Shown here in pieces: positions 1 to 64,000 of a DNA stretch of 64,000 nucleotides (positions are counted from its first letter, which is position 1; each line of letters opens with the position of its first letter). A program made the translations under genes and the position numbers. Source of the stretch: an uncultured Verrucomicrobiae bacterium (GTDB lineage: Bacteria; Verrucomicrobiota; Verrucomicrobiia; Chthoniobacterales; UBA10450); the NCBI GenBank assembly GCA_963726745.1, contig CAVSDR010000003.1:544001-608000 (forward strand), in the 5' to 3' direction. Under the pieces are notes generated by a model. The model saw only the letters and a program-made list of their open reading frames with translations. It did not search any database and was not told the DNA's origin.

Positions 1-1
1 G

Positions 2-1909
2 CTCTCCTTCGCCGGCGGACAGACGCTTTTTTACGACAACTCAAATGCTGGCGCCGGCACATTCACCAACGTCGGCGGCATCTTCGGTCCGCCGGGAACG
101 ATTGAATTTGCCGGCAACTCGAGCGCCGCCAATGGGACTTTCTACGTCACTGTATCCAACCGCGGCGGCCTGCTCAATTTCCGGAACAATGCCAGCGCTG
201 GCCAGGGGCATTTCTTCACGCCCGGCGGTGGCGGCGACGTGAACTTTTATAACTCCAGCACGGCTGCCAACTCGACCTTCAACCTCGCGAGCAACAGCAT
301 CAGCGGGCCCTTCGTTCGCTTCCGCGACCAGAGCAACGCAGGGAACGCCAGCTTCGACGTCAGTCCCAGTGGGAACCTGCAATTCTATGAGACCTCCAGC
401 GCGGCGCAGTCGCACATCGTCCTCCGCGGCTTCGGCGCCGGCCCAGGTGGTGGCGCTTCTCTTTACGTTCTCAGCACCCTCGGCAATTCCTTGGTCGACA
501 TGGAAGGTGCGACAGCTTCTTCCGGAACGCTGAACTCCGGCGGACCGGGCGCGAGCTTCAGCGGCAGCGCGGCCACGGCGGGAGACGCGGTCATCAATGT
601 AAAGGGCGGCACCGCGGCGGGAGCGGCGGGCGCCACCCTCCAGTTTGGCCAGTTCGCGACCGCGGGTAATGCGACGATCACGATCGGTGGCGGCAGCAAC
701 GGCGGCAGCGGCGGATCCGTTCTCTTCTCCGGCTACTACGGCCTCGTCAGCGGCGGGACTTCGCGCATCATTGCCAATGCCGGCGGCACCCTCCAGGTCA
801 GCGGGAACATTCCCAACGGCACGCCGGCGCCGGAAGGCACCTCTTTCGGCTCCATCGAAGGTGCCGGCACTTTCATCCTCGGCAATACCCTCCTCGTCAC
901 CGGCACCAGAAATACGAATACGACCGTCTCCGGCGTGATCACGGACGGCGGCTCAGGATTCAGCGCAGGCGGCATGTTAACCAAAGTCGGCAGCGGCACA
1001 TTCACCCTCAGCGGCCCAAACAGCTACACCGGCCTAACGAAGGTGAATGCCGGCAAACTCATCGTGAACGGCTCTATTCCCGGCGCAGTCCGGGTGGCCA
1101 GCGGCGCAACGCTCGGCGGCAGCGGAAGCATCGGCGGAGCCGTGACGCTTGACCCAGGCGGCATCCTCTCCCCGGGAAACAGCCCGGGAACGATCAGTCT
1201 GGGCTCGCTCGCGCTCGCGGCCGGCAGCAGCCTTCTGATGGAGATCGGCGGGACGACGCCCGGTACGACCTACGATGCGGTCAGCAGCGCGAGTAACATT
1301 TCCCTCGACGGCACCTTGACGATTAGCCTAACGAATGGTTTTACCCCTGCCCCGGGAAACACGTTCAACATCCTGACCGCCGCCGGCACGGTCAGCGGCG
1401 CATTCAGCAATGTCGTCAGCGGTGCGCGCCTGCACGACGCCGACGGGAGCGGCTCTTTCCTGGTCACAGTCAACAGCGGCGGCGTCACCCTCTCCTCGTA
1501 TCTTGGGCCTGCCTCCAATTTCAGCAGCTGGCAAAACGGGCATTTCACACCGCAGCAGCTGAACGACCCAACGATCAGCGGCCCGAACCAAGATCCTGAT
1601 GGGGATGGCGTATCGAACCTGCTCGAATACGCCCTCAACGGCGACCCACTCGACGCTGCCTCAAACAACCGTCCGGTGGAGTCACACGACGCGACTTATT
1701 TTTCGATCATTTACACCCGAGTGCTGGCTGCGAGCGACCTGGATTATCAAGTGCAACAAGCGACCAGTGTTGGTTCCTGGAGCAACGTGACGCCGGTAAA
1801 TCAAATTTTAAGCGACAACGGTTTCGTCCAGGTGATCAAAGCGCAGGTTCCGCGGAGCAATGCCCTCGGCGGAAAACTCTTCCTCCGGCTGAGCGTGACC
1901 AAACTGTGA
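2..1909 (+). CDS. Secreted Gly/Ser/Asn-rich beta-helix protein with autotransporter-associated beta-strand repeat (5'-truncated by window edge)
   Basis: Frame is open from position 2 (LSFAGGQTLFYDNSNAG...), upstream of the ORF-track start at 239. Repeats of FxxxSxAGNA type; LTKVGSGTFTLSGPNSYTGLTKVNAGKL repeat; DPDGDGVSNLLEY Ca-binding-like motif; ends KLFLRLSVTKL. Confidence 0.8.
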   Translation, partial: LSFAGGQTLFYDNSNAGAGTFTNVGGIFGPPGTIEFAGNSSAANGTFYVTVSNRGGLLNFRNNASAGQGHFFTPGGGGDVNFYNSSTAANSTFNLASNSISGPFVRFRDQSNAGNASFDVSPSGNLQFYETSSAAQSHIVLRGFGAGPGGGASLYVLSTLGNSLVDMEGATASSGTLNSGGPGASFSGSAATAGDAVINVKGGTAAGAAGATLQFGQFATAGNATITIGGGSNGGSGGSVLFSGYYGLVSGGTSRIIANAGGTLQVSGNIPNGTPAPEGTSFGSIEGAGTFILGNTLLVTGTRNTNTTVSGVITDGGSGFSAGGMLTKVGSGTFTLSGPNSYTGLTKVNAGKLIVNGSIPGAVRVASGATLGGSGSIGGAVTLDPGGILSPGNSPGTISLGSLALAAGSSLLMEIGGTTPGTTYDAVSSASNISLDGTLTISLTNGFTPAPGNTFNILTAAGTVSGAFSNVVSGARLHDADGSGSFLVTVNSGGVTLSSYLGPASNFSSWQNGHFTPQQLNDPTISGPNQDPDGDGVSNLLEYALNGDPLDAASNNRPVESHDATYFSIIYTRVLAASDLDYQVQQATSVGSWSNVTPVNQILSDNGFVQVIKAQVPRSNALGGKLFLRLSVTKL

Positions 1910-1930
1910 TCCTGTCGGCGCTGCGCGCCG

Positions 1931-3469
1931 CTATTTCACCTTCACGTTTTTGCGCAGGAAAGTTGGGACATCGAGGTCCTGGCCTTCCACGATCGTGGGC
2001 TCGCTTTTCTCGAAGCGGCCGCGAGTGACGCTCTCGAATTGCATTAGCTCCTGCTTGGCCACGGTGCGTTCCGGCTTGGGCGGACGAATCGGGGCCGGGG
2101 CGGGTTTGGTCTTCGGGAGGAGGACGCGCGGCTGCGCGGGCTCCGGCTCGAGCATCGGCGGCGGCTCGAGAGGTGCCGCTTCCACGGGTGGCTCCGGGGC
2201 GGGCTCCACCGTCGGCTGCCTAACGGGTTCTTCCTCGTCCACCGGCTCCGGGAAGGTGGCCTCGATCATCTGCAAGGGCGCTGGCTCCACGGCTTCCTCG
2301 AATTCCAAATTTCCCAGCGGGATTGGTTCCAATTCCGGCTCCGGCCCGGGCTCCAACTCCGGTTCTGTTTCTGTTTCCGGCTCCGGTTCGGGCTCGGGTT
2401 TCGGCTCCGGCGGGAGCTCCAACTGCGGCGTCGGCGGCACCATCTTGCTGGCTAATTTCCGCACGGGCTTCGGCGCGGCCACCACTCCGCCCTCGGCCGC
2501 GAGCGAGCTAATGATCGTGACCGCCATGCGGTTGCCCATGCGGCTATCGACGGCGGTGCCGAAAAAAATCTGCGTCTCGTCGCCCACGTGGCGATTGAGT
2601 TCGCCCATGAGAATCTCCACCTCGGAAAGCGTCATCCCCGGGCCGCCGGCCACATGCACGAGCACGCTGACCGCCTCCTCGAGCATCCGGCCGCGATCCA
2701 TCAACGGGTTCTTGAGCGCTTGGGTGAGTGCGTCGTGCGAGCGGTTGTCGGTCTCGGCTTCGCCGTAACCGAAGAGGCAGCGCGCGTTCGGATTGCGCAG
2801 CGCGGCCAGAAGATCGTCAAAGCCGATTCGCACGAGGCCAGGACGCTGGATAATGCCGGCAATCGCGCGCACGCTCTGCGTGATCGTGACATCCGCCGCA
2901 GCGAAAGCCTGATGCACGCCGGCCTTGGGCGCCACGATGTCGCCCATTTTGTCGTTCTCGAAACAGACGACCGCACTGCAGATCGCCTGCAACTGCGCGA
3001 GCGCCGCCGTGGCCTGCGCGTTGCGCCGTTTGCCCTCGAAACCGAAAGGCATGGTCGCGAAACAAATCACCATCGCGCCATTCTCGCGCGCCATCTCCGC
3101 GATGACCGGGGCTGCGCCCGAGCCGGTCCCGCCGCCCAGGCCCACACAGAGGAAAACCATCCGCGCATCGGCCAGGGCGTGGCGCAGCTCGTCGTTCGCT
3201 TCCCGCGCGGCTTCGTAACCGAGATCAGGATCGCCGCCCGCGCCAAGGCCGCGCGTGACCTCGCGGCCGAGTTGCACTTTGTGCGTCGCGACCGAGCTCG
3301 CGAGCGATTGCACGTCGGTGTTCGCGGCGATCAGGTCGCCCTTCTCCACGCCTTCGAGGACCATGCGATCGAGCACATTCGAGCCGGCGCCGCCTAGCCC
3401 GATGATCTTGATCGGGATGAGGTCGTCGTCTCTTTCCGGCAGCGTGTAATTGCGGTTCAGTTGGATCAT
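1931..3469 (-). CDS. ftsZ: Cell division protein FtsZ with long Pro/Glu-rich linker
   Basis: GLGGAGSN, NTDVQSL, GLGAGG, GGGTGSG tubulin signature, C-terminal DLDVPTFLR core; last gene of dcw cluster. Confidence 0.97.
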   Translation of the reverse strand: MIQLNRNYTLPERDDDLIPIKIIGLGGAGSNVLDRMVLEGVEKGDLIAANTDVQSLASSVATHKVQLGREVTRGLGAGGDPDLGYEAAREANDELRHALADARMVFLCVGLGGGTGSGAAPVIAEMARENGAMVICFATMPFGFEGKRRNAQATAALAQLQAICSAVVCFENDKMGDIVAPKAGVHQAFAAADVTITQSVRAIAGIIQRPGLVRIGFDDLLAALRNPNARCLFGYGEAETDNRSHDALTQALKNPLMDRGRMLEEAVSVLVHVAGGPGMTLSEVEILMGELNRHVGDETQIFFGTAVDSRMGNRMAVTIISSLAAEGGVVAAPKPVRKLASKMVPPTPQLELPPEPKPEPEPEPETETEPELEPGPEPELEPIPLGNLEFEEAVEPAPLQMIEATFPEPVDEEEPVRQPTVEPAPEPPVEAAPLEPPPMLEPEPAQPRVLLPKTKPAPAPIRPPKPERTVAKQELMQFESVTRGRFEKSEPTIVEGQDLDVPTFLRKNVKVK

Positions 3470-3492
3470 TTTCTTGGCTCCGAGTTTTTCCG

Positions 3493-4705
3493 TCAGCGCA
3501 TTCCACTAAACAATTTCCCAAACATCTGGCGCAGGCCGCCGCGCGGCTGGCGATCGCCCTGCACCGCCTGGGCATACTTAATCAAACCGATCGCGGTCGA
3601 GAACTGCGGATTCTCAAACGCGCTTGTGAGGCCGGACATGGTTTGCGCGTGCGCCTTCCGCGCCGGCATCTCGAAAATCTCCTCCGCCAGGTGCTCGATT
3701 CCGTTCAGGTGGCTGCAGCCGCCGGTGATGAAGATTCCTTCGCCGATGTAGTTGATGAAGCCCTCTTCATCGAGCTTCCGCTTGAGCAGCTCAAAGGTCT
3801 CGCGCAGGCGCAGATGGATGATCGTGTTCAAGGTCTCGCGCTCGATTTCCTTGCCCGCAAAACCCGAGTCGTCCTTGAGCGTGACTGTCTCGCCGGGGAG
3901 GCAATTCCCCAAGGTGACGCTGCCCTTCCTCGAGCTTTAATTTCTCCGCGCGCGTCATCGGGATGCGCAGGCCCATGGAGATGTCGTTCGTGATGTGATC
4001 GCCGCCGACCGCGAGGCAGCCGCTCTGCTTGATCGCACCGTCGACATATAAAATGTAGTCCGTCGTCCCGCCGCCGATGTCGATCACAAGCGCGCCGAGA
4101 TTCTTTTGATTCGGGGTTAACACGACCTGCGCGCCGGCGAGCGCGCTAAAGACCACGTCCTCGACATCGAGCGGCAGTTCGCGCACGCAGCGGATGGCGT
4201 TTTGGATGCGCGTGCGCACGCCGTGGATGATGTGGAAATCCGCCTCCAGCCGCTCGCCGAGCATGCCCACGGGATTGAGCACGCCCTCCTGTCCGTCGAC
4301 GTGATAGTGCTGGATAATCGAATGGAGGAAGGTGTTTGCCTGCGGGATGCTGACCTCGCGCGCGTTCAGCTTCACGTCGTCGACATCGGCCTCGTCGATC
4401 TCCTCGCGATCCTCCGGGAGCGTGACCAGGCCGCGATTATTGAAGCTCTGGATGTGCGAGCCGGTGACCGCGAGATAGACACTGCGGATCATCACATCGC
4501 TCTTTTCCTCGGCATCGACCACGGCCTCGTGGACGCACTTCATCGCGGTCTCGAAGTCGACGATCTCGCCCTTGCGGACCCCGCGCGACGGCGCCTGGCC
4601 CACGCCCAGGATCTTGATCGTGCCGTCGGGGCGCCCCTCGCCCACGACCACACAAATCTTGGCCGTGCCGATCTCCAGTCCTACCATCAAGTCGCTGCTT
4701 GCCAT
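3493..4705 (-). CDS. ftsA: Cell division protein FtsA, split by an apparent +1 frameshift at about 3923-3925
   Basis: ORFs 3791..4705 (GLEIGTAKI, VIDIGGGTT) and 3493..3912 (ITGGCS, FSTAIGL, amphipathic C-tail). Removing one G from GAAGGGCAGC joins them as EEGSVTLGNC. Confidence 0.9.
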
Positions 4706-4707
4706 CG

Positions 4708-5790
4708 TTAGTTTTTCCTTCCCCGTTCCACCGGCAGGGCCTTGCGAATCTTCGCCTCCGCGCCGGTTGTTTTCTCTTTGCTCGCCGGCAGCGGACTCCC
4801 CTTCGTCCCCGGATGCACCGGCGTTGCTCGCAAAATTTTCCCGTCATTCTCGGGATCAAAAGTGTCGTCGATCACTTCCGCGGCCGTCCTCGTGAAAGTC
4901 ACGGGAATGTTCCGCTCGACCAGGAGGTTGAGGGTCTCAATTTCGCGCCCGGAATCGTCCGCCCAGACGAGGAACTGCTCGAGGCGCCGGAGTTGATCCT
5001 CGAGATTATCGAAGCCGAAGGTCACGCGCGTGCGGTTCTTGTCCGTGACTACGAGGCAATAGCCCTTGGAAGCATCGATCGCGCGCACTTGGAAACGCGT
5101 CTGCATAAAGCTGCCCATGCTCAGGCGCAGCAGCTCGAGCGCAGCTTTGACTTCGAAGGATTCGATCCGCTTGCCGGCGCTCAAGGTCTCGTTCGCTGCA
5201 CCCGTGATCACCGGCAGGCCGAGGTATTCCGGGAGGAGTTTTTTCTCGCGCATGAGCGCGCCGCGCGCGTCCACCAGGAAGGATTCGTCGGAGGTGAAAG
5301 GGTCGGCTAATTCTTTCCCGCTGGTGATCCAGGCGACGGGCTTCCGCTCGGTGATGACGATGTTGATTTCGCCCGGGAGATTGCGCGTCACCTGCACGTC
5401 TTCCGCCTGCGGCAGCGCCTGCAGCTGGTCGTGCACCCGCGCGAGGTTCACGCTGAAAATGTTCTCGCCCTCGACCAGCTCGGCGGTGCGCAGGATTTGA
5501 TCGCGCTGCAGGGTGCCGTCGGTCCGCACTTCGATCTTGCTCAAGCGGTAATCGGGGTTGTCGAAGAAGAGGCGCTTCGCGCCAAAGCGCGCGCCGTAAA
5601 CCAGCCCGCCGACGACGAGGAAGGCGAGCAGGATCTTCGACGTGATCACGAGGATGCGCTTGTTCCGGTATTGCGTCGCCTTGTGCGAGCGCACCTTCAC
5701 GTCGAGCAAATGCTGCTGCCGGCGCTGGCGGGTGTTGCTCGCGCGGCGCTGGTTGCGAATGCGGCCACCGGTCTCCTGCATCAGGCTCAT
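4708..5790 (-). CDS. ftsQ: Cell division protein FtsQ/DivIB
   Basis: Basic N-tail, single TM helix, POTRA-like region, ITERKPVAW; lies between ddl and ftsA; start placed at the ATG overlapping the ddl stop. Confidence 0.9.
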   Translation of the reverse strand: MSLMQETGGRIRNQRRASNTRQRRQQHLLDVKVRSHKATQYRNKRILVITSKILLAFLVVGGLVYGARFGAKRLFFDNPDYRLSKIEVRTDGTLQRDQILRTAELVEGENIFSVNLARVHDQLQALPQAEDVQVTRNLPGEINIVITERKPVAWITSGKELADPFTSDESFLVDARGALMREKKLLPEYLGLPVITGAANETLSAGKRIESFEVKAALELLRLSMGSFMQTRFQVRAIDASKGYCLVVTDKNRTRVTFGFDNLEDQLRRLEQFLVWADDSGREIETLNLLVERNIPVTFTRTAAEVIDDTFDPENDGKILRATPVHPGTKGSPLPASKEKTTGAEAKIRKALPVERGRKN

Positions 5791-6713
5791 CGCGCCCTCC
5801 TTTGCGCGGCGGACAACTCGATGATGCGGGCACAGAGTTGCGCGTAACCGATGCCCGCGGCCGCAGCCGCTTCCGGGAGCAGGCTCGCCTCGGTCATCCC
5901 GGGAATGGTGTTGATCTCGAGCACGCTCGGGGCGCCGTCTTCCGGGAGCATCACATCGACGCGCGAATAGACTTTGAGGCCTAACGAGCGATGCGCCCGC
6001 AGCGCCAGCTCCTGGATTGCCTGCGTCTGCTCTTCCGGCAGATGCGCCGGGCACACATGCTGGGCGGCGCCGCCCGCGCCGGGATTGAGGAAAGGATACT
6101 TGTTCGTGAAATCGTAGAAGCCGCCCTTCGGGATGATCTCGATGATCGGGAGCGCCTGCTCCCCGAGCACGCCGACGGTCAGCTCGCGGCCGGGGACAAA
6201 CTTCTCGATCAGGATGCGCTCGTCGTATTGCGCCGCTTCCTCGAGATGCTGCGCGAGCGCGCCGCTTTCCTTCACGATGTAAACCCCCACGGTCGAACCT
6301 TGGCGCGGCGCCTTGATCACCAGCGGCAAAGAAAGTGTCGGCTGTTCGCCGGGGCGCACCACCTCCCACTCCGGCGTGGCGACCTGGCCGGCATCGAATT
6401 TTTCCTTCGAAAGAATCTTGTCGAACGCGATCCGGCTCTCCTCCACCCCTTCGCCGGTGTAATCGATTCCGCGATCTTCCAGGATCTGCTGCACCTGGCC
6501 GTCCTCGCCGAAAGTCCCGTGGAGCGCGATGAAGGCCAGCTCGGTCCCGGCGGGCAACTCAAAGTCCGCCCCGCGCACATCCACCTCGCTCACTTCCGCG
6601 CCTAACGAGCGCAATGCCCGGGCCACGCCGGCGCCGGTGGCGAGCGAGACCTCGCGTTCCGCGCCCGGTCCGCCTTTCAAGACGGCGATCTTTTTGCCTG
6701 CCACTTCGCTCAC
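5787..6713 (-). CDS. ddl: D-alanine--D-alanine ligase
   Basis: GGPGAEREVSL, ALHGTFGEDG, GSTVGV, FYDFTNKY, LEINTIPG. Confidence 0.97.
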   Translation of the reverse strand: MSEVAGKKIAVLKGGPGAEREVSLATGAGVARALRSLGAEVSEVDVRGADFELPAGTELAFIALHGTFGEDGQVQQILEDRGIDYTGEGVEESRIAFDKILSKEKFDAGQVATPEWEVVRPGEQPTLSLPLVIKAPRQGSTVGVYIVKESGALAQHLEEAAQYDERILIEKFVPGRELTVGVLGEQALPIIEIIPKGGFYDFTNKYPFLNPGAGGAAQHVCPAHLPEEQTQAIQELALRAHRSLGLKVYSRVDVMLPEDGAPSVLEINTIPGMTEASLLPEAAAAAGIGYAQLCARIIELSAAQRRAR

Positions 6714-9007
6714 GCTTCCTCCCCCACGATTTGCACTTCGGTTTCCAATTCGATCCCGCGCTGCTCGCGCGCGGCGGTCTTGATCCGGTGGATCAACTCC
6801 AGCACCTCCACTGCGGTCGCGCCGCCGTCGTTGACGATGAAATTTCCGTGCACTTCCGAGACGCGCGCCGGGCCGACGGCGCTGTTCTTTAGTCCCAATT
6901 CGTCGACTAATTTTCCCGCGGGGCAGGCGCCCGGGTTTTTGAAAATGCAGCCCGCGCTCGACGCCGCCGGCTGACTCGTGCGGCGCTTGTTTTGCGACTC
7001 GTCCAGCCGGCGCAGGATCTCGTCCTTCGAAGCCGGCAAGCCGCGGAAGACCGCGGAGACCGCGTAGTTTTTCTCCAGCGCCGGAACGTGCCGGTAGTGC
7101 ACCTCGAGTTCGGCCGCGGGCTTGATTTCCGCCTGGCCTTCGGCGTTGAGGAATCGCATCGAGACGACGTTGTCAAAAGTCTGCACGCCCATCGCGCCGG
7201 CGTTCATCCGCAGCGCGCCACCGACTTCGCCCGGGATGCCTTCCATCCATTCGAGCCCGCCGAGGCCGGCGGCTTTTCCGGCGTAGGCCACCTGCTTCAG
7301 TTTCGCGCCCACGCCGGCGGTGATCTCGTTGCCTAAAACCGTGATCCGCTCGAATTCGCCGCCTGCCGGATGCACGACCACGCCGCGAATGCCGCCGTCG
7401 CGCACGAGCAAATTCGAGCCGCGACCGATGACGAAGAGCGGCAGATTTTCCCGCCGGCAATAGCGAATGATCTCGGCGAACGCGCGCTCGTCGCGCGGCT
7501 CCACCCAGAATTGCGCCGGGCCGCCGACGCGCAAGGTGGTGTGCTTTGCCAGCGGCTCGTAAAGCCGGACGGCGCCTTCCGGGCCTACGATTTCGCGGAG
7601 TTGCTCGACGATCACGAGGTCGGCCGCGAGGAGCGAAAGCTGTTCATGGATGTTGCCCGCGCCCAGGCTGAGCACGAGGTCGCCGTCCTCGAGGTAATTC
7701 CCGAGGTCGCAGTGGAGTTGGCTCAGCCGCGGCTGGAATGTGACCTGCCGATGGCCGCGCGCCGCGATCTCATCCACGATCGTTTGCCCGGTGATCCCCG
7801 GAATGGGCGCTTCGCTCGCCGGGTAAACGTCGGCCACGAAGACGCGGTCGGCCTTTTCGAAAGCGGCGCCAAATTCCTTGCGCAGCGCTTTCGTGCGCGA
7901 GTAACGATGCGGCTGGAACATCGCGAGCACACGGTTGCGCCCGGCGGAACGTGCGGTCGCGAGCGTGGCGCGGATCTCGGTAGGATGGTGCGCGTAATCG
8001 TCCACCAAGAGATAGCGCGGGCTGGAATACTTGATCTCGAAACGCCGGCGCGCGTGCTGGAATTGGCCTAACGAGCTGACGATTTTCTCGAAGGGAACGC
8101 CCAGTTCGGTCGCGAGGGCGATCACGCCGAGCGCATTGCTCACGTTGTGCCGCCCGGGGACGTTCAGGACCGCTTCGCCGAGCTTTTCGCCGCGGCGAAA
8201 GACGCAGAAGACCGAGGCGAAATCGCGCAGCTCGATATCGGCGGCAAAATAGTCAGCACCTTCACGCAGCCCGTAGGAGACGACGCGCTCGCGGCCGCCG
8301 CAGAGGCGCGTGGCGTTGGCGTCATCCGCGCAGTAGAAAACCGTCCCGCTGGTCTGCGCGCAAAGTTGCGTGAAGACGGCATCGATCGCCGCGAGATCCT
8401 GGTAAAAGTCGAGATGCTCTTCCTCGATGTTCAGGATGAGCGCGTGCTCCGGATGGAAGAAGCGCAGGGTCCCATCGCTCTCGTCGCCTTCGGCGATGAA
8501 ATATTCGCCGCGCGGATTCCAATGCGCGTTCGAGCCCAGGATCGGAATCTCCGCGCCGACGTAATGTGACGGGTGCATCCCGCCTTCGCGGAAAACATGC
8601 GCCGCCATCGAGGAGGTGGTGGTCTTGCCGTGCATCCCCGCGATCACGATCCCGCGTTTACCCAGCATGATCGCAGCCAGCGCCTCGGCCCGGCGGATGG
8701 TCATGGTGCCGTTGGCGTGCGCCGCTGCGAGGATCGGGTTGTCCTTTTTGATCGCGGAAGAATAGACAACGAGCTCGGCATCGGCCGCGTCTTCCGCGAC
8801 GTGTTTCACGTGAAAGCGCAGGCCGAGACGCTGCAGGCGCGCGGTCTCCATCGAGCCCACGCGATCCGAGCCGCTGACCTGGTGACCGAGCTCGAGCAAG
8901 AGCGCGGCGATGCCGCTCATCCCGCTCCCGGCCACGCCTAACAAGTGGATGCGATGCCGCTCCTGCGTGAGCATTTTCTGGAGGGCAACGTCAGCGCCGG
9001 GCTTCAT
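6710..9007 (-). CDS. murC: Fused UDP-N-acetylmuramate--L-alanine ligase / UDP-N-acetylenolpyruvoylglucosamine reductase (MurC-MurB)
   Basis: N-part GVAGSGMS, GMHGKTTT, EGDESD, DDYAHHP, FQPHRYSR; C-part HTTLRVGGPA, GRGSNLL, MNAGA, SAGCIFKNP, HGNFIVN; one open frame. Confidence 0.95.
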   Translation of the reverse strand: MKPGADVALQKMLTQERHRIHLLGVAGSGMSGIAALLLELGHQVSGSDRVGSMETARLQRLGLRFHVKHVAEDAADAELVVYSSAIKKDNPILAAAHANGTMTIRRAEALAAIMLGKRGIVIAGMHGKTTTSSMAAHVFREGGMHPSHYVGAEIPILGSNAHWNPRGEYFIAEGDESDGTLRFFHPEHALILNIEEEHLDFYQDLAAIDAVFTQLCAQTSGTVFYCADDANATRLCGGRERVVSYGLREGADYFAADIELRDFASVFCVFRRGEKLGEAVLNVPGRHNVSNALGVIALATELGVPFEKIVSSLGQFQHARRRFEIKYSSPRYLLVDDYAHHPTEIRATLATARSAGRNRVLAMFQPHRYSRTKALRKEFGAAFEKADRVFVADVYPASEAPIPGITGQTIVDEIAARGHRQVTFQPRLSQLHCDLGNYLEDGDLVLSLGAGNIHEQLSLLAADLVIVEQLREIVGPEGAVRLYEPLAKHTTLRVGGPAQFWVEPRDERAFAEIIRYCRRENLPLFVIGRGSNLLVRDGGIRGVVVHPAGGEFERITVLGNEITAGVGAKLKQVAYAGKAAGLGGLEWMEGIPGEVGGALRMNAGAMGVQTFDNVVSMRFLNAEGQAEIKPAAELEVHYRHVPALEKNYAVSAVFRGLPASKDEILRRLDESQNKRRTSQPAASSAGCIFKNPGACPAGKLVDELGLKNSAVGPARVSEVHGNFIVNDGGATAVEVLELIHRIKTAAREQRGIELETEVQIVGEEA

Positions 9008-10089
9008 GCGTTGGTATATCGCTCCATGGTATCCGCGACAAGCGCAGCGGCGTTTTTTGGCGCGAGGCGCGCGCTCTTTTCCGCCATCTGCCGGCGGCGC
9101 GGCTCGTCCTCGAGTAATTCGCGAATGGTGCGCGCGAGCGCGTCGCCCGCGAGATCGGCTTCACGCACGAGCAGCGCCGCCTCGGCGCGGGCGAAAATCT
9201 CGGCGTTGCGCGTCTGGTGATCGTCGGCCGCGTAGGGAAACGGGATCAAGATTGAGGCGAGTGAAAAGGCCGCCAATTCCGTGAGGCTGGCCGCGCCGGA
9301 GCGGGCGATCGCGAAGTCGGCCGCGCTGTAGACTTCCTCCATTCGATGATGAAAAGCGGCCACGAAGGCGGGGATTTTTTCGCGCTGATAATTATCCGCC
9401 AGGAGACGTTCGTCGCGCGCGCCCGTGAGGTGGATCACCTGCAGCGGCACGCCCTGAAGCGCGGGGAGCGCGCGGATCATCGCCTGGTTGATTCCGGTCG
9501 CGCCCTGGCTCCCGCCCATGACCAAAAGCGTCGGCAAATTCTCCTCCAGGCCAAGCCGGCGGCGCGCTTCGCTGCGCTCGATCCGCTGGAGATCGGTGCG
9601 CACCGGCGTGCCGGTAAATTCCGTGCGCACTTTCGGGAAAAAGGGCGCGCATTCGGCGAAGCCAAGCAGGACCGCGCGGACCATGCGCGCGGTCAGGCGA
9701 TTGGCCTTTCCGGGCACGGCGTTCGACTCGTGGATGAAGGTGGGAATCTTGCGCATCCGCCCGGCGAGCACCGGCGCGGTGGAAGTGAAGCCGCCCATGC
9801 CGAGGACAACGTGGGGTTGAAATTGCCGGTAGATTTGGCGGCAGCGCGTGAGGCTTTCGTGGAAGCGCTGGAGAAAGCGGACGATCGCGGGCGAGAAGGG
9901 CGAAGGCAGGCCCACCGTGGGCAGCTTTTCGAAGCGGAACTCCGGATGCTGCGAGACCGCGAGCGAGTCGATTTCCTTCTCGGAAATGAAGAGCAGCACC
10001 TCGTGGCCGCGCGCGCGCAGGACCTCCGCGACCGCCAGGCCGGGAAAGAGATGGCCGCCGGTGCCGCCGCATGCAATGACTGCGTTCAT
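9004..10089 (-). CDS. murG: Lipid II GlcNAc transferase MurG
   Basis: GGTGGHLFP, HESNAVPGKANR, GGSQGA, RSGAAS, DHQTRNA. Confidence 0.97.
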   Translation of the reverse strand: MNAVIACGGTGGHLFPGLAVAEVLRARGHEVLLFISEKEIDSLAVSQHPEFRFEKLPTVGLPSPFSPAIVRFLQRFHESLTRCRQIYRQFQPHVVLGMGGFTSTAPVLAGRMRKIPTFIHESNAVPGKANRLTARMVRAVLLGFAECAPFFPKVRTEFTGTPVRTDLQRIERSEARRRLGLEENLPTLLVMGGSQGATGINQAMIRALPALQGVPLQVIHLTGARDERLLADNYQREKIPAFVAAFHHRMEEVYSAADFAIARSGAASLTELAAFSLASILIPFPYAADDHQTRNAEIFARAEAALLVREADLAGDALARTIRELLEDEPRRRQMAEKSARLAPKNAAALVADTMERYTNA

Positions 10090-10091
10090 CG

Positions 10092-11237
10092 TCAAATGCG
10101 CGGAGTCAGGCGCACGGGGAGCGCGCTGCGTTTGCGGTTGATCGCGGGTTCGAGATTGCCCTGCCGATAGATGCTCAGGAGCAGGCCGACGCCAAATAAA
10201 CAGGCCGCGAGATTCGAGCCGCCGTAACTCACGAAGGGAAGCGGCAGGCCTTTATTCGGCAGGAGCGCGGTGGTCACGCCGATGTTCACCGCGGCCTGGA
10301 GCGCGAGCAGCGACACCACGCCCGAGCCGAGGAGCAGCCCGAAGCGATCGCGCGCATGGAGCGCGATCGTCATCCCGCAGACGATGATGACCACGAAGAG
10401 AAAAACAACCAGCAAGCTCACCCGCAATCCGAGTTCCTCGCCGATCATCGGGAAGATGAAATCGGTGTGCGCGTAGGGCAGGTAAGCCATCTTTTGGCGG
10501 CCGTTGCCGAGGCCCAGCCCTTCGATCCCGCCGCTGCCCCAGGCGATCAACGCCTGCATCTGCTGCAGGCCGGCATCCTGCGCATACTTCTCGAGATCCA
10601 TAAACGCGAGCAGCCGGCTCATGCGCTCGGGCATGGTCATGGCCGCGACCAAAATTCCGCCAACCCCGGCGAGCGCGAGCCCGGCCAGCACGATCCCATT
10701 CGCCCCCGCGATGAACATCATCGCGAAGGCGGTCGCGCCGATGAGCGCGGTCGAGCCGAGGTCGACCTCGAAGACGATCAAGGCCAGCAAACCACCGACG
10801 ATCGCGAGCGGAATGGCGAAACCCTGGAGGAGCTTGCCGCTGGCCTTTTCATGTTTCGAATACCACCAGGCGAGAAAGAAAATAGCCGACACTTTCGCCA
10901 GCTCGGAGGGCTGAAAGGTCAAGCCGTGCAGCCCGATCCAGCGGCGCGAGCCGTTGATCCGCTGGCCGATTGGCGGGATGAAACAGAGCACGAGCATGAC
11001 CGCGGCAAGCCCAAACCAGATCCACCAGGTGCGCGCCCAGAAGTGGTAATCCATCAGGGCTGCGATCGTGCAGACGACCAGGCCCACGCCTAGCCAGACG
11101 GCCTGGCGTTTTACGAAATAATAGACATCGCCATGGCTATCGCGGGCAAAAGCACTGGTGCTGAAAAGCATCACCAGCCCGATGGCGAGGACGCCGAGCA
11201 CGGCCAGGAAGAGGAAATAAGCGCTTTTGCGATGCAT
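10092..11237 (-). CDS. ftsW: SEDS peptidoglycan polymerase FtsW
   Basis: NGSRRWI, FQPSELAK, HTDFIF, KGLPLPFVSYGGS; polytopic membrane protein. Confidence 0.96.
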   Translation of the reverse strand: MHRKSAYFLFLAVLGVLAIGLVMLFSTSAFARDSHGDVYYFVKRQAVWLGVGLVVCTIAALMDYHFWARTWWIWFGLAAVMLVLCFIPPIGQRINGSRRWIGLHGLTFQPSELAKVSAIFFLAWWYSKHEKASGKLLQGFAIPLAIVGGLLALIVFEVDLGSTALIGATAFAMMFIAGANGIVLAGLALAGVGGILVAAMTMPERMSRLLAFMDLEKYAQDAGLQQMQALIAWGSGGIEGLGLGNGRQKMAYLPYAHTDFIFPMIGEELGLRVSLLVVFLFVVIIVCGMTIALHARDRFGLLLGSGVVSLLALQAAVNIGVTTALLPNKGLPLPFVSYGGSNLAACLFGVGLLLSIYRQGNLEPAINRKRSALPVRLTPRI

Positions 11238-11250
11238 GCGAAACGGCTGG

Positions 11251-11775
11251 CTATTTCTTCGCTTTCGCCTTGGCGGGAATGATCAGTTTCTGGCCGATCT
11301 GGAGCTTCCGGGGATCGTCGATATGATTGACCGAAAGCAGCTCGGACTCGGAAACCTTGAGCTTCTTCGCGATCTTCACCGGGTTGTCGCCTTTCGCCAC
11401 CGTGTAGGTGTTTGCGCTCTCGTTGGCGACCGGGAGCGCGCGCGGGATCGCGCTCTCCTCTTCGCCCTTCGCCGCGGAGGCGGCGACCGCGCCGGCCGGG
11501 GTGCTGTCAGTTTTCGCAGCCGGCGTGCTCGCGGCGACGGCGGCCGGCGGGAAAGCGCCCTGCCGGCTCTTGATCGTGTTAAAGGCGATGATCCCCGCCA
11601 CGGCGACGACATGCAGGATGAGCACGATCAAAAGCGCGCGCGAAAGCTTCATGTTCGGCTCCGCCATTTCCTCGAAGTCGGCATCGTCATTTCCCGCGAA
11701 ACGACGAGCGGTGGAAGCGCGGAGTTTTTTCTTCGGACGACTGAAGACGGCGAGGGTGAATTTCGGGATTTTCAT
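11251..11775 (-). CDS. Membrane-anchored LysM-domain protein in dcw cluster
   Basis: Basic N-tail, one TM helix (ALLIVLILHVVAVAGIIAF), Ala-rich linker, LysM (YTVAKGDNPVKIAKK...LQIGQKLIIP); ATG overlaps murD stop. Confidence 0.88.
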   Translation of the reverse strand: MKIPKFTLAVFSRPKKKLRASTARRFAGNDDADFEEMAEPNMKLSRALLIVLILHVVAVAGIIAFNTIKSRQGAFPPAAVAASTPAAKTDSTPAGAVAASAAKGEEESAIPRALPVANESANTYTVAKGDNPVKIAKKLKVSESELLSVNHIDDPRKLQIGQKLIIPAKAKAKK

Positions 11776-13109
11776 GAGCGAGATTTTTTGAGCGCGTGGA
11801 CCAACGCGCGGAATTGATCGCCGCGGTCGGCGTAGCTTTTGAACATGTCGAACGAGGAAGTTCCGGGAGAGAAAAGGACGACCTCGCCGGGCTGCGCGAG
11901 CGCGTGTGCGCGCTCCACCGCATCGGCAATCGAGACCGCGATCGTGCATTGCGTGGTCTCCTCCCAATCGCGGCAGATGCGTTCCGCCATTTCGCCGATG
12001 AGCACGGTCGCGCGGACCTTCTCCTGCACCAGCGGACGCAGCGTCTCGTATTCGAAGCCTTTGTCTTTCCCGCCAGCGATCAAGATCACCGGCTTGGTCT
12101 GCGCGAGGAGCGCCTTCTCGACCGCGTCGAGGTTGGTCGCCTTGGAATCGTTGATGTAGGTGACGTCGTCGAGCTCGCGCACGAATTCGAGCCGATGCGG
12201 CCGCGGCTGATACTCACAGAGCGGCGGGACCATCTGGGCAAAGGTGAGCCCGCGCGCGAGGCCCACCGCCAGCGTGGCCATGAGGTTTTCGAGGTTGTGC
12301 GAGCCGCGCAGTTTCGTCTCCGCGAGGCGCAGGACGGTCTCGCCGCGATAAACGATCGCGCCCTCCGCGAGGCGGAAGTCGGCCTGGTCTTCGTAAGCGC
12401 TGAACGTGGTCACCTGCGCCTGGAGCGGCGGCATCTCCTCGGCCGCGTTCAGCACCGCGAAGTCGTCGGCGGTTTGGTAATCGAAAATGCGCAGCTTGGC
12501 CGCGCGGTATTCGCCTAACGAGCGGTAGCGATCGAGATGGTCCGGGGCGAAATTGAGCCAGACGGCGATCGACGGCCGGAAGGTGCTGATGGTCTCGAGC
12601 TGGAAGGAGCTGACCTCGACCGTGATCACGTCGAGGTCGCGCCCTTCGCGCGCCACTTCCGAGAGCGGCTTGCCAATGTTGCCGCAGGCGATCGTGCGCT
12701 GCCCGCAGGCATTGAGCATTTGCGCGAGCAACTCGGTCGTCGTGGTCTTGCCGTTGGTCCCGGTGATTGCGATCACCGGCACCTGGTTGAGCGAACGCCA
12801 GCCCAGCTCGAGCTCGCCGATCATCTCCACTCCGCGCGCGGAAAAATTCTGCGCCAGCGGCGTGGCCGGATCGATTCCCGGGCTGAGCACAATCACTTCG
12901 TAGTGCGCCGAGTCTTTCTCCGCGGCTGCCCCGCAGACAACTTCGATCCCGCGCGCACGCAGGCCTTCGATCGTGGTCTTGAGAATCGTCTGCTCCTCCG
13001 CGCTATCGAGCACGGTCACAGCCGCGCCCTCATCCTTCAGCAAGTGCGCCGCAGCAGTGCCGCTGAGGCCCGCGCCGAGGACGGCAACTTTTCGGTCGGT
13101 GTAACGCAT
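11772..13109 (-). CDS. murD: UDP-MurNAc-L-Ala--D-glutamate ligase
   Basis: GAGLSG, TGTNGKTTT, EVSSFQL, DHLDRY, NDSKATN, SSFDMF. Confidence 0.97.
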   Translation of the reverse strand: MRYTDRKVAVLGAGLSGTAAAHLLKDEGAAVTVLDSAEEQTILKTTIEGLRARGIEVVCGAAAEKDSAHYEVIVLSPGIDPATPLAQNFSARGVEMIGELELGWRSLNQVPVIAITGTNGKTTTTELLAQMLNACGQRTIACGNIGKPLSEVAREGRDLDVITVEVSSFQLETISTFRPSIAVWLNFAPDHLDRYRSLGEYRAAKLRIFDYQTADDFAVLNAAEEMPPLQAQVTTFSAYEDQADFRLAEGAIVYRGETVLRLAETKLRGSHNLENLMATLAVGLARGLTFAQMVPPLCEYQPRPHRLEFVRELDDVTYINDSKATNLDAVEKALLAQTKPVILIAGGKDKGFEYETLRPLVQEKVRATVLIGEMAERICRDWEETTQCTIAVSIADAVERAHALAQPGEVVLFSPGTSSFDMFKSYADRGDQFRALVHALKKSRS

Positions 13110-14209
13110 TATCGCAGTTTCAAGGTGGCCAGCCCAAGGAGGGCGAAGACGGCGGAGAGAATCCAGAACCGCACGATGACGGTGTTTTCCTTCCAGCCGC
13201 TGAGTTCGAAATGGTGATGGATCGGCGACATTAAGAAGATGCGCTTGCCGGTGGTCTTGAAGCTCAGGACCTGGAGGATCACGGAGACGGCCTCGATCAC
13301 GAAGACGCCGCCGACCACGGTCAGCAGCAGCTCCTGTTTACAACAGATCGCGACCACGCCGATGAGCCCGCCGATCGCGAGCGAGCCGGTGTCGCCCATG
13401 AAAACTTTAGCCGGGTGACAATTGAACCAAAGAAAGCCAAGACCCGCGCCGACGAGCGCCGCGCAGACGATCGTGAGTTCGCCGGTGAAGGGATAAAACG
13501 GGACCTGCAAATACTCGGCGATCTTGAAATTGCCGCCGGCATAACTCAGCAGCGCGTAGGCAAACGCGACCGTGATCGTGCAGCCGATCGCAAGGCCGTC
13601 GAGCCCGTCCGTGAGGTTGACCGCGTTCGACGAGCCGGCGATCACGATCGCGAAAAAGAGGAAGGTGAAGAGGCCCATGTTCGCCAGCACCGGCGCCTTG
13701 AAAAACGGCAGGTAGAGCGAACGTGCCTGCACCTCGATCAAAGGATTCGTTAGGAAAACCAGCGTGACCACGCCCGCGACCGCGAGTTGCACGAGTAGCT
13801 TCACGCGACCGCTGATCCCGTCGGATTTTTTCTTTGTGACCTTGAGGTAGTCGTCGGCAAAACCGAGCACGCCGAGCGTGGTCATGGCAAAGAGCGCGAG
13901 CCAGACGAAGCGATTATCCGGGCGCGCCCAAAGGACGCTGGAAACGAAAACCGCACCGATGATGAGGACGCCGCCCATCGTCGGCACGCCCTTCTTCCCG
14001 CCGTGCAATTCCGCCAGGCGATGCACTTCCGCGGCGGTGCGGATCGGTTGGCCGACCTTTAGCGAGATGAGCTTGCGGATGATGAGATTGCCGAAGACGA
14101 GTGTGAGCGTGAAAGCGGTGATCGCCGCCGCCACCGAGCGAAAAGTGACGTAGCTGAAGACGTTGAAACCGCCGATGCGCTCGCTCAGGAGATGGAGGTA
14201 AAACATCAT
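13109..14209 (-). CDS. mraY: Phospho-MurNAc-pentapeptide transferase
   Basis: PTMGG, ADDYLK, NLTDGLDGLA, FMGDTGS, PIHHHFE. Confidence 0.97.
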   Translation of the reverse strand: MMFYLHLLSERIGGFNVFSYVTFRSVAAAITAFTLTLVFGNLIIRKLISLKVGQPIRTAAEVHRLAELHGGKKGVPTMGGVLIIGAVFVSSVLWARPDNRFVWLALFAMTTLGVLGFADDYLKVTKKKSDGISGRVKLLVQLAVAGVVTLVFLTNPLIEVQARSLYLPFFKAPVLANMGLFTFLFFAIVIAGSSNAVNLTDGLDGLAIGCTITVAFAYALLSYAGGNFKIAEYLQVPFYPFTGELTIVCAALVGAGLGFLWFNCHPAKVFMGDTGSLAIGGLIGVVAICCKQELLLTVVGGVFVIEAVSVILQVLSFKTTGKRIFLMSPIHHHFELSGWKENTVIVRFWILSAVFALLGLATLKLR

Positions 14210-15597
14210 CGCGCGTGAGTCCTTTCGGCAGCGGTGCTGAAGAGCTCGAGCACGCGTTCCATGCGCGCGGTGCGACTGCCTTTGAGCAAGACGAGATCGC
14301 CCGCGCGCGTCTCCTCGGCGAGCAACTCGGCGGCGGCGGCCGCGTCCAAGACGCTGTCTGTTTTCGCGAGACCGGCAGCGCGCGCCGCGCGGGCGATCGC
14401 TTCCGCCTGCGGGCCGACGACAATCAACCGATCGATCCCAAAAGCGGCCGCGGCTTCGCCCACTTCCGCGTGGCCGCGCTCCGATTCCGTCCCGAGTTCG
14501 CCCATGTAACCGAGGACGGCGAAGCGCGTCCCCTCGGTCCGGAGCTCGATCAAGGTGCGTAAGGCAGCCTTCATCGACTCGGGATTTGCGTTGTAGCTGT
14601 CGTCGAGAAAGCGCACGCCGCGCACCTCGCGCAATTGCAGGCGCGCTTTCGTGAGCGGGGTGGAGGCGAGCCCGGCGGCGGCTTCTTCCAGCGAGATGCC
14701 AAAAGCGCGCGCGGCCGCGATCGCGAGCATGGCGTTTTGCACCATGTGCAGGCCGGGCACAGGCAATTGCACCCGGCAGCGATGCGCCCCCTCGAGCACG
14801 GTGAACTCGCTCCCGGCGGAGGTCTGGCGAATGTCCTCCGCGCGCAGGCTCCCACGCTCGATCCCGGCGCGGATGACCTTCGCGCGCGTCCGCTGCGCGA
14901 TCACTTCGCTGAAGGCGTCGTCCGCATTCAAGATGACGAAGCCCCCGGCGCCGACCGCTTCCGCGAGCACGCCTTTTTCCTGCGCGATCGCTTCGCGCGA
15001 GCCCATGAACTCGATGTGCGCGGTGCCGATGTTGGTGATGATGGCGGCGTCGGGCCGGGCAATCTTCGCGAGCGGGGCGATCTCGCCGGGGTGATTCATC
15101 CCAATCTCCCAGACGGCGATTTCATCCTGCGCGCCGGCCTCGAGGATGGTGCGCGGCAGGCCGACGTGGTTGTTGAAATTGCCTTCCGTCTTGGTCACGC
15201 GAAAGCGGCGCGCGAGCGCAGCGGCGAGGAAATCCTTCGTGCTTGTCTTCCCGTTGCTCCCGGTAATGCCGATGACTTTCAGGCCTAACGAGCGGCGATA
15301 TTCCGCCGCGATCTGCTGGTAAGCGGCCAGCGTGTCGGGCACGAGGACGACCGCCAAATTAGCCGGCAACTTCACGTCGCATTTTTCGTCGACCAAAGCC
15401 GCGCTCGCGCCGCGTTCCGCGGCCTGCGCGAGGAACTGGTGGCCATCGAAGTTCTCCCCGCGCAGCGGCACGAAAAGGTCGCCGGGCTGGAGCGTGCGCG
15501 AGTCCGTGCTCAGGCGCGTGATCTCGCTGGCAGAAGCGCCGGCAACGATTTTGCCGCCGGCCCACTCCGCGATTTGGGAAAGAGAAAGCCGCTCCAT
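14206..15597 (-). CDS. murF: UDP-MurNAc-tripeptide--D-Ala-D-Ala ligase
   Basis: TDSR, TGSNGKTSTK, GNFNNHVG, DDSYNANP, KGSR. Confidence 0.96.
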   Translation of the reverse strand: MERLSLSQIAEWAGGKIVAGASASEITRLSTDSRTLQPGDLFVPLRGENFDGHQFLAQAAERGASAALVDEKCDVKLPANLAVVLVPDTLAAYQQIAAEYRRSLGLKVIGITGSNGKTSTKDFLAAALARRFRVTKTEGNFNNHVGLPRTILEAGAQDEIAVWEIGMNHPGEIAPLAKIARPDAAIITNIGTAHIEFMGSREAIAQEKGVLAEAVGAGGFVILNADDAFSEVIAQRTRAKVIRAGIERGSLRAEDIRQTSAGSEFTVLEGAHRCRVQLPVPGLHMVQNAMLAIAAARAFGISLEEAAAGLASTPLTKARLQLREVRGVRFLDDSYNANPESMKAALRTLIELRTEGTRFAVLGYMGELGTESERGHAEVGEAAAAFGIDRLIVVGPQAEAIARAARAAGLAKTDSVLDAAAAAELLAEETRAGDLVLLKGSRTARMERVLELFSTAAERTHAR

Positions 15598-17079
15598 CTA
15601 TTCGAACTCCAGGGGCTTTCCTTCGAGCGCGCGGCGGGCCACCTGGAGGTCATCGAAGGGGATCGTGTGGTCGGCAAATTCCTGGTAGGTCTCGTGGCCT
15701 TTGCCGGCGATGAGGACAATGTCGCGCGGCTGCGCGAGCATGATCGCGCGCGTGATCGCGGCGGTGCGGTCGGTGATTTTTTCGTAGCGCTCGGAGCGAA
15801 AACCTTTTTCCACCTGCGCGATGATCGCCTCGGGATCTTCCTTGCGCGGGTTGTCGGAAGTGATGATCCCGAAGTCGGCGTTTTGGTCGACCGCGGCCGC
15901 CATCAACGGGCGCTTCGCGCGGTCGCGATCGCCCCCGCAGCCGAAGACGACGATGATTTTCCGCGGCGAAAGTTCGCGCAGCGTCTTGAGGACATTGAGC
16001 AACGCGTCCGGCGTGTGCGCGTAATCCACGAAGACCTGGAATTGCCGCTTCGCCGGGACGGCCTCGAGCCGGCCGGGCACCTGCGGAGATTTCGCCAGGC
16101 TGGAGATCGCGTCCCGCAGGCTTACGCCCATGCTGCTGGCGGCGGCGAGTGCAGCCAGCGAGTTGGCGACATTGAAACGGCCGATGAGCGGCACGCGCAC
16201 GAGGTAGCTCTTTCCCTGCGCCTCGAGTTGATAGGAGGTGCCGGAAAATTCCGGGCGATAATTCGAGGCGCGGAAGTCGGCCCGCACGCCCAGGCCGTAG
16301 GTGATGACCCGGACGTCTTTCGGCAAACGGTCGAGCAACTTCTCGCCGTAGCGGTCGTCGAGGTTCACGATCGCGGTGGGCTTCTTCTTAAATTCCTGAC
16401 CCGCAAGACCGGTGAAGAGCTTGAGCTTGGCCTCGAAGTAATTCTCCATCGTGCCGTGAAAATCGAGATGGTCCTGCGTGAGATTAGTGAAGACGGCCAC
16501 GTCCCACTCGAGCCCGCGGGTGCGCTCCTGCGCGAGCGCGTGCGAGGAGACTTCCATGGCCGCGGCCTTGCAGCCGGCGTTGGCGATTTGCGCGAGGAGC
16601 TCCTGCAGCTCGAGCGACTCCGGCGTGGTCCGGATAGCCGGCAGGATGCGCTCGCCGATCTCGTAGCGCACGGTCCCGATCAAGCCGCAGCGCAGGCCAG
16701 CTTTTTCGCAGATGTGCTTGATCAAAAACGTCGTCGTCGTCTTGCCGTTGGTGCCGGTGACCGCGGCCATTTTTAGCCGGCGCATTGGGCGGTCGTAAAA
16801 GGCGGCCGCGAGATCGGCCAGGGCGGTGCGAGTGTTCTCCACGTTCACCTGCGTGACCCGCGCCTGCTGCATCGGGTGATCGACCACGATGACGGAAGCG
16901 CCGCGCTCGACCGCCTGGTCGACGAAGGCGTGGCCGTCGCTCTTCTCGCCGCGGAGCGCAACGAAGATGCTGTTCTTGCCGACGCGCCGCGAGTCGTACG
17001 CGAGGCTCTCGACCTGGCGATCGGCCGGGCCGACCACCGAACGAGTGGTGAGGCCGGCGAGAAGATTTTTAAGCAGCAT
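15598..17079 (-). CDS. murE: UDP-MurNAc-dipeptide--meso-DAP ligase
   Basis: YDSR, TGTNGKTTT, TTPES, EVSSH, DYAHTPD, DNPR (meso-DAP type), AGKGHE; start placed at MLLKNLL. Confidence 0.96.
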   Translation of the reverse strand: MLLKNLLAGLTTRSVVGPADRQVESLAYDSRRVGKNSIFVALRGEKSDGHAFVDQAVERGASVIVVDHPMQQARVTQVNVENTRTALADLAAAFYDRPMRRLKMAAVTGTNGKTTTTFLIKHICEKAGLRCGLIGTVRYEIGERILPAIRTTPESLELQELLAQIANAGCKAAAMEVSSHALAQERTRGLEWDVAVFTNLTQDHLDFHGTMENYFEAKLKLFTGLAGQEFKKKPTAIVNLDDRYGEKLLDRLPKDVRVITYGLGVRADFRASNYRPEFSGTSYQLEAQGKSYLVRVPLIGRFNVANSLAALAAASSMGVSLRDAISSLAKSPQVPGRLEAVPAKRQFQVFVDYAHTPDALLNVLKTLRELSPRKIIVVFGCGGDRDRAKRPLMAAAVDQNADFGIITSDNPRKEDPEAIIAQVEKGFRSERYEKITDRTAAITRAIMLAQPRDIVLIAGKGHETYQEFADHTIPFDDLQVARRALEGKPLEFE

Positions 17080-17099
17080 GATGCGGGCGGCAGGAATTC

Positions 17100-18857
17100 C
17101 TAACGACGGGCCGGCAGGGGCAAGGAGACGCGTTCCATCGGCAGCGCACGTTTGATCTCTTCCTGCTGCGGCTCGAGATCGAGGTAGCGCGCGGCCTGCT
17201 CGGCAATGCGCGCGAAAATGGGCGCGGCCACGGTGCCGCCGTAATTCTGTTCCGGGGTCTTCGTCTTGGCGTCGTCCAGGGTGACCAGGGCGACAAAGGC
17301 CGGGTTTTCCGCAGGCATGTAGCCGGAAAAAGAGACGACATATTTGCCGTGCTCGTAGCCGCCGTTCTTGAGGTCGACTTTTTGCGCCGTGCCGGTCTTC
17401 CCCGCGATCGTAAACCCAGGCACCGCCGCGCCGGCCGCGGTCCCACGATCGCTGACCACGCCGCGGAGGGCGTCGCCGATTTGCCGCGCGGTTTGCGGGC
17501 TGATGACCTGGCGGAGGACGGTGGGCTCGGACCGGCTGACGACCTCGCCATCGGCGCGGGTGATCGAGCGGATGATGCGCGGCGTGATCAGTTTGCCGCC
17601 GTTCGCGATCGTCGCCATCGCGGTGCACATCTGCAAAGGCGAGACATCGACCTCGTGGCCCATCGGGATGCGGGTGATCGAAATCTTGCTCCAGGACTGC
17701 GGCGGATGGACCGTGCCGGAAGTCTCCGAGGGCAGCTCCACACCGGTCGGTTCGCCAAAGCCGAAGCGACGAATGTACTCGTAGAATTTCTGATCGCCGA
17801 CGGACATGGCCAGCTTGGCCGCGCCGATGTTGCTCGATTTGATCAAGATGTCCTGGACGGTGATCTCGCCGTAGCCGTGGTGATCGTGGAGCGGGCGGCC
17901 GCCGTAATTCCAGACGCCGTTTTCGCAGAAGATGGTCGTATCCGGCCGGACTTTCCCTTCGTTCAAGGCGGCCGCGGCAGTCACGATCTTGAAGGTCGAG
18001 CCCGGCTCCATCCTGTCGCTGATGGCGCGGTTTTTCATCTCTTCGGGTTTGGCCTCGGAGCGCTTGTTCAGGTCGTAATGCGGGCGATTGGCCATGGCCA
18101 GGATCTCGCCCGTGTCGGGTCGCATGAGGATGATCGTGGCCTTCTCGGGATGATATTCGCGCATGGCCGCGTCGAGCTCGTTCTCGACGATGTTCTGCAG
18201 GTGAAGATCAATCGTTAGGCTGACGCGGAAGCCGTCGCGCGGGGCGCGTTCTTGCCCGCGATAAAGCACAATCTCACGGCCGGCGCGGTCGTGTTCGATG
18301 TAGCGATAGCCATCCTGCCCGTGGAGGTAATCTTCCATCGAGGCTTCCACGCCCTCGATGCCCTTGTGGTTGAAATCGGTAAAGCCGATGACGTGGCAAA
18401 GCATCGAGCCGTTCGGGTAGACCCGGGCGGTGTCGCGCTCGAAGTATATGCCGCGCAGCTTCTCCGCGCGCAGGGCGCGCGTGATTGCCTCCGGCACCTG
18501 GCGCTTGAGCACGACATAACGCCGATCGCCGCTGAGCTTGCTGGCTAATTCCGCCGCGGGCAGGTCGAGCGCCTGCGCCAGCACCGGGACGACCTGATCG
18601 AGCTTCGTAATGTGGGTGCAATCGGCCACCACCGTTTCGACCGGGATGTTGTGCGCCAGGACCTCGCCATTCGTGTCCACGATCGCGCCCCGCTCGGCGA
18701 AGATCCCCTGCCTGTGGACGTGCTTGTCGGCCGCTTCCGCCGCGCGCGCATCGTGCTGGCTAAGCTGCAAGTAAACCAACCGGAACGAGAAGGCGCTGAA
18801 CATTACCGTGAAGGCAATGCACACAGCGGCGCAACGGGTCCGGCTGTTCCACTTCAT
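17100..18857 (-). CDS. ftsI: Class B penicillin-binding protein (PBP3/FtsI)
   Basis: TM anchor, RGAIVD, EPGSTFK (SxxK), SSN, KTGT; dcw position. Confidence 0.93.
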   Translation of the reverse strand: MKWNSRTRCAAVCIAFTVMFSAFSFRLVYLQLSQHDARAAEAADKHVHRQGIFAERGAIVDTNGEVLAHNIPVETVVADCTHITKLDQVVPVLAQALDLPAAELASKLSGDRRYVVLKRQVPEAITRALRAEKLRGIYFERDTARVYPNGSMLCHVIGFTDFNHKGIEGVEASMEDYLHGQDGYRYIEHDRAGREIVLYRGQERAPRDGFRVSLTIDLHLQNIVENELDAAMREYHPEKATIILMRPDTGEILAMANRPHYDLNKRSEAKPEEMKNRAISDRMEPGSTFKIVTAAAALNEGKVRPDTTIFCENGVWNYGGRPLHDHHGYGEITVQDILIKSSNIGAAKLAMSVGDQKFYEYIRRFGFGEPTGVELPSETSGTVHPPQSWSKISITRIPMGHEVDVSPLQMCTAMATIANGGKLITPRIIRSITRADGEVVSRSEPTVLRQVISPQTARQIGDALRGVVSDRGTAAGAAVPGFTIAGKTGTAQKVDLKNGGYEHGKYVVSFSGYMPAENPAFVALVTLDDAKTKTPEQNYGGTVAAPIFARIAEQAARYLDLEPQQEEIKRALPMERVSLPLPARR

Positions 18858-19213
18858 CTGCGGTTCGAGACAGGAATGAGGTCATCGCCCGACGCGGAAG
18901 GCAGCGGCACACTCAAGCGCACGATGCTTTCGTCCGGAATCGCGACCATCTTGAGATAGCCTTCCTTGAGCCGGCGCTGGAGCGCAGAGCGCGAGGTGAG
19001 CGCGGCGATCTGGACATTCGCGACTTCGTTTTCACTTCGGATCCGGGCGAGCTCGTTCTCGAGCGCCTTCTTGTTATCGCCCAAGTGATAGAGCTGGACG
19101 TTGAGGTAGACGTAGACCAATCCGGTGAGGCCGATGAAGGCCGCGAGAATGATCCAGCGCGCCAGCGAAGGCGCGTTCAGGGTATTGAATTGCGGACGGC
19201 GGGTGCGTTGCAT
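18854..19213 (-). CDS. ftsL: Cell division protein FtsL-like
   Basis: Short protein with one TM helix and a coiled coil, between rsmH and ftsI. Confidence 0.75.
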   Translation of the reverse strand: MQRTRRPQFNTLNAPSLARWIILAAFIGLTGLVYVYLNVQLYHLGDNKKALENELARIRSENEVANVQIAALTSRSALQRRLKEGYLKMVAIPDESIVRLSVPLPSASGDDLIPVSNRR

Positions 19214-19215
19214 GG

Positions 19216-20214
19216 TTAGACTTTCTCGGCCACGCGCAGCTTCGCGCTGCGGGACCGTGGGTTGGTGCGCTGCTCCTCGAGGCCGGGTTCAACCGGCTTC
19301 GAGGTGACGGGACGAAAGGCGTAGTCGGGATTGCGCCGCGGCTCGGGCCATTCCGGGCGGTCAAGCCACTCGCGGCTGCGATCGCGGAAGAAATTTTTCA
19401 CGATCCGGTCCTCGAGTGAGTGGAAGGTGATGACGGCAAAACGCGCGCCGCTTTCCAGCCGCTCGCCGATCACGCGCAGCCCCTCGGCGAGCGCGCCAAG
19501 TTCGTCGTTCACTTCCATGCGAAGCGCCTGGAAAACCTGCGTCGCCGGATGCCGGCGGCCGTGGCGCCAGACGATTTTCTCGATCGCTTTCGCCAGCTGC
19601 AGGGTGTCGCGGAAGGTCTCGGCCTTGCGGTGCTTGACCAACTGGCTGGCTATTCTGCGCGCGGCCGGCTCTTCGCCGAGATCGCGGAAGAGCTGGGTCA
19701 ACTCCTCTTCGCTATAGTTATTGACGATGTCGGCCGCGGTCAGCTCGCGCCGCGGGTCCATCCGCATATCGAGCGGGCCGTTCCGCATCACGCTGAAGCC
19801 GCGCTCGGCGTTCTCGAGCTGGCGCGAGGAAACGCCCAGGTCGAGGAGCGCGCCGCCCAGCCGCGCAATCCGGAGCTCGTCGAGCACACGCGGGGCTTCA
19901 CGGAAATTCACCTGGCGCAAGGTCACGCGGCCGCCGAAGGGCGCGAGACGCTCGCTGGCAAAGCGGATGGCGTCCGGGTCCTGGTCGAGCCCGAGAACGT
20001 CGGCCCCGCTTTGCAGGATGAGCTCGCTGTGGCCACCTCCGCCGCAGGTGCCGTCGAGCACCAGGGCCCCGGGACGCGGCGCGAGCAGCTCGAGCGTTTC
20101 CGCCGAGAGCACGGGGCGATGGTAGGTGAAGTCTTCCATTTCCTGTGCCTCCTCCTCAATGATCAAGGGCCCGGTGGCGAACCGAACCGGGCGTTCCAAC
20201 AAAAGTGCGTTCAT
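19216..20214 (-). CDS. rsmH: 16S rRNA m4C1402 methyltransferase
   Basis: HRPVL, DGTCGGGGHS, DLGVSS, LDMRMD, FQALR, FHSLEDR, NPRSRSAKLR; start uncertain (20214 or 20139). Confidence 0.96.
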   Translation of the reverse strand: MNALLLERPVRFATGPLIIEEEAQEMEDFTYHRPVLSAETLELLAPRPGALVLDGTCGGGGHSELILQSGADVLGLDQDPDAIRFASERLAPFGGRVTLRQVNFREAPRVLDELRIARLGGALLDLGVSSRQLENAERGFSVMRNGPLDMRMDPRRELTAADIVNNYSEEELTQLFRDLGEEPAARRIASQLVKHRKAETFRDTLQLAKAIEKIVWRHGRRHPATQVFQALRMEVNDELGALAEGLRVIGERLESGARFAVITFHSLEDRIVKNFFRDRSREWLDRPEWPEPRRNPDYAFRPVTSKPVEPGLEEQRTNPRSRSAKLRVAEKV

Positions 20215-20227
20215 CCGTTTTCCCTCG

Positions 20228-20683
20228 CTACAGGCCGACCAATTTTGCCACGTGCTGGTAGGTGGCGTTTTCCTCTTCGTGGGCGCGTTTCCACTTCGCC
20301 AGGTTCCAGATTTCGAAACGGCCACGGCCGCCCACGAGCTCGACCTCGCCCTTCAGTGCAAGCGCGCGGCATAGGTCTTCCGGAAGGACCAGGCGGCCCT
20401 GCTTGTCGGCCGAGCCGTGCTGCGCCCGGGCGTGTAAGTGGCGCAGGAAAATGCGGCGATCAGCCGGCGAAATCGCGGGATTCTGCTCCACCTCCTGGTT
20501 CATGCGCACGAAAGCCGCGGGCGACAGGACGATGAGAAATTGCCCCTGCGGCTCCGGGACGATGATGAAGTCCTCCGGTTCGCCCTTGCGCCAACGCGAG
20601 GGAATGGTGAGTCGATTCTTCTCGTCGATGGCGTGACGGAAGTTCCCGGCGTAGAAGGTCTGAGATTGAGGTTCGGTGTCCAT
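20228..20683 (-). CDS. mraZ: Transcriptional regulator MraZ
   Basis: Two DxxxR motifs (DEKNRL, DKQGRL), FEIW; first gene of dcw cluster. Confidence 0.93.
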   Translation of the reverse strand: MDTEPQSQTFYAGNFRHAIDEKNRLTIPSRWRKGEPEDFIIVPEPQGQFLIVLSPAAFVRMNQEVEQNPAISPADRRIFLRHLHARAQHGSADKQGRLVLPEDLCRALALKGEVELVGGRGRFEIWNLAKWKRAHEEENATYQHVAKLVGL

Positions 20684-20706
20684 TACGCCAGTGGAGGACG
20701 ATCGCG

Positions 20707-20759
20707 CCATTTCAATCCACTTCGTCCCACTGTTAACCACTTTGCGTGCCGAGGGTCAA
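20707..20759 (-). promoter_or_regulatory. dcw promoter with MraZ-binding direct repeats
   Basis: Minus strand AGTGGTTAAC AGTGGGACGA AGTGGATTGA AATGG: GTGG x3 plus ATGG at 10-bp period; TTGACC -35-like hexamer at 20754-20759 with TTAACA 17 bp downstream. Confidence 0.75.
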
Positions 20760-20809
20760 CGAAATAAATCCCTGTTTGCGGGGAATTTTCCGGCCCGTTA
20801 CCGTGACCC

Positions 20810-21274
20810 ATGTTCCCTCGCGGTTTTGCCGTCATTTTCACCGCCGCGGCCCTCGCGTTTTCCGCCGCCAAAGCGCAGCTGCCCACGAGCGCCGCGAGCA
20901 CTGCCATCCGCGTGACCGTTTCCCAAAACGCCGATGGCACCCGCACGAGCTACGAAACGAATCCGGCCGAAAAACGCGCGACGGCCACGACCACCGACCA
21001 TCGCGGCAAGGTCATCGGTGTGATCCGTTACACCCTGGACGACGCCGGCCGCTACGCCACCGGCGAAGCCTTCGGGCCAGGGGACAAGTTCCTCTTCCGC
21101 TCGGCCTACAAATACGACGGCATCGGCCGCGTGGCCGAGGAGACGCGGATGAACCAGGAGAACGTCCTGCAGATGAAGTTGGTCTTCGCTTACGACAGCA
21201 ACGGCAAGCAGGCCGGCTATTCCGTCTACGATCCTGCTGGCAAAAAGATCGGCGAGACTTCGCGGAAACGCTGA
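20810..21274 (+). CDS. Secreted hypothetical protein with YD-like beta-hairpin repeats
   Basis: Signal peptide (AKA cleavage); YTLDDAGR, YKYDGIGR, FAYDSNGK, VYDPAGK repeats. Confidence 0.65.
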   Translation: MFPRGFAVIFTAAALAFSAAKAQLPTSAASTAIRVTVSQNADGTRTSYETNPAEKRATATTTDHRGKVIGVIRYTLDDAGRYATGEAFGPGDKFLFRSAYKYDGIGRVAEETRMNQENVLQMKLVFAYDSNGKQAGYSVYDPAGKKIGETSRKR

Positions 21275-21344
21275 GCCCGCGGCCCGGACCCGCGCCGACC
21301 GCCGCTATTGCGGCCTGCCGGAATCCCATTTAAGAACACTCAGG

Positions 21345-22010
21345 ATGATCGACTACATCCAGAAGGGCGGGCTGCTCATGTGGCCTATCCTGGTCTGCAG
21401 CATCATCTCGATCGCTGTTTTCGCGGAGCGCCTCTTTTACTTCCACCGCGCCAGCATTCACGTGGGCGAGTTTCTCCAGGGACTCTCGAACCTGGTCGCG
21501 CGCCGCAATTTCGCCGAGGCGCTGCATGAATCTGCCGGCACGCCTGGCCCGGTCGCGCGCGTGATCCATGCCGCAATCATCCGGCACGAATCCCCGCGCT
21601 CGGAACTGCGCGAGATCGTGCAGGAAGCCGGCCAGCTCGAGGTGCCGAAGCTGGAGCGCTTCCTCGGGGTGCTCGCGACGATCGCCTTTCTCACTCCGCT
21701 CCTCGGCCTGCTCGGAACAGTCGCGGGAATGATCGACGCCTTCGGCACGATCAGCTCAAACGGGGGCTTCGCCACCGTGACCGAGCTCTCGAATGGCATC
21801 TACAAGAGCTTGCTCTCGACCGCCGCTGGACTGGTCGTGGCCACGCCTACCTTTGTGGCCTACAGCTATCTCTCGTCACGGGTGAACACGATCATGCACG
21901 AGATGGAACGCGCCGGGATCGAGGTGGTGCACATGCTCACGGATCACGATGCGCCCAGCGACATCATCACCTTCCAGCCGCCGCGGGAAGTGGCGCGAGG
22001 CGAAAAGTAG
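21345..22010 (+). CDS. exbB: MotA/TolQ/ExbB proton channel family protein
   Basis: GGLLMWPI, PLLGLLGTVAGMI, three TM helices. Confidence 0.88.
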   Translation: MIDYIQKGGLLMWPILVCSIISIAVFAERLFYFHRASIHVGEFLQGLSNLVARRNFAEALHESAGTPGPVARVIHAAIIRHESPRSELREIVQEAGQLEVPKLERFLGVLATIAFLTPLLGLLGTVAGMIDAFGTISSNGGFATVTELSNGIYKSLLSTAAGLVVATPTFVAYSYLSSRVNTIMHEMERAGIEVVHMLTDHDAPSDIITFQPPREVARGEK

Positions 22011-22037
22011 CGCTTCCGCTACCGACCGACGCGCATC

Positions 22038-22442
22038 GTGAAACTCACCCGCACGAAAGAATTCCACTTCGGCTGGCTGGGCGTGATCTCGATGATCGAC
22101 GTCGTCTTCCTGCTCATTTTTTTCCTCGTCCTGAGCTCGAATTTCATCCTCCAGCCGGGCATCTCCGTCTCCCTGCCGCTCTCGAGTTTCAGCCTCGGCC
22201 CGCAGGTTAACCCGCAGATCATCAGCATCACCGGCGGACCGGCGCCGGCGGTTTATTTCCGCGACCGGAAGGTGTCGTTAGACCAACTCGGGCCGCTTTT
22301 GGAAGCGGCGAAAAAGGAGGGCCGCCCAGTGATCATCAAGGCCGACCGCCTGACGCCTTACGAGGTCGTGGTGGCGGTCACGAACGCGACCCTCGAGCAC
22401 GGCATCACCAGTGTCTCGCTCGCAGCCGCCCCGGCGAAATGA
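22038..22442 (+). CDS. exbD: ExbD/TolR family protein
   Basis: MIDVVFLLIFF TM with conserved Asp; IKAD motif. Confidence 0.88.
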   Translation: MKLTRTKEFHFGWLGVISMIDVVFLLIFFLVLSSNFILQPGISVSLPLSSFSLGPQVNPQIISITGGPAPAVYFRDRKVSLDQLGPLLEAAKKEGRPVIIKADRLTPYEVVVAVTNATLEHGITSVSLAAAPAK

Positions 22443-23212
22443 GCCCGCCGCTCGCGCCCCCGGTGGCATACACGCCAGTGTTCAACTGGCTGCCGCCGCG
22501 CAGCCGCCGGACCGCACTGACGAGCTTCATCGCCGGTTCGATCGCGCTCCATGCGCTCTGCTTTTACCTCTTCCGCATCATCTATCCGCCCACCGTTTCC
22601 CTGCTCCCGCCGCCGGCGCGGGTAAACATAATCACCGGCGATTCGGAAGCCGGACGCGTCCTCCTCCGCTGGATCGAGGCCGAAGATCCCGCGCTCGCCT
22701 CGACCACTCAACGGCCCACGGATGCCGCGGTGCGCCAGCCGCCGGCGGCGCGTTATGTTACCTCGCTGGCCAACTACCAGCCGCAACTCCGCGACCTCCC
22801 GCCGCCGGAGCGTCATCTCGAAGTGCCCAGCGCTTATCCGCCCGGGCCCGTCCCCTCCCCGCGCCCGTCAGCCGGGGCAGGCACATCAGCATCCGTGGCT
22901 ACCACGCTGCACCTCGACCAGACCGAATCACTCGGCGCCCCCGTGCTGCCGCCGTTGTCCTTTCACGCGAGCGCCGGCGACGTCCCGGAGGCCGCGCGCT
23001 TCCGCCTCGGAGTCGATCCCGCGGGCGCGGTGCGGCATTGCTTTCTGGTCGATGCCTCGGGCGATCCCGCGCTCGACGAGCAGGCGCGCCAGCTCCTCCT
23101 CCGCGTCCGTTTTCCGGGGGCGAAAATAGACAGCAACACGCTCCGCTGGACCACCGCCACGCTGGAATGGGGCAACGATCTCGCGCCGGCGCCGGAGCAG
23201 GCCGCACCGTGA
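22439..23212 (+). CDS. TonB-like energy transducer
   Basis: TM with SxxxH (SIALH), Pro-rich linker, C-terminal VDPAGAV...SGDPALDEQA; follows exbBD. Confidence 0.65.
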   Translation: MSPPLAPPVAYTPVFNWLPPRSRRTALTSFIAGSIALHALCFYLFRIIYPPTVSLLPPPARVNIITGDSEAGRVLLRWIEAEDPALASTTQRPTDAAVRQPPAARYVTSLANYQPQLRDLPPPERHLEVPSAYPPGPVPSPRPSAGAGTSASVATTLHLDQTESLGAPVLPPLSFHASAGDVPEAARFRLGVDPAGAVRHCFLVDASGDPALDEQARQLLLRVRFPGAKIDSNTLRWTTATLEWGNDLAPAPEQAAP

Positions 23213-23448
23213 TCCAGGTGAGCCTGGCCGCGCTGGTCACGATCTACCTGTTGGTTTTTCTTGCGGCGGTTTTTCTCCTCTGGATAGTGGGCGAGTGGAA
23301 CCGCCGCCGGCGTGAACGCCGGGCGTTGCGTTATCGATTGCGCTGCGTGATTTGCGCCTTCGAGTTCGAAGATCGAACGCCCGCGCTGCTCCCGCGATGC
23401 CCGCGTTGCGGAAGCCTGAACGAACGACTGAAACCGGAGCAAATTTAG
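23209..23448 (+). CDS. Small membrane-anchored zinc-ribbon protein (79 aa)
   Basis: GTG overlaps upstream TGA; TM helix, Arg-rich stretch, CVIC...CPRC. Confidence 0.7.
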   Translation: MIQVSLAALVTIYLLVFLAAVFLLWIVGEWNRRRRERRALRYRLRCVICAFEFEDRTPALLPRCPRCGSLNERLKPEQI

Positions 23449-23450
23449 TT

Positions 23451-24629
23451 ATGGGAATGTGGATTGGCCGAAATCGAAAAGCGCGCGTGAGCTATGGGTT
23501 CGATGAGATCGCGCTGGTTCCGGGGAGCATCACGATCAACCCAAACGAGGTCGACACCACGTTCCGGCTGGGGCGTCGCGAAGGCGGCCCGCTGGAGTTC
23601 AAGATTCCGATTTTAGCCAGCGCCATGGACGGCGTGGTCGATGTCGATTTTGCCGTCGCCATGAGCCGCCTGGGCGGCCTCGCGGTGCTCAATCTCGAAG
23701 GCGTGCAAACGCGCTACAAAAACCCGCAGGAGGTCCTGCAAAAAATTGTCGATGCCGACAAGCTCGAGGTCACCGGCCTGCTCCAGAAAATTTACACTGA
23801 GCCGGTGCAGGAAGAACTGATTGCCGCGCGGATCAAGCAGATCAAAGACGCCGGCGCGATCGCCGCGGTCTCTTCCATCCCACAGCGCGCGGAACGCTTT
23901 GGCGCGATCGCGCAGGAAGCCGGCGCGGATATTTTCGTGGTCCAAAGCACCGTGAGCACGGTGAAACATATCTCGAGCGAATACCGCTCGTTAGACCTGC
24001 CGAAGTTTTGCCGCGACATGAAGATCCCGGTGATCGTCGGCAACACCGTGACCTACGATGTCACCCTCGCGATCATGGAATGCGGGCCATCGGCCGTGCT
24101 CATCGGCGTCGGTCCCGGCGCCGCCTGCACCTCGCGCGGCGTCCTCGGCCTGGGCGTGCCGCAAGTGACCGCGACGGTGGATTGCGCCGCGGCGCGCGAT
24201 GCTTACTTCAAGAAAAGCTCGCGCTACGTCCCGATCATCACCGACGGCGGCATGAGCAAAGGCGGCGATGTTTGCAAGGCCTTCGCCTGCGGGGCGGACG
24301 CGGTCATGGTCGGGAGTGCTTTCGCAAAAGCGCACGAAGCTCCCGGGAAAGGTTACCATTGGGGCATGGCCACCCCGCACGCGAATCTTCCGCGCGGCAC
24401 CCGCATCAAAGTCGGCGCCACCGGTTCGCTTCAGCAGATTCTTTTCGGCCCCGCGGAAGTGGACGATGGCAGCCAGAATTTAGTCGGCGCCATCACCACC
24501 TGTATGGGCAACGTCGGCGCCTCAAACATGGCGGAGTTTCAACAGACCGAAATCATCATCGCCCCGTCGATCAAGACCGAAGGAAAACTTTTCCAATCAG
24601 TCCAAAGCGTCGGCATGGGCACACGCTGA
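23451..24629 (+). CDS. guaB3: GuaB3-family IMP dehydrogenase-related protein
   Basis: YGFDEIALVP, ASAMDGV, GVGPGAACTSR (catalytic Cys), DGG, WGMATP; no CBS subdomain. Confidence 0.85.
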   Translation: MGMWIGRNRKARVSYGFDEIALVPGSITINPNEVDTTFRLGRREGGPLEFKIPILASAMDGVVDVDFAVAMSRLGGLAVLNLEGVQTRYKNPQEVLQKIVDADKLEVTGLLQKIYTEPVQEELIAARIKQIKDAGAIAAVSSIPQRAERFGAIAQEAGADIFVVQSTVSTVKHISSEYRSLDLPKFCRDMKIPVIVGNTVTYDVTLAIMECGPSAVLIGVGPGAACTSRGVLGLGVPQVTATVDCAAARDAYFKKSSRYVPIITDGGMSKGGDVCKAFACGADAVMVGSAFAKAHEAPGKGYHWGMATPHANLPRGTRIKVGATGSLQQILFGPAEVDDGSQNLVGAITTCMGNVGASNMAEFQQTEIIIAPSIKTEGKLFQSVQSVGMGTR

Positions 24630-24640
24630 TCCCTTCCCGC

Positions 24641-25894
24641 ATGAACATCCACGATCGCAGAGTAGTCATCACCGGCATGGGCGTCGTTAGTCCCGTGGGC
24701 AACGATCTCGTCACCTTCTGGGATAACCTCAAAAACGGCGTCAGCGGCATCGGTCGGCTCGATGCTTTCGACCCCACCGGTTTTGACTGCAAGATCGCCG
24801 GGCAGGTGCGGAACTTCGATCCAAAGGATTACTTCAAGAACCCGAAGGACGCGCGCCGGACCGATCGTTTTACCCAGTTGGCAATGGCCGCGGCCAAGAT
24901 GTCGCTGGAAGATTGCGGGATCGACTTGGAAAAGACCGACCTGACGCGCTTCGGCGCGATCGTCAGCAGCGGCATCGGCGGCTTGAAAACGCTCGAGGAC
25001 CAGCACAGCGCGCTCTTGAACAAGGGGCCGACGCGCATGTCGCCGTTTACCATCCCGATGTTAATCAGCAACATGGCCAGTGGGTTAATCTCGATGGAAT
25101 ACGGCCTGCAAGGGCCAAACCTTTGCATCGTCACTGCCTGCGCCACTTCCAATAACGCCATCGGCGAATCCTGGCGGATGATTAAGTTCGGCGACGCCGA
25201 CATCTTCCTCGCGGGCGGCTCCGAGGCCGCGGTCGTGCCCATCGGCGTCGGCTCTTTCGCGAGCATGAAGGCGCTGAGCACCCGGAACGACGAACCGACG
25301 CGCGCTTCGCGTCCCTGGGATCGCGACCGCGATGGCTTCGTCATGAGCGAAGGCGCGGGTGTGGTCGTGGTCGAGGAACTCGAGCATGCGAAAGCGCGCG
25401 GCGCGAAAATCTATTGTGAACTCACCGGCTACGGTCTCTCCGCCGATGCCTACCACATGACCGCGCCGCCGCCCGATGGCAGCGGGGCCGCTCGCGCCAT
25501 GCGTATGGCGATGAAATATGCCCAAGCCAATCCGGAGGACATCGACTACGTCAATGCCCACGCTACTTCCACCGGCCTGGGCGATGTCGCGGAAACGCGC
25601 GCGATCAAGGCCGTTCTCGGAGAACACGCCTACAAGACTTCGCTCAGCTCCACCAAGTCAATGACCGGCCACTTGTTAGGCGGCGCCGGCGCGGTGGAGA
25701 TGGCTGCCTGCGCCTTGGCCATGCGCGACTCCGTCATTCCACCGACAATTAACCTCGAGAATCCGGATGAGGAATGCGACCTCGATTACACTCCGCTGGT
25801 CGCAAAGGAGAAGAAGGTGCGCATGGCGATGAATAACTCTTTCGGTTTCGGCGGACATAACGCCACCTTAATTGCGCAAGAGTTTACCGGCTAA
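24641..25894 (+). CDS. fabF: Beta-ketoacyl-ACP synthase II
   Basis: RRVVITGMG, TACAT, NAHATST, KSMTGH, NSFGFGG. Confidence 0.95.
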   Translation: MNIHDRRVVITGMGVVSPVGNDLVTFWDNLKNGVSGIGRLDAFDPTGFDCKIAGQVRNFDPKDYFKNPKDARRTDRFTQLAMAAAKMSLEDCGIDLEKTDLTRFGAIVSSGIGGLKTLEDQHSALLNKGPTRMSPFTIPMLISNMASGLISMEYGLQGPNLCIVTACATSNNAIGESWRMIKFGDADIFLAGGSEAAVVPIGVGSFASMKALSTRNDEPTRASRPWDRDRDGFVMSEGAGVVVVEELEHAKARGAKIYCELTGYGLSADAYHMTAPPPDGSGAARAMRMAMKYAQANPEDIDYVNAHATSTGLGDVAETRAIKAVLGEHAYKTSLSSTKSMTGHLLGGAGAVEMAACALAMRDSVIPPTINLENPDEECDLDYTPLVAKEKKVRMAMNNSFGFGGHNATLIAQEFTG

Positions 25895-25927
25895 GTAGAC
25901 AAGCGACGATTACGCGGCTGGCGATCC

Positions 25928-26404
25928 TTAGACGGTCGTGTCCGCGAAGAGCGCCGTCGCGGTAACGTCGGAGGCGTTGAAGGAAAAGCCGTGACCGCCA
26001 GTGCGCGACAGGCTTTTTAACAAAGCGCCGACTGCGACCGCGGTGCTGCTGGAGTAAAAGCGAACCAAGCCAACGGTGGTGCGTTTGCCGAAAACCGTGA
26101 TCATGATCGTGTCTTCGTCGACCGAGTTCATGAAGATGTGGTTCCCGTTCCCTTGGTGGTAGAGGGCATTGAACTCTACTTCGCCAATGCGGCGCGCCAG
26201 CTCGCAGGTGGCGGCAAAGGAACCGGCAGCAAGCGCGGCGATGATGGTCACATCCATCACCGTCATGTCGCCAAATTGCGAGATCACGTTGCCGCCGCGA
26301 TCGATCACGATCGTAAGCTCGGCCTCGGCTTTCTTCAGGAAATCCGCGAGCACGCCATCGAGCGTCGCGACGTCATCGATCGTTAGGCAGGGAATCGCGT
26401 TCAA
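25928..26404 (-). CDS. mglB: Roadblock/LC7 protein, MglB-type GAP
   Basis: IDRGGNVI, AALAAGSFAA, EFNALYHQG, VGLVR; TTG start overlaps the mglA stop. Confidence 0.88.
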   Translation of the reverse strand: MNAIPCLTIDDVATLDGVLADFLKKAEAELTIVIDRGGNVISQFGDMTVMDVTIIAALAAGSFAATCELARRIGEVEFNALYHQGNGNHIFMNSVDEDTIMITVFGKRTTVGLVRFYSSSTAVAVGALLKSLSRTGGHGFSFNASDVTATALFADTTV

Positions 26405-27078
26405 GCTCCCACCCCCTGGATCTTGAAAGCAGCCGGCCCGGTGGTGAGCGGCGCGGCCACCGGTGGCGGCGGGGTGCTCGGGGCTTCGCTCTGCTTGCTG
26501 AATTTATGCAGCAAGATCTGCGAGACGGCATTCAAGGAGGCGAAAACATTCTGCCCGGTGCTGGAGACGACCTCAAAGCTCTGCACGCGCTTCTTCCGGT
26601 TGTTGAGCACGTATTCGAGGTAGTTAACCGGCGCGGTGTTATCCAGGTCGCGCTTGTTGTATTGCACTACGTAGGGAATCTCATCGAGCGAGACATTCTG
26701 CCGGGCGAGGTTCTCTTCCAGGTTCTTAAAGCTCTCGACGTTTTCCTCCATCTTTTCCCACTGGGAATCGGCCACGAAGACAATCCCATCGACGCTCCGC
26801 AAGACGAGCTGGCGGGTGGCATTGTAGATTACCTGGCCGGGCACGGTGTAGAGCTGGAACTTGGTCACGAAGCCTTTGATCACGACCGCGTTTAAGGGCA
26901 GGAAGTCAAAGAAGAGGGTGCGGTCGGCCGCGGTAGCTAACGAGACGAGATCGCCACGATTCTGCGGGTTAATTCGCTGGTGGATGTAAGCCAGATTCGT
27001 CGTCTTTCCGCAAAGCGCTGGCCCGTAGTAGACGATTTTAAACTGAATCTCGCGGCTGGCGTAGTTAATGATCGACAT
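26401..27078 (-). CDS. mglA: Small Ras-like GTPase MglA
   Basis: MSIINY...KIVYYGPALCGKTTNL, DRTLFFD, YTVPGQ, NKRD. Confidence 0.95.
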   Translation of the reverse strand: MSIINYASREIQFKIVYYGPALCGKTTNLAYIHQRINPQNRGDLVSLATAADRTLFFDFLPLNAVVIKGFVTKFQLYTVPGQVIYNATRQLVLRSVDGIVFVADSQWEKMEENVESFKNLEENLARQNVSLDEIPYVVQYNKRDLDNTAPVNYLEYVLNNRKKRVQSFEVVSSTGQNVFASLNAVSQILLHKFSKQSEAPSTPPPPVAAPLTTGPAAFKIQGVGA

Positions 27079-27086
27079 ATGTCTGC

Positions 27087-29000
27087 TTAGACCGATTGGG
27101 TGTAGGTAATGGACAGTTCCTCGGCGAGGCGGCCGAGCTGCCGGCGGACATCGTCGGCGAGGGCGCCGTCCGCATGGGTCACGCCAAGGCAAAGGTTGCC
27201 TTGAGTAAGGAAAGTCACTTGCGCCTCGGCGCAGGAAAGGGTCATGGCCTCGAGGCGGCCGAGCTTGGTTTCGCCGAGATGGTTGGCCAGGCGCTGAAGA
27301 AAAGAGGGCGCCATCGCGCACAGACCTTCGGCCTCGAGGTTCTCGGGAAGATTGCCGGCAAGATGCAGGCCGTCATTAAAGAGCAAGGTGCACGCAGCTA
27401 CGCCCGGAAGTTTTCCGGCGAAGGCAACCACCGCCTTGGCGTCGACTGTCGCGTCGGTCTGGAGAAGTTCCTGCAAAGCGGTACGTTTTCCGTCCACCAG
27501 CGCCGGGGCGGCCAGGGGGACGGGAGCCTTTGCTTTGACCTCCGGCGCTGCGATCACGGGCGGCGGCACCGGCTCCGGTTCTGGCGCGGGAATGGCCGGC
27601 GCGCTGACCGGCGCGCTGCTCACCTGAAAGCGTTTCTCGTCTTCTTCGGCGGTCGCGGAGAAAGGGGTGATGAAGTCCGGGCCGCGTTCCGGCTCGACCT
27701 GGTCCTCGCGAAGACGGAGTGAAGTGGTTGGCAAATTCCGCAGGACATCCTGCAGCGGAAGGGCGACCGGCGTGGCGGCTTCGGTGGGATTGAAAAGCGC
27801 GCGCGCTGAGGCTGGCAAGTGGCTGGCAAATTTATCCGCCGGGATGCTCACGCGCCCGCTGGCGAGCTGTGCTTCGACGAGGGCAAACGGCAATTCGATG
27901 GTCGTTTCCTCGTCCACGCTCTCGGCCTCGCCGGCCAGTTGGAAGGGAGGGAGCGCGCGCAGAATCGGACGAAGCGGCAGGACGATTTTCGTTTCTGGCG
28001 GCGGGCTGGCGGCGGCGATGACCGCGGCGGGAATGGCGCCATCCTCGAGGCTCTTGGCCGTTAGCCAGGGCTCGCGTTTGGCCGGCTCGCTTCCGAGGCT
28101 AAAGGGAATCCGCGTGGGCGCGACGGACGGCGCAACGACTGGAGGAGGTGGAGGCGTGGCACTGGTAGGAACGGACGCGCCGTTGCCAGAGGCTGGAACT
28201 CTCTCTGCAACGGGCGCGCCCGCCCCATTCGGTGAAAGCGTGAAAGGAATACGTGTGGGCGCCGGCGCAGGCGGCGGCGGGGTTGCCGGAGCCGGAGCTG
28301 CGACCGGCGCCGGCGCGCTCACTGGGACAGGGGCAGCCACCGGTGCGCGCGGCGCGACTGGTGCGGATGAGCCGCCAAACTTATGGTTATCCTCGAGCGT
28401 GACCTGAAGGAAGGGCGTCTCGACTTCCGGCACGGCTGCTTCCTGCTGTTGATCGGCGCGCTGCTGGAGACGGGTGAATTGCTCCAGCACCTGGGCGAAC
28501 GGAAGTGGCACTTCGGTGCGGTCATCGTCTGTCAGCGGGCGAAGAAAAATATCGGGCGCCTGCTCGTAAAGTGCGCTGGTAGCCGCCATCGGACGGCCAT
28601 TCGCCATGCCGCGTTCGAGGTCCGCGGCTTTCAAGGCAATGGTGCGCGCGGCTTCGTCGCCCGTGAGCGGGCGCACAAGATCGTCCGGCAGCTGCGCGAC
28701 CAATTCCCCGAGCAAGAGCGGGATCATGCGTTCACCGGTGGAAACAATCGCGGGCACGGGCGTGGTGCGACCCGATGGCACCACCGGCGCCAGCGTGACC
28801 ACGCGTGGAGCGGCCGGAGCTGAGGGCGGGACGGCGAGCGCTTCCGCGAGCGGCATGGAAGGGCGGCTGACGTTCGGCATCACCGTCTTGCTCAGCCGAT
28901 CGGCGCCTACTTTTTCCACGGAGGCACGCGCGGTTTTTGGCGCCGCGACGAAGGTAGCCGACGACTTGCGTTTGAAGAGAGAGGTTAAGGAAAATCCCAT
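27087..29000 (-). CDS. Pro/Ala-rich protein with two internal repeat domains and a C-terminal roadblock-like domain
   Basis: Repeated (I/V)xLPxxx(I/V)LxxLP segments; C-terminal VAACTLLFNDGLHLAG...EGLCAMAP resembles roadblock/LC7. Confidence 0.65.
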   Translation of the reverse strand: MGFSLTSLFKRKSSATFVAAPKTARASVEKVGADRLSKTVMPNVSRPSMPLAEALAVPPSAPAAPRVVTLAPVVPSGRTTPVPAIVSTGERMIPLLLGELVAQLPDDLVRPLTGDEAARTIALKAADLERGMANGRPMAATSALYEQAPDIFLRPLTDDDRTEVPLPFAQVLEQFTRLQQRADQQQEAAVPEVETPFLQVTLEDNHKFGGSSAPVAPRAPVAAPVPVSAPAPVAAPAPATPPPPAPAPTRIPFTLSPNGAGAPVAERVPASGNGASVPTSATPPPPPVVAPSVAPTRIPFSLGSEPAKREPWLTAKSLEDGAIPAAVIAAASPPPETKIVLPLRPILRALPPFQLAGEAESVDEETTIELPFALVEAQLASGRVSIPADKFASHLPASARALFNPTEAATPVALPLQDVLRNLPTTSLRLREDQVEPERGPDFITPFSATAEEDEKRFQVSSAPVSAPAIPAPEPEPVPPPVIAAPEVKAKAPVPLAAPALVDGKRTALQELLQTDATVDAKAVVAFAGKLPGVAACTLLFNDGLHLAGNLPENLEAEGLCAMAPSFLQRLANHLGETKLGRLEAMTLSCAEAQVTFLTQGNLCLGVTHADGALADDVRRQLGRLAEELSITYTQSV

Positions 29001-29003
29001 GGC

Positions 29004-30731
29004 TTAGTGGTCCTCCGCGGTCACGCGCCAGATTTCTTCCAGGGTCGTCAGGCCCTCGAGCGCCTTGTCGATGCCGACCATGCGGAGGGTTTTCATTCCT
29101 TCGGAGACAGCTTGGTTTTTGATCACCGCGGCGGAGGCGCGTTTGATGATCAGGCGGCGGACGGCCTCGCTCACTGGCAGCGCTTCAATGATCGCGAGCC
29201 GGCCGAGGTAGCCGCGGTTTTTGCAGCGATCACAACCGCTCCCCTGGAAAAAGACGGCGCCTTCCTGCGGCTGCATGTTCAGGCGCTCGAAGATCTCCGC
29301 CTCGGGGACGAATTCCTCGCGGCAGTTATTGCAGATGCGACGGACGAGACGTTGCGCGCAGGCCATGATGACCGAGCTGGAGATGAGGAAAGGCTCGATG
29401 CCCATGTCGTCCAGACGGGTGATGGCGCCGGCGGCGTCATTCGTGTGCAAGGTCGAGAGCACCTGGTGACCAGTGAGCGCGGCCTTGACCGCGATGTCGG
29501 CAGTTTCGTTGTCACGAATTTCACCGACCATGACGATGTCCGGATCCTGGCGCAGGATGGAACGCAGGGCGCTGGAGAAATCGAGCCCGATGTCGGCGCG
29601 CACCGCGACCTGGTTGATGCCCGCGAGCTCATACTCGATCGGGTCTTCGACCGTGATGATGTTGTAGTTCGGGCTGTTGAGCTCCTGGAGGACGGAGTAA
29701 AGCGTGGTCGTCTTACCGGAACCGGTCGGGCCGGTGACGAGGATCATGCCGTGCGGCGCGTCGATCGCCTTCTTGAATTTGCTCAACGTCCCCTCGTCCA
29801 TGCCCATCTCGTTGATCGAGCCGGTGAGGGCGGATTTATCGAGAATACGGATGACGATCTTCTCTCCGTGCGCGGTCGGGAGAATGGAGATACGCAAGTC
29901 GATCTCCTTGCCCATGACCTTGATCCGAAAGCGGCCGTCCTGTGGGACACGGCGCTCGGCAATGTTCAAGCCGGCGAGAATCTTGATGCGCGAGGTGATC
30001 GCGAGCTGGAGCGCCTTCGGCGGCGACTCCGCGACGATCAATTCGCCGTCGATGCGGTAGCGCAACTTCAGCGTGCGCTGGAACGGCTCGATGTGAATGT
30101 CGGAAGCCTTCTCCTTGATTGCCTGCACCAGGATGAGGTTAACGATCTTGATCACCGGCGCGTCCTCGGTGTCGTGGGCCAGGCGATCGATATCGATCTC
30201 TTCCTGGCGCTGCTTCCCGGACTCGACTTCGACCTCGGCCGCGGCAGAGAGATCCTCGGCCACCTGCTTGAGCACCGCGCTCATGTTCGCGCTCCCGCCG
30301 TGCACGCCGGCGAGCGCATCGGTCACGCCGCGCTCGGTCGCGATCATCGGGACGACTTCGAGCTGCACCCGGCGCTTCACGTCGTCGACCGCGACCACGT
30401 TGGTCGGATCGGCCATGGCGACGAAGAGCTTGCCGTTTAAACGCGCAATCGGGACGAGCTTATTCGCCCGGGCCATGTCGCGCGGGACGAGCGACATGAT
30501 CTCTTCCGGGATGCGCAGCTTGGCGACATTGATCGGCGGGGTGTTGAGACAACGCCCCATGCTGAAGGCCATGTCCTGCTCGGTGACGAATTGTTTATCC
30601 GTCAAGATCTTGAGCAGGCGTCCGCCTTCCTTCCGCTGGATCGCGCTCGCTTCCTCGAGCTGATTTGGCAGGAGCAGGCCGTCCTCGATCAGGACGTCGG
30701 CAATGCGTTCGGCGAAAGATTTACTTCTCAT
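29004..30731 (-). CDS. pilB: Type IV pilus/T2SS assembly ATPase (PilB/GspE family)
   Basis: ASDIHIEP, PQDGR, GPTGSGKT, TVEDPIE, LRQDPD, GEIRD, STLHTND, tetracysteine motif; start placed at MRSKSF. Confidence 0.9.
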   Translation of the reverse strand: MRSKSFAERIADVLIEDGLLLPNQLEEASAIQRKEGGRLLKILTDKQFVTEQDMAFSMGRCLNTPPINVAKLRIPEEIMSLVPRDMARANKLVPIARLNGKLFVAMADPTNVVAVDDVKRRVQLEVVPMIATERGVTDALAGVHGGSANMSAVLKQVAEDLSAAAEVEVESGKQRQEEIDIDRLAHDTEDAPVIKIVNLILVQAIKEKASDIHIEPFQRTLKLRYRIDGELIVAESPPKALQLAITSRIKILAGLNIAERRVPQDGRFRIKVMGKEIDLRISILPTAHGEKIVIRILDKSALTGSINEMGMDEGTLSKFKKAIDAPHGMILVTGPTGSGKTTTLYSVLQELNSPNYNIITVEDPIEYELAGINQVAVRADIGLDFSSALRSILRQDPDIVMVGEIRDNETADIAVKAALTGHQVLSTLHTNDAAGAITRLDDMGIEPFLISSSVIMACAQRLVRRICNNCREEFVPEAEIFERLNMQPQEGAVFFQGSGCDRCKNRGYLGRLAIIEALPVSEAVRRLIIKRASAAVIKNQAVSEGMKTLRMVGIDKALEGLTTLEEIWRVTAEDH

Positions 30732-30747
30732 CGTCCTCGCGCGCTTC

Positions 30748-31644
30748 CTAAGCCCGGGCCTCCAGGCGGTAGATCTCCTGCAGGCATTTGGCGATCGCGC
30801 TCGGCCGCGCCAGATACCACGCGACCGTGTAGTCGAGCGATTGCTGCACCGCGGTGCGGCCGGCAGCGTCAAAGGGATTGCAGCACGCGACCATGATCGT
30901 GCGGCTGACGAGATCGAAGGGAACGAAGAGCCGGCCGAGCGTGAGCTCGTCGGGTAACATCCGCGCGACCTGGCGATCGACGTCGTAATACTCCAGCGGG
31001 ACGTAGGCGAACTTCGTCCGGTCGATCAGCTGCGAGAGCGCGCGGTCGAGCTTGTCCGTCTCCTGGCGGTAGACTTTGTCGAGCAGCGACGAAGCGATCG
31101 CCTGACCGCTCAGGTCCTGGTTCAACTGCTTGACGGTTGCGAGCCCGCCGGAGACTTCCTCTTCCGGCGCGAGCTGCTGCATCACCAGGAAGCGACCGAG
31201 CTCGTCGTCCCCGTGATCCGTCAGCGGGACGGAGGCGCGCTTCATGGTCAAATCCATCAACGAGCCGTTTTGCCCGCCGCCGAGCAGCGGCGCCGCGATC
31301 AAGCCGCTGCGCGGGCTGTCGGTCACGAGCGATTGGCCGGCAGCCTGGAGGCGATTCTCGATCTCGCCGAGCATTGAGAGAATCTCCGGCGCATTCGGTT
31401 CGCGCAGGAGGATGGCCTCGCATTCCTGCATCGCGAGGGTGTAGGAGCCGCCATTGAAGTAGGCCTCCGAAAGCTTGCGCGAGATGCGCAGCGCTTCCGC
31501 CGGCTTCCCGATTTTCGTGTAGGCGTCCTTGAGGATCTCGAGCGATTGATAGTCGTCGGGTTGTGTCTGAGTGATGACCTCAAACATCTCGATCGTCTGC
31601 ACGATCTGACTGTGTTCCTCTTCGGATAACGTGTGTTCCAGCAC
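30748..31644 (-). CDS. TPR-like plus GspE/PilB N-terminal-like domain protein without ATPase
   Basis: Helical TPR-like N-half; C-half (VARMLPDELTLGRLFVPF...MVACCNPFD) resembles the N-domain of the adjacent PilB (IMSLVPRDMARANKLVPI...FVAMADPTN). Confidence 0.65.
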   Translation of the reverse strand: MLEHTLSEEEHSQIVQTIEMFEVITQTQPDDYQSLEILKDAYTKIGKPAEALRISRKLSEAYFNGGSYTLAMQECEAILLREPNAPEILSMLGEIENRLQAAGQSLVTDSPRSGLIAAPLLGGGQNGSLMDLTMKRASVPLTDHGDDELGRFLVMQQLAPEEEVSGGLATVKQLNQDLSGQAIASSLLDKVYRQETDKLDRALSQLIDRTKFAYVPLEYYDVDRQVARMLPDELTLGRLFVPFDLVSRTIMVACCNPFDAAGRTAVQQSLDYTVAWYLARPSAIAKCLQEIYRLEARA

Positions 31645-31659
31645 GGCAAGGCTCCTAAA

Positions 31660-31675
31660 AGCTAGAAGCGTGCCC
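31660..31675 (-). promoter_or_regulatory. Possible sigma54 (-24/-12) promoter of the pilB-mglAB operon
   Basis: Minus strand GGGCACGCTTCTAGCT = GG-N10-GC with GGCACG; very close to the start codon and its AGGAG, which weakens the call. Confidence 0.4.
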
Positions 31676-31711
31676 CTGTCCGAAGCGGCTCGGGATTTCT
31701 GAAGTTGCTGT

Positions 31712-32620
31712 CTATTTCCCGGGTAGGCGGGTCAAAAGCTCCGCACCGATCGCCGGCAAAAGCGGCTTGATCTCGCCGGCCCGCGTCAGGATCACCACGA
31801 TGAACTTGCGGCCATCCGGCAATTCAAAATAGGCAGCATCATGACGCACTTCGCTGGTTTCGCCGCTCTTCGACCAGAGCTGCGCGCCGGGTGGGAGCGC
31901 TTCGCCGAAGAACTCCCGCACCTGGTTCTCCTCCGGCCGCGGCGGCGCCAAGGGGCGCTCGAGCAGCGCCCGCATTTCCTTGGAGGCTTCCGCGGAAACC
32001 GCCTGCCCGCGCACGATCGAAAACAACAGCGCCGCCAGGGCGTTCGCGCTCGCGCGGTTGCGGTTTTCTTTGTTCGCGCCCAGGAGCTGCATTTCGCGGC
32101 CGTAGGGGCCAAAGCTCCACGGCTTCATCATCAGGCTAAGGTCGTAGCCTAACGAGCTGAAGTAGCGATTGCTGGTGCGCCGGCGGTCGATGAATTCCTC
32201 CAGCGCCCTCCCGGTCAGTTCCGGGCCGGCGGTCGTGCCGCTGAGCACGTCCATCAGGTAGGCGGTGGCGTCGTTATCCGAGACGCGGATCATCTCGCGC
32301 AGCGCGCGCTCGATCTCCGGCGAGCGCCGGCCTTCCTGGAAAATGTGCGCCATGATGAAGAGCTTCATCACCGAGGCGGGGTAAAACGGCGCCGCGCCGT
32401 GAAAGTCCGCGCGCCGCGGCGCGTCCGGCTGCGAGAGATCGATCACGCTGAGCGCAAGGTTCTCCGCGGTGAGCTGCGGGAATTGCCTGCCGGCGGCTTC
32501 CGCCGTCGCCGCCAAAGCGCTGCCTAACGAGTCGTCGACCGGGATTTTTTCGAACTCGCGAAAATCAGCCTGCGCCATCGCGGTCATCGCCAGGAGCAGC
32601 AGAAGCGCGCCGGGTTTCAC
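31712..32620 (-). CDS. Serine hydrolase, class A beta-lactamase-like
   Basis: Signal peptide; SVMK, SDN, KSG motifs; HDAAYF. Confidence 0.8.
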   Translation of the reverse strand: MKPGALLLLLAMTAMAQADFREFEKIPVDDSLGSALAATAEAAGRQFPQLTAENLALSVIDLSQPDAPRRADFHGAAPFYPASVMKLFIMAHIFQEGRRSPEIERALREMIRVSDNDATAYLMDVLSGTTAGPELTGRALEEFIDRRRTSNRYFSSLGYDLSLMMKPWSFGPYGREMQLLGANKENRNRASANALAALLFSIVRGQAVSAEASKEMRALLERPLAPPRPEENQVREFFGEALPPGAQLWSKSGETSEVRHDAAYFELPDGRKFIVVILTRAGEIKPLLPAIGAELLTRLPGK

Positions 32621-32622
32621 GC

Positions 32623-33264
32623 TCAGGAAAAGCGGTCTTCGGTCCACGGATCGGCGGTATTGCTGTAGCCGCGCACTTCCCAGAAGCCGAGTTTGTCCTC
32701 CGCGCTAAACTCGATCGCGCGGATGAATTTGGCCCCTTTCCACGCGTAGAGCTTGGGGATGATCACCCGCGCCGGGCCGCCGTGATCGCGTGGGAGCGGC
32801 TGGCCGTCGTACTGCGTCGCGATGAGGACGTCGTCATCCATCATTTCGTCGAGGCGGACGTTGGTGGTGTAACCGTCGTAGCTCGAGAAGAGGACGTGCT
32901 TCGCCTCCGGCTTCGGCTGCACCAGTTCTGCGAGGGTGAAGAAAGCGACGCCCCTCCAGCGGACGTCGAACTTGCTCCAGGTAGTGACGCAGTGGAAATC
33001 GCTCACGTCCTCGAACTGCGGGAGCGCGTTGAAGCTTTCCCAGGTGAACGTCTGCGGATTTTCCACCAGCCCGCCGACTTCGAGCCGCCAATCGGCCAGC
33101 GGCACCTCGGGTTTGATCCCGAGATCGAGCACGGGAAAGCCGGGCGTGAGATGCTGGCCGGGCGGGAGGCGATCCTCGGAACGCACCGCCGGCTTCGCCT
33201 TCCCGCTCATCTTGCGGGCGAAGCGTTCCTTGCGCTCGATGAAACTCGGATTGGAACTGCTCAC
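32623..33264 (-). CDS. Sulfite oxidase-like molybdopterin-dependent oxidoreductase
   Basis: RLPPGQ, DFHCVTTWS, HGGPAR, WKGAK, GFWEVRGY. Confidence 0.88.
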   Translation of the reverse strand: MSSSNPSFIERKERFARKMSGKAKPAVRSEDRLPPGQHLTPGFPVLDLGIKPEVPLADWRLEVGGLVENPQTFTWESFNALPQFEDVSDFHCVTTWSKFDVRWRGVAFFTLAELVQPKPEAKHVLFSSYDGYTTNVRLDEMMDDDVLIATQYDGQPLPRDHGGPARVIIPKLYAWKGAKFIRAIEFSAEDKLGFWEVRGYSNTADPWTEDRFS

Positions 33265-33324
33265 GGCAAAAAGGAGACAGCGTTTTCGCGATTACTCAAG
33301 ATCGCGCCGCGCTGAGAATGCCGG

Positions 33325-34083
33325 CTAAACCCGCGACTCGGAGTTTTGCAGCAGCTTGATCGCGTCGCGCAACTCCGCCGCGCGCTCGTAGAGCTCGTTA
33401 TTGATCGCGACTTCCATCTCGCGCTGCATCACCTCGAGCTTCGAAAGCGGGCGCTTCGCGCGCACTTCCTCGAGCCATTCGTCGAGAAACGCGATTTCGG
33501 AGCTCTTCTGCGCGAGTTCCGGGAAGTTCGACTGGAGGAAGAAATCCTCGATCGCATCGCGGCCGCGCTCGATCTCGCTCAAGGCTTCGCCGAAACGTCC
33601 GTCCGCCAGGAGCACGGAGGCTTTCGCGCGCGTGTTCATCATCAGCACGTACGGGCGAAACTGCTGGAAGCTCCAGGCCACTTCGTCGCGCTCGGTGTGA
33701 TGAGCCACGAAGTCGAAAAGGTCGAGGTTCCGCTGGGTGTCGCGGATCACGCCGGCGAAATCATTGATCTGAAAGAGGCTCAGGTAGCGATGGTAATACT
33801 GGATGCCTTCCTGCTGGAGCTCGTTGCACTGGTCGTTCGAGAGCTCATAGCTGTCGCCGCGCGCTTCGGAGCGGGCCGCACGCCGCTGGTGATACTGCAG
33901 AAGCGAATCACAATTATGCGGACGGCCCCCGTCCGGCCGGCCGGTCATCTCCATCTGGAGCATGCCGAGATCGATCCGCAGCTGCAGTTTCTCGCGGCCA
34001 TCGAGGCCGAGAATCTTGCGCACCTTGATCGAGCCGGCTTCGTGCGGCCAGTCGTTCAACAGCGTGTTCAGGTCGAGGCTCAT
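33325..34083 (-). CDS. Conserved protein with C-terminal UvrB/UvrC (UVR) coiled-coil motif
   Basis: C-terminal MEVAINNELYERAAELRDAI; N-terminal LQLRIDLG...GRPDG. Confidence 0.75.
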   Translation of the reverse strand: MSLDLNTLLNDWPHEAGSIKVRKILGLDGREKLQLRIDLGMLQMEMTGRPDGGRPHNCDSLLQYHQRRAARSEARGDSYELSNDQCNELQQEGIQYYHRYLSLFQINDFAGVIRDTQRNLDLFDFVAHHTERDEVAWSFQQFRPYVLMMNTRAKASVLLADGRFGEALSEIERGRDAIEDFFLQSNFPELAQKSSEIAFLDEWLEEVRAKRPLSKLEVMQREMEVAINNELYERAAELRDAIKLLQNSESRV

Positions 34084-34277
34084 GGCTATCAATGTTCGAT
34101 TAAGCGCTTCCCTTTTGTCAATCGATCCTCCCCGCGACAAAGGTTTCAAAAGGTTCTTCGAATCGGTTCCGCGGGGAGATGCAACAATGAGACGCGCCTC
34201 GCGGCGGCACTGTTCAAATAAACTCCGCGCGCGGACGGTCGTTGCGGGCGGCGCGCTTTTCAGGGAACCTCGCCCTC

Positions 34278-35168
34278 GTGGACCAGGAGATCGATCGCTT
34301 CATTCGCTATCTCGCGACCGAGCGCGGGCTCTCCGATAACTACCAGCTTTCCACCCGCCGCTCGCTCGAGGAATTCGCCCGCTGGGCCGAAACAGCCGGC
34401 AAGATCACCAGCGTGCGCGAGATCACGCTCGCGGCCGTGGGCGATTATCTGGCGACGCTCAAGGCGCGTGGGCTTGCGGCTTCGTCGATCAAGCTCAACG
34501 TCGTGGCCTTGAAAATCTTTTGCCGCTTCCTGCTCGCGAAAGGCGTGCTCGAGCGCGATCCCGCGAAAACGCTCAGCCTCCCGCGGATCGAGCGCTACCT
34601 GCCGGAGACCTTGAATGAGCTCCAGGTCGAGCAATTGCTCGAAAGCATCAACACCGCGCATCCGCTCGGCCTGCGCGATCGCGCGATCGTGGAACTCCTC
34701 TACGCCAGCGGCCTGCGCATTTCCGAACTGGCGAATGCGCGCCTGGAAAACTACGACAGCGAAGGACGGATCCTGCGCGTCACTGGAAAAGGCAACAAGA
34801 CGCGCCTGGTGCCGGTGGGCGCAAAAGCCTGCGCAGCGCTCGCGGCTTACCTTTCCGCCGAGCGCCCACATCTCGTCGGCAAAAAGAGCGGGAGCGAAAT
34901 CTTTCTCTCGATCCGTGGGACGAAACTGACCACGGCGCGACTTTGGCAAATCGTGAAAGAGCGGGCGGAAGCCTCCGGCCTGGAGGCAAATATTTATCCC
35001 CACCTCCTGCGGCACAGCTTCGCCACCCACCTCCTCGGCAATGGCGCCGATCTTCGCATTATCCAGGAAATGCTCGGGCATGCCGACATCTCGACCACGC
35101 AGGTCTACACCCACGTCGACCAGCAACGGCTCAAAGCGGTGCATCGGAAATTTCATCCGCGCGCCTGA
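34278..35168 (+). CDS. xerD: Site-specific tyrosine recombinase XerD (or XerC)
   Basis: ERGLSDN, SGLRISE, GKGNKTR, HLLRHSFATH, LGHADISTTQVY, FHPRA. Confidence 0.85.
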   Translation: MDQEIDRFIRYLATERGLSDNYQLSTRRSLEEFARWAETAGKITSVREITLAAVGDYLATLKARGLAASSIKLNVVALKIFCRFLLAKGVLERDPAKTLSLPRIERYLPETLNELQVEQLLESINTAHPLGLRDRAIVELLYASGLRISELANARLENYDSEGRILRVTGKGNKTRLVPVGAKACAALAAYLSAERPHLVGKKSGSEIFLSIRGTKLTTARLWQIVKERAEASGLEANIYPHLLRHSFATHLLGNGADLRIIQEMLGHADISTTQVYTHVDQQRLKAVHRKFHPRA

Positions 35169-35193
35169 GCAGGCCGCGGGATATTGTGCCGCG

Positions 35194-36879
35194 ATGAAAC
35201 GCATTTTCTTGATCGTGCTGCTCGCGCTCGCGGCGGCCCTCGCCGTCTGGCTCGGGATGCGCGGCTCTTCCCGGATCTCCAGCACCACCGTGACCGCGCT
35301 GCTGCCGAAGGAAACCGTGGCCTTCCTCCATCTGCCAGACGTCAACGAAGCCCGCACGAAGTGGCACGAAACCGAGCTCTACAAGCTTTGGCAGGAGCCC
35401 GCGGTGCAGGCATTCCTGCAGAGGCCGCTGGCGCGCAATCGGAACACCGGGCGATTAGCCGGCAAGCTGGAGGAGGTCGCCCCGCTCGGGATGCGCGACG
35501 CCTTCCTGGCCGCGATCGCCTGGGAAGATGCGCAGCCGAAATTAATCGGCGGTTTCCGTTTTAAAGGGAGCCAGGAAGACGCGGAGAAAATCATCGGGCG
35601 CTGGCGCGCGGAAGGAGCAGCGCGCGAGACCGTGACCTACGCGGGACACGCAGTGGAAATCGCGCACGCGGGCGAGGTCCTCCTGGCCACGGCTTACGAT
35701 GGCGACTGGTTCTTCGCGGCGAACGATCTTCCGGCGCTGCAGGCCCTGCTGGACCGCGCGGATGGCCGCGCGAAAGAGGCGGGTGGCGCTTTGACGACCG
35801 AAGAGAACTTTGCCGGCGCTTTCCGGCACATGCCGCGAAGTTACGTCGCCCTCGGCTACGCGCGGCTGGACCAATACCTGCAGAAGTTGCTGGCTAAATC
35901 TCCCGGAATCGCCAACCACCAGCGGCTGGCACAGGTGAAGACCGTGGCCCTCGCGACGGATTTCGACCGCGGCTGGATTCGCGACGTGCTCTTCCTGGCC
36001 ATGCCCAAGGCGCAGGAGCACGGCGACCTCGCCCGCACTTCCCTGGCATTGACGACCGCAAACACCTTCCTCTACAGCGCCGGCTTTCTCCAATTCCCGC
36101 AACCGGCAAGCGATCCCGCGACAAGCGGAACCGCGCCGAAGTGGTCGCAATTCCTCGCAACGCTCTCGGCCAATGGCGTGACCCCCGCGGACTGGAAAGC
36201 GGCTTTCGGCGGCGAGTTTGGGCTCATCGGCGACTGGGCTCCCGGCGCCCGCATGCCGGCGTTGCTCGCGACTTTGCCGGTGCAGGATGCGGCCAAGGCA
36301 AACGAACTCGTGGCCACGCTCACCGCCGGCGGTGGGGAGCGCCCGTGGACCGCGGCGGAGAAAAATGGCGTGCGGTTTTTCTCGCAAGCTCCGGCGAACC
36401 CGATGGTGCCGCTTACGCCCACGGTGGTGCTTGCGGCGAAAAGCCTCATCGCCGGGCTCAACCTCGCGACGGTGGAAGAAGCCGTCGCGCGCAGCGTCGC
36501 GCCTGCCGCCAGCGTCAGCACGAGCGCTCCCTACCAGGCCGCGGTGGCCCGCGTGCCGACGCCGGCAAACGCCTTTCTTTACCTCGACACGGCGCTCTTC
36601 TACACGCGGCTGGATGAAGCGATCCGGCCCATGTTGATCATGGCCGGCGCATTCGTCCCGGCGATTGCCGAAACCGTCGATCTCGGCAAGCTCCCGGCCT
36701 CGGAAGTCATTACCCAGCATCTTGGCCCGGTCGTGCTCTCGCAATCTTACGAGAACGACGGGTATGTAGCGCACTCGATTGGGCCAATTTCGATCTACCA
36801 GGCGGCGGTCGCGCTCGCCGCGGCGATCGGCGCCGGCTCGCAATTTTACCAGCAACTTCAACCCGCCGGGACTCCTTAG
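35194..36879 (+). CDS. Membrane-anchored/secreted hypothetical protein (DUF3352-like architecture)
   Basis: N-terminal hydrophobic helix, ALLPKETVAFLHLPD, two similar halves; family assignment tentative. Confidence 0.55.
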   Translation: MKRIFLIVLLALAAALAVWLGMRGSSRISSTTVTALLPKETVAFLHLPDVNEARTKWHETELYKLWQEPAVQAFLQRPLARNRNTGRLAGKLEEVAPLGMRDAFLAAIAWEDAQPKLIGGFRFKGSQEDAEKIIGRWRAEGAARETVTYAGHAVEIAHAGEVLLATAYDGDWFFAANDLPALQALLDRADGRAKEAGGALTTEENFAGAFRHMPRSYVALGYARLDQYLQKLLAKSPGIANHQRLAQVKTVALATDFDRGWIRDVLFLAMPKAQEHGDLARTSLALTTANTFLYSAGFLQFPQPASDPATSGTAPKWSQFLATLSANGVTPADWKAAFGGEFGLIGDWAPGARMPALLATLPVQDAAKANELVATLTAGGGERPWTAAEKNGVRFFSQAPANPMVPLTPTVVLAAKSLIAGLNLATVEEAVARSVAPAASVSTSAPYQAAVARVPTPANAFLYLDTALFYTRLDEAIRPMLIMAGAFVPAIAETVDLGKLPASEVITQHLGPVVLSQSYENDGYVAHSIGPISIYQAAVALAAAIGAGSQFYQQLQPAGTP

Positions 36880-36999
36880 AGCGGGACCAATTGGCGCAAC
36901 CGTCAAAGTCCGAAAGCGTTCAGCGAATAGCCTTTATTTGCTTCTCGCCGAGAAATGTGCTGCGAAAAGGCCAGAGTGTGATATCGTTGGCATTACCTT

Positions 37000-37353
37000 A
37001 TGGCCATCTTGAAGAAAAACGCATTCTCCCGCCGAGTTCCTGACCTCGTGACCGAAGAATTGGTCGCGGTTCTTTCCCGCCGTTCCTCTTACGAGTTCAA
37101 GCAACTCTTCGATATCGTCCACGAGAATCTTCGCGCGCGGAATGCGGCCAGTGGTGGGGAAGAAATGCTCCGCCTCCGGGCTTACGAGAAATTGCAGAAC
37201 CTGGTGGCCCGCGGCGCCGTCAAGAAGACGGGAAAAAAGTATAAGGGTCTTCCATCGGCGCTCGCGCAGGCGATCGCTCCGCAGAATGGCCACCTCCCTG
37301 CCCTCGCGGCCCGCGCCGCCGCGGCCAAATCGACCGCGACCGCTGCGAAGTAA
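37000..37353 (+). CDS. Small basic hypothetical protein, possible winged helix
   Basis: 117 aa, Lys/Arg-rich, helical core then LVARGAVKKTGKKY wing-like hairpin, Ala/Lys tail. Confidence 0.6.
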   Translation: MAILKKNAFSRRVPDLVTEELVAVLSRRSSYEFKQLFDIVHENLRARNAASGGEEMLRLRAYEKLQNLVARGAVKKTGKKYKGLPSALAQAIAPQNGHLPALAARAAAAKSTATAAK

Positions 37354-37390
37354 AACTTGACCCCCGGCGGACATCCGCCGACTCCAGCGC

Positions 37391-37762
37391 ATGATCCGCG
37401 ATTACCTTCCCGTTCTGCTGCACATCGCGGTGGCGATTGGCTTTGCCGTCTCGGCGCTGGTCATCAGCGTCGTTCTCGGCAAAGCCGGACGCCGCAGCGC
37501 GACGAAAGACACCGCCTACGAGTGCGGCATGGTCCCGCAGGGCGAGGCGCAACCGCGCTTCAGCGTGAAGTTCTATCTCGTGGCGATGCTCTTCATCCTC
37601 TTCGATCTCGAGATCGTCTTCATGTATCCGTGGGCCGTGGTCTACCGCGAGCAGATCCTGCAGGGCAAAGCCATCCTCTGGAGCATGCTCAGCTTTGTCA
37701 GCATCCTCATGGTCGGCTACATCTATGCGCTCAAAAAAGGGGCGCTCGACTGGAAGAAATAG
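37391..37762 (+). CDS. nuoA: NADH-quinone oxidoreductase subunit A
   Basis: YECG, RFSVKFY, FILFDLE, YPWAV, KKGALDW. Confidence 0.95.
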   Translation: MIRDYLPVLLHIAVAIGFAVSALVISVVLGKAGRRSATKDTAYECGMVPQGEAQPRFSVKFYLVAMLFILFDLEIVFMYPWAVVYREQILQGKAILWSMLSFVSILMVGYIYALKKGALDWKK

Positions 37763-37837
37763 GCGCGCGGCCGCTGGCAAAAGCGTTGGCAGGTTACCGC
37801 TTGCCTGCGCTTCTTTCACCGCCTAAACCTTACGCCC

Positions 37838-38155
37838 ATGGTGCACCATATCGCTCTCTATAAGCTCAAACCCGAGGTCACTCCGGCACGAGTGGAAGAG
37901 ATGATGATGCACACGCGGATGCAGCTCCTGAAGATCCCGGAAGTCCTCAGCATCAAGTGCGGCAAACGGATCAAAAGCGAGATGCCGTGGCCCTTTTTTA
38001 TCGCGATCGACTTCGAGTCGATGGATAAATTCGAGATCTTCCGGGAGGACCCGATCTACGTGAAATTTGTCGAAGACGTGGTGAAGCCGAACGTAGCCGA
38101 AACGATCGCGCTCGATTTCGAGATGGATCCCGGCAAAGACGTGCAGTTTTCCTAG
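37838..38155 (+). CDS. Dabb family (stress-responsive A/B barrel) protein
   Basis: MVHHIALYKLK start, IPEV, FES, ALDFE. Confidence 0.75.
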   Translation: MVHHIALYKLKPEVTPARVEEMMMHTRMQLLKIPEVLSIKCGKRIKSEMPWPFFIAIDFESMDKFEIFREDPIYVKFVEDVVKPNVAETIALDFEMDPGKDVQFS

Positions 38156-38176
38156 GCTCGTCTTCCGGCGCGCCGC

Positions 38177-39394
38177 GTGCATCGTTCAGCTGTGCGCCTC
38201 GGCTACCTCTACTCGCGCTACCCGGTCCTCTCGCAGACTTTTTGCGACGCCGAGATGCTGGAACTCGAGCGGCGCGGCGTCCCGCTCACGGTGGCCTCGA
38301 TGTTCCCGCCGAAGACGCCGGTGCGGCATGAATATCTCGCCCGCCTCCAGGCACCGGTGCACTACGCGCCAGAGAAAGCCGCCCTCGAAAAGCTGGTCAA
38401 GATCGCGAAGCGCAAAGGCCGCTGGCCGGAGCGCTTGATCGCCGAGCACGAGAGCAAATACGGCCCGGCCTACAAAGCCGCCCTGCGCGCGCGCAACGCC
38501 CTCTTCTTCGTCGATCTTTTCGAACGGGAACGCGTCACCCACGTGCATGTGCACTTCGCGAATCGCGCGGCGCACACCGCGCTTTTCGTGAAGGCGATCA
38601 GCGGGCTCCCTTTCAGCGTGACCGCGCATGGACAGGATTTCATGAGCGATCTCGGCAGCGCGGAGTTGCTGCGCGAAATTTGCGCCAACGCAGAGTTCGT
38701 GGCGGCGGAGACCGACTTCAGCCGTGACCTCCTGGCGGCGGCCTGCCCGAAATCAGCCGGCAAGATCTGCCGCGTCTACAATGGCATCGAGCTGCGAAAA
38801 TTTGCCGGCAAGATGAACGCGCCCCGCGGGCCGCTGCGTTTGTTAAGCGTCGGCCGCCTGGTGGCCTTCAAGGGCTTCGAGGTTTTGATCGACGCCTGCG
38901 CACAACTCCACGACCGCGGCCTCGATTTTCGCTGCGAGATCATCGGCGATGGCCCCCTGCGCGCGGAGTTGGAAACGCAGGTCGCCGCGCGGGATTTAGC
39001 CAGCCGGATCACGTTTTCCGGCGAACGCGCGCAGGATTACGTCCTGCAGGCCTTCGCCGCTTGCGACCTGTTTGTGCTCGCCGCCGTGGTCGACGAACTG
39101 GGCGCGAGCGATGTCTTTCCCACGGTCATCGCCGAGGCCATGACCAGCGCCAAGCCGGTTGTCTCGACCACCGTCGCCGGCATTCCCGAGCTCGTGGCCG
39201 ACGGCGAAACCGGGCTGCTGGTCCAGCCGCGCGATCCCACCGCCCTGGCCGCGGCGCTGGCGCGCCTGCTGGCGGACGCCGAGTTGCGTGAGCGCTTCGG
39301 CCGCGCCGGTCGCGCGCGCATCGAGACGCATTTCACGATCGAGAAAACGATCGAGCCGCTCCTGGCACGATTCGCGCAAACGAGTCCTGTTTGA
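38177..39394 (+). CDS. Glycosyltransferase family 4 (WcaL-like)
   Basis: YPVLSQTF, HVHVHF, SVTAHG, VGRLVAFKG, PTVIAEAM, GIPELV. Confidence 0.88.
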   Translation: MHRSAVRLGYLYSRYPVLSQTFCDAEMLELERRGVPLTVASMFPPKTPVRHEYLARLQAPVHYAPEKAALEKLVKIAKRKGRWPERLIAEHESKYGPAYKAALRARNALFFVDLFERERVTHVHVHFANRAAHTALFVKAISGLPFSVTAHGQDFMSDLGSAELLREICANAEFVAAETDFSRDLLAAACPKSAGKICRVYNGIELRKFAGKMNAPRGPLRLLSVGRLVAFKGFEVLIDACAQLHDRGLDFRCEIIGDGPLRAELETQVAARDLASRITFSGERAQDYVLQAFAACDLFVLAAVVDELGASDVFPTVIAEAMTSAKPVVSTTVAGIPELVADGETGLLVQPRDPTALAAALARLLADAELRERFGRAGRARIETHFTIEKTIEPLLARFAQTSPV

Positions 39395-39405
39395 AAAGCC
39401 CACCC

Positions 39406-40284
39406 ATGAACAAACGAGCCATTCTCCTCGCCGGCGGCGCCGGCACTCGCCTTTACCCGCTCACGCAGATCGTCTGCAAGCAGCTCCTCCCGGTCTACGA
39501 CAAGCCGATGATCTGTTACCCGCTGGCGACGCTCATGCTCGGCGGGATTCGCGAGGTGCTCATCATCTCGACGCCGAAAGATTTGCCGATGCTGGAAGAT
39601 TACCTGGGCGATGGCGCCCGCTTTGGCATTCGCCTCGAGTACGCCGCGCAACCAAAGCCGGAAGGGATCGCGCAAGCCTTTCTCATTGGCGCCGATTTTC
39701 TCCAGGACCGAGGCGCATCGTTGATTTTAGGCGACAACATCTTCTACGGGAAACTCGACTTTTACCGCGAAGCGCTGCAGGTCGAGCGCGGCGCCTGCGT
39801 CTTCGGCTACCAGGTGCGCGATCCGGAGCGCTACGGCGTGGTGGAGTTCGCCGCTGATGGTCGCGTCCTCAGCCTGGAGGAGAAACCGAAGGTGCCGAAG
39901 AGCCACTTCGCCGTGCCCGGGCTCTACGTCTACGATGACCGGGTGGTCCGTTACGCGCGGGATTTAAAACCCTCACCGCGCGGCGAATTGGAGATCACGG
40001 ATTTGAACCGGCGTTATCTGGACGATGGCGAATTAAGCGTAAAACTTCTGGGCCGCGGCATGGCCTGGCTGGATACCGGCACGCAGACGAGCCTGCTCGA
40101 GGCCGGGAATTACATCGCCACGATCGAGCATCGCCAGGGCCTCAAGATCGCCTGCCTGGAGGAGATTGCGTTCCGCATGGGGTTCATCGATGCGGATGAA
40201 CTCAGCCGCGTGATCGCCTCGGTGCCGAAAGGCGAATACCGGAGTTACCTCGAGATGGTAGCGACGGAAGCGCCGGCGATTTAG
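39406..40284 (+). CDS. rfbA: Glucose-1-phosphate thymidylyltransferase
   Basis: LAGGAGTRLYP, KQLLPVYDKP, LGDNIF, RGELEITD, WLDTGT. Confidence 0.96.
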   Translation: MNKRAILLAGGAGTRLYPLTQIVCKQLLPVYDKPMICYPLATLMLGGIREVLIISTPKDLPMLEDYLGDGARFGIRLEYAAQPKPEGIAQAFLIGADFLQDRGASLILGDNIFYGKLDFYREALQVERGACVFGYQVRDPERYGVVEFAADGRVLSLEEKPKVPKSHFAVPGLYVYDDRVVRYARDLKPSPRGELEITDLNRRYLDDGELSVKLLGRGMAWLDTGTQTSLLEAGNYIATIEHRQGLKIACLEEIAFRMGFIDADELSRVIASVPKGEYRSYLEMVATEAPAI

Positions 40285-40336
40285 CCGACGAGATGCGCTT
40301 CCGCGAGGGACGGAGCGCGTTATGGTAATTATGGGA

Positions 40337-40353
40337 TCGGCATGCCCTTTGCT
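40337..40353 (+). promoter_or_regulatory. Sigma54 (-24/-12) promoter upstream of minor pilin cassette
   Basis: TCGGCATGCCCTTTGCT matches TGGCACG-N4-TTGCW with exact GG-N10-GC spacing, about 30 bp before the ATG at 40383. Confidence 0.65.
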
Positions 40354-40382
40354 CCAATGGTCGGCAGATTCCTATCCGCGCC

Positions 40383-40889
40383 ATGAAAGCTCCCACTCCT
40401 TCCTCACTCGCCGGTTCCACCTTGGTCGAGGCCAGCATCGCTGCCTGCACCGCGGCCTTTTTCCTCGGGTCGCTGTTCACCATGAACATGACCGGGCTCC
40501 GCGCCGTGCGCACTGCGCGCGAAGCTTCCAGCGCCAGCCAGGTCCTGCAGCAACGAGTCGAGAGTCTGCGCATCGCCAATTGGCAGCAGATCACCAACGC
40601 CCGCTGGCTGCGCGATAACCTCCTCAGCACTTCCGCCTCCGGGACCGACAACCTCCGCGGCGTCAGCGAAACGCTCACCCTCGTCCCCTACGGCAGCAGC
40701 ACCTTGGGCAACACCCAGATCAGCCGCAGCGCCGGCACCGCGAAAATCGTGAACGAGAATCCCGCCCTCCTCACCGAGAGCGCGGTGAAAGTGATCTGGA
40801 CCGTGGCCTACAACGGCGGCCAGCAAGGCGACTCGACGATCCGGCAGACCGTGGCCATTCTCGGCAAGGGGGGAGTCGCGAAGTGGTGA
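40383..40889 (+). CDS. Minor pilin/pseudopilin (PilV-like)
   Basis: Prepilin cleavage G/STLVE followed by a hydrophobic helix. Confidence 0.7.
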   Translation: MKAPTPSSLAGSTLVEASIAACTAAFFLGSLFTMNMTGLRAVRTAREASSASQVLQQRVESLRIANWQQITNARWLRDNLLSTSASGTDNLRGVSETLTLVPYGSSTLGNTQISRSAGTAKIVNENPALLTESAVKVIWTVAYNGGQQGDSTIRQTVAILGKGGVAKW

Positions 40890-41491
40890 AACCGCTGCCT
40901 GTCCCAGGCGGTCCGGCGCGCTCCCGATTGGGCGGCTTCTCGCTCGTGGAGTTGATGATCTCCACCATGATCGTCTCGGCGATCACCGGGGCGCTCCTGC
41001 TCGCGTTCGTCGCGCTCAAGCGCAGCTATGCGGCGACGACTGATTTCGCGCTCAATCACGCGGACCAGATGCGCATCTCGGATTATCTCGCGCAGGATTT
41101 CCGCAGCGCGATCAGCATCAATCCGCCCGTGGCCAACGACGTCACGCTTTACCTGCCCTGCTTCTACGACAGCACCCCCGCGAAATCGCCGCAGACGCCG
41201 CTGCTCAACGGCAACGGTGGCGTCTACTACGGCGCCGCCAATTGCTCGGTCGCAGTGCATTACTTCCTCTCGAACGCCATCATCTACCGGCAGCAAGGGA
41301 CGGCCGCTGCGGTGCCGATCGCGCGCGACGTGCAGGATTTTGTCTTTCAAGCGTCGGACCTCGGAAAGGTGATCAAGACCACGATCACCTTCCGTCCGAC
41401 CTTTCGCTCCGCCATCGGGAGTGAAGACGTGCGCACCGCGACCGCCTTCTACAACACCACCCTGCTGCGAAACAACCGAGGCGTGTATTGA
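40886..41491 (+). CDS. Minor pilin/pseudopilin (PilW-like)
   Basis: G/FSLVELMI N-methylation motif; GTGA overlap with upstream gene; Cys pair. Confidence 0.78.
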   Translation: MKPLPVPGGPARSRLGGFSLVELMISTMIVSAITGALLLAFVALKRSYAATTDFALNHADQMRISDYLAQDFRSAISINPPVANDVTLYLPCFYDSTPAKSPQTPLLNGNGGVYYGAANCSVAVHYFLSNAIIYRQQGTAAAVPIARDVQDFVFQASDLGKVIKTTITFRPTFRSAIGSEDVRTATAFYNTTLLRNNRGVY

Positions 41492-42936
41492 TGAAAACGA
41501 GACGACAACTAGAACAGGGCAGCGTCCTCATCTGGACGATTCTCATCATCACCATTCTCTCGATGGTCGCGGCCGAATTGCTCCAGGTCGTCTCCGCAAA
41601 ATACTTCACCGCCCTCCATACCTCCGTCTGGCAGGAGTCGCTCCTCGCGGCCGAATCTGGCGTCGATTTGGCGATCGTCGAATTGCGGAAATCGCTCTAT
41701 CCGCCGCCGAACAACGCCTGGAGCGGCTGGACCAACAGTCCCGGCGCCGGCGTGACCAGCTACGGCCTCACGACCATTCCAAACGCCGGACTCGCGGGCA
41801 CGCCGATGAACATCGAGGTCAATGTGGATGCGCCGCTGCAGCTGCGCGACCCGGCTAATTCCTGGCAATACTATCGCATCCGCACTGTCGGCACGATGCC
41901 GCTCACCGGCCCGGTGCGCGCGGGCGACAACCGCCAGGACACGCGCCTGCGGAAGCTCAGCCTGCGCTGGGAGCGCTTCATGAATACCTCGGACACCTCG
42001 CCCGAGCTGAGCACGCCGCGCGTCTCCCGCCGCATCGAGGCGATCGTGCGCCCCGTCTCCGCTTTCGACCAGGCGATCATGAGCGTCGGCTCGCTCGACC
42101 TGACCGATCATAACATCGTGATCGACAGCTACGACTCACGCGATCCGGCGAAGTCGACCAGTGGCCTCTACGATGTGGCCAAGCGCCAGCAGCACGGAAA
42201 CATCGCGACCGACGGCAACCTGATCAACGCCGGCAACGCCTACATCTTCGGCGACGTCGCGACCAATGCCGGCACGGTCAATGGCACCGCAAATATCACC
42301 GGCATCCAGCGGACCGATTTCTACCAGGAACCCATCCCGGTGGGCGCGCCGAACTGGCCCTCGATCAATGCTTCCACCACTACAGTCACGAACACGACCA
42401 CGCTGCCGGCCAACGCCGTGGAAGGCTCCGCTGCCTCACGTTTTGTGCTCAACTCCGTGAGCCTCTCCGGCAATCAAACGCTCACGCTCAGCGGCGCCGC
42501 AAATGGCTCCACCACCTACATCGAGATCTACGTGACCGGCGACGTCGATGCCAGCGGCAATGCCCAGATCGTGGTCGCTCCGGGGGTCAAAGCGAAGCTC
42601 TACTTCTCCGGGAATGTAAAAATCGCTGGCAACGGCTTGGTCAATTCCAACAACCAGCCGGGTGACCTCCTGATGTATGGCGTCACGCCGCTCAACTCCT
42701 CCACTCCGCGCAGCATCGCGATCAGCGGAAACGCACAGCTTTCCGCCGCCGTCTACGCGCCCTCTTTTGACGTCGAGATCAACAACGGCGGCACCCGCGG
42801 GAGCGTCTTTGGTTCCTTCGTCGGTAAGAGCGTCACCATGGTCGGCGTGACCGATCTACACTACGACGAAGCGCTCGGTGCCGGCGGCACGATCAACAAT
42901 TATAAGATCGTGAGCTGGTTCGAGGACACTCGGTAG
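41491..42936 (+). CDS. PilX/GspK-like pilin with large C-terminal beta-rich domain
   Basis: G/SVLIW without Glu5, AAESGV motif; Gly/Asn/Thr-rich C-domain ending LHYDEAL...IVSWFE. Confidence 0.72.
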   Translation: MKTRRQLEQGSVLIWTILIITILSMVAAELLQVVSAKYFTALHTSVWQESLLAAESGVDLAIVELRKSLYPPPNNAWSGWTNSPGAGVTSYGLTTIPNAGLAGTPMNIEVNVDAPLQLRDPANSWQYYRIRTVGTMPLTGPVRAGDNRQDTRLRKLSLRWERFMNTSDTSPELSTPRVSRRIEAIVRPVSAFDQAIMSVGSLDLTDHNIVIDSYDSRDPAKSTSGLYDVAKRQQHGNIATDGNLINAGNAYIFGDVATNAGTVNGTANITGIQRTDFYQEPIPVGAPNWPSINASTTTVTNTTTLPANAVEGSAASRFVLNSVSLSGNQTLTLSGAANGSTTYIEIYVTGDVDASGNAQIVVAPGVKAKLYFSGNVKIAGNGLVNSNNQPGDLLMYGVTPLNSSTPRSIAISGNAQLSAAVYAPSFDVEINNGGTRGSVFGSFVGKSVTMVGVTDLHYDEALGAGGTINNYKIVSWFEDTR

Positions 42937-42943
42937 GCCACGC

Positions 42944-43597
42944 CTAACGAGTTGCCGGCTGTTCGCGCAGGAGATGGCTCGTGTCCGCCAGGAGGGTGGT
43001 CACCCCGTCCGGCGCGGTCATGTCATAATACCCGCGAATCACGCCCTTCCGGTCGACCAGGGCGGCGTTCGTGCTGTGAATCGGGAACCCGGTTTCCTCG
43101 GCGCCATCCGAGGCCGCGAGATGAAAGCCACGCTGGATTAGCGCGTAAATTTCCGCGCGCGGGCCGGTGAGAAAATCCCACCGCCCCGGCCGTGCCTTTA
43201 GCCGCTCGGCGTAATCTTTCAGAACTGCGGGCGTATCGTTCTCTGGGTCGACACTGAAGGAGACGAGGTGCACATCGGAATTTTCCAGGGGCCGCTGCAT
43301 CTCCGCCATGCGGCTACTGATGATCGGGCATGGGCCTGGGCACTGGGTGAAAACGAAGTCGGCGATCCAGATCTTGCCGGCTAATTCCGCCGAGCCAAAG
43401 GGCTGGCTATTTTGATTCGTTAGGCGGAACTCCGGAACGCTCCCAAGCTCCCGCAGGACACGCTCGCCGTGCGCGCGCACCTGCGCCTGCCGCAGGCCGA
43501 AGAGCAAGGCCGCGGTGACCAGCGGCAGGGCGATGAGGAAAGCGAGCCAGGCGATCGACTTGAACGAACGCGCTGGCGTAGTGCGCGCCGCGCTCAC
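42944..43597 (-). CDS. SCO family copper chaperone
   Basis: FTQCPGPCP (CxxxC), SVDPENDTP, IHS. Confidence 0.93.
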   Translation of the reverse strand: MSAARTTPARSFKSIAWLAFLIALPLVTAALLFGLRQAQVRAHGERVLRELGSVPEFRLTNQNSQPFGSAELAGKIWIADFVFTQCPGPCPIISSRMAEMQRPLENSDVHLVSFSVDPENDTPAVLKDYAERLKARPGRWDFLTGPRAEIYALIQRGFHLAASDGAEETGFPIHSTNAALVDRKGVIRGYYDMTAPDGVTTLLADTSHLLREQPATR

Positions 43598-44511
43598 GAT
43601 TTTGTCGCCACCAGTAGCGCGAGCAGGAGCGGCAGGTAAATGATCGAGCCGAGGAACAGTTGCCGCGCGCGCCTCACCTCGCGGTCCCAGGCAAAACGAA
43701 GCGCGAGCACGAGGAACAATCCGCTGGCTAGAATTGCCAGCGGCAGGGCCAGGCGCGAAGTGATGTTGAGCAAGGCTGGAGTCGCGCTCGCGGCCAGCAG
43801 GAGCACAGAAAAGAAAACGCTCTGCCGTCCGCTGCGCGCGCCATCGCGGTCACGGCTCGAGAGCATGCGGAAGCCCGCGCGGGCGTAGTCTTCGCGATAC
43901 ATCCAGGAGATGGCGAAGAAGTGCGGCATCTGCCAGCAGAAGAGAATCGCAAACAAGCTCCAGGCGCCCCAGCCGAGCTCGCCGCGGGCGGCGGCCCACC
44001 CGATCATCGGCGGGAGCGCGCCCGGAATCGCGCCCACAAGGGTATTTGTGGTGCTGAGGCGCTTCAAGGGAGTGTAGGCGAGGAGGTAAATCGCGATCGT
44101 GGCCAGGGCGAGCAGGGCGCTTAGACCATTGCAGGCCCACGCCAGGTAGAGCACGCCGCCTAACGAGAGCAAGCTGCCGACGACGAGCGCATCGCGGGGC
44201 AACATCCGGCCGGCGGGGATCGGCCGCGCGCGCGTCCGGTGCATCAAGGCATCGAGCCGGCGCTCCCACCATTGGTTCAGGGCGGCCGCGCCCGCTGCGG
44301 CCAGCGCGGTTCCGAAAACCGCGTGCATCAACGCCAACCCGCCTACTTCCTCGGGTGCGCCAAGGTAAAAACCAACCGCCGTCGTCAGAAGGACGAGCAG
44401 AGTCAGCCGCGCCTTGACCAACTCGGCAAAGTCTCCAACAACGCGGCTGCGGGCCGCGTCCTTGGCGGCGGGTGTTTCCAGCGCGGGCACATCGAGCACG
44501 ACCGTCTTCAA
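43594..44511 (-). CDS. ctaB: Heme O synthase (protoheme IX farnesyltransferase)
   Basis: NQWWERRLDALMHRTRARP, YTPLKR, WQMPHF, EDYARAG. Confidence 0.95.
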   Translation of the reverse strand: MKTVVLDVPALETPAAKDAARSRVVGDFAELVKARLTLLVLLTTAVGFYLGAPEEVGGLALMHAVFGTALAAAGAAALNQWWERRLDALMHRTRARPIPAGRMLPRDALVVGSLLSLGGVLYLAWACNGLSALLALATIAIYLLAYTPLKRLSTTNTLVGAIPGALPPMIGWAAARGELGWGAWSLFAILFCWQMPHFFAISWMYREDYARAGFRMLSSRDRDGARSGRQSVFFSVLLLAASATPALLNITSRLALPLAILASGLFLVLALRFAWDREVRRARQLFLGSIIYLPLLLALLVATKS

Positions 44512-45542
44512 AACGCCGCGACCTCCTCACGTCGAAGCGGGCGGACCGCAACCGTCGCGGTCTCACGCGCACGCAAGCGCAGCGCGAGCGCACAGATGCT
44601 CACGCCTAACGAGAGCATGGTCGCCCCCACCGCGACGTGCGCAGTCGCAACATCGGCGGGCTTGTTGTACCAGATCGTGGCCGCTCCGAGCGTGATCTGG
44701 CAGGCGAGAAAGAACACCCAGAGCGACGAAAGAACGCGCAAAAGCGCGAACCGGCCATCTGCCCGCCGACGCAGGGCGATCCAATAGGTGACCACGCCCG
44801 CGAAGATCAACCCCGCCATGCCGCGATGCGCCATTTGCAGCCAAATCTGGCCCGCGGTCACATTGGAAAGCGCTTGGGCATCGCGCCATTCGTTCACCGC
44901 GATCAGATGCTCCGCGCTCGTGTCCGGCAAAACCCGGCCGTAGGCGGTGGGGAAATCGAGAATGGAAAGATCGCGGTGCTGATGCCGCATGGTCGCGCCC
45001 AAGCCGAGAGTGAAATAAATGCAGAGCGTCGTGATCAGCGGAAGCCAAAGGTGCGCGGAAGGAAGCTGACCCTTGAGGGCGCCCCAGGTGCGGGAATTAG
45101 CCAGCGAGATCACAACCAGTAAACCGAGGAAAGCCTGCGCCAGGAGCGCATGAAAAATCCCGATCTCATCCTTCAACATCGTGACCCGCAACCCCCCAAG
45201 CAGACCCTGCAATATTACGGCACCAAGCGCGGCCCAGCCGAGGACGCGCATCCAGCGGCGCTCATCTGCCCGCCACGTCCAGACCGCAAGAATGATCGTA
45301 AGAAAGCCAACCGTGCTCGCGAGCAGGCGGTGCGTGTGCTCGAAGAAAATTCCGCCGACCCATTGGGAAACGGGGAAAAGGAACATGTTGTAGCCAAAGG
45401 TCGTCGGCCAATCCGGCACTGCCAGGCCCACGCCTTTACTCGTGACCATGCCGCCACTGCAGATCAGAAAAAGGGTAGTCGCCGCCAGCAGCCAGCTGAA
45501 GCGTTGCCGCCAGGAATTGGTTCTCGCCGGTGATGCGCTCAT
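44508..45542 (-). CDS. ctaA: Heme A synthase (COX15/CtaA)
   Basis: GLAVPDWP, FEHTHR, QGLLGGLRV, HALLAQ, AHR, AHVAVG. Confidence 0.9.
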   Translation of the reverse strand: MSASPARTNSWRQRFSWLLAATTLFLICSGGMVTSKGVGLAVPDWPTTFGYNMFLFPVSQWVGGIFFEHTHRLLASTVGFLTIILAVWTWRADERRWMRVLGWAALGAVILQGLLGGLRVTMLKDEIGIFHALLAQAFLGLLVVISLANSRTWGALKGQLPSAHLWLPLITTLCIYFTLGLGATMRHQHRDLSILDFPTAYGRVLPDTSAEHLIAVNEWRDAQALSNVTAGQIWLQMAHRGMAGLIFAGVVTYWIALRRRADGRFALLRVLSSLWVFFLACQITLGAATIWYNKPADVATAHVAVGATMLSLGVSICALALRLRARETATVAVRPLRREEVAAF

Positions 45543-45614
45543 CTCGTCACCTAATATACGAATGCACCGGAGCCTCAGCCGTCGGGCGAATGATATCGCC
45601 GGCTGCGCGCACGC

Positions 45615-46532
45615 CTACTGGCCCCCGGGAGGCGGTGTACTGCCGGCCGCGGGCGGCAAGGTGGCAGTCGGGTCAGCCGTCTTCGGCGCGCCCGGAGGCG
45701 GCACCGTCCCTTGGTTGGATTCCGGTCCGGGTTCACCCGGCGGACGCACCAGCGGCGGCGGCGCACTGGCCGTGCCCGCGAGCTCGGCGCGCTCCTTCAA
45801 CCAGGCCTGGTAATCCTCCGGAGTGTCGACCACAACCATGCCCTTCATGCTGTAATGGCCGAGGCCGCAAAGCTGACCGCAGACCACCTCGTAGTTCCCG
45901 GTCTTGATTGGGGTGAACCACATCGGGATGATCTGGCCGGGAATCGCGTCCTGCGCGATACGCATCGCCGGCAGGGCGAAATTATGGATCACATCCTTCG
46001 ACGACAGTTCGATGATCACCGGCCGGTTCACCGGCACGTGCAATTCTCCGAGCGCGACGAGATCGTCCTTCCCTTCCGGGCTCGCGGGATCGAGACCAAG
46101 CGGGTTCGAGGTGCTGACTAACGAGACATCGCGCCGGCCAAACTCGCCATCCGGCCCGGGAAGGTGGTAGTTCCAGTTAAACTGCTGGCCGACGACGTGG
46201 ACCAGGAGCGCATTGCTCGCATCCGGAAAATCGTTTACCCGCTTGGCCCAAAGCGGAATCGCAAAGCCAACCAGCAACACCGCCTCGATCAAAACGACGG
46301 CAAATTCCAAGTGCGTCGAGATGCCGCTTTTGACGCCTTCGTGATCGGCTTTCGGGTTCCGGCTCTTGTGAAAGCGGATCAGCACGTAGACGAAAAAAGC
46401 CGACCACCCAAGGAAGAGCGCGCCCATAAACCAGTGGCTGAACTCCAGGATATGGTCGATCTGGAAGCCGTGCGCCGAGGCGTTCGGCGGCTGGCCCAGA
46501 AATTCGTTAATCAGCGCGAGGCAATTAGTCAT
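45615..46532 (-). CDS. coxB: Cytochrome c oxidase subunit II
   Basis: Two TM helices, QFNW, DVIH, CuA motif CGQLCGLGHYSM; no fused cytochrome c; Pro-rich tail. Confidence 0.93.
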   Translation of the reverse strand: MTNCLALINEFLGQPPNASAHGFQIDHILEFSHWFMGALFLGWSAFFVYVLIRFHKSRNPKADHEGVKSGISTHLEFAVVLIEAVLLVGFAIPLWAKRVNDFPDASNALLVHVVGQQFNWNYHLPGPDGEFGRRDVSLVSTSNPLGLDPASPEGKDDLVALGELHVPVNRPVIIELSSKDVIHNFALPAMRIAQDAIPGQIIPMWFTPIKTGNYEVVCGQLCGLGHYSMKGMVVVDTPEDYQAWLKERAELAGTASAPPPLVRPPGEPGPESNQGTVPPPGAPKTADPTATLPPAAGSTPPPGGQ

Positions 46533-46785
46533 ACTGGTTCAAATCTTCCTGCACCAACTCCTGGTGCGGCTCGAGCGGCATGCGGGCGTGACGCCACAGG
46601 TGAAAACCAAAAACGCTGACGCCCCCGAGGACGGACATGACCGCGCCCATGAGGAACCAAATCGCTATTGCCATGCTCTGGGTCGATTTCGAATTCGGCG
46701 CGCCATAACAGACGGCACAGGCCATGGCTTGACCCATTTGGGTCCCGAGCAAAAGCGCGAGCGTAACCAGCAACTTCATTCTCAT
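46525..46785 (-). CDS. Small protein with signal peptide, CxxC and a TM helix
   Basis: MKLLVTLALLL...AMA-CAVCYG, then a hydrophobic helix; overlaps neighbours in the cox operon. Confidence 0.7.
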   Translation of the reverse strand: MRMKLLVTLALLLGTQMGQAMACAVCYGAPNSKSTQSMAIAIWFLMGAVMSVLGGVSVFGFHLWRHARMPLEPHQELVQEDLNQYD

Positions 46786-46991
46786 GTGAAGATCCTTAGG
46801 CGTTTCATTTTCCGATAAAACCAGATGCCGTAGACGAAGAGCCCCACGGCGGCAGCAAAGGAGACGGTCGCTCCCAAAGTGTAGGCGGAGGTGGCGAGGA
46901 CGACATTCAGCCAGATGCACCAGCTTCCAAGCGCCAGCGCGAGAAGCACGGAGAAGGTGATGAAAACGAAATGAAAACCTTTAAGCGACAT
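46782..46991 (-). CDS. Small two-TM membrane protein
   Basis: MSLKGFHFVFI; 69 aa; tightly packed in the cox operon. Confidence 0.7.
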   Translation of the reverse strand: MSLKGFHFVFITFSVLLALALGSWCIWLNVVLATSAYTLGATVSFAAAVGLFVYGIWFYRKMKRLRIFT

Positions 46992-46993
46992 AG

Positions 46994-47335
46994 CTAGCGA
47001 CTGACCGGGTCATACCAGGCAAAGTAAGTAAGCCAAAACAAGGCGAGCACGAAGAAACCAGTGAAGATAAGCACGCGGTAGATGAGTTTTTTCTCCGCCG
47101 CGAGGTGCATGAAGATGGCGGCTACGAGGCAAGCCTTGAAGGTCGCCACAAGCATGCCGATGGCCATGTTTGCCTTGTGCGAGCCGAAGTCGACATAGGA
47201 GAGGAAGACCGTCAGCGCAGTGAAGACGATGAGGACCGCGCCGACCATGAGGTATTTTTTGACGTGGTGCGAAACGTCATGCGCATAAGCCTCATGCTCG
47301 CTCGGATCGGGAGTGACGTCGGGCGGGTTGTTCAT
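46994..47335 (-). CDS. Cytochrome c oxidase subunit IV family protein
   Basis: Three TM helices, KACLVAAIFMHL. Confidence 0.88.
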   Translation of the reverse strand: MNNPPDVTPDPSEHEAYAHDVSHHVKKYLMVGAVLIVFTALTVFLSYVDFGSHKANMAIGMLVATFKACLVAAIFMHLAAEKKLIYRVLIFTGFFVLALFWLTYFAWYDPVSR

Positions 47336-47337
47336 AT

Positions 47338-48213
47338 TTAGAGGAGGTAAAACAGCGGGAAGACGAAGATCCAAACCAGGTCGACAAAGTGCCAGAACAA
47401 GCCGGCCACCTCAACTCGGTTGGCCAAATGTTCCGGGTTCCGCTTGTAGAGATTTGCGCCCCACGGCAACCAGAGATAGGCGAACACGATCACGCCTCCG
47501 AGCACGTGCAGGCCGTGCAGGCCGGTGATGGTGAAGTAAGTTGAAAAGAACGTGCTGTGGCGCGGGATAAACATCTCCGCGTGGTCCACATCGGCCTTCT
47601 CGATCACCGCAATTTTATCGGATTTCGGCAGTGGCCAGAAATGCGGGCGATCGCTTAACGGGTCGGTCGGAGCAGCGTTCACCTGGTCGAGTTGGATCTC
47701 GTATTCGTGCACGTTTGGATCGTGCAAGGCCTCGTGATTATGCAGGTGTCCCGTGATCTCGACGCGCGGCTCCAGACCTTTGGCGGCGAGGTGCTGGTTG
47801 CCGAGGTATTCCTCGTATTTTTGCAGCCGGTCCTGGCGGATATAGGCACCAAAATGCTGGAATTTATCCGGCCACTCGTAGGCCAGCTTGACCACGAGGA
47901 AGATGATTCCGCAGAGGATCGTGATCCCCATGTAGAACTTGTATTTACCGAACTGCCGCATCTTTAAGGCAGCCCAAGCGAGGACTACGGTCACGGAAGA
48001 AGCGATCAGCACCGCGGTGTTCATGGTGCCCACGGGGACGTTCAGGAGACCATGCGGCCAGTAGCCCGGAAGCGCATCGAGCCGCAGGAATACGTAAGCG
48101 GAAAAGAGTCCGCCGAAGAGCATCACTTCAGAAGCGAGAAAGAGCCAGATGCCGATCTTCGCGTTCCAAAGCCCGGTGTCCGGACGTGCAGCAGTCGTGT
48201 AAGGAATTTCCAT
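47338..48213 (-). CDS. coxC: Cytochrome c oxidase subunit III
   Basis: [27 protein letters not shown]. Confidence 0.93.
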
Positions 48214-48231
48214 GGCGCGTGCTTTTTTCGA

Positions 48232-50118
48232 CTAATGCGTCACCGCAGCCGCTTCCGCGTAGGCGCGGCGATCTCCTTCGGTGACCGGCTCGCTTTGCAT
48301 GGTGAAATCATCCGGTCGGCCGGGCAGGCTGTATTCGTAAGGGCCGCGATAGGCCGTCGGCACCACGTCGAAATTTCCGTGCGGCGGCGGCGAGGGCGCG
48401 TCCCACTCGAGGGTCGTCGCCTTCCAGGGATTGATGTCCACCTTCTCGCCCTTCCAGATGCTCCAGAAGAAATTGATGATAAACGGGACCTGCGCCAGAG
48501 CCATCGTCCAGGCCGCAATCGAGATCGGGATGTTCCAGTGGAAACCGGAGAGACCCCAGACCTTCTCGTTCGCCAGGGCCCAGCCTTGTCCGCCGTCGTA
48601 CCAACGGCGGTGCATGCTCAGCATGCCCTGGAGGAACATCGGCAGAAAGATCACGTTCATGCAGATGAGCGACGGCCAGAAATGCACCTTCCCCCAGAAC
48701 TCGTTCATTCGTCGCCCGGTCGCTTTCGGGAACCAGAAGTAGATCCCAGCGAAGAGCGCGAAAATCGTTCCCGGCGCGACGATGTAATGGAAATGCGCGA
48801 TCACGTAATAGGTGTCGTGCAGGTAAAGATCCGACGAATTGAACGCCAGCGGAATGCCGGTCAGACCGCCAATGCCGAACATCGGCAGGAACGCAGTCGC
48901 GAAGAGCATCGGGGTGTTGAAGCGAATCGATCCGCCCCAGAGCGAGATGAAAAAAGCGCTCAGAATAATAACCGACGGGATGGAAATGATCAGCGTGGTC
49001 GTTTGGAAGAACGCACTCACGACTGCGCCCATGCCGGTGAGCCACATGTGGTGCGCCCAGACGATGAAGGAAAGAAAGCCGAGGACGAGCGCGGCGAAGA
49101 CCAGGCTCTTGTAACCCCAGAGCGGCTTGCGGGTGTTGTTCGCAATGATCTCGGCGACGATGCCCATGCCCGGGAGGATGAGCACGTAGACTTCAGGATG
49201 CCCGAGGAACCAGAACAAGTGCTGCCAAAGAATCGGGCTGCCGCCACCGGCAATTGCCAGCGGTGCGCCGTTCACGACCAAGCCCGTCGGCATGAAAAAG
49301 CTCGTCGCCGCCACGCGATCCATCAGCTGCATGACCACCGCCGCCTCCAGCGGCGGGAAAGCAAGCAGGAGCAGGAACGCGGTGATGAACTGCGCCCAGA
49401 CGAAGAACGGCAAGCGCATCCACGTGAGCCCGCGCGCGCGCAGCTGGATAATCGTGGTGATGAAATTCACCGCGCCCAGGAGCGAGGAAGTAATCAGCAA
49501 GATGAAGCCGATCAGCCACAGATTTTGCCCGTTCCAAAACCAATGATATTCCGGACCCTTATCCGCGATCACCGAGAGCGGCGTATAGGAAGTCCAACCG
49601 CCCTTGGCCGCGCCGCCGGGGACAAAGAAGCTCGCGAGCATGACCACCCCGCCGAGGAAAAACGACCAGTAGCTGGCCATGTTGATCTTCGGGAAGGTCA
49701 TGTCCGGCGCGCCGATCTGCAGCGGCACCACGTAATTTCCGAAGGCCGCGAAGGCCACCGGCACGATCCCGAGGAAGATCATGATCGTGCCATGCATCGC
49801 CCCTAACGAGTTATAAAAGTCCGGCGTCATCATCCCGCCGGGCATGCTTTTGGCCCCAAAAACGTTGCCCAGGATATCGCCCAAAATCGGAATCGCTTTG
49901 CCTGGGAAAGCGAGCTGCCAGCGCATCATCATCATCAGGGTGAACCCGAAGAAGAGGAAGATCAGGCCGGTGATGAGATACTGGATCCCGATGATCTTGT
50001 GATCGGTCGAGAAGACCCATTTCCGCCAGAAGCCGAGCTCGTGATGATCGTGTCCGTGGTCGTGCTGCGGGTCGTGGCCCGCATGGGCGTGGGAAGCGAG
50101 ATCAGTGTGGGCGTCCAT
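48232..50118 (-). CDS. coxA: Cytochrome c oxidase subunit I, A1-type
   Basis: TDHK, MHGT, GHPEVY, WAHH, AHFH: all six His ligands present. Confidence 0.96.
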   Translation of the reverse strand: MDAHTDLASHAHAGHDPQHDHGHDHHELGFWRKWVFSTDHKIIGIQYLITGLIFLFFGFTLMMMMRWQLAFPGKAIPILGDILGNVFGAKSMPGGMMTPDFYNSLGAMHGTIMIFLGIVPVAFAAFGNYVVPLQIGAPDMTFPKINMASYWSFFLGGVVMLASFFVPGGAAKGGWTSYTPLSVIADKGPEYHWFWNGQNLWLIGFILLITSSLLGAVNFITTIIQLRARGLTWMRLPFFVWAQFITAFLLLLAFPPLEAAVVMQLMDRVAATSFFMPTGLVVNGAPLAIAGGGSPILWQHLFWFLGHPEVYVLILPGMGIVAEIIANNTRKPLWGYKSLVFAALVLGFLSFIVWAHHMWLTGMGAVVSAFFQTTTLIISIPSVIILSAFFISLWGGSIRFNTPMLFATAFLPMFGIGGLTGIPLAFNSSDLYLHDTYYVIAHFHYIVAPGTIFALFAGIYFWFPKATGRRMNEFWGKVHFWPSLICMNVIFLPMFLQGMLSMHRRWYDGGQGWALANEKVWGLSGFHWNIPISIAAWTMALAQVPFIINFFWSIWKGEKVDINPWKATTLEWDAPSPPPHGNFDVVPTAYRGPYEYSLPGRPDDFTMQSEPVTEGDRRAYAEAAAVTH

Positions 50119-50189
50119 AGGCGAGAGAAGCGAAGCTCGTTTTCGAGGGCGTGGTTTTCAAGAGAAAAGGCGGCGCTTTCACGGCTATT

Positions 50190-51215
50190 TCACGAGCGTG
50201 ACGCGTTGGCGGCGTTTTTGGGCAAAACTTCCGGAACGGTTTCTTCCTCGGCCAGTTGCACCGCGCGAAACCGGCGGAGGGAATGGGTCGCCAAACTCTC
50301 CTCAAAGAGGTCGCGATTGATCGCCTGCGCGGCCGTCGCCCCCTGCCCCGCGGCGATGATCATCTGGCAATTAGCCGGCGTCACGCAGCCGGCGGCGTAG
50401 ACCCCTTTGACGCTCGTGTGCAGGCAATGGTCGACCTCGATCTGGCCATCGGAGTCGAGCTTCGCGCCCAGCGATTCCGCCAGCTCCGTGTGGAAAACAT
50501 CGCCGCGCGTTGTGAAAAGATTGTCGATCTCCACCTTGCGTCCATCGGCGAAGCGCAAGGCAAGGATCTTCCGGTCGCGATGCTCCACATCGGCAATTTT
50601 CTCCCGGTATACCGGGATCTCATACTCCTCGATCCAGGCTGCGTGTTGCGCGCTCCAGCGCGGCTTTTCGCCGTTGGTTGCGATGACTACGCAGGGCGAA
50701 TAAGTCAAAATCCCGAGCGCATACTCGACCGCGTCATCGTTGGCTCCGCAGATGGCGACGTTCTTCCCCTTGACCCGCCAGCCGTCGCAGTCCTTGCAAA
50801 AAAACATGCTGTGTCCCAGGCATTCCTTCACCCCGGGGATGTCCGGCGGGATGTGGAAAATCCCCGTTGCCAGCAGGAGCCGCTTCGCCCGATAGGTCTG
50901 CCGCTTTCCGCGGACGGTGAATTCTCCTTCCTTCGGTTCGATCGCGACAATCTCGTCCTCCGCGAAGCGCACCTCGTGCTGCTCCGCCTGTTCGCGCCCG
51001 CGCTTCAGCAGATCCTCGCCGCCCACGCCACCGGGGAAGCCGAGATAATTCCACACTTCCGGCTCCCACTTTGCCATTGAATGGCCGGAATCGATCACGA
51101 GCGCGGCGCGCCGCGCGCGGCCAAGATAAATCGCCGCCGAGAGGCCGGCAATTCCGCCGCCGATCACGATCACTTCCGGCCGGGCCGGATCCTCCACATC
51201 GTTCGGTCGCATCAT
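50190..51215 (-). CDS. Thioredoxin reductase-like NAD(P)/FAD-dependent oxidoreductase
   Basis: IGGGIAG, LLATG, CKDCDG, GVYAAG. Confidence 0.85.
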   Translation of the reverse strand: MMRPNDVEDPARPEVIVIGGGIAGLSAAIYLGRARRAALVIDSGHSMAKWEPEVWNYLGFPGGVGGEDLLKRGREQAEQHEVRFAEDEIVAIEPKEGEFTVRGKRQTYRAKRLLLATGIFHIPPDIPGVKECLGHSMFFCKDCDGWRVKGKNVAICGANDDAVEYALGILTYSPCVVIATNGEKPRWSAQHAAWIEEYEIPVYREKIADVEHRDRKILALRFADGRKVEIDNLFTTRGDVFHTELAESLGAKLDSDGQIEVDHCLHTSVKGVYAAGCVTPANCQMIIAAGQGATAAQAINRDLFEESLATHSLRRFRAVQLAEEETVPEVLPKNAANASRS

Positions 51216-51346
51216 AAGCTTGCCAGTGATTCGTTTGCCGACGGGATGGTGGCGCGGGAAATCTTTTGCCGCCGGTGGTTGCGCAGCGGCGCGGCGGTGG
51301 TCATCTTCGCCCCGGCGCCGTCTTTTTCCGTCGCTCTTTTTCCCCG

Positions 51347-52813
51347 ATGGCCAGTCCTACTCTCGACCTCCGCCGCTACGCGCTCGACGGATTTTTCGAC
51401 GAGATGTTCGCCGCCCCCGACCGGGTTCATCCGCACTACGAGCAGCTGCGCGAGCGCTTCGAACGCCTGACCGTGGCGGAGCTCGAGCGCCGCCGGCAGA
51501 TGGCCGACGCCTCTTTTCGGAATCAAGGCATCACTTTCACGGTCTATAACGATGATCGCGGGACCGAGCGCATCTTCCCGTTCGATCTCCTCCCGCGCAT
51601 CATCCCCGGGCACGAATGGCGCACGATCGAGCGCGGCCTGACCCAGCGGATTACCGCGCTCAATCTCTTCCTGCACGACATCTACCATGGGCAAAAGATC
51701 ATCCGCGATCGCGTGGTCCCGCGGGAGTTGATCGAGAGCGCGACCCATTTCCGACGCGAGTTCATCGGCTTCGATGTCCCGCGCAACATCTACATCCACG
51801 TTTGCGGCACCGACCTGGTGCGCGACGAGAGCGGCCAATATCTCGTGCTCGAGGACAACGCCCGCTGCCCCAGCGGTGTCTCCTATTTACTCGAGAATCG
51901 CCAGACGCTGAAGCGCGTCTTCCCTTCGCTCTTCAATGCCTACGGCGTGCGCCCGGTGGAGCAATATCCGCAAGAACTGCTCAACCTGCTCAAGTTCATC
52001 GCCCCGCACGCAAAGCCCAACCCCACGGTCGCCCTGCTCACGCCCGGGATTTACAACAGCGCCTACTTCGAACACTCCTTCCTCGCCCGGCAAATGGGGA
52101 TCGAGATCGTGGAAGGCGGCGACCTCGTGGTGCGCGACCAGCATGTCTACATGCGCACGACCAAGGGCCTGCACCTGGTCGACGTGATCTACCGGAGAAT
52201 AGACGACGACTTCCTCGACCCGACCGTTTTCCGAAAGGACTCCGGCCTCGGCGCTGCCGGCCTGGTCGACGCTTATCGCGCGGGCAACGTCTCGTTAGCC
52301 AACAGCATCGGCACCGGCGTGGCGGACGACAAGGTGGTCTACCATCTCGTTCCGCAGATCATCAAATATTACCTCGGCGAGGAGGCGATCCTGCCGAACG
52401 TCCCCACCTACCTGGCAAGCGACGCGCAGGATTTTGCCTACATCATGGAACACTTGCCGGAGCTGGTGGTGAAGGCGGCGAATGAATCCGGCGGCTACGG
52501 CATGCTCATCGGTCCGAAGGCGACCAAGGCCGAGATCGAAGATTTCCGCGACCTGATCCGGGCGAACCCGCGCAATTACATCGCCCAGCCCACGCTCGGC
52601 CTCTCGCGTTCGCCCTGCCTGGTCGATGGCGAACTCCAAGGCCGCCACGTCGACCTGCGGCCTTACGTGCTCTTCGGCGAGCGCGTCTCGATCACTCCCG
52701 GCGCGCTCACACGCGTCGCCCTAACGAAAGGTTCCCTGGTGGTAAACTCCAGCCAGGGCGGCGGAAGCAAGGACACCTGGATTTTGGACGAGGAGGAAAC
52801 GCCCGATGCTTAG
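51347..52813 (+). CDS. Circularly permuted type 2 ATP-grasp protein
   Basis: [60 protein letters not shown]. Confidence 0.92.
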
Positions 52814-53843
52814 CCGCGTCGCCGAGTGCCTCTACTGGATGAGCCGCTACGTCGAGCGCGCGGAAAACCTCGCGCGCATCGTCGAGGTCAACAGCCAGGT
52901 GATGCTCGACCTGCCCTACGACGATTCACAAAAGCTGGAGCACGATTGGTCGCCCGTGCTCGCCTCGCTGGGCGAAGACGACGACTACGCCACCACCGGG
53001 CGCGACCTCGGGCGAATGAGCGTGACCAATTACCTCGTCTTTGCGCGCGACAATTCGAACTCGATCATCAGCTGCCTCTCGGCCGCACGGGAAAACGCCC
53101 GCACCGTGCGCTCGGAAATATCCACCGAGATGTGGGAGCAAATTAACCGCGCCTACCTCTGGTTTACCTCCGATGAAGCGGGGGCGCTCTTCGGTCGCGA
53201 CCACTACGATTTCTTCCAGCGGCTCAAGGAAACGTCGCAGCTCTTCCAGGGCATCACCGATTCCTCGATGGTCCATGGCGAAGGCTGGGAATTCATCCAG
53301 CTCGGGAAACACATCGAGCGCGCCGACAAAACCTCCCGCGTGCTCGACGAGAAATATCACATCCTGCACAATGCCGAGGACGAGGAGCGCATGGAGACGA
53401 TGGAGTGGAGCGCGGTCCTGCGCAGCTGCAGCGCGCGCCAGGCTTACCAAAAAGTCTACGTGGCCAACGTGAAGGCCGAGTCCGTGACCGAGTTGCTCCT
53501 GCTCAACGCCAGCTTCCCGCGTTCGGTGCGCTATTGCATCGGCGAGATCGATCGCTCCCTGCGCGTCATTTCCGGGGTCAAGCAGCTCCACTTCACGAAC
53601 GCAGCCGAGAAGCTCACCGGCCAGTTACTCAGCGAGCTCTGCTTCAGCGAGATCGAGGATATCTACCAGCGCGGCCTCCATGGCGCGATCGACCGGATCC
53701 AGCTGCAGCTCAACCAAATCGGCGACGCCATTTTCCGCACCTACATCGATCCTGGCCTGGTCACCGAAAGCATCGTGCCGAGCACGATTCACCCCAGCGG
53801 CAGCAGCCAAAGCCAGGGGCAATGGCAGCGGCAAAGCGCCTAA
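52806..53843 (+). CDS. Alpha-E domain protein
   Basis: [36 protein letters not shown]. Confidence 0.92.
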
Positions 53844-53864
53844 CGACACGAAAGAAAATCTCTC

Positions 53865-54668
53865 ATGCTGATCAAAGTCGGTTACGACATTAGTTACGAA
53901 GTCTGGGGCCGCACCCCCATGGTCTTGATGCTCTCGATCCATCCCTCGCTCGACCCGCTGGTGCGCCAGCCGGAGCAGCACCGGATCGAGCCGGAGATCC
54001 CGGTGGAATATTTTACCGACGGCTTCGGGAATCGCTGCGCGCGGATTGTCGCGCCGCCGGGAATCATCCGGCTGACCGGTGAAGCCGTGGTCGAGAACGA
54101 CGGCCTCCCCGACAAAGTCGTGCCCGATGCGATCCAGCATCCGGTGGAAGACTTGCCGGTCGAGACGCTGCAATTTCTCCTCCCCAGTCGCTACTGCGAG
54201 ATGGAGAAGTTGAACAACATCGCCTGGGACCTTTTCGGCGACACGCCACCGGGCTGGCCGCGCGTGCAGGCCATCGTGACCTGGGTGCACCAGCACATCA
54301 CCTTCGGCTATCACTGGGCCCGGGGCGACAAAACCGCGCTCGAAGTTTACCACGAAAAACAGGGCGTCTGCCGCGACTTCATGCATCTCGCGCTCACCTT
54401 TTGCCGGTGCATGAATATCCCCGCGCGCTACGCCACCGGTTACCTCGGCGACTTCGGCGTGCCCGTGACCGGGCCGATGGATTTCAGCGCCTGGTTCGAA
54501 GTTTATCTCGGCGGCCAATGGCACACCTTCGATGCGCGACACGACAAGCGCCGCATCGGCCGCGTGCTCATGGGCACCGGACGCGACGCGATCGACGTCG
54601 CCCTCACGACCACTTTCGGGAAGCACGCGCTGCGCAATTTCACCGTCATCTCCGATGACGTTTCATGA
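53865..54668 (+). CDS. Transglutaminase-like protein
   Basis: DGFGN, PSRYC, GVCRDF, PARYATGY, DFSAWFE, GRDA. Confidence 0.9.
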   Translation: MLIKVGYDISYEVWGRTPMVLMLSIHPSLDPLVRQPEQHRIEPEIPVEYFTDGFGNRCARIVAPPGIIRLTGEAVVENDGLPDKVVPDAIQHPVEDLPVETLQFLLPSRYCEMEKLNNIAWDLFGDTPPGWPRVQAIVTWVHQHITFGYHWARGDKTALEVYHEKQGVCRDFMHLALTFCRCMNIPARYATGYLGDFGVPVTGPMDFSAWFEVYLGGQWHTFDARHDKRRIGRVLMGTGRDAIDVALTTTFGKHALRNFTVISDDVS

Positions 54669-57145
54669 GCGACGCCGCGGTCACCGAGAAGCCTCCGCTG
54701 CCTGAGGGCGAGCTGACCGCAGCCCCGCCGGCGGCGCGCGCGGTCTATGAAAAATTAGCCGACGCCTTGAGCGAGCCCGTGGCGCGGCAGGTCAACGCCA
54801 AGGCCGAGCGCCTGATGCGCGACCTCGGGATCACCTACGACCAATATGGCGAGCAGGCCGGCGACGCGATCGTGCCCTTCGACAGTTTTCCGCGCGTCCT
54901 GGAAACGGCGGAATGGGACCGCCTGACCCGCGGCCTCTCGCAGCGGCTCACAATCTGGAACGCGTTTTTCCGCGACATCTACGACGGCCAGGAAGTGCTC
55001 AAGGCCGGCGTGATTCCCTTCGAGTTCGTCTACGGCGACCCGCATTACCTCCGTGGTTCCGTGGGCGTGAAAGTGCCGGCTAATATCTATGTGCACGTGG
55101 CTGCCTTCGACCTCGCGCGCGACGCTCGCGGCGGCTGGACGGTGATCGACGATTACGTCTCGCGGCCGATGGGCGCGAGCTACGCGCTCCAGGCGCGGGC
55201 CGTTCTCAGCCAGGCGCGCCCGGAGCTTTTCACGCTCGCCGAGGTCGCCTCGGTCAGTGGCTACCCGGCGGAGTTGCTCGCGCTGCTCCGCGGCTGCGCG
55301 CAATCCGGCTCCTCCGAGCCGCGGGTGGTCGCGCTCACCTCGCGCGATGAATCGCATGCCTATTACGAGGACAGTTTTCTCGCGCGGCAAATGGGCATCC
55401 CGCTGGTCGTCGGGAGCGATCTCGTGGTTCTCTACGGGCGCGTTTATTACAAAACCATCGAAGGCCTCGAGCCGATCGATGTGATCTACCGGCGCACCGG
55501 CGACTCCGGGATTGATCCGGTGGCGCACGACAACACCAGCGGCGGCATTCCCGGTCTGATGTCTTGCGTGCGCAAGGGCACCGTCGCAATCGCGAACGCC
55601 ATCGGCACCGGCCTGGGCGACAACCGCGCGCTTGCCGCTTATCTCCCGCGGCTCGCGCGTTTCTATCTCAACCAACCGCTCGAGCTGCCGGTGATCCCGC
55701 GCCTGCTCTGCATCGATCCCGATCAATGCCAGGAAGTGCTGGATGATTTACGCAGCTACTTCATCGCCACGGTCGCGACCGGCCCGGGCCAGCGCGTCTG
55801 GCGCACGGCCGAGATGAGCGACGAGGAAATTGCCACTCTGCACACCGAAATTGCCAGCCATCCCGCGCGCTTCGTGGCCGAGGCGCACGCGCCCGCCAAC
55901 ACCATGCCGACGGCCAACGGCGGCCTGCGCCACGCCGGGCTGCGCGTTTTTACCCTCGGCGGCCGCGCGCTCCCGGAGCATCCATGTGCTCTCACCCGCG
56001 TGGCCGCGGACCCGGATTCGCGCGTCATCTCCACCGGGTTTGGCGGCGGGATCAAGGACACCTGGATCTTGCGCGGCGCGCAACCGGAGAGCCTGCCGGC
56101 TAACGAGTCGTTCTCCATTCAGGGCCGGCGGCTCAGCTTAGGCAGCCGCACGGCGGAAAGTCTCTATTGGATGGGGCGCTACGCCGAGCGCGCGGAAAAC
56201 ACTACCCGCATCGTCAAGGTGCTGCAGACCATCCGCGCGCAAGGCCACGCCCTGGGCGACGACCACAGCTGGAACCCGCTCTGGGAAGCGCTCGCCCGCG
56301 CCACCGGGCACGTGAGTAATTTCTTCAAAAAGTCAGCCGCGAAACAGCGCAGCGTCACCTCTTACCTGCTGCTCGACCGGAGCAATAAAACTTCCGTCAT
56401 CGGCTGCATCGAGCATTGCCGGGCCAATGCCTTGACCACCCGCGAATCGGTCGCGCCGGAAGTCTGGCTCGCGCTCAACCGCACCCGCTCGCTCCTGGTC
56501 GAGCGGCTTGCCCGCCCGGAAGAATCGGCCGACGCGGCCGCGCTCGAAAGCGCCATCGTCCTGGAGGATTCGATCCTCAACCAACTCAACGCCGTCTCCG
56601 GCGCGGTCCAGAAGCACATGCTGCGCGACAACGCCTGGCAGTTTTGGAATCTTGGGGTGCACCTCGAGCGCGCGGTCACGGTCGTGCTCGTGATGCGGCA
56701 GGTCTTCCTCAAGCGCCAAAACGAAGCCCTCCCCGCGCAGCAAATAGACAGCAACCTGGAGGCGCTCCTGCGGATGCTTTCGTCGCTCTACGCCTATCGC
56801 AGTCGCTTCCAGACGCGCCCGACCCTGCGCAATGTCGCGACCATGCTCCTGCAGGATGTACAAGTGCCGTACTCGCTCTTCTTTTGCGTCGAGCGCATCG
56901 ACGCCACGCTCGGCGCGGTTTTCCACGGCTCGACCTCGGACGCAACCAGCCCGGCGCGGCTGGCGGAGCAGTTAAAGTTCGACGCCAAATTTCTCGAGGT
57001 GGATCGCTTCTTCGAGGCCGATGCCAAAGGCGAGCGCGCCGACCTCGGGCGGGTGCTCGAGAGTTTCGAGGATCGCCTGGGCACGCTTTCCACCGCGATC
57101 TCCGATCACTATCTCTACCACCAGGCGATCAATATCCTGCGCTAG
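54665..57145 (+). CDS. Fused circularly permuted ATP-grasp (degenerate) plus alpha-E protein
   Basis: N-part paralogous to 51347..52813 (GITY, DVIYRR, GGGIKDTW); C-part SRTAESLYWMGRYAERAE, LERA. Confidence 0.88.
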   Translation: MSDAAVTEKPPLPEGELTAAPPAARAVYEKLADALSEPVARQVNAKAERLMRDLGITYDQYGEQAGDAIVPFDSFPRVLETAEWDRLTRGLSQRLTIWNAFFRDIYDGQEVLKAGVIPFEFVYGDPHYLRGSVGVKVPANIYVHVAAFDLARDARGGWTVIDDYVSRPMGASYALQARAVLSQARPELFTLAEVASVSGYPAELLALLRGCAQSGSSEPRVVALTSRDESHAYYEDSFLARQMGIPLVVGSDLVVLYGRVYYKTIEGLEPIDVIYRRTGDSGIDPVAHDNTSGGIPGLMSCVRKGTVAIANAIGTGLGDNRALAAYLPRLARFYLNQPLELPVIPRLLCIDPDQCQEVLDDLRSYFIATVATGPGQRVWRTAEMSDEEIATLHTEIASHPARFVAEAHAPANTMPTANGGLRHAGLRVFTLGGRALPEHPCALTRVAADPDSRVISTGFGGGIKDTWILRGAQPESLPANESFSIQGRRLSLGSRTAESLYWMGRYAERAENTTRIVKVLQTIRAQGHALGDDHSWNPLWEALARATGHVSNFFKKSAAKQRSVTSYLLLDRSNKTSVIGCIEHCRANALTTRESVAPEVWLALNRTRSLLVERLARPEESADAAALESAIVLEDSILNQLNAVSGAVQKHMLRDNAWQFWNLGVHLERAVTVVLVMRQVFLKRQNEALPAQQIDSNLEALLRMLSSLYAYRSRFQTRPTLRNVATMLLQDVQVPYSLFFCVERIDATLGAVFHGSTSDATSPARLAEQLKFDAKFLEVDRFFEADAKGERADLGRVLESFEDRLGTLSTAISDHYLYHQAINILR

Positions 57146-57153
57146 AACCTGCC

Positions 57154-58044
57154 GTGTATTTCCACATCGAACACACCACCGAGTACACCTACCCGGAGGC
57201 GGCCACGGAAGCATTCAGCGAGTTGCGCCTGCGCCCGCGCGAGTCCGGCCGGCAATTCGTGACCGAGCACAGCACCTTCATCCAGCCGCAGGTGCCGGTG
57301 GAATCGTACGTCGATTACTTCGGCAACTACGTGGAGACGATCTCGATTCCCTTCCGCCACACGAACCTGCTCGTGCGCTCCGTCTCCGCGGTCGAGACCC
57401 GCGAACAGGTCGACGCGCTCAGCGGCGTGGATCTGTCGATCAGCGAAGCGCGCCAGCTTTACCACCCGCTTCGGCGCGAGCTTTTCGATTTTCTCCAGCC
57501 GTCCCACTTCATCTCCTTCACCACCGAGATCGAGGAAATGGCGCGCGAACTCCTTCCGCCGGGCGCGCCGTTTGCCCAGAGCTTGCAGGATTTAAACAAC
57601 TACATCTTCGAGAACTTTCGCTACGAGCCGGGCGTAACCACTGCGCGCACCACGGTGGCGGAGTTCTTCGAGCACCAACGCGGCGTTTGCCAGGATTTCG
57701 CGCATCTCATGATCAGCGTTTGCCGCTGCGCGGGCTTGCCGGCGCGCTACGTGAGCGGCTATGTCGAAAGCGATCTGCCCTCGGAAAATGGCGAGCCCCC
57801 ACCAGACGCGGCCTTGATCGGGAGCGCCGCGAGCCACGCCTGGGTCGAGGTCTTTTCGCCGAACAATCACTGGGTCGGGATGGACCCGACGAACAACGTT
57901 CTCGAGGGCGAGCGCCACATCCAGATCGGACTCGGGCGCGACTATCACGACGTCCCGCCGCTCTCGGGCGTCTTCAAGGGCCGCAAGCACCAGATCCTGA
58001 AGGTGGGCGTGCGCGTCTTGCGCACCCAGGTGCTGCCGGAATAG
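57154..58044 (+). CDS. Transglutaminase family protein with N-terminal domain
   Basis: HTTEYTY, DYFGN, GVCQDFAH, ARYVSGY, SHAWVE, DPTN, GRDY; start placed at GTG 57154. Confidence 0.9.
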   Translation: MYFHIEHTTEYTYPEAATEAFSELRLRPRESGRQFVTEHSTFIQPQVPVESYVDYFGNYVETISIPFRHTNLLVRSVSAVETREQVDALSGVDLSISEARQLYHPLRRELFDFLQPSHFISFTTEIEEMARELLPPGAPFAQSLQDLNNYIFENFRYEPGVTTARTTVAEFFEHQRGVCQDFAHLMISVCRCAGLPARYVSGYVESDLPSENGEPPPDAALIGSAASHAWVEVFSPNNHWVGMDPTNNVLEGERHIQIGLGRDYHDVPPLSGVFKGRKHQILKVGVRVLRTQVLPE

Positions 58045-58075
58045 CCGGCAGGATCATTGCTGCGCCTAACGAGTG

Positions 58076-58834
58076 CTAAGACTTGGGCGGGGCCGCGGCG
58101 CCGGCAGCCGGAGCCGGCTCAGCCGCGGCGCCACCAGGCAGCATCGCGTCCGCGGGAATCGCGTTCAGCGTGTCCGCATGCAAGGTGGCGTCCTGGCCGG
58201 CCATCTCCTTGCGCAACGCGCCGATGCTTTCCTTCGCGACCGCATCCGCCTTGTTGCTCCAGGCGCTGCGGATGTAGGTGAGCACGTCGGCTATTTTCTG
58301 GTCGTTGAGCGTTTTCTCCCACGCCTGCATGACCGCCGAGCCGTAGGGCTGGCCTTTGACCACGATCGGACCTTCAAGGCCCTTAAGCAGAATCATGCCC
58401 AAGCGACGCGTCCCCCCGGTCACGTATTCCGAACCGTCGAGCGGCGGATATTGTCCGGCAATGCCGAGGCCATTCGCCTGGTGGCAGGTGGCGCAGTTGG
58501 CCATGAAAACTTTCTTGCCGCGATCTGCAGGCGACAACTCCGCTGCCGCGCCGCCGCCCGCGCCTCCGCCGGCCGCGATCTTGGCCTGCGGAGCGTTGCC
58601 GAAATCCAAACTGCTGCCGCTAAACCCGCCGGAGAACCGGCCGAGGTAGGCGCCGCCAAAAAAGACCGCGAGCCCATAAATGCCGATGAGCCAGATGGAG
58701 AGCGGTTCGAGGCCGACGCGCGGCTCGGTCTTCTCCCGTTGGATCGCGGCGTGCACCTGCTGCACGTCTTCGGTTTCGCCGTAGTCCATTCCCTGGCGGC
58801 GAAGTTCTTCGGGTGATGGAGTGCGCTCGTTCAT
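58076..58834 (-). CDS. Membrane-anchored monoheme cytochrome c
   Basis: TM helix, Gly/Ala linker, CATCH, YPPL, axial Met in AVMQAW. Confidence 0.9.
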   Translation of the reverse strand: MNERTPSPEELRRQGMDYGETEDVQQVHAAIQREKTEPRVGLEPLSIWLIGIYGLAVFFGGAYLGRFSGGFSGSSLDFGNAPQAKIAAGGGAGGGAAAELSPADRGKKVFMANCATCHQANGLGIAGQYPPLDGSEYVTGGTRRLGMILLKGLEGPIVVKGQPYGSAVMQAWEKTLNDQKIADVLTYIRSAWSNKADAVAKESIGALRKEMAGQDATLHADTLNAIPADAMLPGGAAAEPAPAAGAAAPPKS

Positions 58835-59701
58835 TTGGCAGCGGCGGGTGCGGCGGCGGCGGCAGGAGCAGCCGGGCCGGCTTTTACTTCCGCGAGCGGA
58901 TGAGTCTGATCAAGGGACATGAGGTAGGCGACAAGGCACTGCGCGTCGTATGTGGGTACGATCTCAAATTCCTCGGGCGCGTTGCCACTCGTTAGGCCAA
59001 GGGCGTTATGATCGCGCTGCCCGCTGATGCGGCGCTTCTCGTAGAGGAAGCGATACGACGGCATGTTCGAATCCTCCACCAGGCTGCGCGGGTTGTAGAG
59101 ATGGCGATGGTGCCAGGCCGCGGAGTAAGCCGCGGGCGTGCCGTCCTTGGCGATGACCGGGGCAGGCTCAGGCGCCGCAGGAGCCACCGCAGGGGAGGCC
59201 ACGGGAACCGCAGGAGCGGCAGCAACCGCGGGGGCCGTCGCCGCACCAGGTGCCGGTGCCGGCGCACCCGGAGCCGGAGCGGCGGGAGCAGCACCCGGAG
59301 CGGAGCGGAGCCGGAGCGGCAGCGGCCTCGGCTTCCAAGGGCGCGCGCTTGCCGACGTTCGAAAGATCGGGACCCATGCGGGCTTTCCCGAGTAAGACCG
59401 GCTGATCGAAAATGTAATCCCGCGGAGCGCTCCGACGTTCGCCCCACTTCCGCTCGATGTCGGAGGCGATGTAATCCGGACGAACTTGCTGGCTATGGCA
59501 GTAGAAGCAGCCATTTGCCACGTAGACCTGGCGGCCGCGCTCGGCCATGCCGGACTTCGGCATCGGGTAAATGTCGGTGCCCTCCTCGTCCATCTGCGGA
59601 TTGAGGTTCCCGATCTGCGCGTTCGGAATAAGGATCAGGCCAGTCCACGAAAAGAGGAACGTGCCGAAGATGCCGAAGAAGAGTGGTGCGAAACCTTTCA
59701 T
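58831..59701 (-). CDS. CcoO/FixO-like monoheme cytochrome c with an apparent frameshift at about 59295-59315
   Basis: GRQVYVANGCFYCHSQQVR and GPDLSNVG in one frame; WHHRHLYNPR and SNMPSY in another; the break lies in a GCTCCG repeat; ATG overlaps the ccoN-like stop. Confidence 0.82.
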
Positions 59702-61200
59702 ACGGTGACCGTCGCCGCCTCCTCTTCCACGGGGTTCAAAAATGTGGGCACACTCGAAGTGCGGCCGAGACCGAAGAGCATCATGCCGTAGTGGAAGGCA
59801 AAAACGCAGTGACCCACCGTAAGCAGGATGGCCGCGAGGCTGCGGCCGCGAAGATACGGCAGGATGGTCTGGATACTTTCGGTAAAGGCAAGCGCCGGGT
59901 CTTGCATGTTCAAGCCTTGCACGAAGCCGCCCACAAGGAGCAGCAGCACCGTTAGCATGATGCCGTAGGCGCAGGCCCAGAAGTGGAGCTTGATCAACGA
60001 AGCGTAACGCCATTCACGCCCGACCAGCCGCGGCACGATGTAATACATCGAGCCAAACATCGTCATGGTGAAGAAAGCGTAGAGGCCGAGCTGCGTGTAA
60101 CCGTCGCTCGCTTCCGAGAAATTCACGATCGCCGCCATCGAACGCAGCGAAATGATCACGCCGACCAGGCTGAAAACGGTGTAGGAAATGGCGCCAAAAA
60201 CCGTGAAGCGCAGCGTGGGGCTGTAGCGCATGAGCGGGAAATATCCGCGCATGGTCATGTGGTGATTCAAGCCCACGGTCGCCACCGGGATGATCGTCAA
60301 AATCGTGGCCGCAATGCTGGCCGTGATCATCCACGCGGGGAACGGTCCGTCGATCAACCGCTGCATACCGGTCCAGCTGGCAAAGAGCGCATAAGTCCAG
60401 AAGCCAATGGCTGCGAGATGGTAGCTGTAAACCGGACGGCCAATGACCTTCGGGATCATGTAATAAGCCGTGCCCAGCCCGATCGAGCCGAGGAAGAGGA
60501 ACAAGAAGTTGTTGGCAAACCACCAGTTCACCGCCGCCTGCATCACGCCCTGCACCGGGGCGACGAAGAGCATGATCTCAGTCGCGCCGTAGAACCACGG
60601 AAACCAAAGGAACGCGCCCAGCAGATACCATTGCGTGATGTAAATGTTTACTCCGCGCCGGAAGCGGAACATGAGCACCGCCCACGAGACAACCAAGGTG
60701 TAAGCCACGAAAAGAATCAGCCCGGCATAAGGCGGAAACTCGAGCCACTGATAGCCGGTGCTGTGGCCGGCCAAAATGCTGCCTATTCCGATGAGCACCC
60801 CGACGTTCCAGAAAGCCGCCCCCGCCACCAGCAAGAGCGGATGCCGCAAAGTCGTGCGGCAAAGGCGCGCCATCAGCCAGATGGCCGTACCCATGCCGAC
60901 CATCGCCGCCCAGCCATACAGCATGACGTCGACCTGCGCGGGCCGCAGACGGCCCCAGCTAAGGAAGCTGATTCCGCCGAGCAAATTCGGCATGTGCAGG
61001 CCGAAAGAAGTGAGCAGGGAAAGCAAGGTGCCCAGGAGCAACCAAACCATCGCCGAAGAGTAAAACATCAGCACCGGCACGCGCGTGGAAGCGTCGATGA
61101 GCGCACGTTCCACCTGCTCGACATCGCCACGCGTCACTTGCGCGTCCGGCGTCGGAACGGTGCTGCCTGGAGCTTTCAACGGGATCTCAGCGGGAGTCAT
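59698..61200 (-). CDS. CcoN/FixN-like heme-copper oxidase subunit I homologue lacking metal ligands
   Basis: GRLRP, YYMIPK...RPVYSY, LRF, YYIVP, HFW match CcoN; His ligand positions read Q, N, QR, Y-x-Q. Confidence 0.85.
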   Translation of the reverse strand: MTPAEIPLKAPGSTVPTPDAQVTRGDVEQVERALIDASTRVPVLMFYSSAMVWLLLGTLLSLLTSFGLHMPNLLGGISFLSWGRLRPAQVDVMLYGWAAMVGMGTAIWLMARLCRTTLRHPLLLVAGAAFWNVGVLIGIGSILAGHSTGYQWLEFPPYAGLILFVAYTLVVSWAVLMFRFRRGVNIYITQWYLLGAFLWFPWFYGATEIMLFVAPVQGVMQAAVNWWFANNFLFLFLGSIGLGTAYYMIPKVIGRPVYSYHLAAIGFWTYALFASWTGMQRLIDGPFPAWMITASIAATILTIIPVATVGLNHHMTMRGYFPLMRYSPTLRFTVFGAISYTVFSLVGVIISLRSMAAIVNFSEASDGYTQLGLYAFFTMTMFGSMYYIVPRLVGREWRYASLIKLHFWACAYGIMLTVLLLLVGGFVQGLNMQDPALAFTESIQTILPYLRGRSLAAILLTVGHCVFAFHYGMMLFGLGRTSSVPTFLNPVEEEAATVTV

Positions 61201-61217
61201 CGTGCAGAAATTTTTGG

Positions 61218-61907
61218 CTAGGGTCGCGGGGTGGCTCCTCGCACCGGGATCGGAGTTCCAGCGGGGACCTGCACTGGCGTCGGCCCAGGCGTGCTTTCAT
61301 TGAAGCGGAAAAGTTCGGTGCGCGAATCCGGCCCGGCGGCGGGGGTGGAAGACGGTCCCGGCTGAGTGCCGGCAGGCGCTCCCGGAGGCTGAGCCTCGGC
61401 GTTCGATTGGCCTTCCATCTCAGAGTCTTTCCCGGCTTTCGCGGTGTGCGGGGTAGCGCTCGGGGATGCGGAAGCGGCCGGAGCCGGCGCGGGCACTGCG
61501 GGAGCCGCAGCCTGCGGGCCCGGCTGCGGCGCGGCGGCGTCAGAAGTGGACGGAGCGGCCGCGGCGGGAGCGGGCGCGGCAATCGGGCCGGCCGGCGCGG
61601 GCTTGCGCTGCGCGAGATCGGCCACCGTCAATTCCATCGCGCGATGAATCGGGATTCGTGCCGTGCCCTTGGCCTGGTCGACCCAGGCATAGTCGTGCAG
61701 CTGCGGATTCACTTCCTGATGGAGTTTATCGAGTTTCTCCTGCCGGGCCTGGGCGCGCTTTTCTTCGTAGTTGGTCGTGCGCGGCATCGCGCCGATGACC
61801 ACCCAGACGAACAATCCGAAAACCAGAAAGAGCAGGACGACGCCCAGCCAGGTTCCGAAGGTGGAACGCGGTTGCTCAAAGCGCAGTGATGTCTCGGGTT
61901 GGGCCAC
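61218..61907 (-). CDS. ActG-like single-TM subunit with long Ala/Pro tail
   Basis: TM helix, YAWVD...ARIPIHRAMEL motif, directly after actF. Confidence 0.65.
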   Translation of the reverse strand: MAQPETSLRFEQPRSTFGTWLGVVLLFLVFGLFVWVVIGAMPRTTNYEEKRAQARQEKLDKLHQEVNPQLHDYAWVDQAKGTARIPIHRAMELTVADLAQRKPAPAGPIAAPAPAAAAPSTSDAAAPQPGPQAAAPAVPAPAPAASASPSATPHTAKAGKDSEMEGQSNAEAQPPGAPAGTQPGPSSTPAAGPDSRTELFRFNESTPGPTPVQVPAGTPIPVRGATPRP

Positions 61908-61909
61908 GG

Positions 61910-63112
61910 TTAGTTCTGGATGCGCAGGGATTCGATGAGGCGCGGATCACGCAGCGGGAAGAGCGAACTCTTGGTGATCAAGCGCAGGAAAACGAAGACG
62001 AGCGTGCCGCCGATGCCAAGCAGCGGGGTGAAATCCCACAGGCTTACATGCACCCCAGTGCGATGCAGCTCCGGCAGAATAACGACATACATGTCGACCA
62101 TCTGCATGAAGACGATCCAGCAGGCGACAAGGACGAGCTTATCCGGCTTTTTCTTGGTCGCGCGCAGCAAGAGGATGGCAAACGGCAGGAAGAAGCGCCC
62201 GATAACCAACGAGAGGCTGAGCAGATTCCACGACTCGGTATTGCGCAGGATGAAGTAGTCAGTCTCCTCCGGGATGTTCGCATACCAGATAAGCATGTAC
62301 TGGCTGAACCCGATGTAGGCCCAGAAGACACTGAAGGCCAGCATCCACTTACCCATGATGTGGTAATGCTCGATCGTGATCGTCTCGCGCAAATAGCCAG
62401 CCTTATGGAGCAGCCGGGTCACGATCACCAAAAGCGACATCGAGCTGCCCGCGGCACCGGCAAAGATATAGACGCCCCACATGGTGGAGAACCATTTGTA
62501 GTTCAGGCTCGCGAGCCAGTCGTAGGCGCCGAAGGTGAGCGAAATCCCGAAAAGCGGCAGGCAAACAAACGCCATCTTCCGCATCGTGAGCGTCTTCGCC
62601 GGGCTGCCGTCCTTGTCCTGGGCAATGGAGATTTTCCGGTAGAGAAAGGCGGCTAACGAGAAGTAGGTGAAAAAGAACACCGCGCGAATGAGCCAGAACG
62701 GGAGGTTCAGGTAAGCGCGCTTGGCGTCGAGCAAGTGATCGCCGCCGCGCGGGATCACCATCCACTCGTAGAGATGGGTCCGCAGGAGGACGACCGGGAT
62801 GAAGAAGATCGCCATCACCGGCAGGAGGAGGGCGATGTTCTCAAGTTGCCGCCTAACGACCACGGACCACTCGGCATCGACCGCGTGGTGCACCAGGATC
62901 CAGAAATAGCAACCGGCGCAAAGGGTGAAGAAAAAGGCAAACCCAAAGAGCCAGGAGTAAGCCATCTGCGCCGGGTTTATCAGCATCCCGACAACGCTGA
63001 GTGCCAGCCCGAGGAGCGCGCACAGACCAGCAATCATCGACACGCCGCCGAAGCGGTTGCGATCAAAGTATTCGCCTTCCGGCGTGGGCATGACGTGGGC
63101 TCTCTCGCTCAT
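61910..63112 (-). CDS. actF: Alternative complex III subunit ActF
   Basis: Polytopic; AEWSVVVRR, YDWLASL, WFST, FSQYMLIWYANIPEET, DPRL. Confidence 0.87.
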   Translation of the reverse strand: MSERAHVMPTPEGEYFDRNRFGGVSMIAGLCALLGLALSVVGMLINPAQMAYSWLFGFAFFFTLCAGCYFWILVHHAVDAEWSVVVRRQLENIALLLPVMAIFFIPVVLLRTHLYEWMVIPRGGDHLLDAKRAYLNLPFWLIRAVFFFTYFSLAAFLYRKISIAQDKDGSPAKTLTMRKMAFVCLPLFGISLTFGAYDWLASLNYKWFSTMWGVYIFAGAAGSSMSLLVIVTRLLHKAGYLRETITIEHYHIMGKWMLAFSVFWAYIGFSQYMLIWYANIPEETDYFILRNTESWNLLSLSLVIGRFFLPFAILLLRATKKKPDKLVLVACWIVFMQMVDMYVVILPELHRTGVHVSLWDFTPLLGIGGTLVFVFLRLITKSSLFPLRDPRLIESLRIQN

Positions 63113-63825
63113 TTCTTCTCCAATAAGGCTTGAGCGTCCGGCGGCACATCCGCGGCGGTGGCGTTCTGGCTGCGTTGCAAGGCGCGCAGGTAGGCGATGA
63201 TCGCCCAGCGGTCCGGCACGGTCACGTTCGGCCCGTAGGCAAACATGGTGTTCTTGCCGTGCGTGATGGTGTTGAAGATCTCGCCGTCGGCCATTTTGCG
63301 GATGCGCTCATCTTGCAGGCTAACGACCGTGGCCAGGCCGTATTGCTTGGTGATGCCGTTGCCGGCCGCGCTCGCACCGTGGCAGATCGCGCAGTTGATG
63401 TTGAATCGCTGCTCACCGCGCAGCATCAACTCCGGCGTGACTGGAACCGGAATTCCCGTGCCCCATTGGTCGCCCATCTTGCCGGTGTTCACGTAATCCG
63501 AACCGACGCTGAAAGCGACCGCGCTCCCGCGCTCGGACGATCCGGGAATCGGCGTGCCCGCAGGCAAAGCCGGAGCGCCGGGACTCACGGTCGCGCCCGT
63601 CTTCGGCATGTCGTAGCCGATCGGGACCGTCCCATCGATCGGTGGGCGCATTGCGCGTTCATCGGCGTAGAAATTCGACGACGCTTGCGCGCGCAGCTTT
63701 GGCTGGCGAACCATGTCCGGGAAAATTTCCGTGGGCTCGGCGCGGTGATGTTGTCCGCGGAAACCAAGGATCGCGACCATCGCGACGCCGGTGAGGGCAA
63801 AGATGAGGAAGAAAGCGCGCAACAT
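63109..63825 (-). CDS. actE: Alternative complex III monoheme cytochrome c ActE
   Basis: FPDMVRQPK, RPPIDGTVP, CAICH, DRWAIIAY. Confidence 0.85.
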   Translation of the reverse strand: MLRAFFLIFALTGVAMVAILGFRGQHHRAEPTEIFPDMVRQPKLRAQASSNFYADERAMRPPIDGTVPIGYDMPKTGATVSPGAPALPAGTPIPGSSERGSAVAFSVGSDYVNTGKMGDQWGTGIPVPVTPELMLRGEQRFNINCAICHGASAAGNGITKQYGLATVVSLQDERIRKMADGEIFNTITHGKNTMFAYGPNVTVPDRWAIIAYLRALQRSQNATAADVPPDAQALLEKK

Positions 63826-63828
63826 ACT

Positions 63829-63999
63829 TTAGTCCTCGTGCACCACGGTGAGGCGTTGCCCGCCGGTTGCTTCGAGCAATTGCACCACTTCCGCTTCCGT
63901 GAAACGCGGGTCGCGCGCTTCGATCGCAAGGAAGAAGCCATCGTCGGTCACGCGGCGAAAACGATCCCAGTTAAACATCGGATGATACCAGCGCGGCAG
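63829..63999 (-). CDS. actD: Alternative complex III subunit ActD (DUF3341), C-terminal part only
   Basis: Manual translation LPRWYHPMFNWDRFRRVTDDGFFLAIEARDPRF...HED*; upstream of actE. Confidence 0.8.
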   Translation of the reverse strand: MPRWYHPMFNWDRFRRVTDDGFFLAIEARDPRFTEAEVVQLLEATGGQRLTVVHED

Positions 64000-64000
64000 G

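What the first reader, a model, noticed from the sequence alone, without database searches (positions are those of the whole stretch)
1034..63326. Highly iterated non-palindromic motif (GC)CTAACGA(G) written into genes with rare codons
Seen (manual count, a minimum): CTAACGA on + at 1034, 1328, 5981, 6602, 8068, 12515, 15285, 17100, 26937, 32149, 32524, 42944, 44160, 44606, 46118, 49803, 52721, 53840, 56100, 58066, 62653, 62853, 63320; TCGTTAG at 4705, 13747, 18212, 22275, 23988, 24684, 26380, 43417, 52292, 58989. The 10-mer GCCTAACGAG occurs 12 times. A rough independent-base estimate at 65% GC gives about 4 and about 0.15 expected copies. It is read in different frames (TCG-TTA-G, CTA-ACG-A, GTC-GTT-AG, GCT-AAC-GAG), uses TTA/CTA/AGG codons that are otherwise rare here, supplies four stop codons (ftsQ, ftsI, sco, alpha-E) and occurs intergenically (58064), so protein sequence does not explain it. 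Inference: a DNA-level signal at about 1 per 2 kb, comparable to DNA uptake sequences, Chi/KOPS-type polar sites, a nucleoid-protein site, or a methylation/repair-driven motif like cyanobacterial HIP1. I know of no such motif described for Verrucomicrobiota.
Basis: partly seen in the sequence, partly recalled or inferred. Interest (0 to 1): 0.85.

Follow-up and report, generated by a model that had tools for sequence, protein, structure and literature searches.

The report
Genome-wide DNA word matching integron core
This soil bacterium and many of its relatives write the DNA word GCCTAACGAG, and in this genome also a second longer word, into their genes thousands of times against their own codon habits, which implies an unknown protein that reads the DNA; the words look most like the self-tags some bacteria use for DNA uptake, and the first one equals the recombination core of the group's integrons.

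Summary
Confirmed and wider than reported. CTAACGA occurs 33 times in the window and 2025 times genome-wide, 9-16 times the synonymous-shuffle null. It is not polar (48% leading strand; KOPS 79%), so it is not Chi/KOPS-like. It fills 449 of 763 Ser-Leu-Gly opportunities, arises by in-place substitution, and avoids itself within about 300 bp. A second motif (SAWNKYGYYGNCTAWW, about 3500 sites) behaves the same way but independently. Motif 1 is dense in several genera of one Chthoniobacterales family (relatives labelled Ca. Udaeobacter) and reaches at most 18 copies in 298 other phylum genomes. A third word, AAGATCGACA, dominates other genera. Motif 1's core is the crossover end of this family's integron attC/attI sites, but only about 1% of copies are att sites, the flank preferences differ, and the integrase neither tracks density nor was found here. 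No reader protein was found. Best reading (0.4): uptake-sequence-like self-tags fixed by biased DNA exchange. Rivals: an integron-linked reader (0.2), a chromosome-coating protein (0.2), a repair ratchet (0.1). Not found in print in my searches.

The parts
1034..63326 (+). Motif 1 core CTAACGA, 23 plus-strand copies starting at 1034, 1328, 5981, 6602, 8068, 12515, 15285, 17100, 26937, 32149, 32524, 42944, 44160, 44606, 46118, 49803, 52721, 53840, 56100, 58066, 62653, 62853, 63320. Genome-wide matrix: Y N G C C T A A C G A G W S S W, about 18 bits.
4705..58995 (-). Motif 1 core, 10 minus-strand copies (TCGTTAG on plus) starting at 4705, 13747, 18212, 22275, 23988, 24684, 26380, 43417, 52292, 58989
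2441..55084 (+). Motif 2 (SAWNKYGYYGNCTAWW), strict plus-strand copies starting at 2441, 6896, 7322, 31701, 35883, 43370, 55069. The matrix finds 29 plus-strand sites at posterior above 0.5.
8248..54769 (-). Motif 2, strict minus-strand copies with left ends at 8248, 10881, 15358, 16772, 23612, 24479, 39726, 40280, 45096, 52198, 54754. The matrix finds 38 minus-strand sites at posterior above 0.5.
6600..6609 (+). Deeply conserved motif-1 site in ddl (codes Ser-Leu-Gly as TCG TTA GGC). The 7-mer is present in 43 of 67 aligned orthologues, including 25 of the 47 motif-poor loci that cover it.
4705..4711 (-). Motif 1 supplies the TAA stop of ftsQ
17100..17106 (+). Motif 1 supplies the TAG stop of ftsI (gene on minus)
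42944..42950 (+). Motif 1 supplies the TAG stop of the gene 42944-43597 (minus)
53840..53846 (+). Motif 1 supplies the TAA stop of the gene 52806-53843
58064..58073 (+). Intergenic full 10-mer

Best explanation
Motif 1 is a double-stranded DNA word read by an unidentified sequence-specific protein. Copies are created in place by point substitution and then favoured, with the benefit saturating at one copy per roughly 300-400 bp. Most likely the favouring step is biased DNA exchange, as for uptake sequences: environmental fragments that carry the word are taken up, protected or recombined in preference, so motif-bearing alleles spread even at some cost to codon use and amino acids. Motif 2 (this genome) and the third word (other genera) would be tags of separate readers that act independently. 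SHOWN: enrichment, no polarity, substitution origin, codon and amino-acid override, motif-specific saturation, conservation between relatives, presence of most competence genes. INFERRED: that a protein reads the word, that the step is DNA uptake, and that about 300 bp reflects the size of the exchanged piece.
For: No replichore bias: 906 leading to 966 lagging, against 243 to 64 for KOPS. Even density at origin and terminus. Accumulation in permissive places: 179 of 881 TAA stops and 125 of 1059 TAG stops. Amino acids at motif codons match the consensus of motif-poor relatives 214 of 366 times (58%) against 703 of 972 (72%) in flanks. Sites are kept between relatives at 74-86% identity more than same-frame flanks: 40-54% against 13-19% identical (pairs are not independent). 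Density rises with local GC from 0.55x to 1.35x across octiles, and low-GC polysaccharide islands are poor. Saturation: Ser-Leu-[GAVDE] is written as the motif in 19 of 168 cases within 100 bp of another copy, against 27-33% beyond 200 bp; pairs at 25-250 bp number 143 against 284 +/- 16 in 500 jitter nulls. Lineage dialects exist. ComEC, DprA, 16 prepilins, 3 secretins, ComM and PilT are present; ComEC was found in 142 of 151 family genomes. Permissive placement, scarcity in recently acquired DNA and dialects are the genomic traits reported for DUS/USS (passages of PMC2397512, PMC2817400, PMC3630211).
Against: No inverted terminator pairs: 6 against 19.9 expected within 40 bp, whereas about half of DUES lie in terminators (10.1101/2025.10.24.684340, passages). 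No ComP: only a sub-threshold hit on the pilin N-terminus, which the Atlas places among generic pilins. No ComEA over cut-off in 151 genomes; the family's version is an SNase-HhH fusion, and the copy in this genome lacks the HhH. Motifs 1 and 2 do not avoid each other (1.07-1.21 of expected up to 400 bp; flat occupancy), though they should if either were enough for the same uptake step. No candidate receptor tracked the motif: the DUF7305 pilin cassette, the pilins compared (30 of 65 loci fetched), and the SNase-HhH protein (p=0.62 over 36 genera). Core one-off variants are not in excess. The identity with the integron core is not explained by this model. Competence has not been shown for this family (none found).
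Confidence: 0.4

Rival explanations
1. Integron-linked reader. The word is the preferred double-stranded site of the family's integron integrase, of a derivative of it, or of a host factor that also serves attI/attC. Its action (binding, decoying, or conversion during attC-by-genome recombination) fixes the word across the chromosome. One variant: an uptake receptor tuned to cassette ends.
For: The reverse complement of motif 1, CTCGTTAG-RY, is the right end of the family's attC sites: CTCG in at least 94% and TTAG in 99% of 68 matches, a few of them duplicates from overlapping loci. It also ends 15 of 15 distinct attI sites next to intI, from 17 rows out of 22 loci examined. A strict attC-end pattern occurs in 18 of 21 family genomes and in this genome, but in 3 of 179 genomes of other families of the order. 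This genome has an integrase-less array (C6 about 736.6-745.3 kb), three attI-like sites and an intI remnant. One attI from another family (G028) also holds two motif-2 matches. Earlier unchecked notes report the same word iterated in Gemmatimonadaceae.
Against: Only 21 of 2025 copies are att sites. The commonest att end (A after TTAG, 59%) is never iterated: TCGTTAGAT occurs 7 times, all in the array, against 1312 TCGTTAGGC. No integrase over cut-off in this genome nor in motif-rich G024 and G089; present in G063, which has 9 copies. Over 36 genera p=0.18. Only XerC/XerD-type recombinases are found here. IntI1 genomic insertion sites have only a GWT consensus, and insertions disrupt genes (10.1101/2022.09.11.507474, passages). 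Motif 2 scores poorly on most family attI arms. The third word has no clear att match.
Confidence: 0.2
2. Chromosome-coating or organising proteins. Each word is the site of a cytoplasmic DNA-binding protein that spreads over or protects about 300 bp, and selection keeps an even cover of the chromosome.
For: Separate saturation of two motifs fits two proteins with separate jobs. Orientation does not matter for avoidance. Density is uniform along the chromosome. Motif 2 is a graded, partly symmetric site of about 18 bp, like that of a dimeric binder. A chromosome role has been argued for HIP1 (PMC5861425, passages).
Against: No 10.5-bp phasing between neighbours. No origin or terminus domain. 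Density varies more than 100-fold within the family, and whole motifs come and go between genera, which is hard for a housekeeping function. No candidate protein was found.
Confidence: 0.2
3. Methylation- or nick-directed repair ratchet (Elhai's HIP1 model). An enzyme marks the core, repair favours the strand that gains it, and gain stops within one repair tract of an existing site.
For: All-or-none core with graded flanks and saturation near existing sites are what the model predicts (PMC4390886 section 18 part 1). MutS and MutL are present (regex).
Against: The motif is non-palindromic and graded over 10-18 bp. There is no C-to-T variant excess at the core C. The methylases found are one conserved orphan N6/N4 enzyme present in 141 of 151 genomes regardless of motif, one C5 enzyme in a restriction-like island and two type I fragments. 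Two motifs feeding one repair system should avoid each other, and they do not.
Confidence: 0.1
4. Chi/KOPS-like polar site, XerCD half-site, RNA hairpin, mobile-element scar or codon artefact.
For: Only superficial: non-palindromic, and a likeness to a tyrosine-recombinase half-site.
Against: No polarity. The dif candidate at C2:305114-305141 has arms unlike either motif. No covariation in flanks. No gap near 6 of 7 motif-1 sites in orthologue alignments, and one locus with a gap at the seventh. The enrichment survives synonymous shuffling.
Confidence: 0.03

Closest known systems
DNA uptake sequences: DUS of Neisseriaceae (ComP receptor, dialects) and USS of Pasteurellaceae
   Same: Non-palindromic word of about 10 bp at 0.3-1 per kb, both strands, no replication polarity, in all usable reading frames, in permissive positions, scarce in foreign DNA, with lineage dialects; competence genes present.
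   Different: Different phylum and sequence; no inverted terminator pairs; no ComP and no canonical ComEA; two or three unrelated words can coexist and saturate independently; short avoidance range; uptake bias untested.
HIP1 (GCGATCGC) of cyanobacteria
   Same: Hyper-abundant genome-wide word of unknown function, sharp core with softer ends, written into codons and conserved between relatives.
   Different: Not a palindrome, no cognate methylase found, graded flanks, strong turnover between genera.
Integron att core (attI R box and attC right end; GTTRRRY consensus recalled) and attG secondary sites
   Same: The invariant 7-mer and the adjoining C equal the family's attI/attC crossover sequence; the att type is concentrated in the same family.
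   Different: 99% of copies have no partner box or hairpin; the genome uses only the GC-ending variant; described attG sites are just GWT; integrase not found in this genome.
Chi and KOPS
   Same: Short, non-palindromic, over-represented.
   Different: No strand skew, in a genome whose KOPS is 79% skewed.

Membership tests
DNA uptake sequence (DUS/USS) | Strong genome-wide over-representation on both strands without replichore bias | tested here: met
DNA uptake sequence (DUS/USS) | Placed in permissive positions, scarce in acquired DNA | tested here: met
   the islands were picked for low counts, so the GC-octile trend is the unbiased part
DNA uptake sequence (DUS/USS) | Inverted pairs in intrinsic terminators | tested here: not met
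   6 inverted pairs within 40 bp against 19.9 expected;
DNA uptake sequence (DUS/USS) | Competence machinery present | tested here: inconclusive
   ComEC, DprA, ComM, pilins, secretins found; ComEA only as an SNase protein without HhH and a short HhH remnant
DNA uptake sequence (DUS/USS) | Cognate receptor (ComP or ComN-like pilin) that co-varies with the word | tested here: not met
   not found among the candidates tried; most proteins were not tested
DNA uptake sequence (DUS/USS) | Word raises DNA uptake or transformation | not testable with these tools
   needs a culture
HIP1-type palindrome | Palindromic word | tested here: not met
HIP1-type palindrome | Orphan methylase that recognises an internal core | tested here: inconclusive
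   a conserved orphan methylase exists but does not track the motif; its target was not determined
HIP1-type palindrome | Tens-of-kilobase periodicity | not tested
   only 10.5-bp phasing was tested
Chi/KOPS polar sites | Replichore-polarised orientation | tested here: not met
   48% against 79% for KOPS
Integron att site | Core sequence at the crossover | tested here: met
Integron att site | Partner box (attI L) or folded attC with inverse core | tested here: not met
   21 of 2025 copies; no flank covariation
Integron att site | Integrase in the genome, tracking the word | tested here: not met
   the genome is 94.7% complete

The most novel reading that the evidence does not exclude
The integron recombination core has become a chromosome-wide self-tag. 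A DNA-uptake or DNA-protection reader tuned to integron cassette ends (or an integrase-derived reader) has driven that word into thousands of coding positions in a family of abundant soil bacteria, and apparently also in Gemmatimonadaceae. Further independent readers with their own words are gained and lost between genera.
Probability: 0.2. Interest if true: 0.93.

Novelty: new variant of a known kind. Interest (0 to 1): 0.76.

Why it matters
Uptake sequences are described from two proteobacterial families, and HIP1 from cyanobacteria. Here a family of soil Verrucomicrobiota, whose relatives are labelled Ca. Udaeobacter, carries at least three such words, strong enough to rewrite codons, stop codons and amino acids of essential genes. 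The identity with the integron core gives a concrete biochemical lead. If uptake is the cause, it would show selective gene exchange in a dominant uncultured soil lineage.

Tried and rejected
First motif-2 EM with a flat background drifted into codon periodicity and was redone with a frame-aware background. 'Motif 1 is a decaying relic replaced by motif 2': rejected, core one-offs are at background. Hairpin or RNA structure: no covariation. XerC/XerD as readers: the dif candidate arms do not match; my first dif search with a recalled consensus found nothing. PilV/W/X-like cassettes (window 40383-42936 and its paralogue): not found with this query in motif-rich G013, G024, G148 or in G046, and present in motif-poor genomes. 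Solo pilins: none shared specifically by the two motif-2 genomes among the 30 of 65 loci fetched. SNase-HhH, integrase, ComEC, orphan methylase: no association with density. Apparent extra words in G098 (TAGAGCA) and G005 are, or look like, local tandem repeats, and the G098 'dialect' is largely an attC array; low counts in motif-poor genomes partly come from attC sites. Self-avoidance in 100-kb samples of relatives was too noisy to call. Site clusters next to a candidate regulator: nothing telling. Viral contigs: among 58 loci with one 14-mer none was clearly motif-rich; a weak test. Public reads: one run with share 0.12, fragments only, uninformative. Searches of earlier notes by place returned nothing. 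My gene caller is crude (2984 genes, 86% coding, some genes missed), so the 'intergenic' class is contaminated.
Full report
Observation. The window is G000:C3:544001-608000 of a 3.41-Mb, 7-contig, 94.7% complete genome. Genome-wide there are 2025 CTAACGA and 820 GCCTAACGAG. A per-gene synonymous shuffle gives 68 and 62 against 612 and 979 observed in coding DNA. A frame-aware EM gives Y N G C C T A A C G A G W S S W, 18 bits, about 1750-1820 sites; the same flank preferences hold where the flank is intergenic.

How strong it is. Where the protein reads Ser-Leu-Gly, 449 of 763 cases are written TCG TTA GGC against 4.2 expected from codon usage; the other usable frames give 230 of 544, 220 of 335 and 75 of 441. 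179 of 881 TAA stops and 125 of 1059 TAG stops lie in the 7-mer, and 41% of TTA and ATA codons lie in motif 1 or 2 (own crude gene calls). In 80 orthologous dcw loci the 7 motif-1 sites of this genome's 13 genes align without a nearby gap, save one locus at one site, and often replace the usual peptide (SVA, SLP or ALG becoming SLG). Over the 13 motif-rich loci plus this genome, motif codons match the consensus of motif-poor loci 214 of 366 times against 703 of 972 in flanks. The core is all-or-none: one-off variants at T, A, A, C are at or below background (129/134, 86/88, 30/45, 9/17 observed/expected), while the flanks and the core G tolerate change.

Placement. With replichores read from GC skew on five contigs, the word lies 906 times on the leading and 966 on the lagging strand; KOPS (motif recalled) gives 243 to 64. 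Density near origin and terminus equals the mean, there is no helical phasing, and inverted pairs within 40 bp are fewer than chance (6 against 19.9). Density follows local GC (0.55x to 1.35x across octiles). Copies avoid each other: 143 pairs at 25-250 bp against 284 +/- 16 in 500 jitter nulls, in all three orientations, recovering by 300-500 bp; three control words show no such deficit. Ser-Leu-[GAVDE] is written as the motif 19 of 168 times within 100 bp of another copy, 49 of 237 at 100-200 bp and 27-33% beyond.

A second and a third word. The genome has a second motif, S A W N K Y G Y Y G N C T A W W T, 17.8 bits, about 3550-3600 sites, 939 strict copies against 3 for the reversed control. 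It is unskewed, self-avoiding (573 against 821 +/- 28), partly symmetric and without covariation. Motifs 1 and 2 ignore each other. Among 150 family genomes motif 2 is clearly raised only in G046 (172; unpublished genome, so this claim rests on it) and weakly in G015 (38). Samples of 12 relatives showed a third word, AAGATCGACA, with up to 4653 copies. Taking the first-listed genome of each of 36 genera, 9 have motif 1 at 100 or more per Mb, 13 the third word, 1 both and 15 neither.

Range. The 10-mer counts run from 6 to 1749 in 150 family genomes, 0-14 in 16 genomes of other families of the order, and the 9-mer reaches at most 18 in 298 non-family genomes of the phylum. The nearest MurG relatives are labelled Chthoniobacterales, Spartobacteria, Verrucomicrobiota and Ca. 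Udaeobacter; that they form one family with this genome is my inference, and the name UBA10450 is recalled. In the 56 motif-poor dcw loci occupancy is near expectation (47 of 1896 against 33), apart from the ddl site at window 6602, kept in 25 of the 47 that cover it. So dense iteration is patchy within the family, and some low counts are attC sites.

The integron link. I tested this here. Integron integrases pass the cut-off in 88 of 151 family genomes. Their attC right ends read GCTSATCTTGTTCTCGTTAG-RY (68 matches, a few duplicated), and 15 of 15 distinct attI sites recovered from 22 loci end in CTCG then TTAG. That attC end occurs in 18 of 21 family genomes and this one, and in 3 of 179 other genomes of the order (the strict pattern misses variants). 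This genome has an array at C6 about 736.6-745.3 kb headed by an attI, two more attI-like sites and an intI remnant, but no integrase over cut-off. Against a simple link: only 21 of 2025 copies are att sites. The commonest att ending is never iterated: all 7 TCGTTAGAT are attC sites, against 1312 TCGTTAGGC. Integrase presence does not predict density (p=0.18, 36 genera). I judge coincidence unlikely but cannot give the direction.

Reader. None found. ComEC, DprA, ComM, PilT, 16 prepilins and 3 secretins are present; ComP is not. ComEA is represented in 76 of 151 genomes by sub-cut-off hits; four of the five scanned were SNase-HhH fusions, and this genome's copy lacks the HhH. The pilin cassette, the pilins compared, the SNase protein and a conserved orphan methylase do not track the motif. 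The dif candidate at the skew maximum does not resemble either motif.

Mechanism. The data require a force that favours gaining the exact word, saturates within a few hundred bases, ignores strand and acts separately for each word. Biased DNA exchange meets most of this and is the known cause of such patterns (0.4). It fails on terminators, on the receptor, and on the lack of avoidance between words. An integron-linked reader (0.2) explains the sequence but not the flanks or the other words. A coating protein (0.2) explains independence but not turnover. A repair ratchet (0.1) explains saturation but lacks an enzyme. About 0.07 is left for mechanisms I have not thought of.

Literature. Seen as passages only: PMC2817400, PMC5861425, PMC2397512, PMC7811141, 10.1101/2022.09.11.507474, 10.1101/2025.10.24.684340, PMC3630211; PMC4390886 as passages and the first part of section 18. 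Other papers were seen as search listings. Searches for the 7-mer (1,477 papers hold it; the 30 listed were unrelated by title), for uptake sequence with Verrucomicrobia (0), for Udaeobacter with motif or transformation, for Chthoniobacterales with integron (2, on beta-lactamases) and for Verrucomicrobia with competence genes showed no report of these words. The library lacks most subscription papers and I read no supplements, where genome-wide motif tables might list them.

Verdict. A real, strong, apparently undescribed DNA-level signal system. It works like an uptake sequence at the genomic level but does not pass the membership tests for one. New variant of a known kind; interest 0.76.

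Noticed in passing
G000:C6 about 736500-745300 (L242); also C3:632363, C4:149608, C2 about 58700: Integrase-less cassette array with 14 attC sites headed by an attI; two further attI-like sites with single cassettes; a degraded intI next to a broken attC.
   Followed up: partly
G000:C2:305114-305141: Candidate dif site at the GC-skew maximum, between the last plus-strand and first minus-strand KOPS run; the likeness to dif is judged from recall.
   Followed up: partly
G000:C3:981293-982039 (L238:5293-6039): Orphan N6/N4 DNA methylase conserved in 141 of 151 family genomes, with PDB matches 8urk, 9c3u and CcrM. GTAC is depleted to 0.16 of expectation in this genome and could be its target (inference).
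   Followed up: partly
G000:C4:17233-17907 (L275:3233-3907, minus); L267, L268, L274: Secreted SNase-fold protein, fused to a ComEA-type HhH in many relatives but not here; found in 92 of 151 family genomes.
   Followed up: partly
window 40383-42936 (+) and G000:C6:623578-626133: Two paralogous three-gene pilin-like cassettes ending in a DUF7305 protein, one close to dprA; up to 9 matches per genome in relatives.
   Followed up: partly
window 25928-31644 (-): PilB-like ATPase with MshEN proteins, a roadblock-domain protein and an MglA/MglB-like pair in one cluster (the Mgl names are from recall).
   Followed up: no
window 37048-37353 (+): Small 101-aa protein with a weak winged-helix (TrmB) hit; possible DNA binder.
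   Followed up: no
L217:1444-1520 (G028, another family): Probable attI in which motif 1 is followed by two motif-2 matches in opposite orientation.
   Followed up: partly
L041-L045 (G144 sample): A dispersed repeat of about 20 bases ending in GGCTACAGC, 11 copies per 100 kb; REP-like or another word.
   Followed up: no
family genomes G045, G066, G090, G107, G122 and others: Third word AAGATCGACA at up to about 1600 per Mb; G066 carries it together with dense motif 1.
   Followed up: partly
G000:C5:155144-158683: Tandem major-pilin-like genes, one apparently a frameshifted duplicate, among glycosylation-type membrane genes.
   Followed up: no
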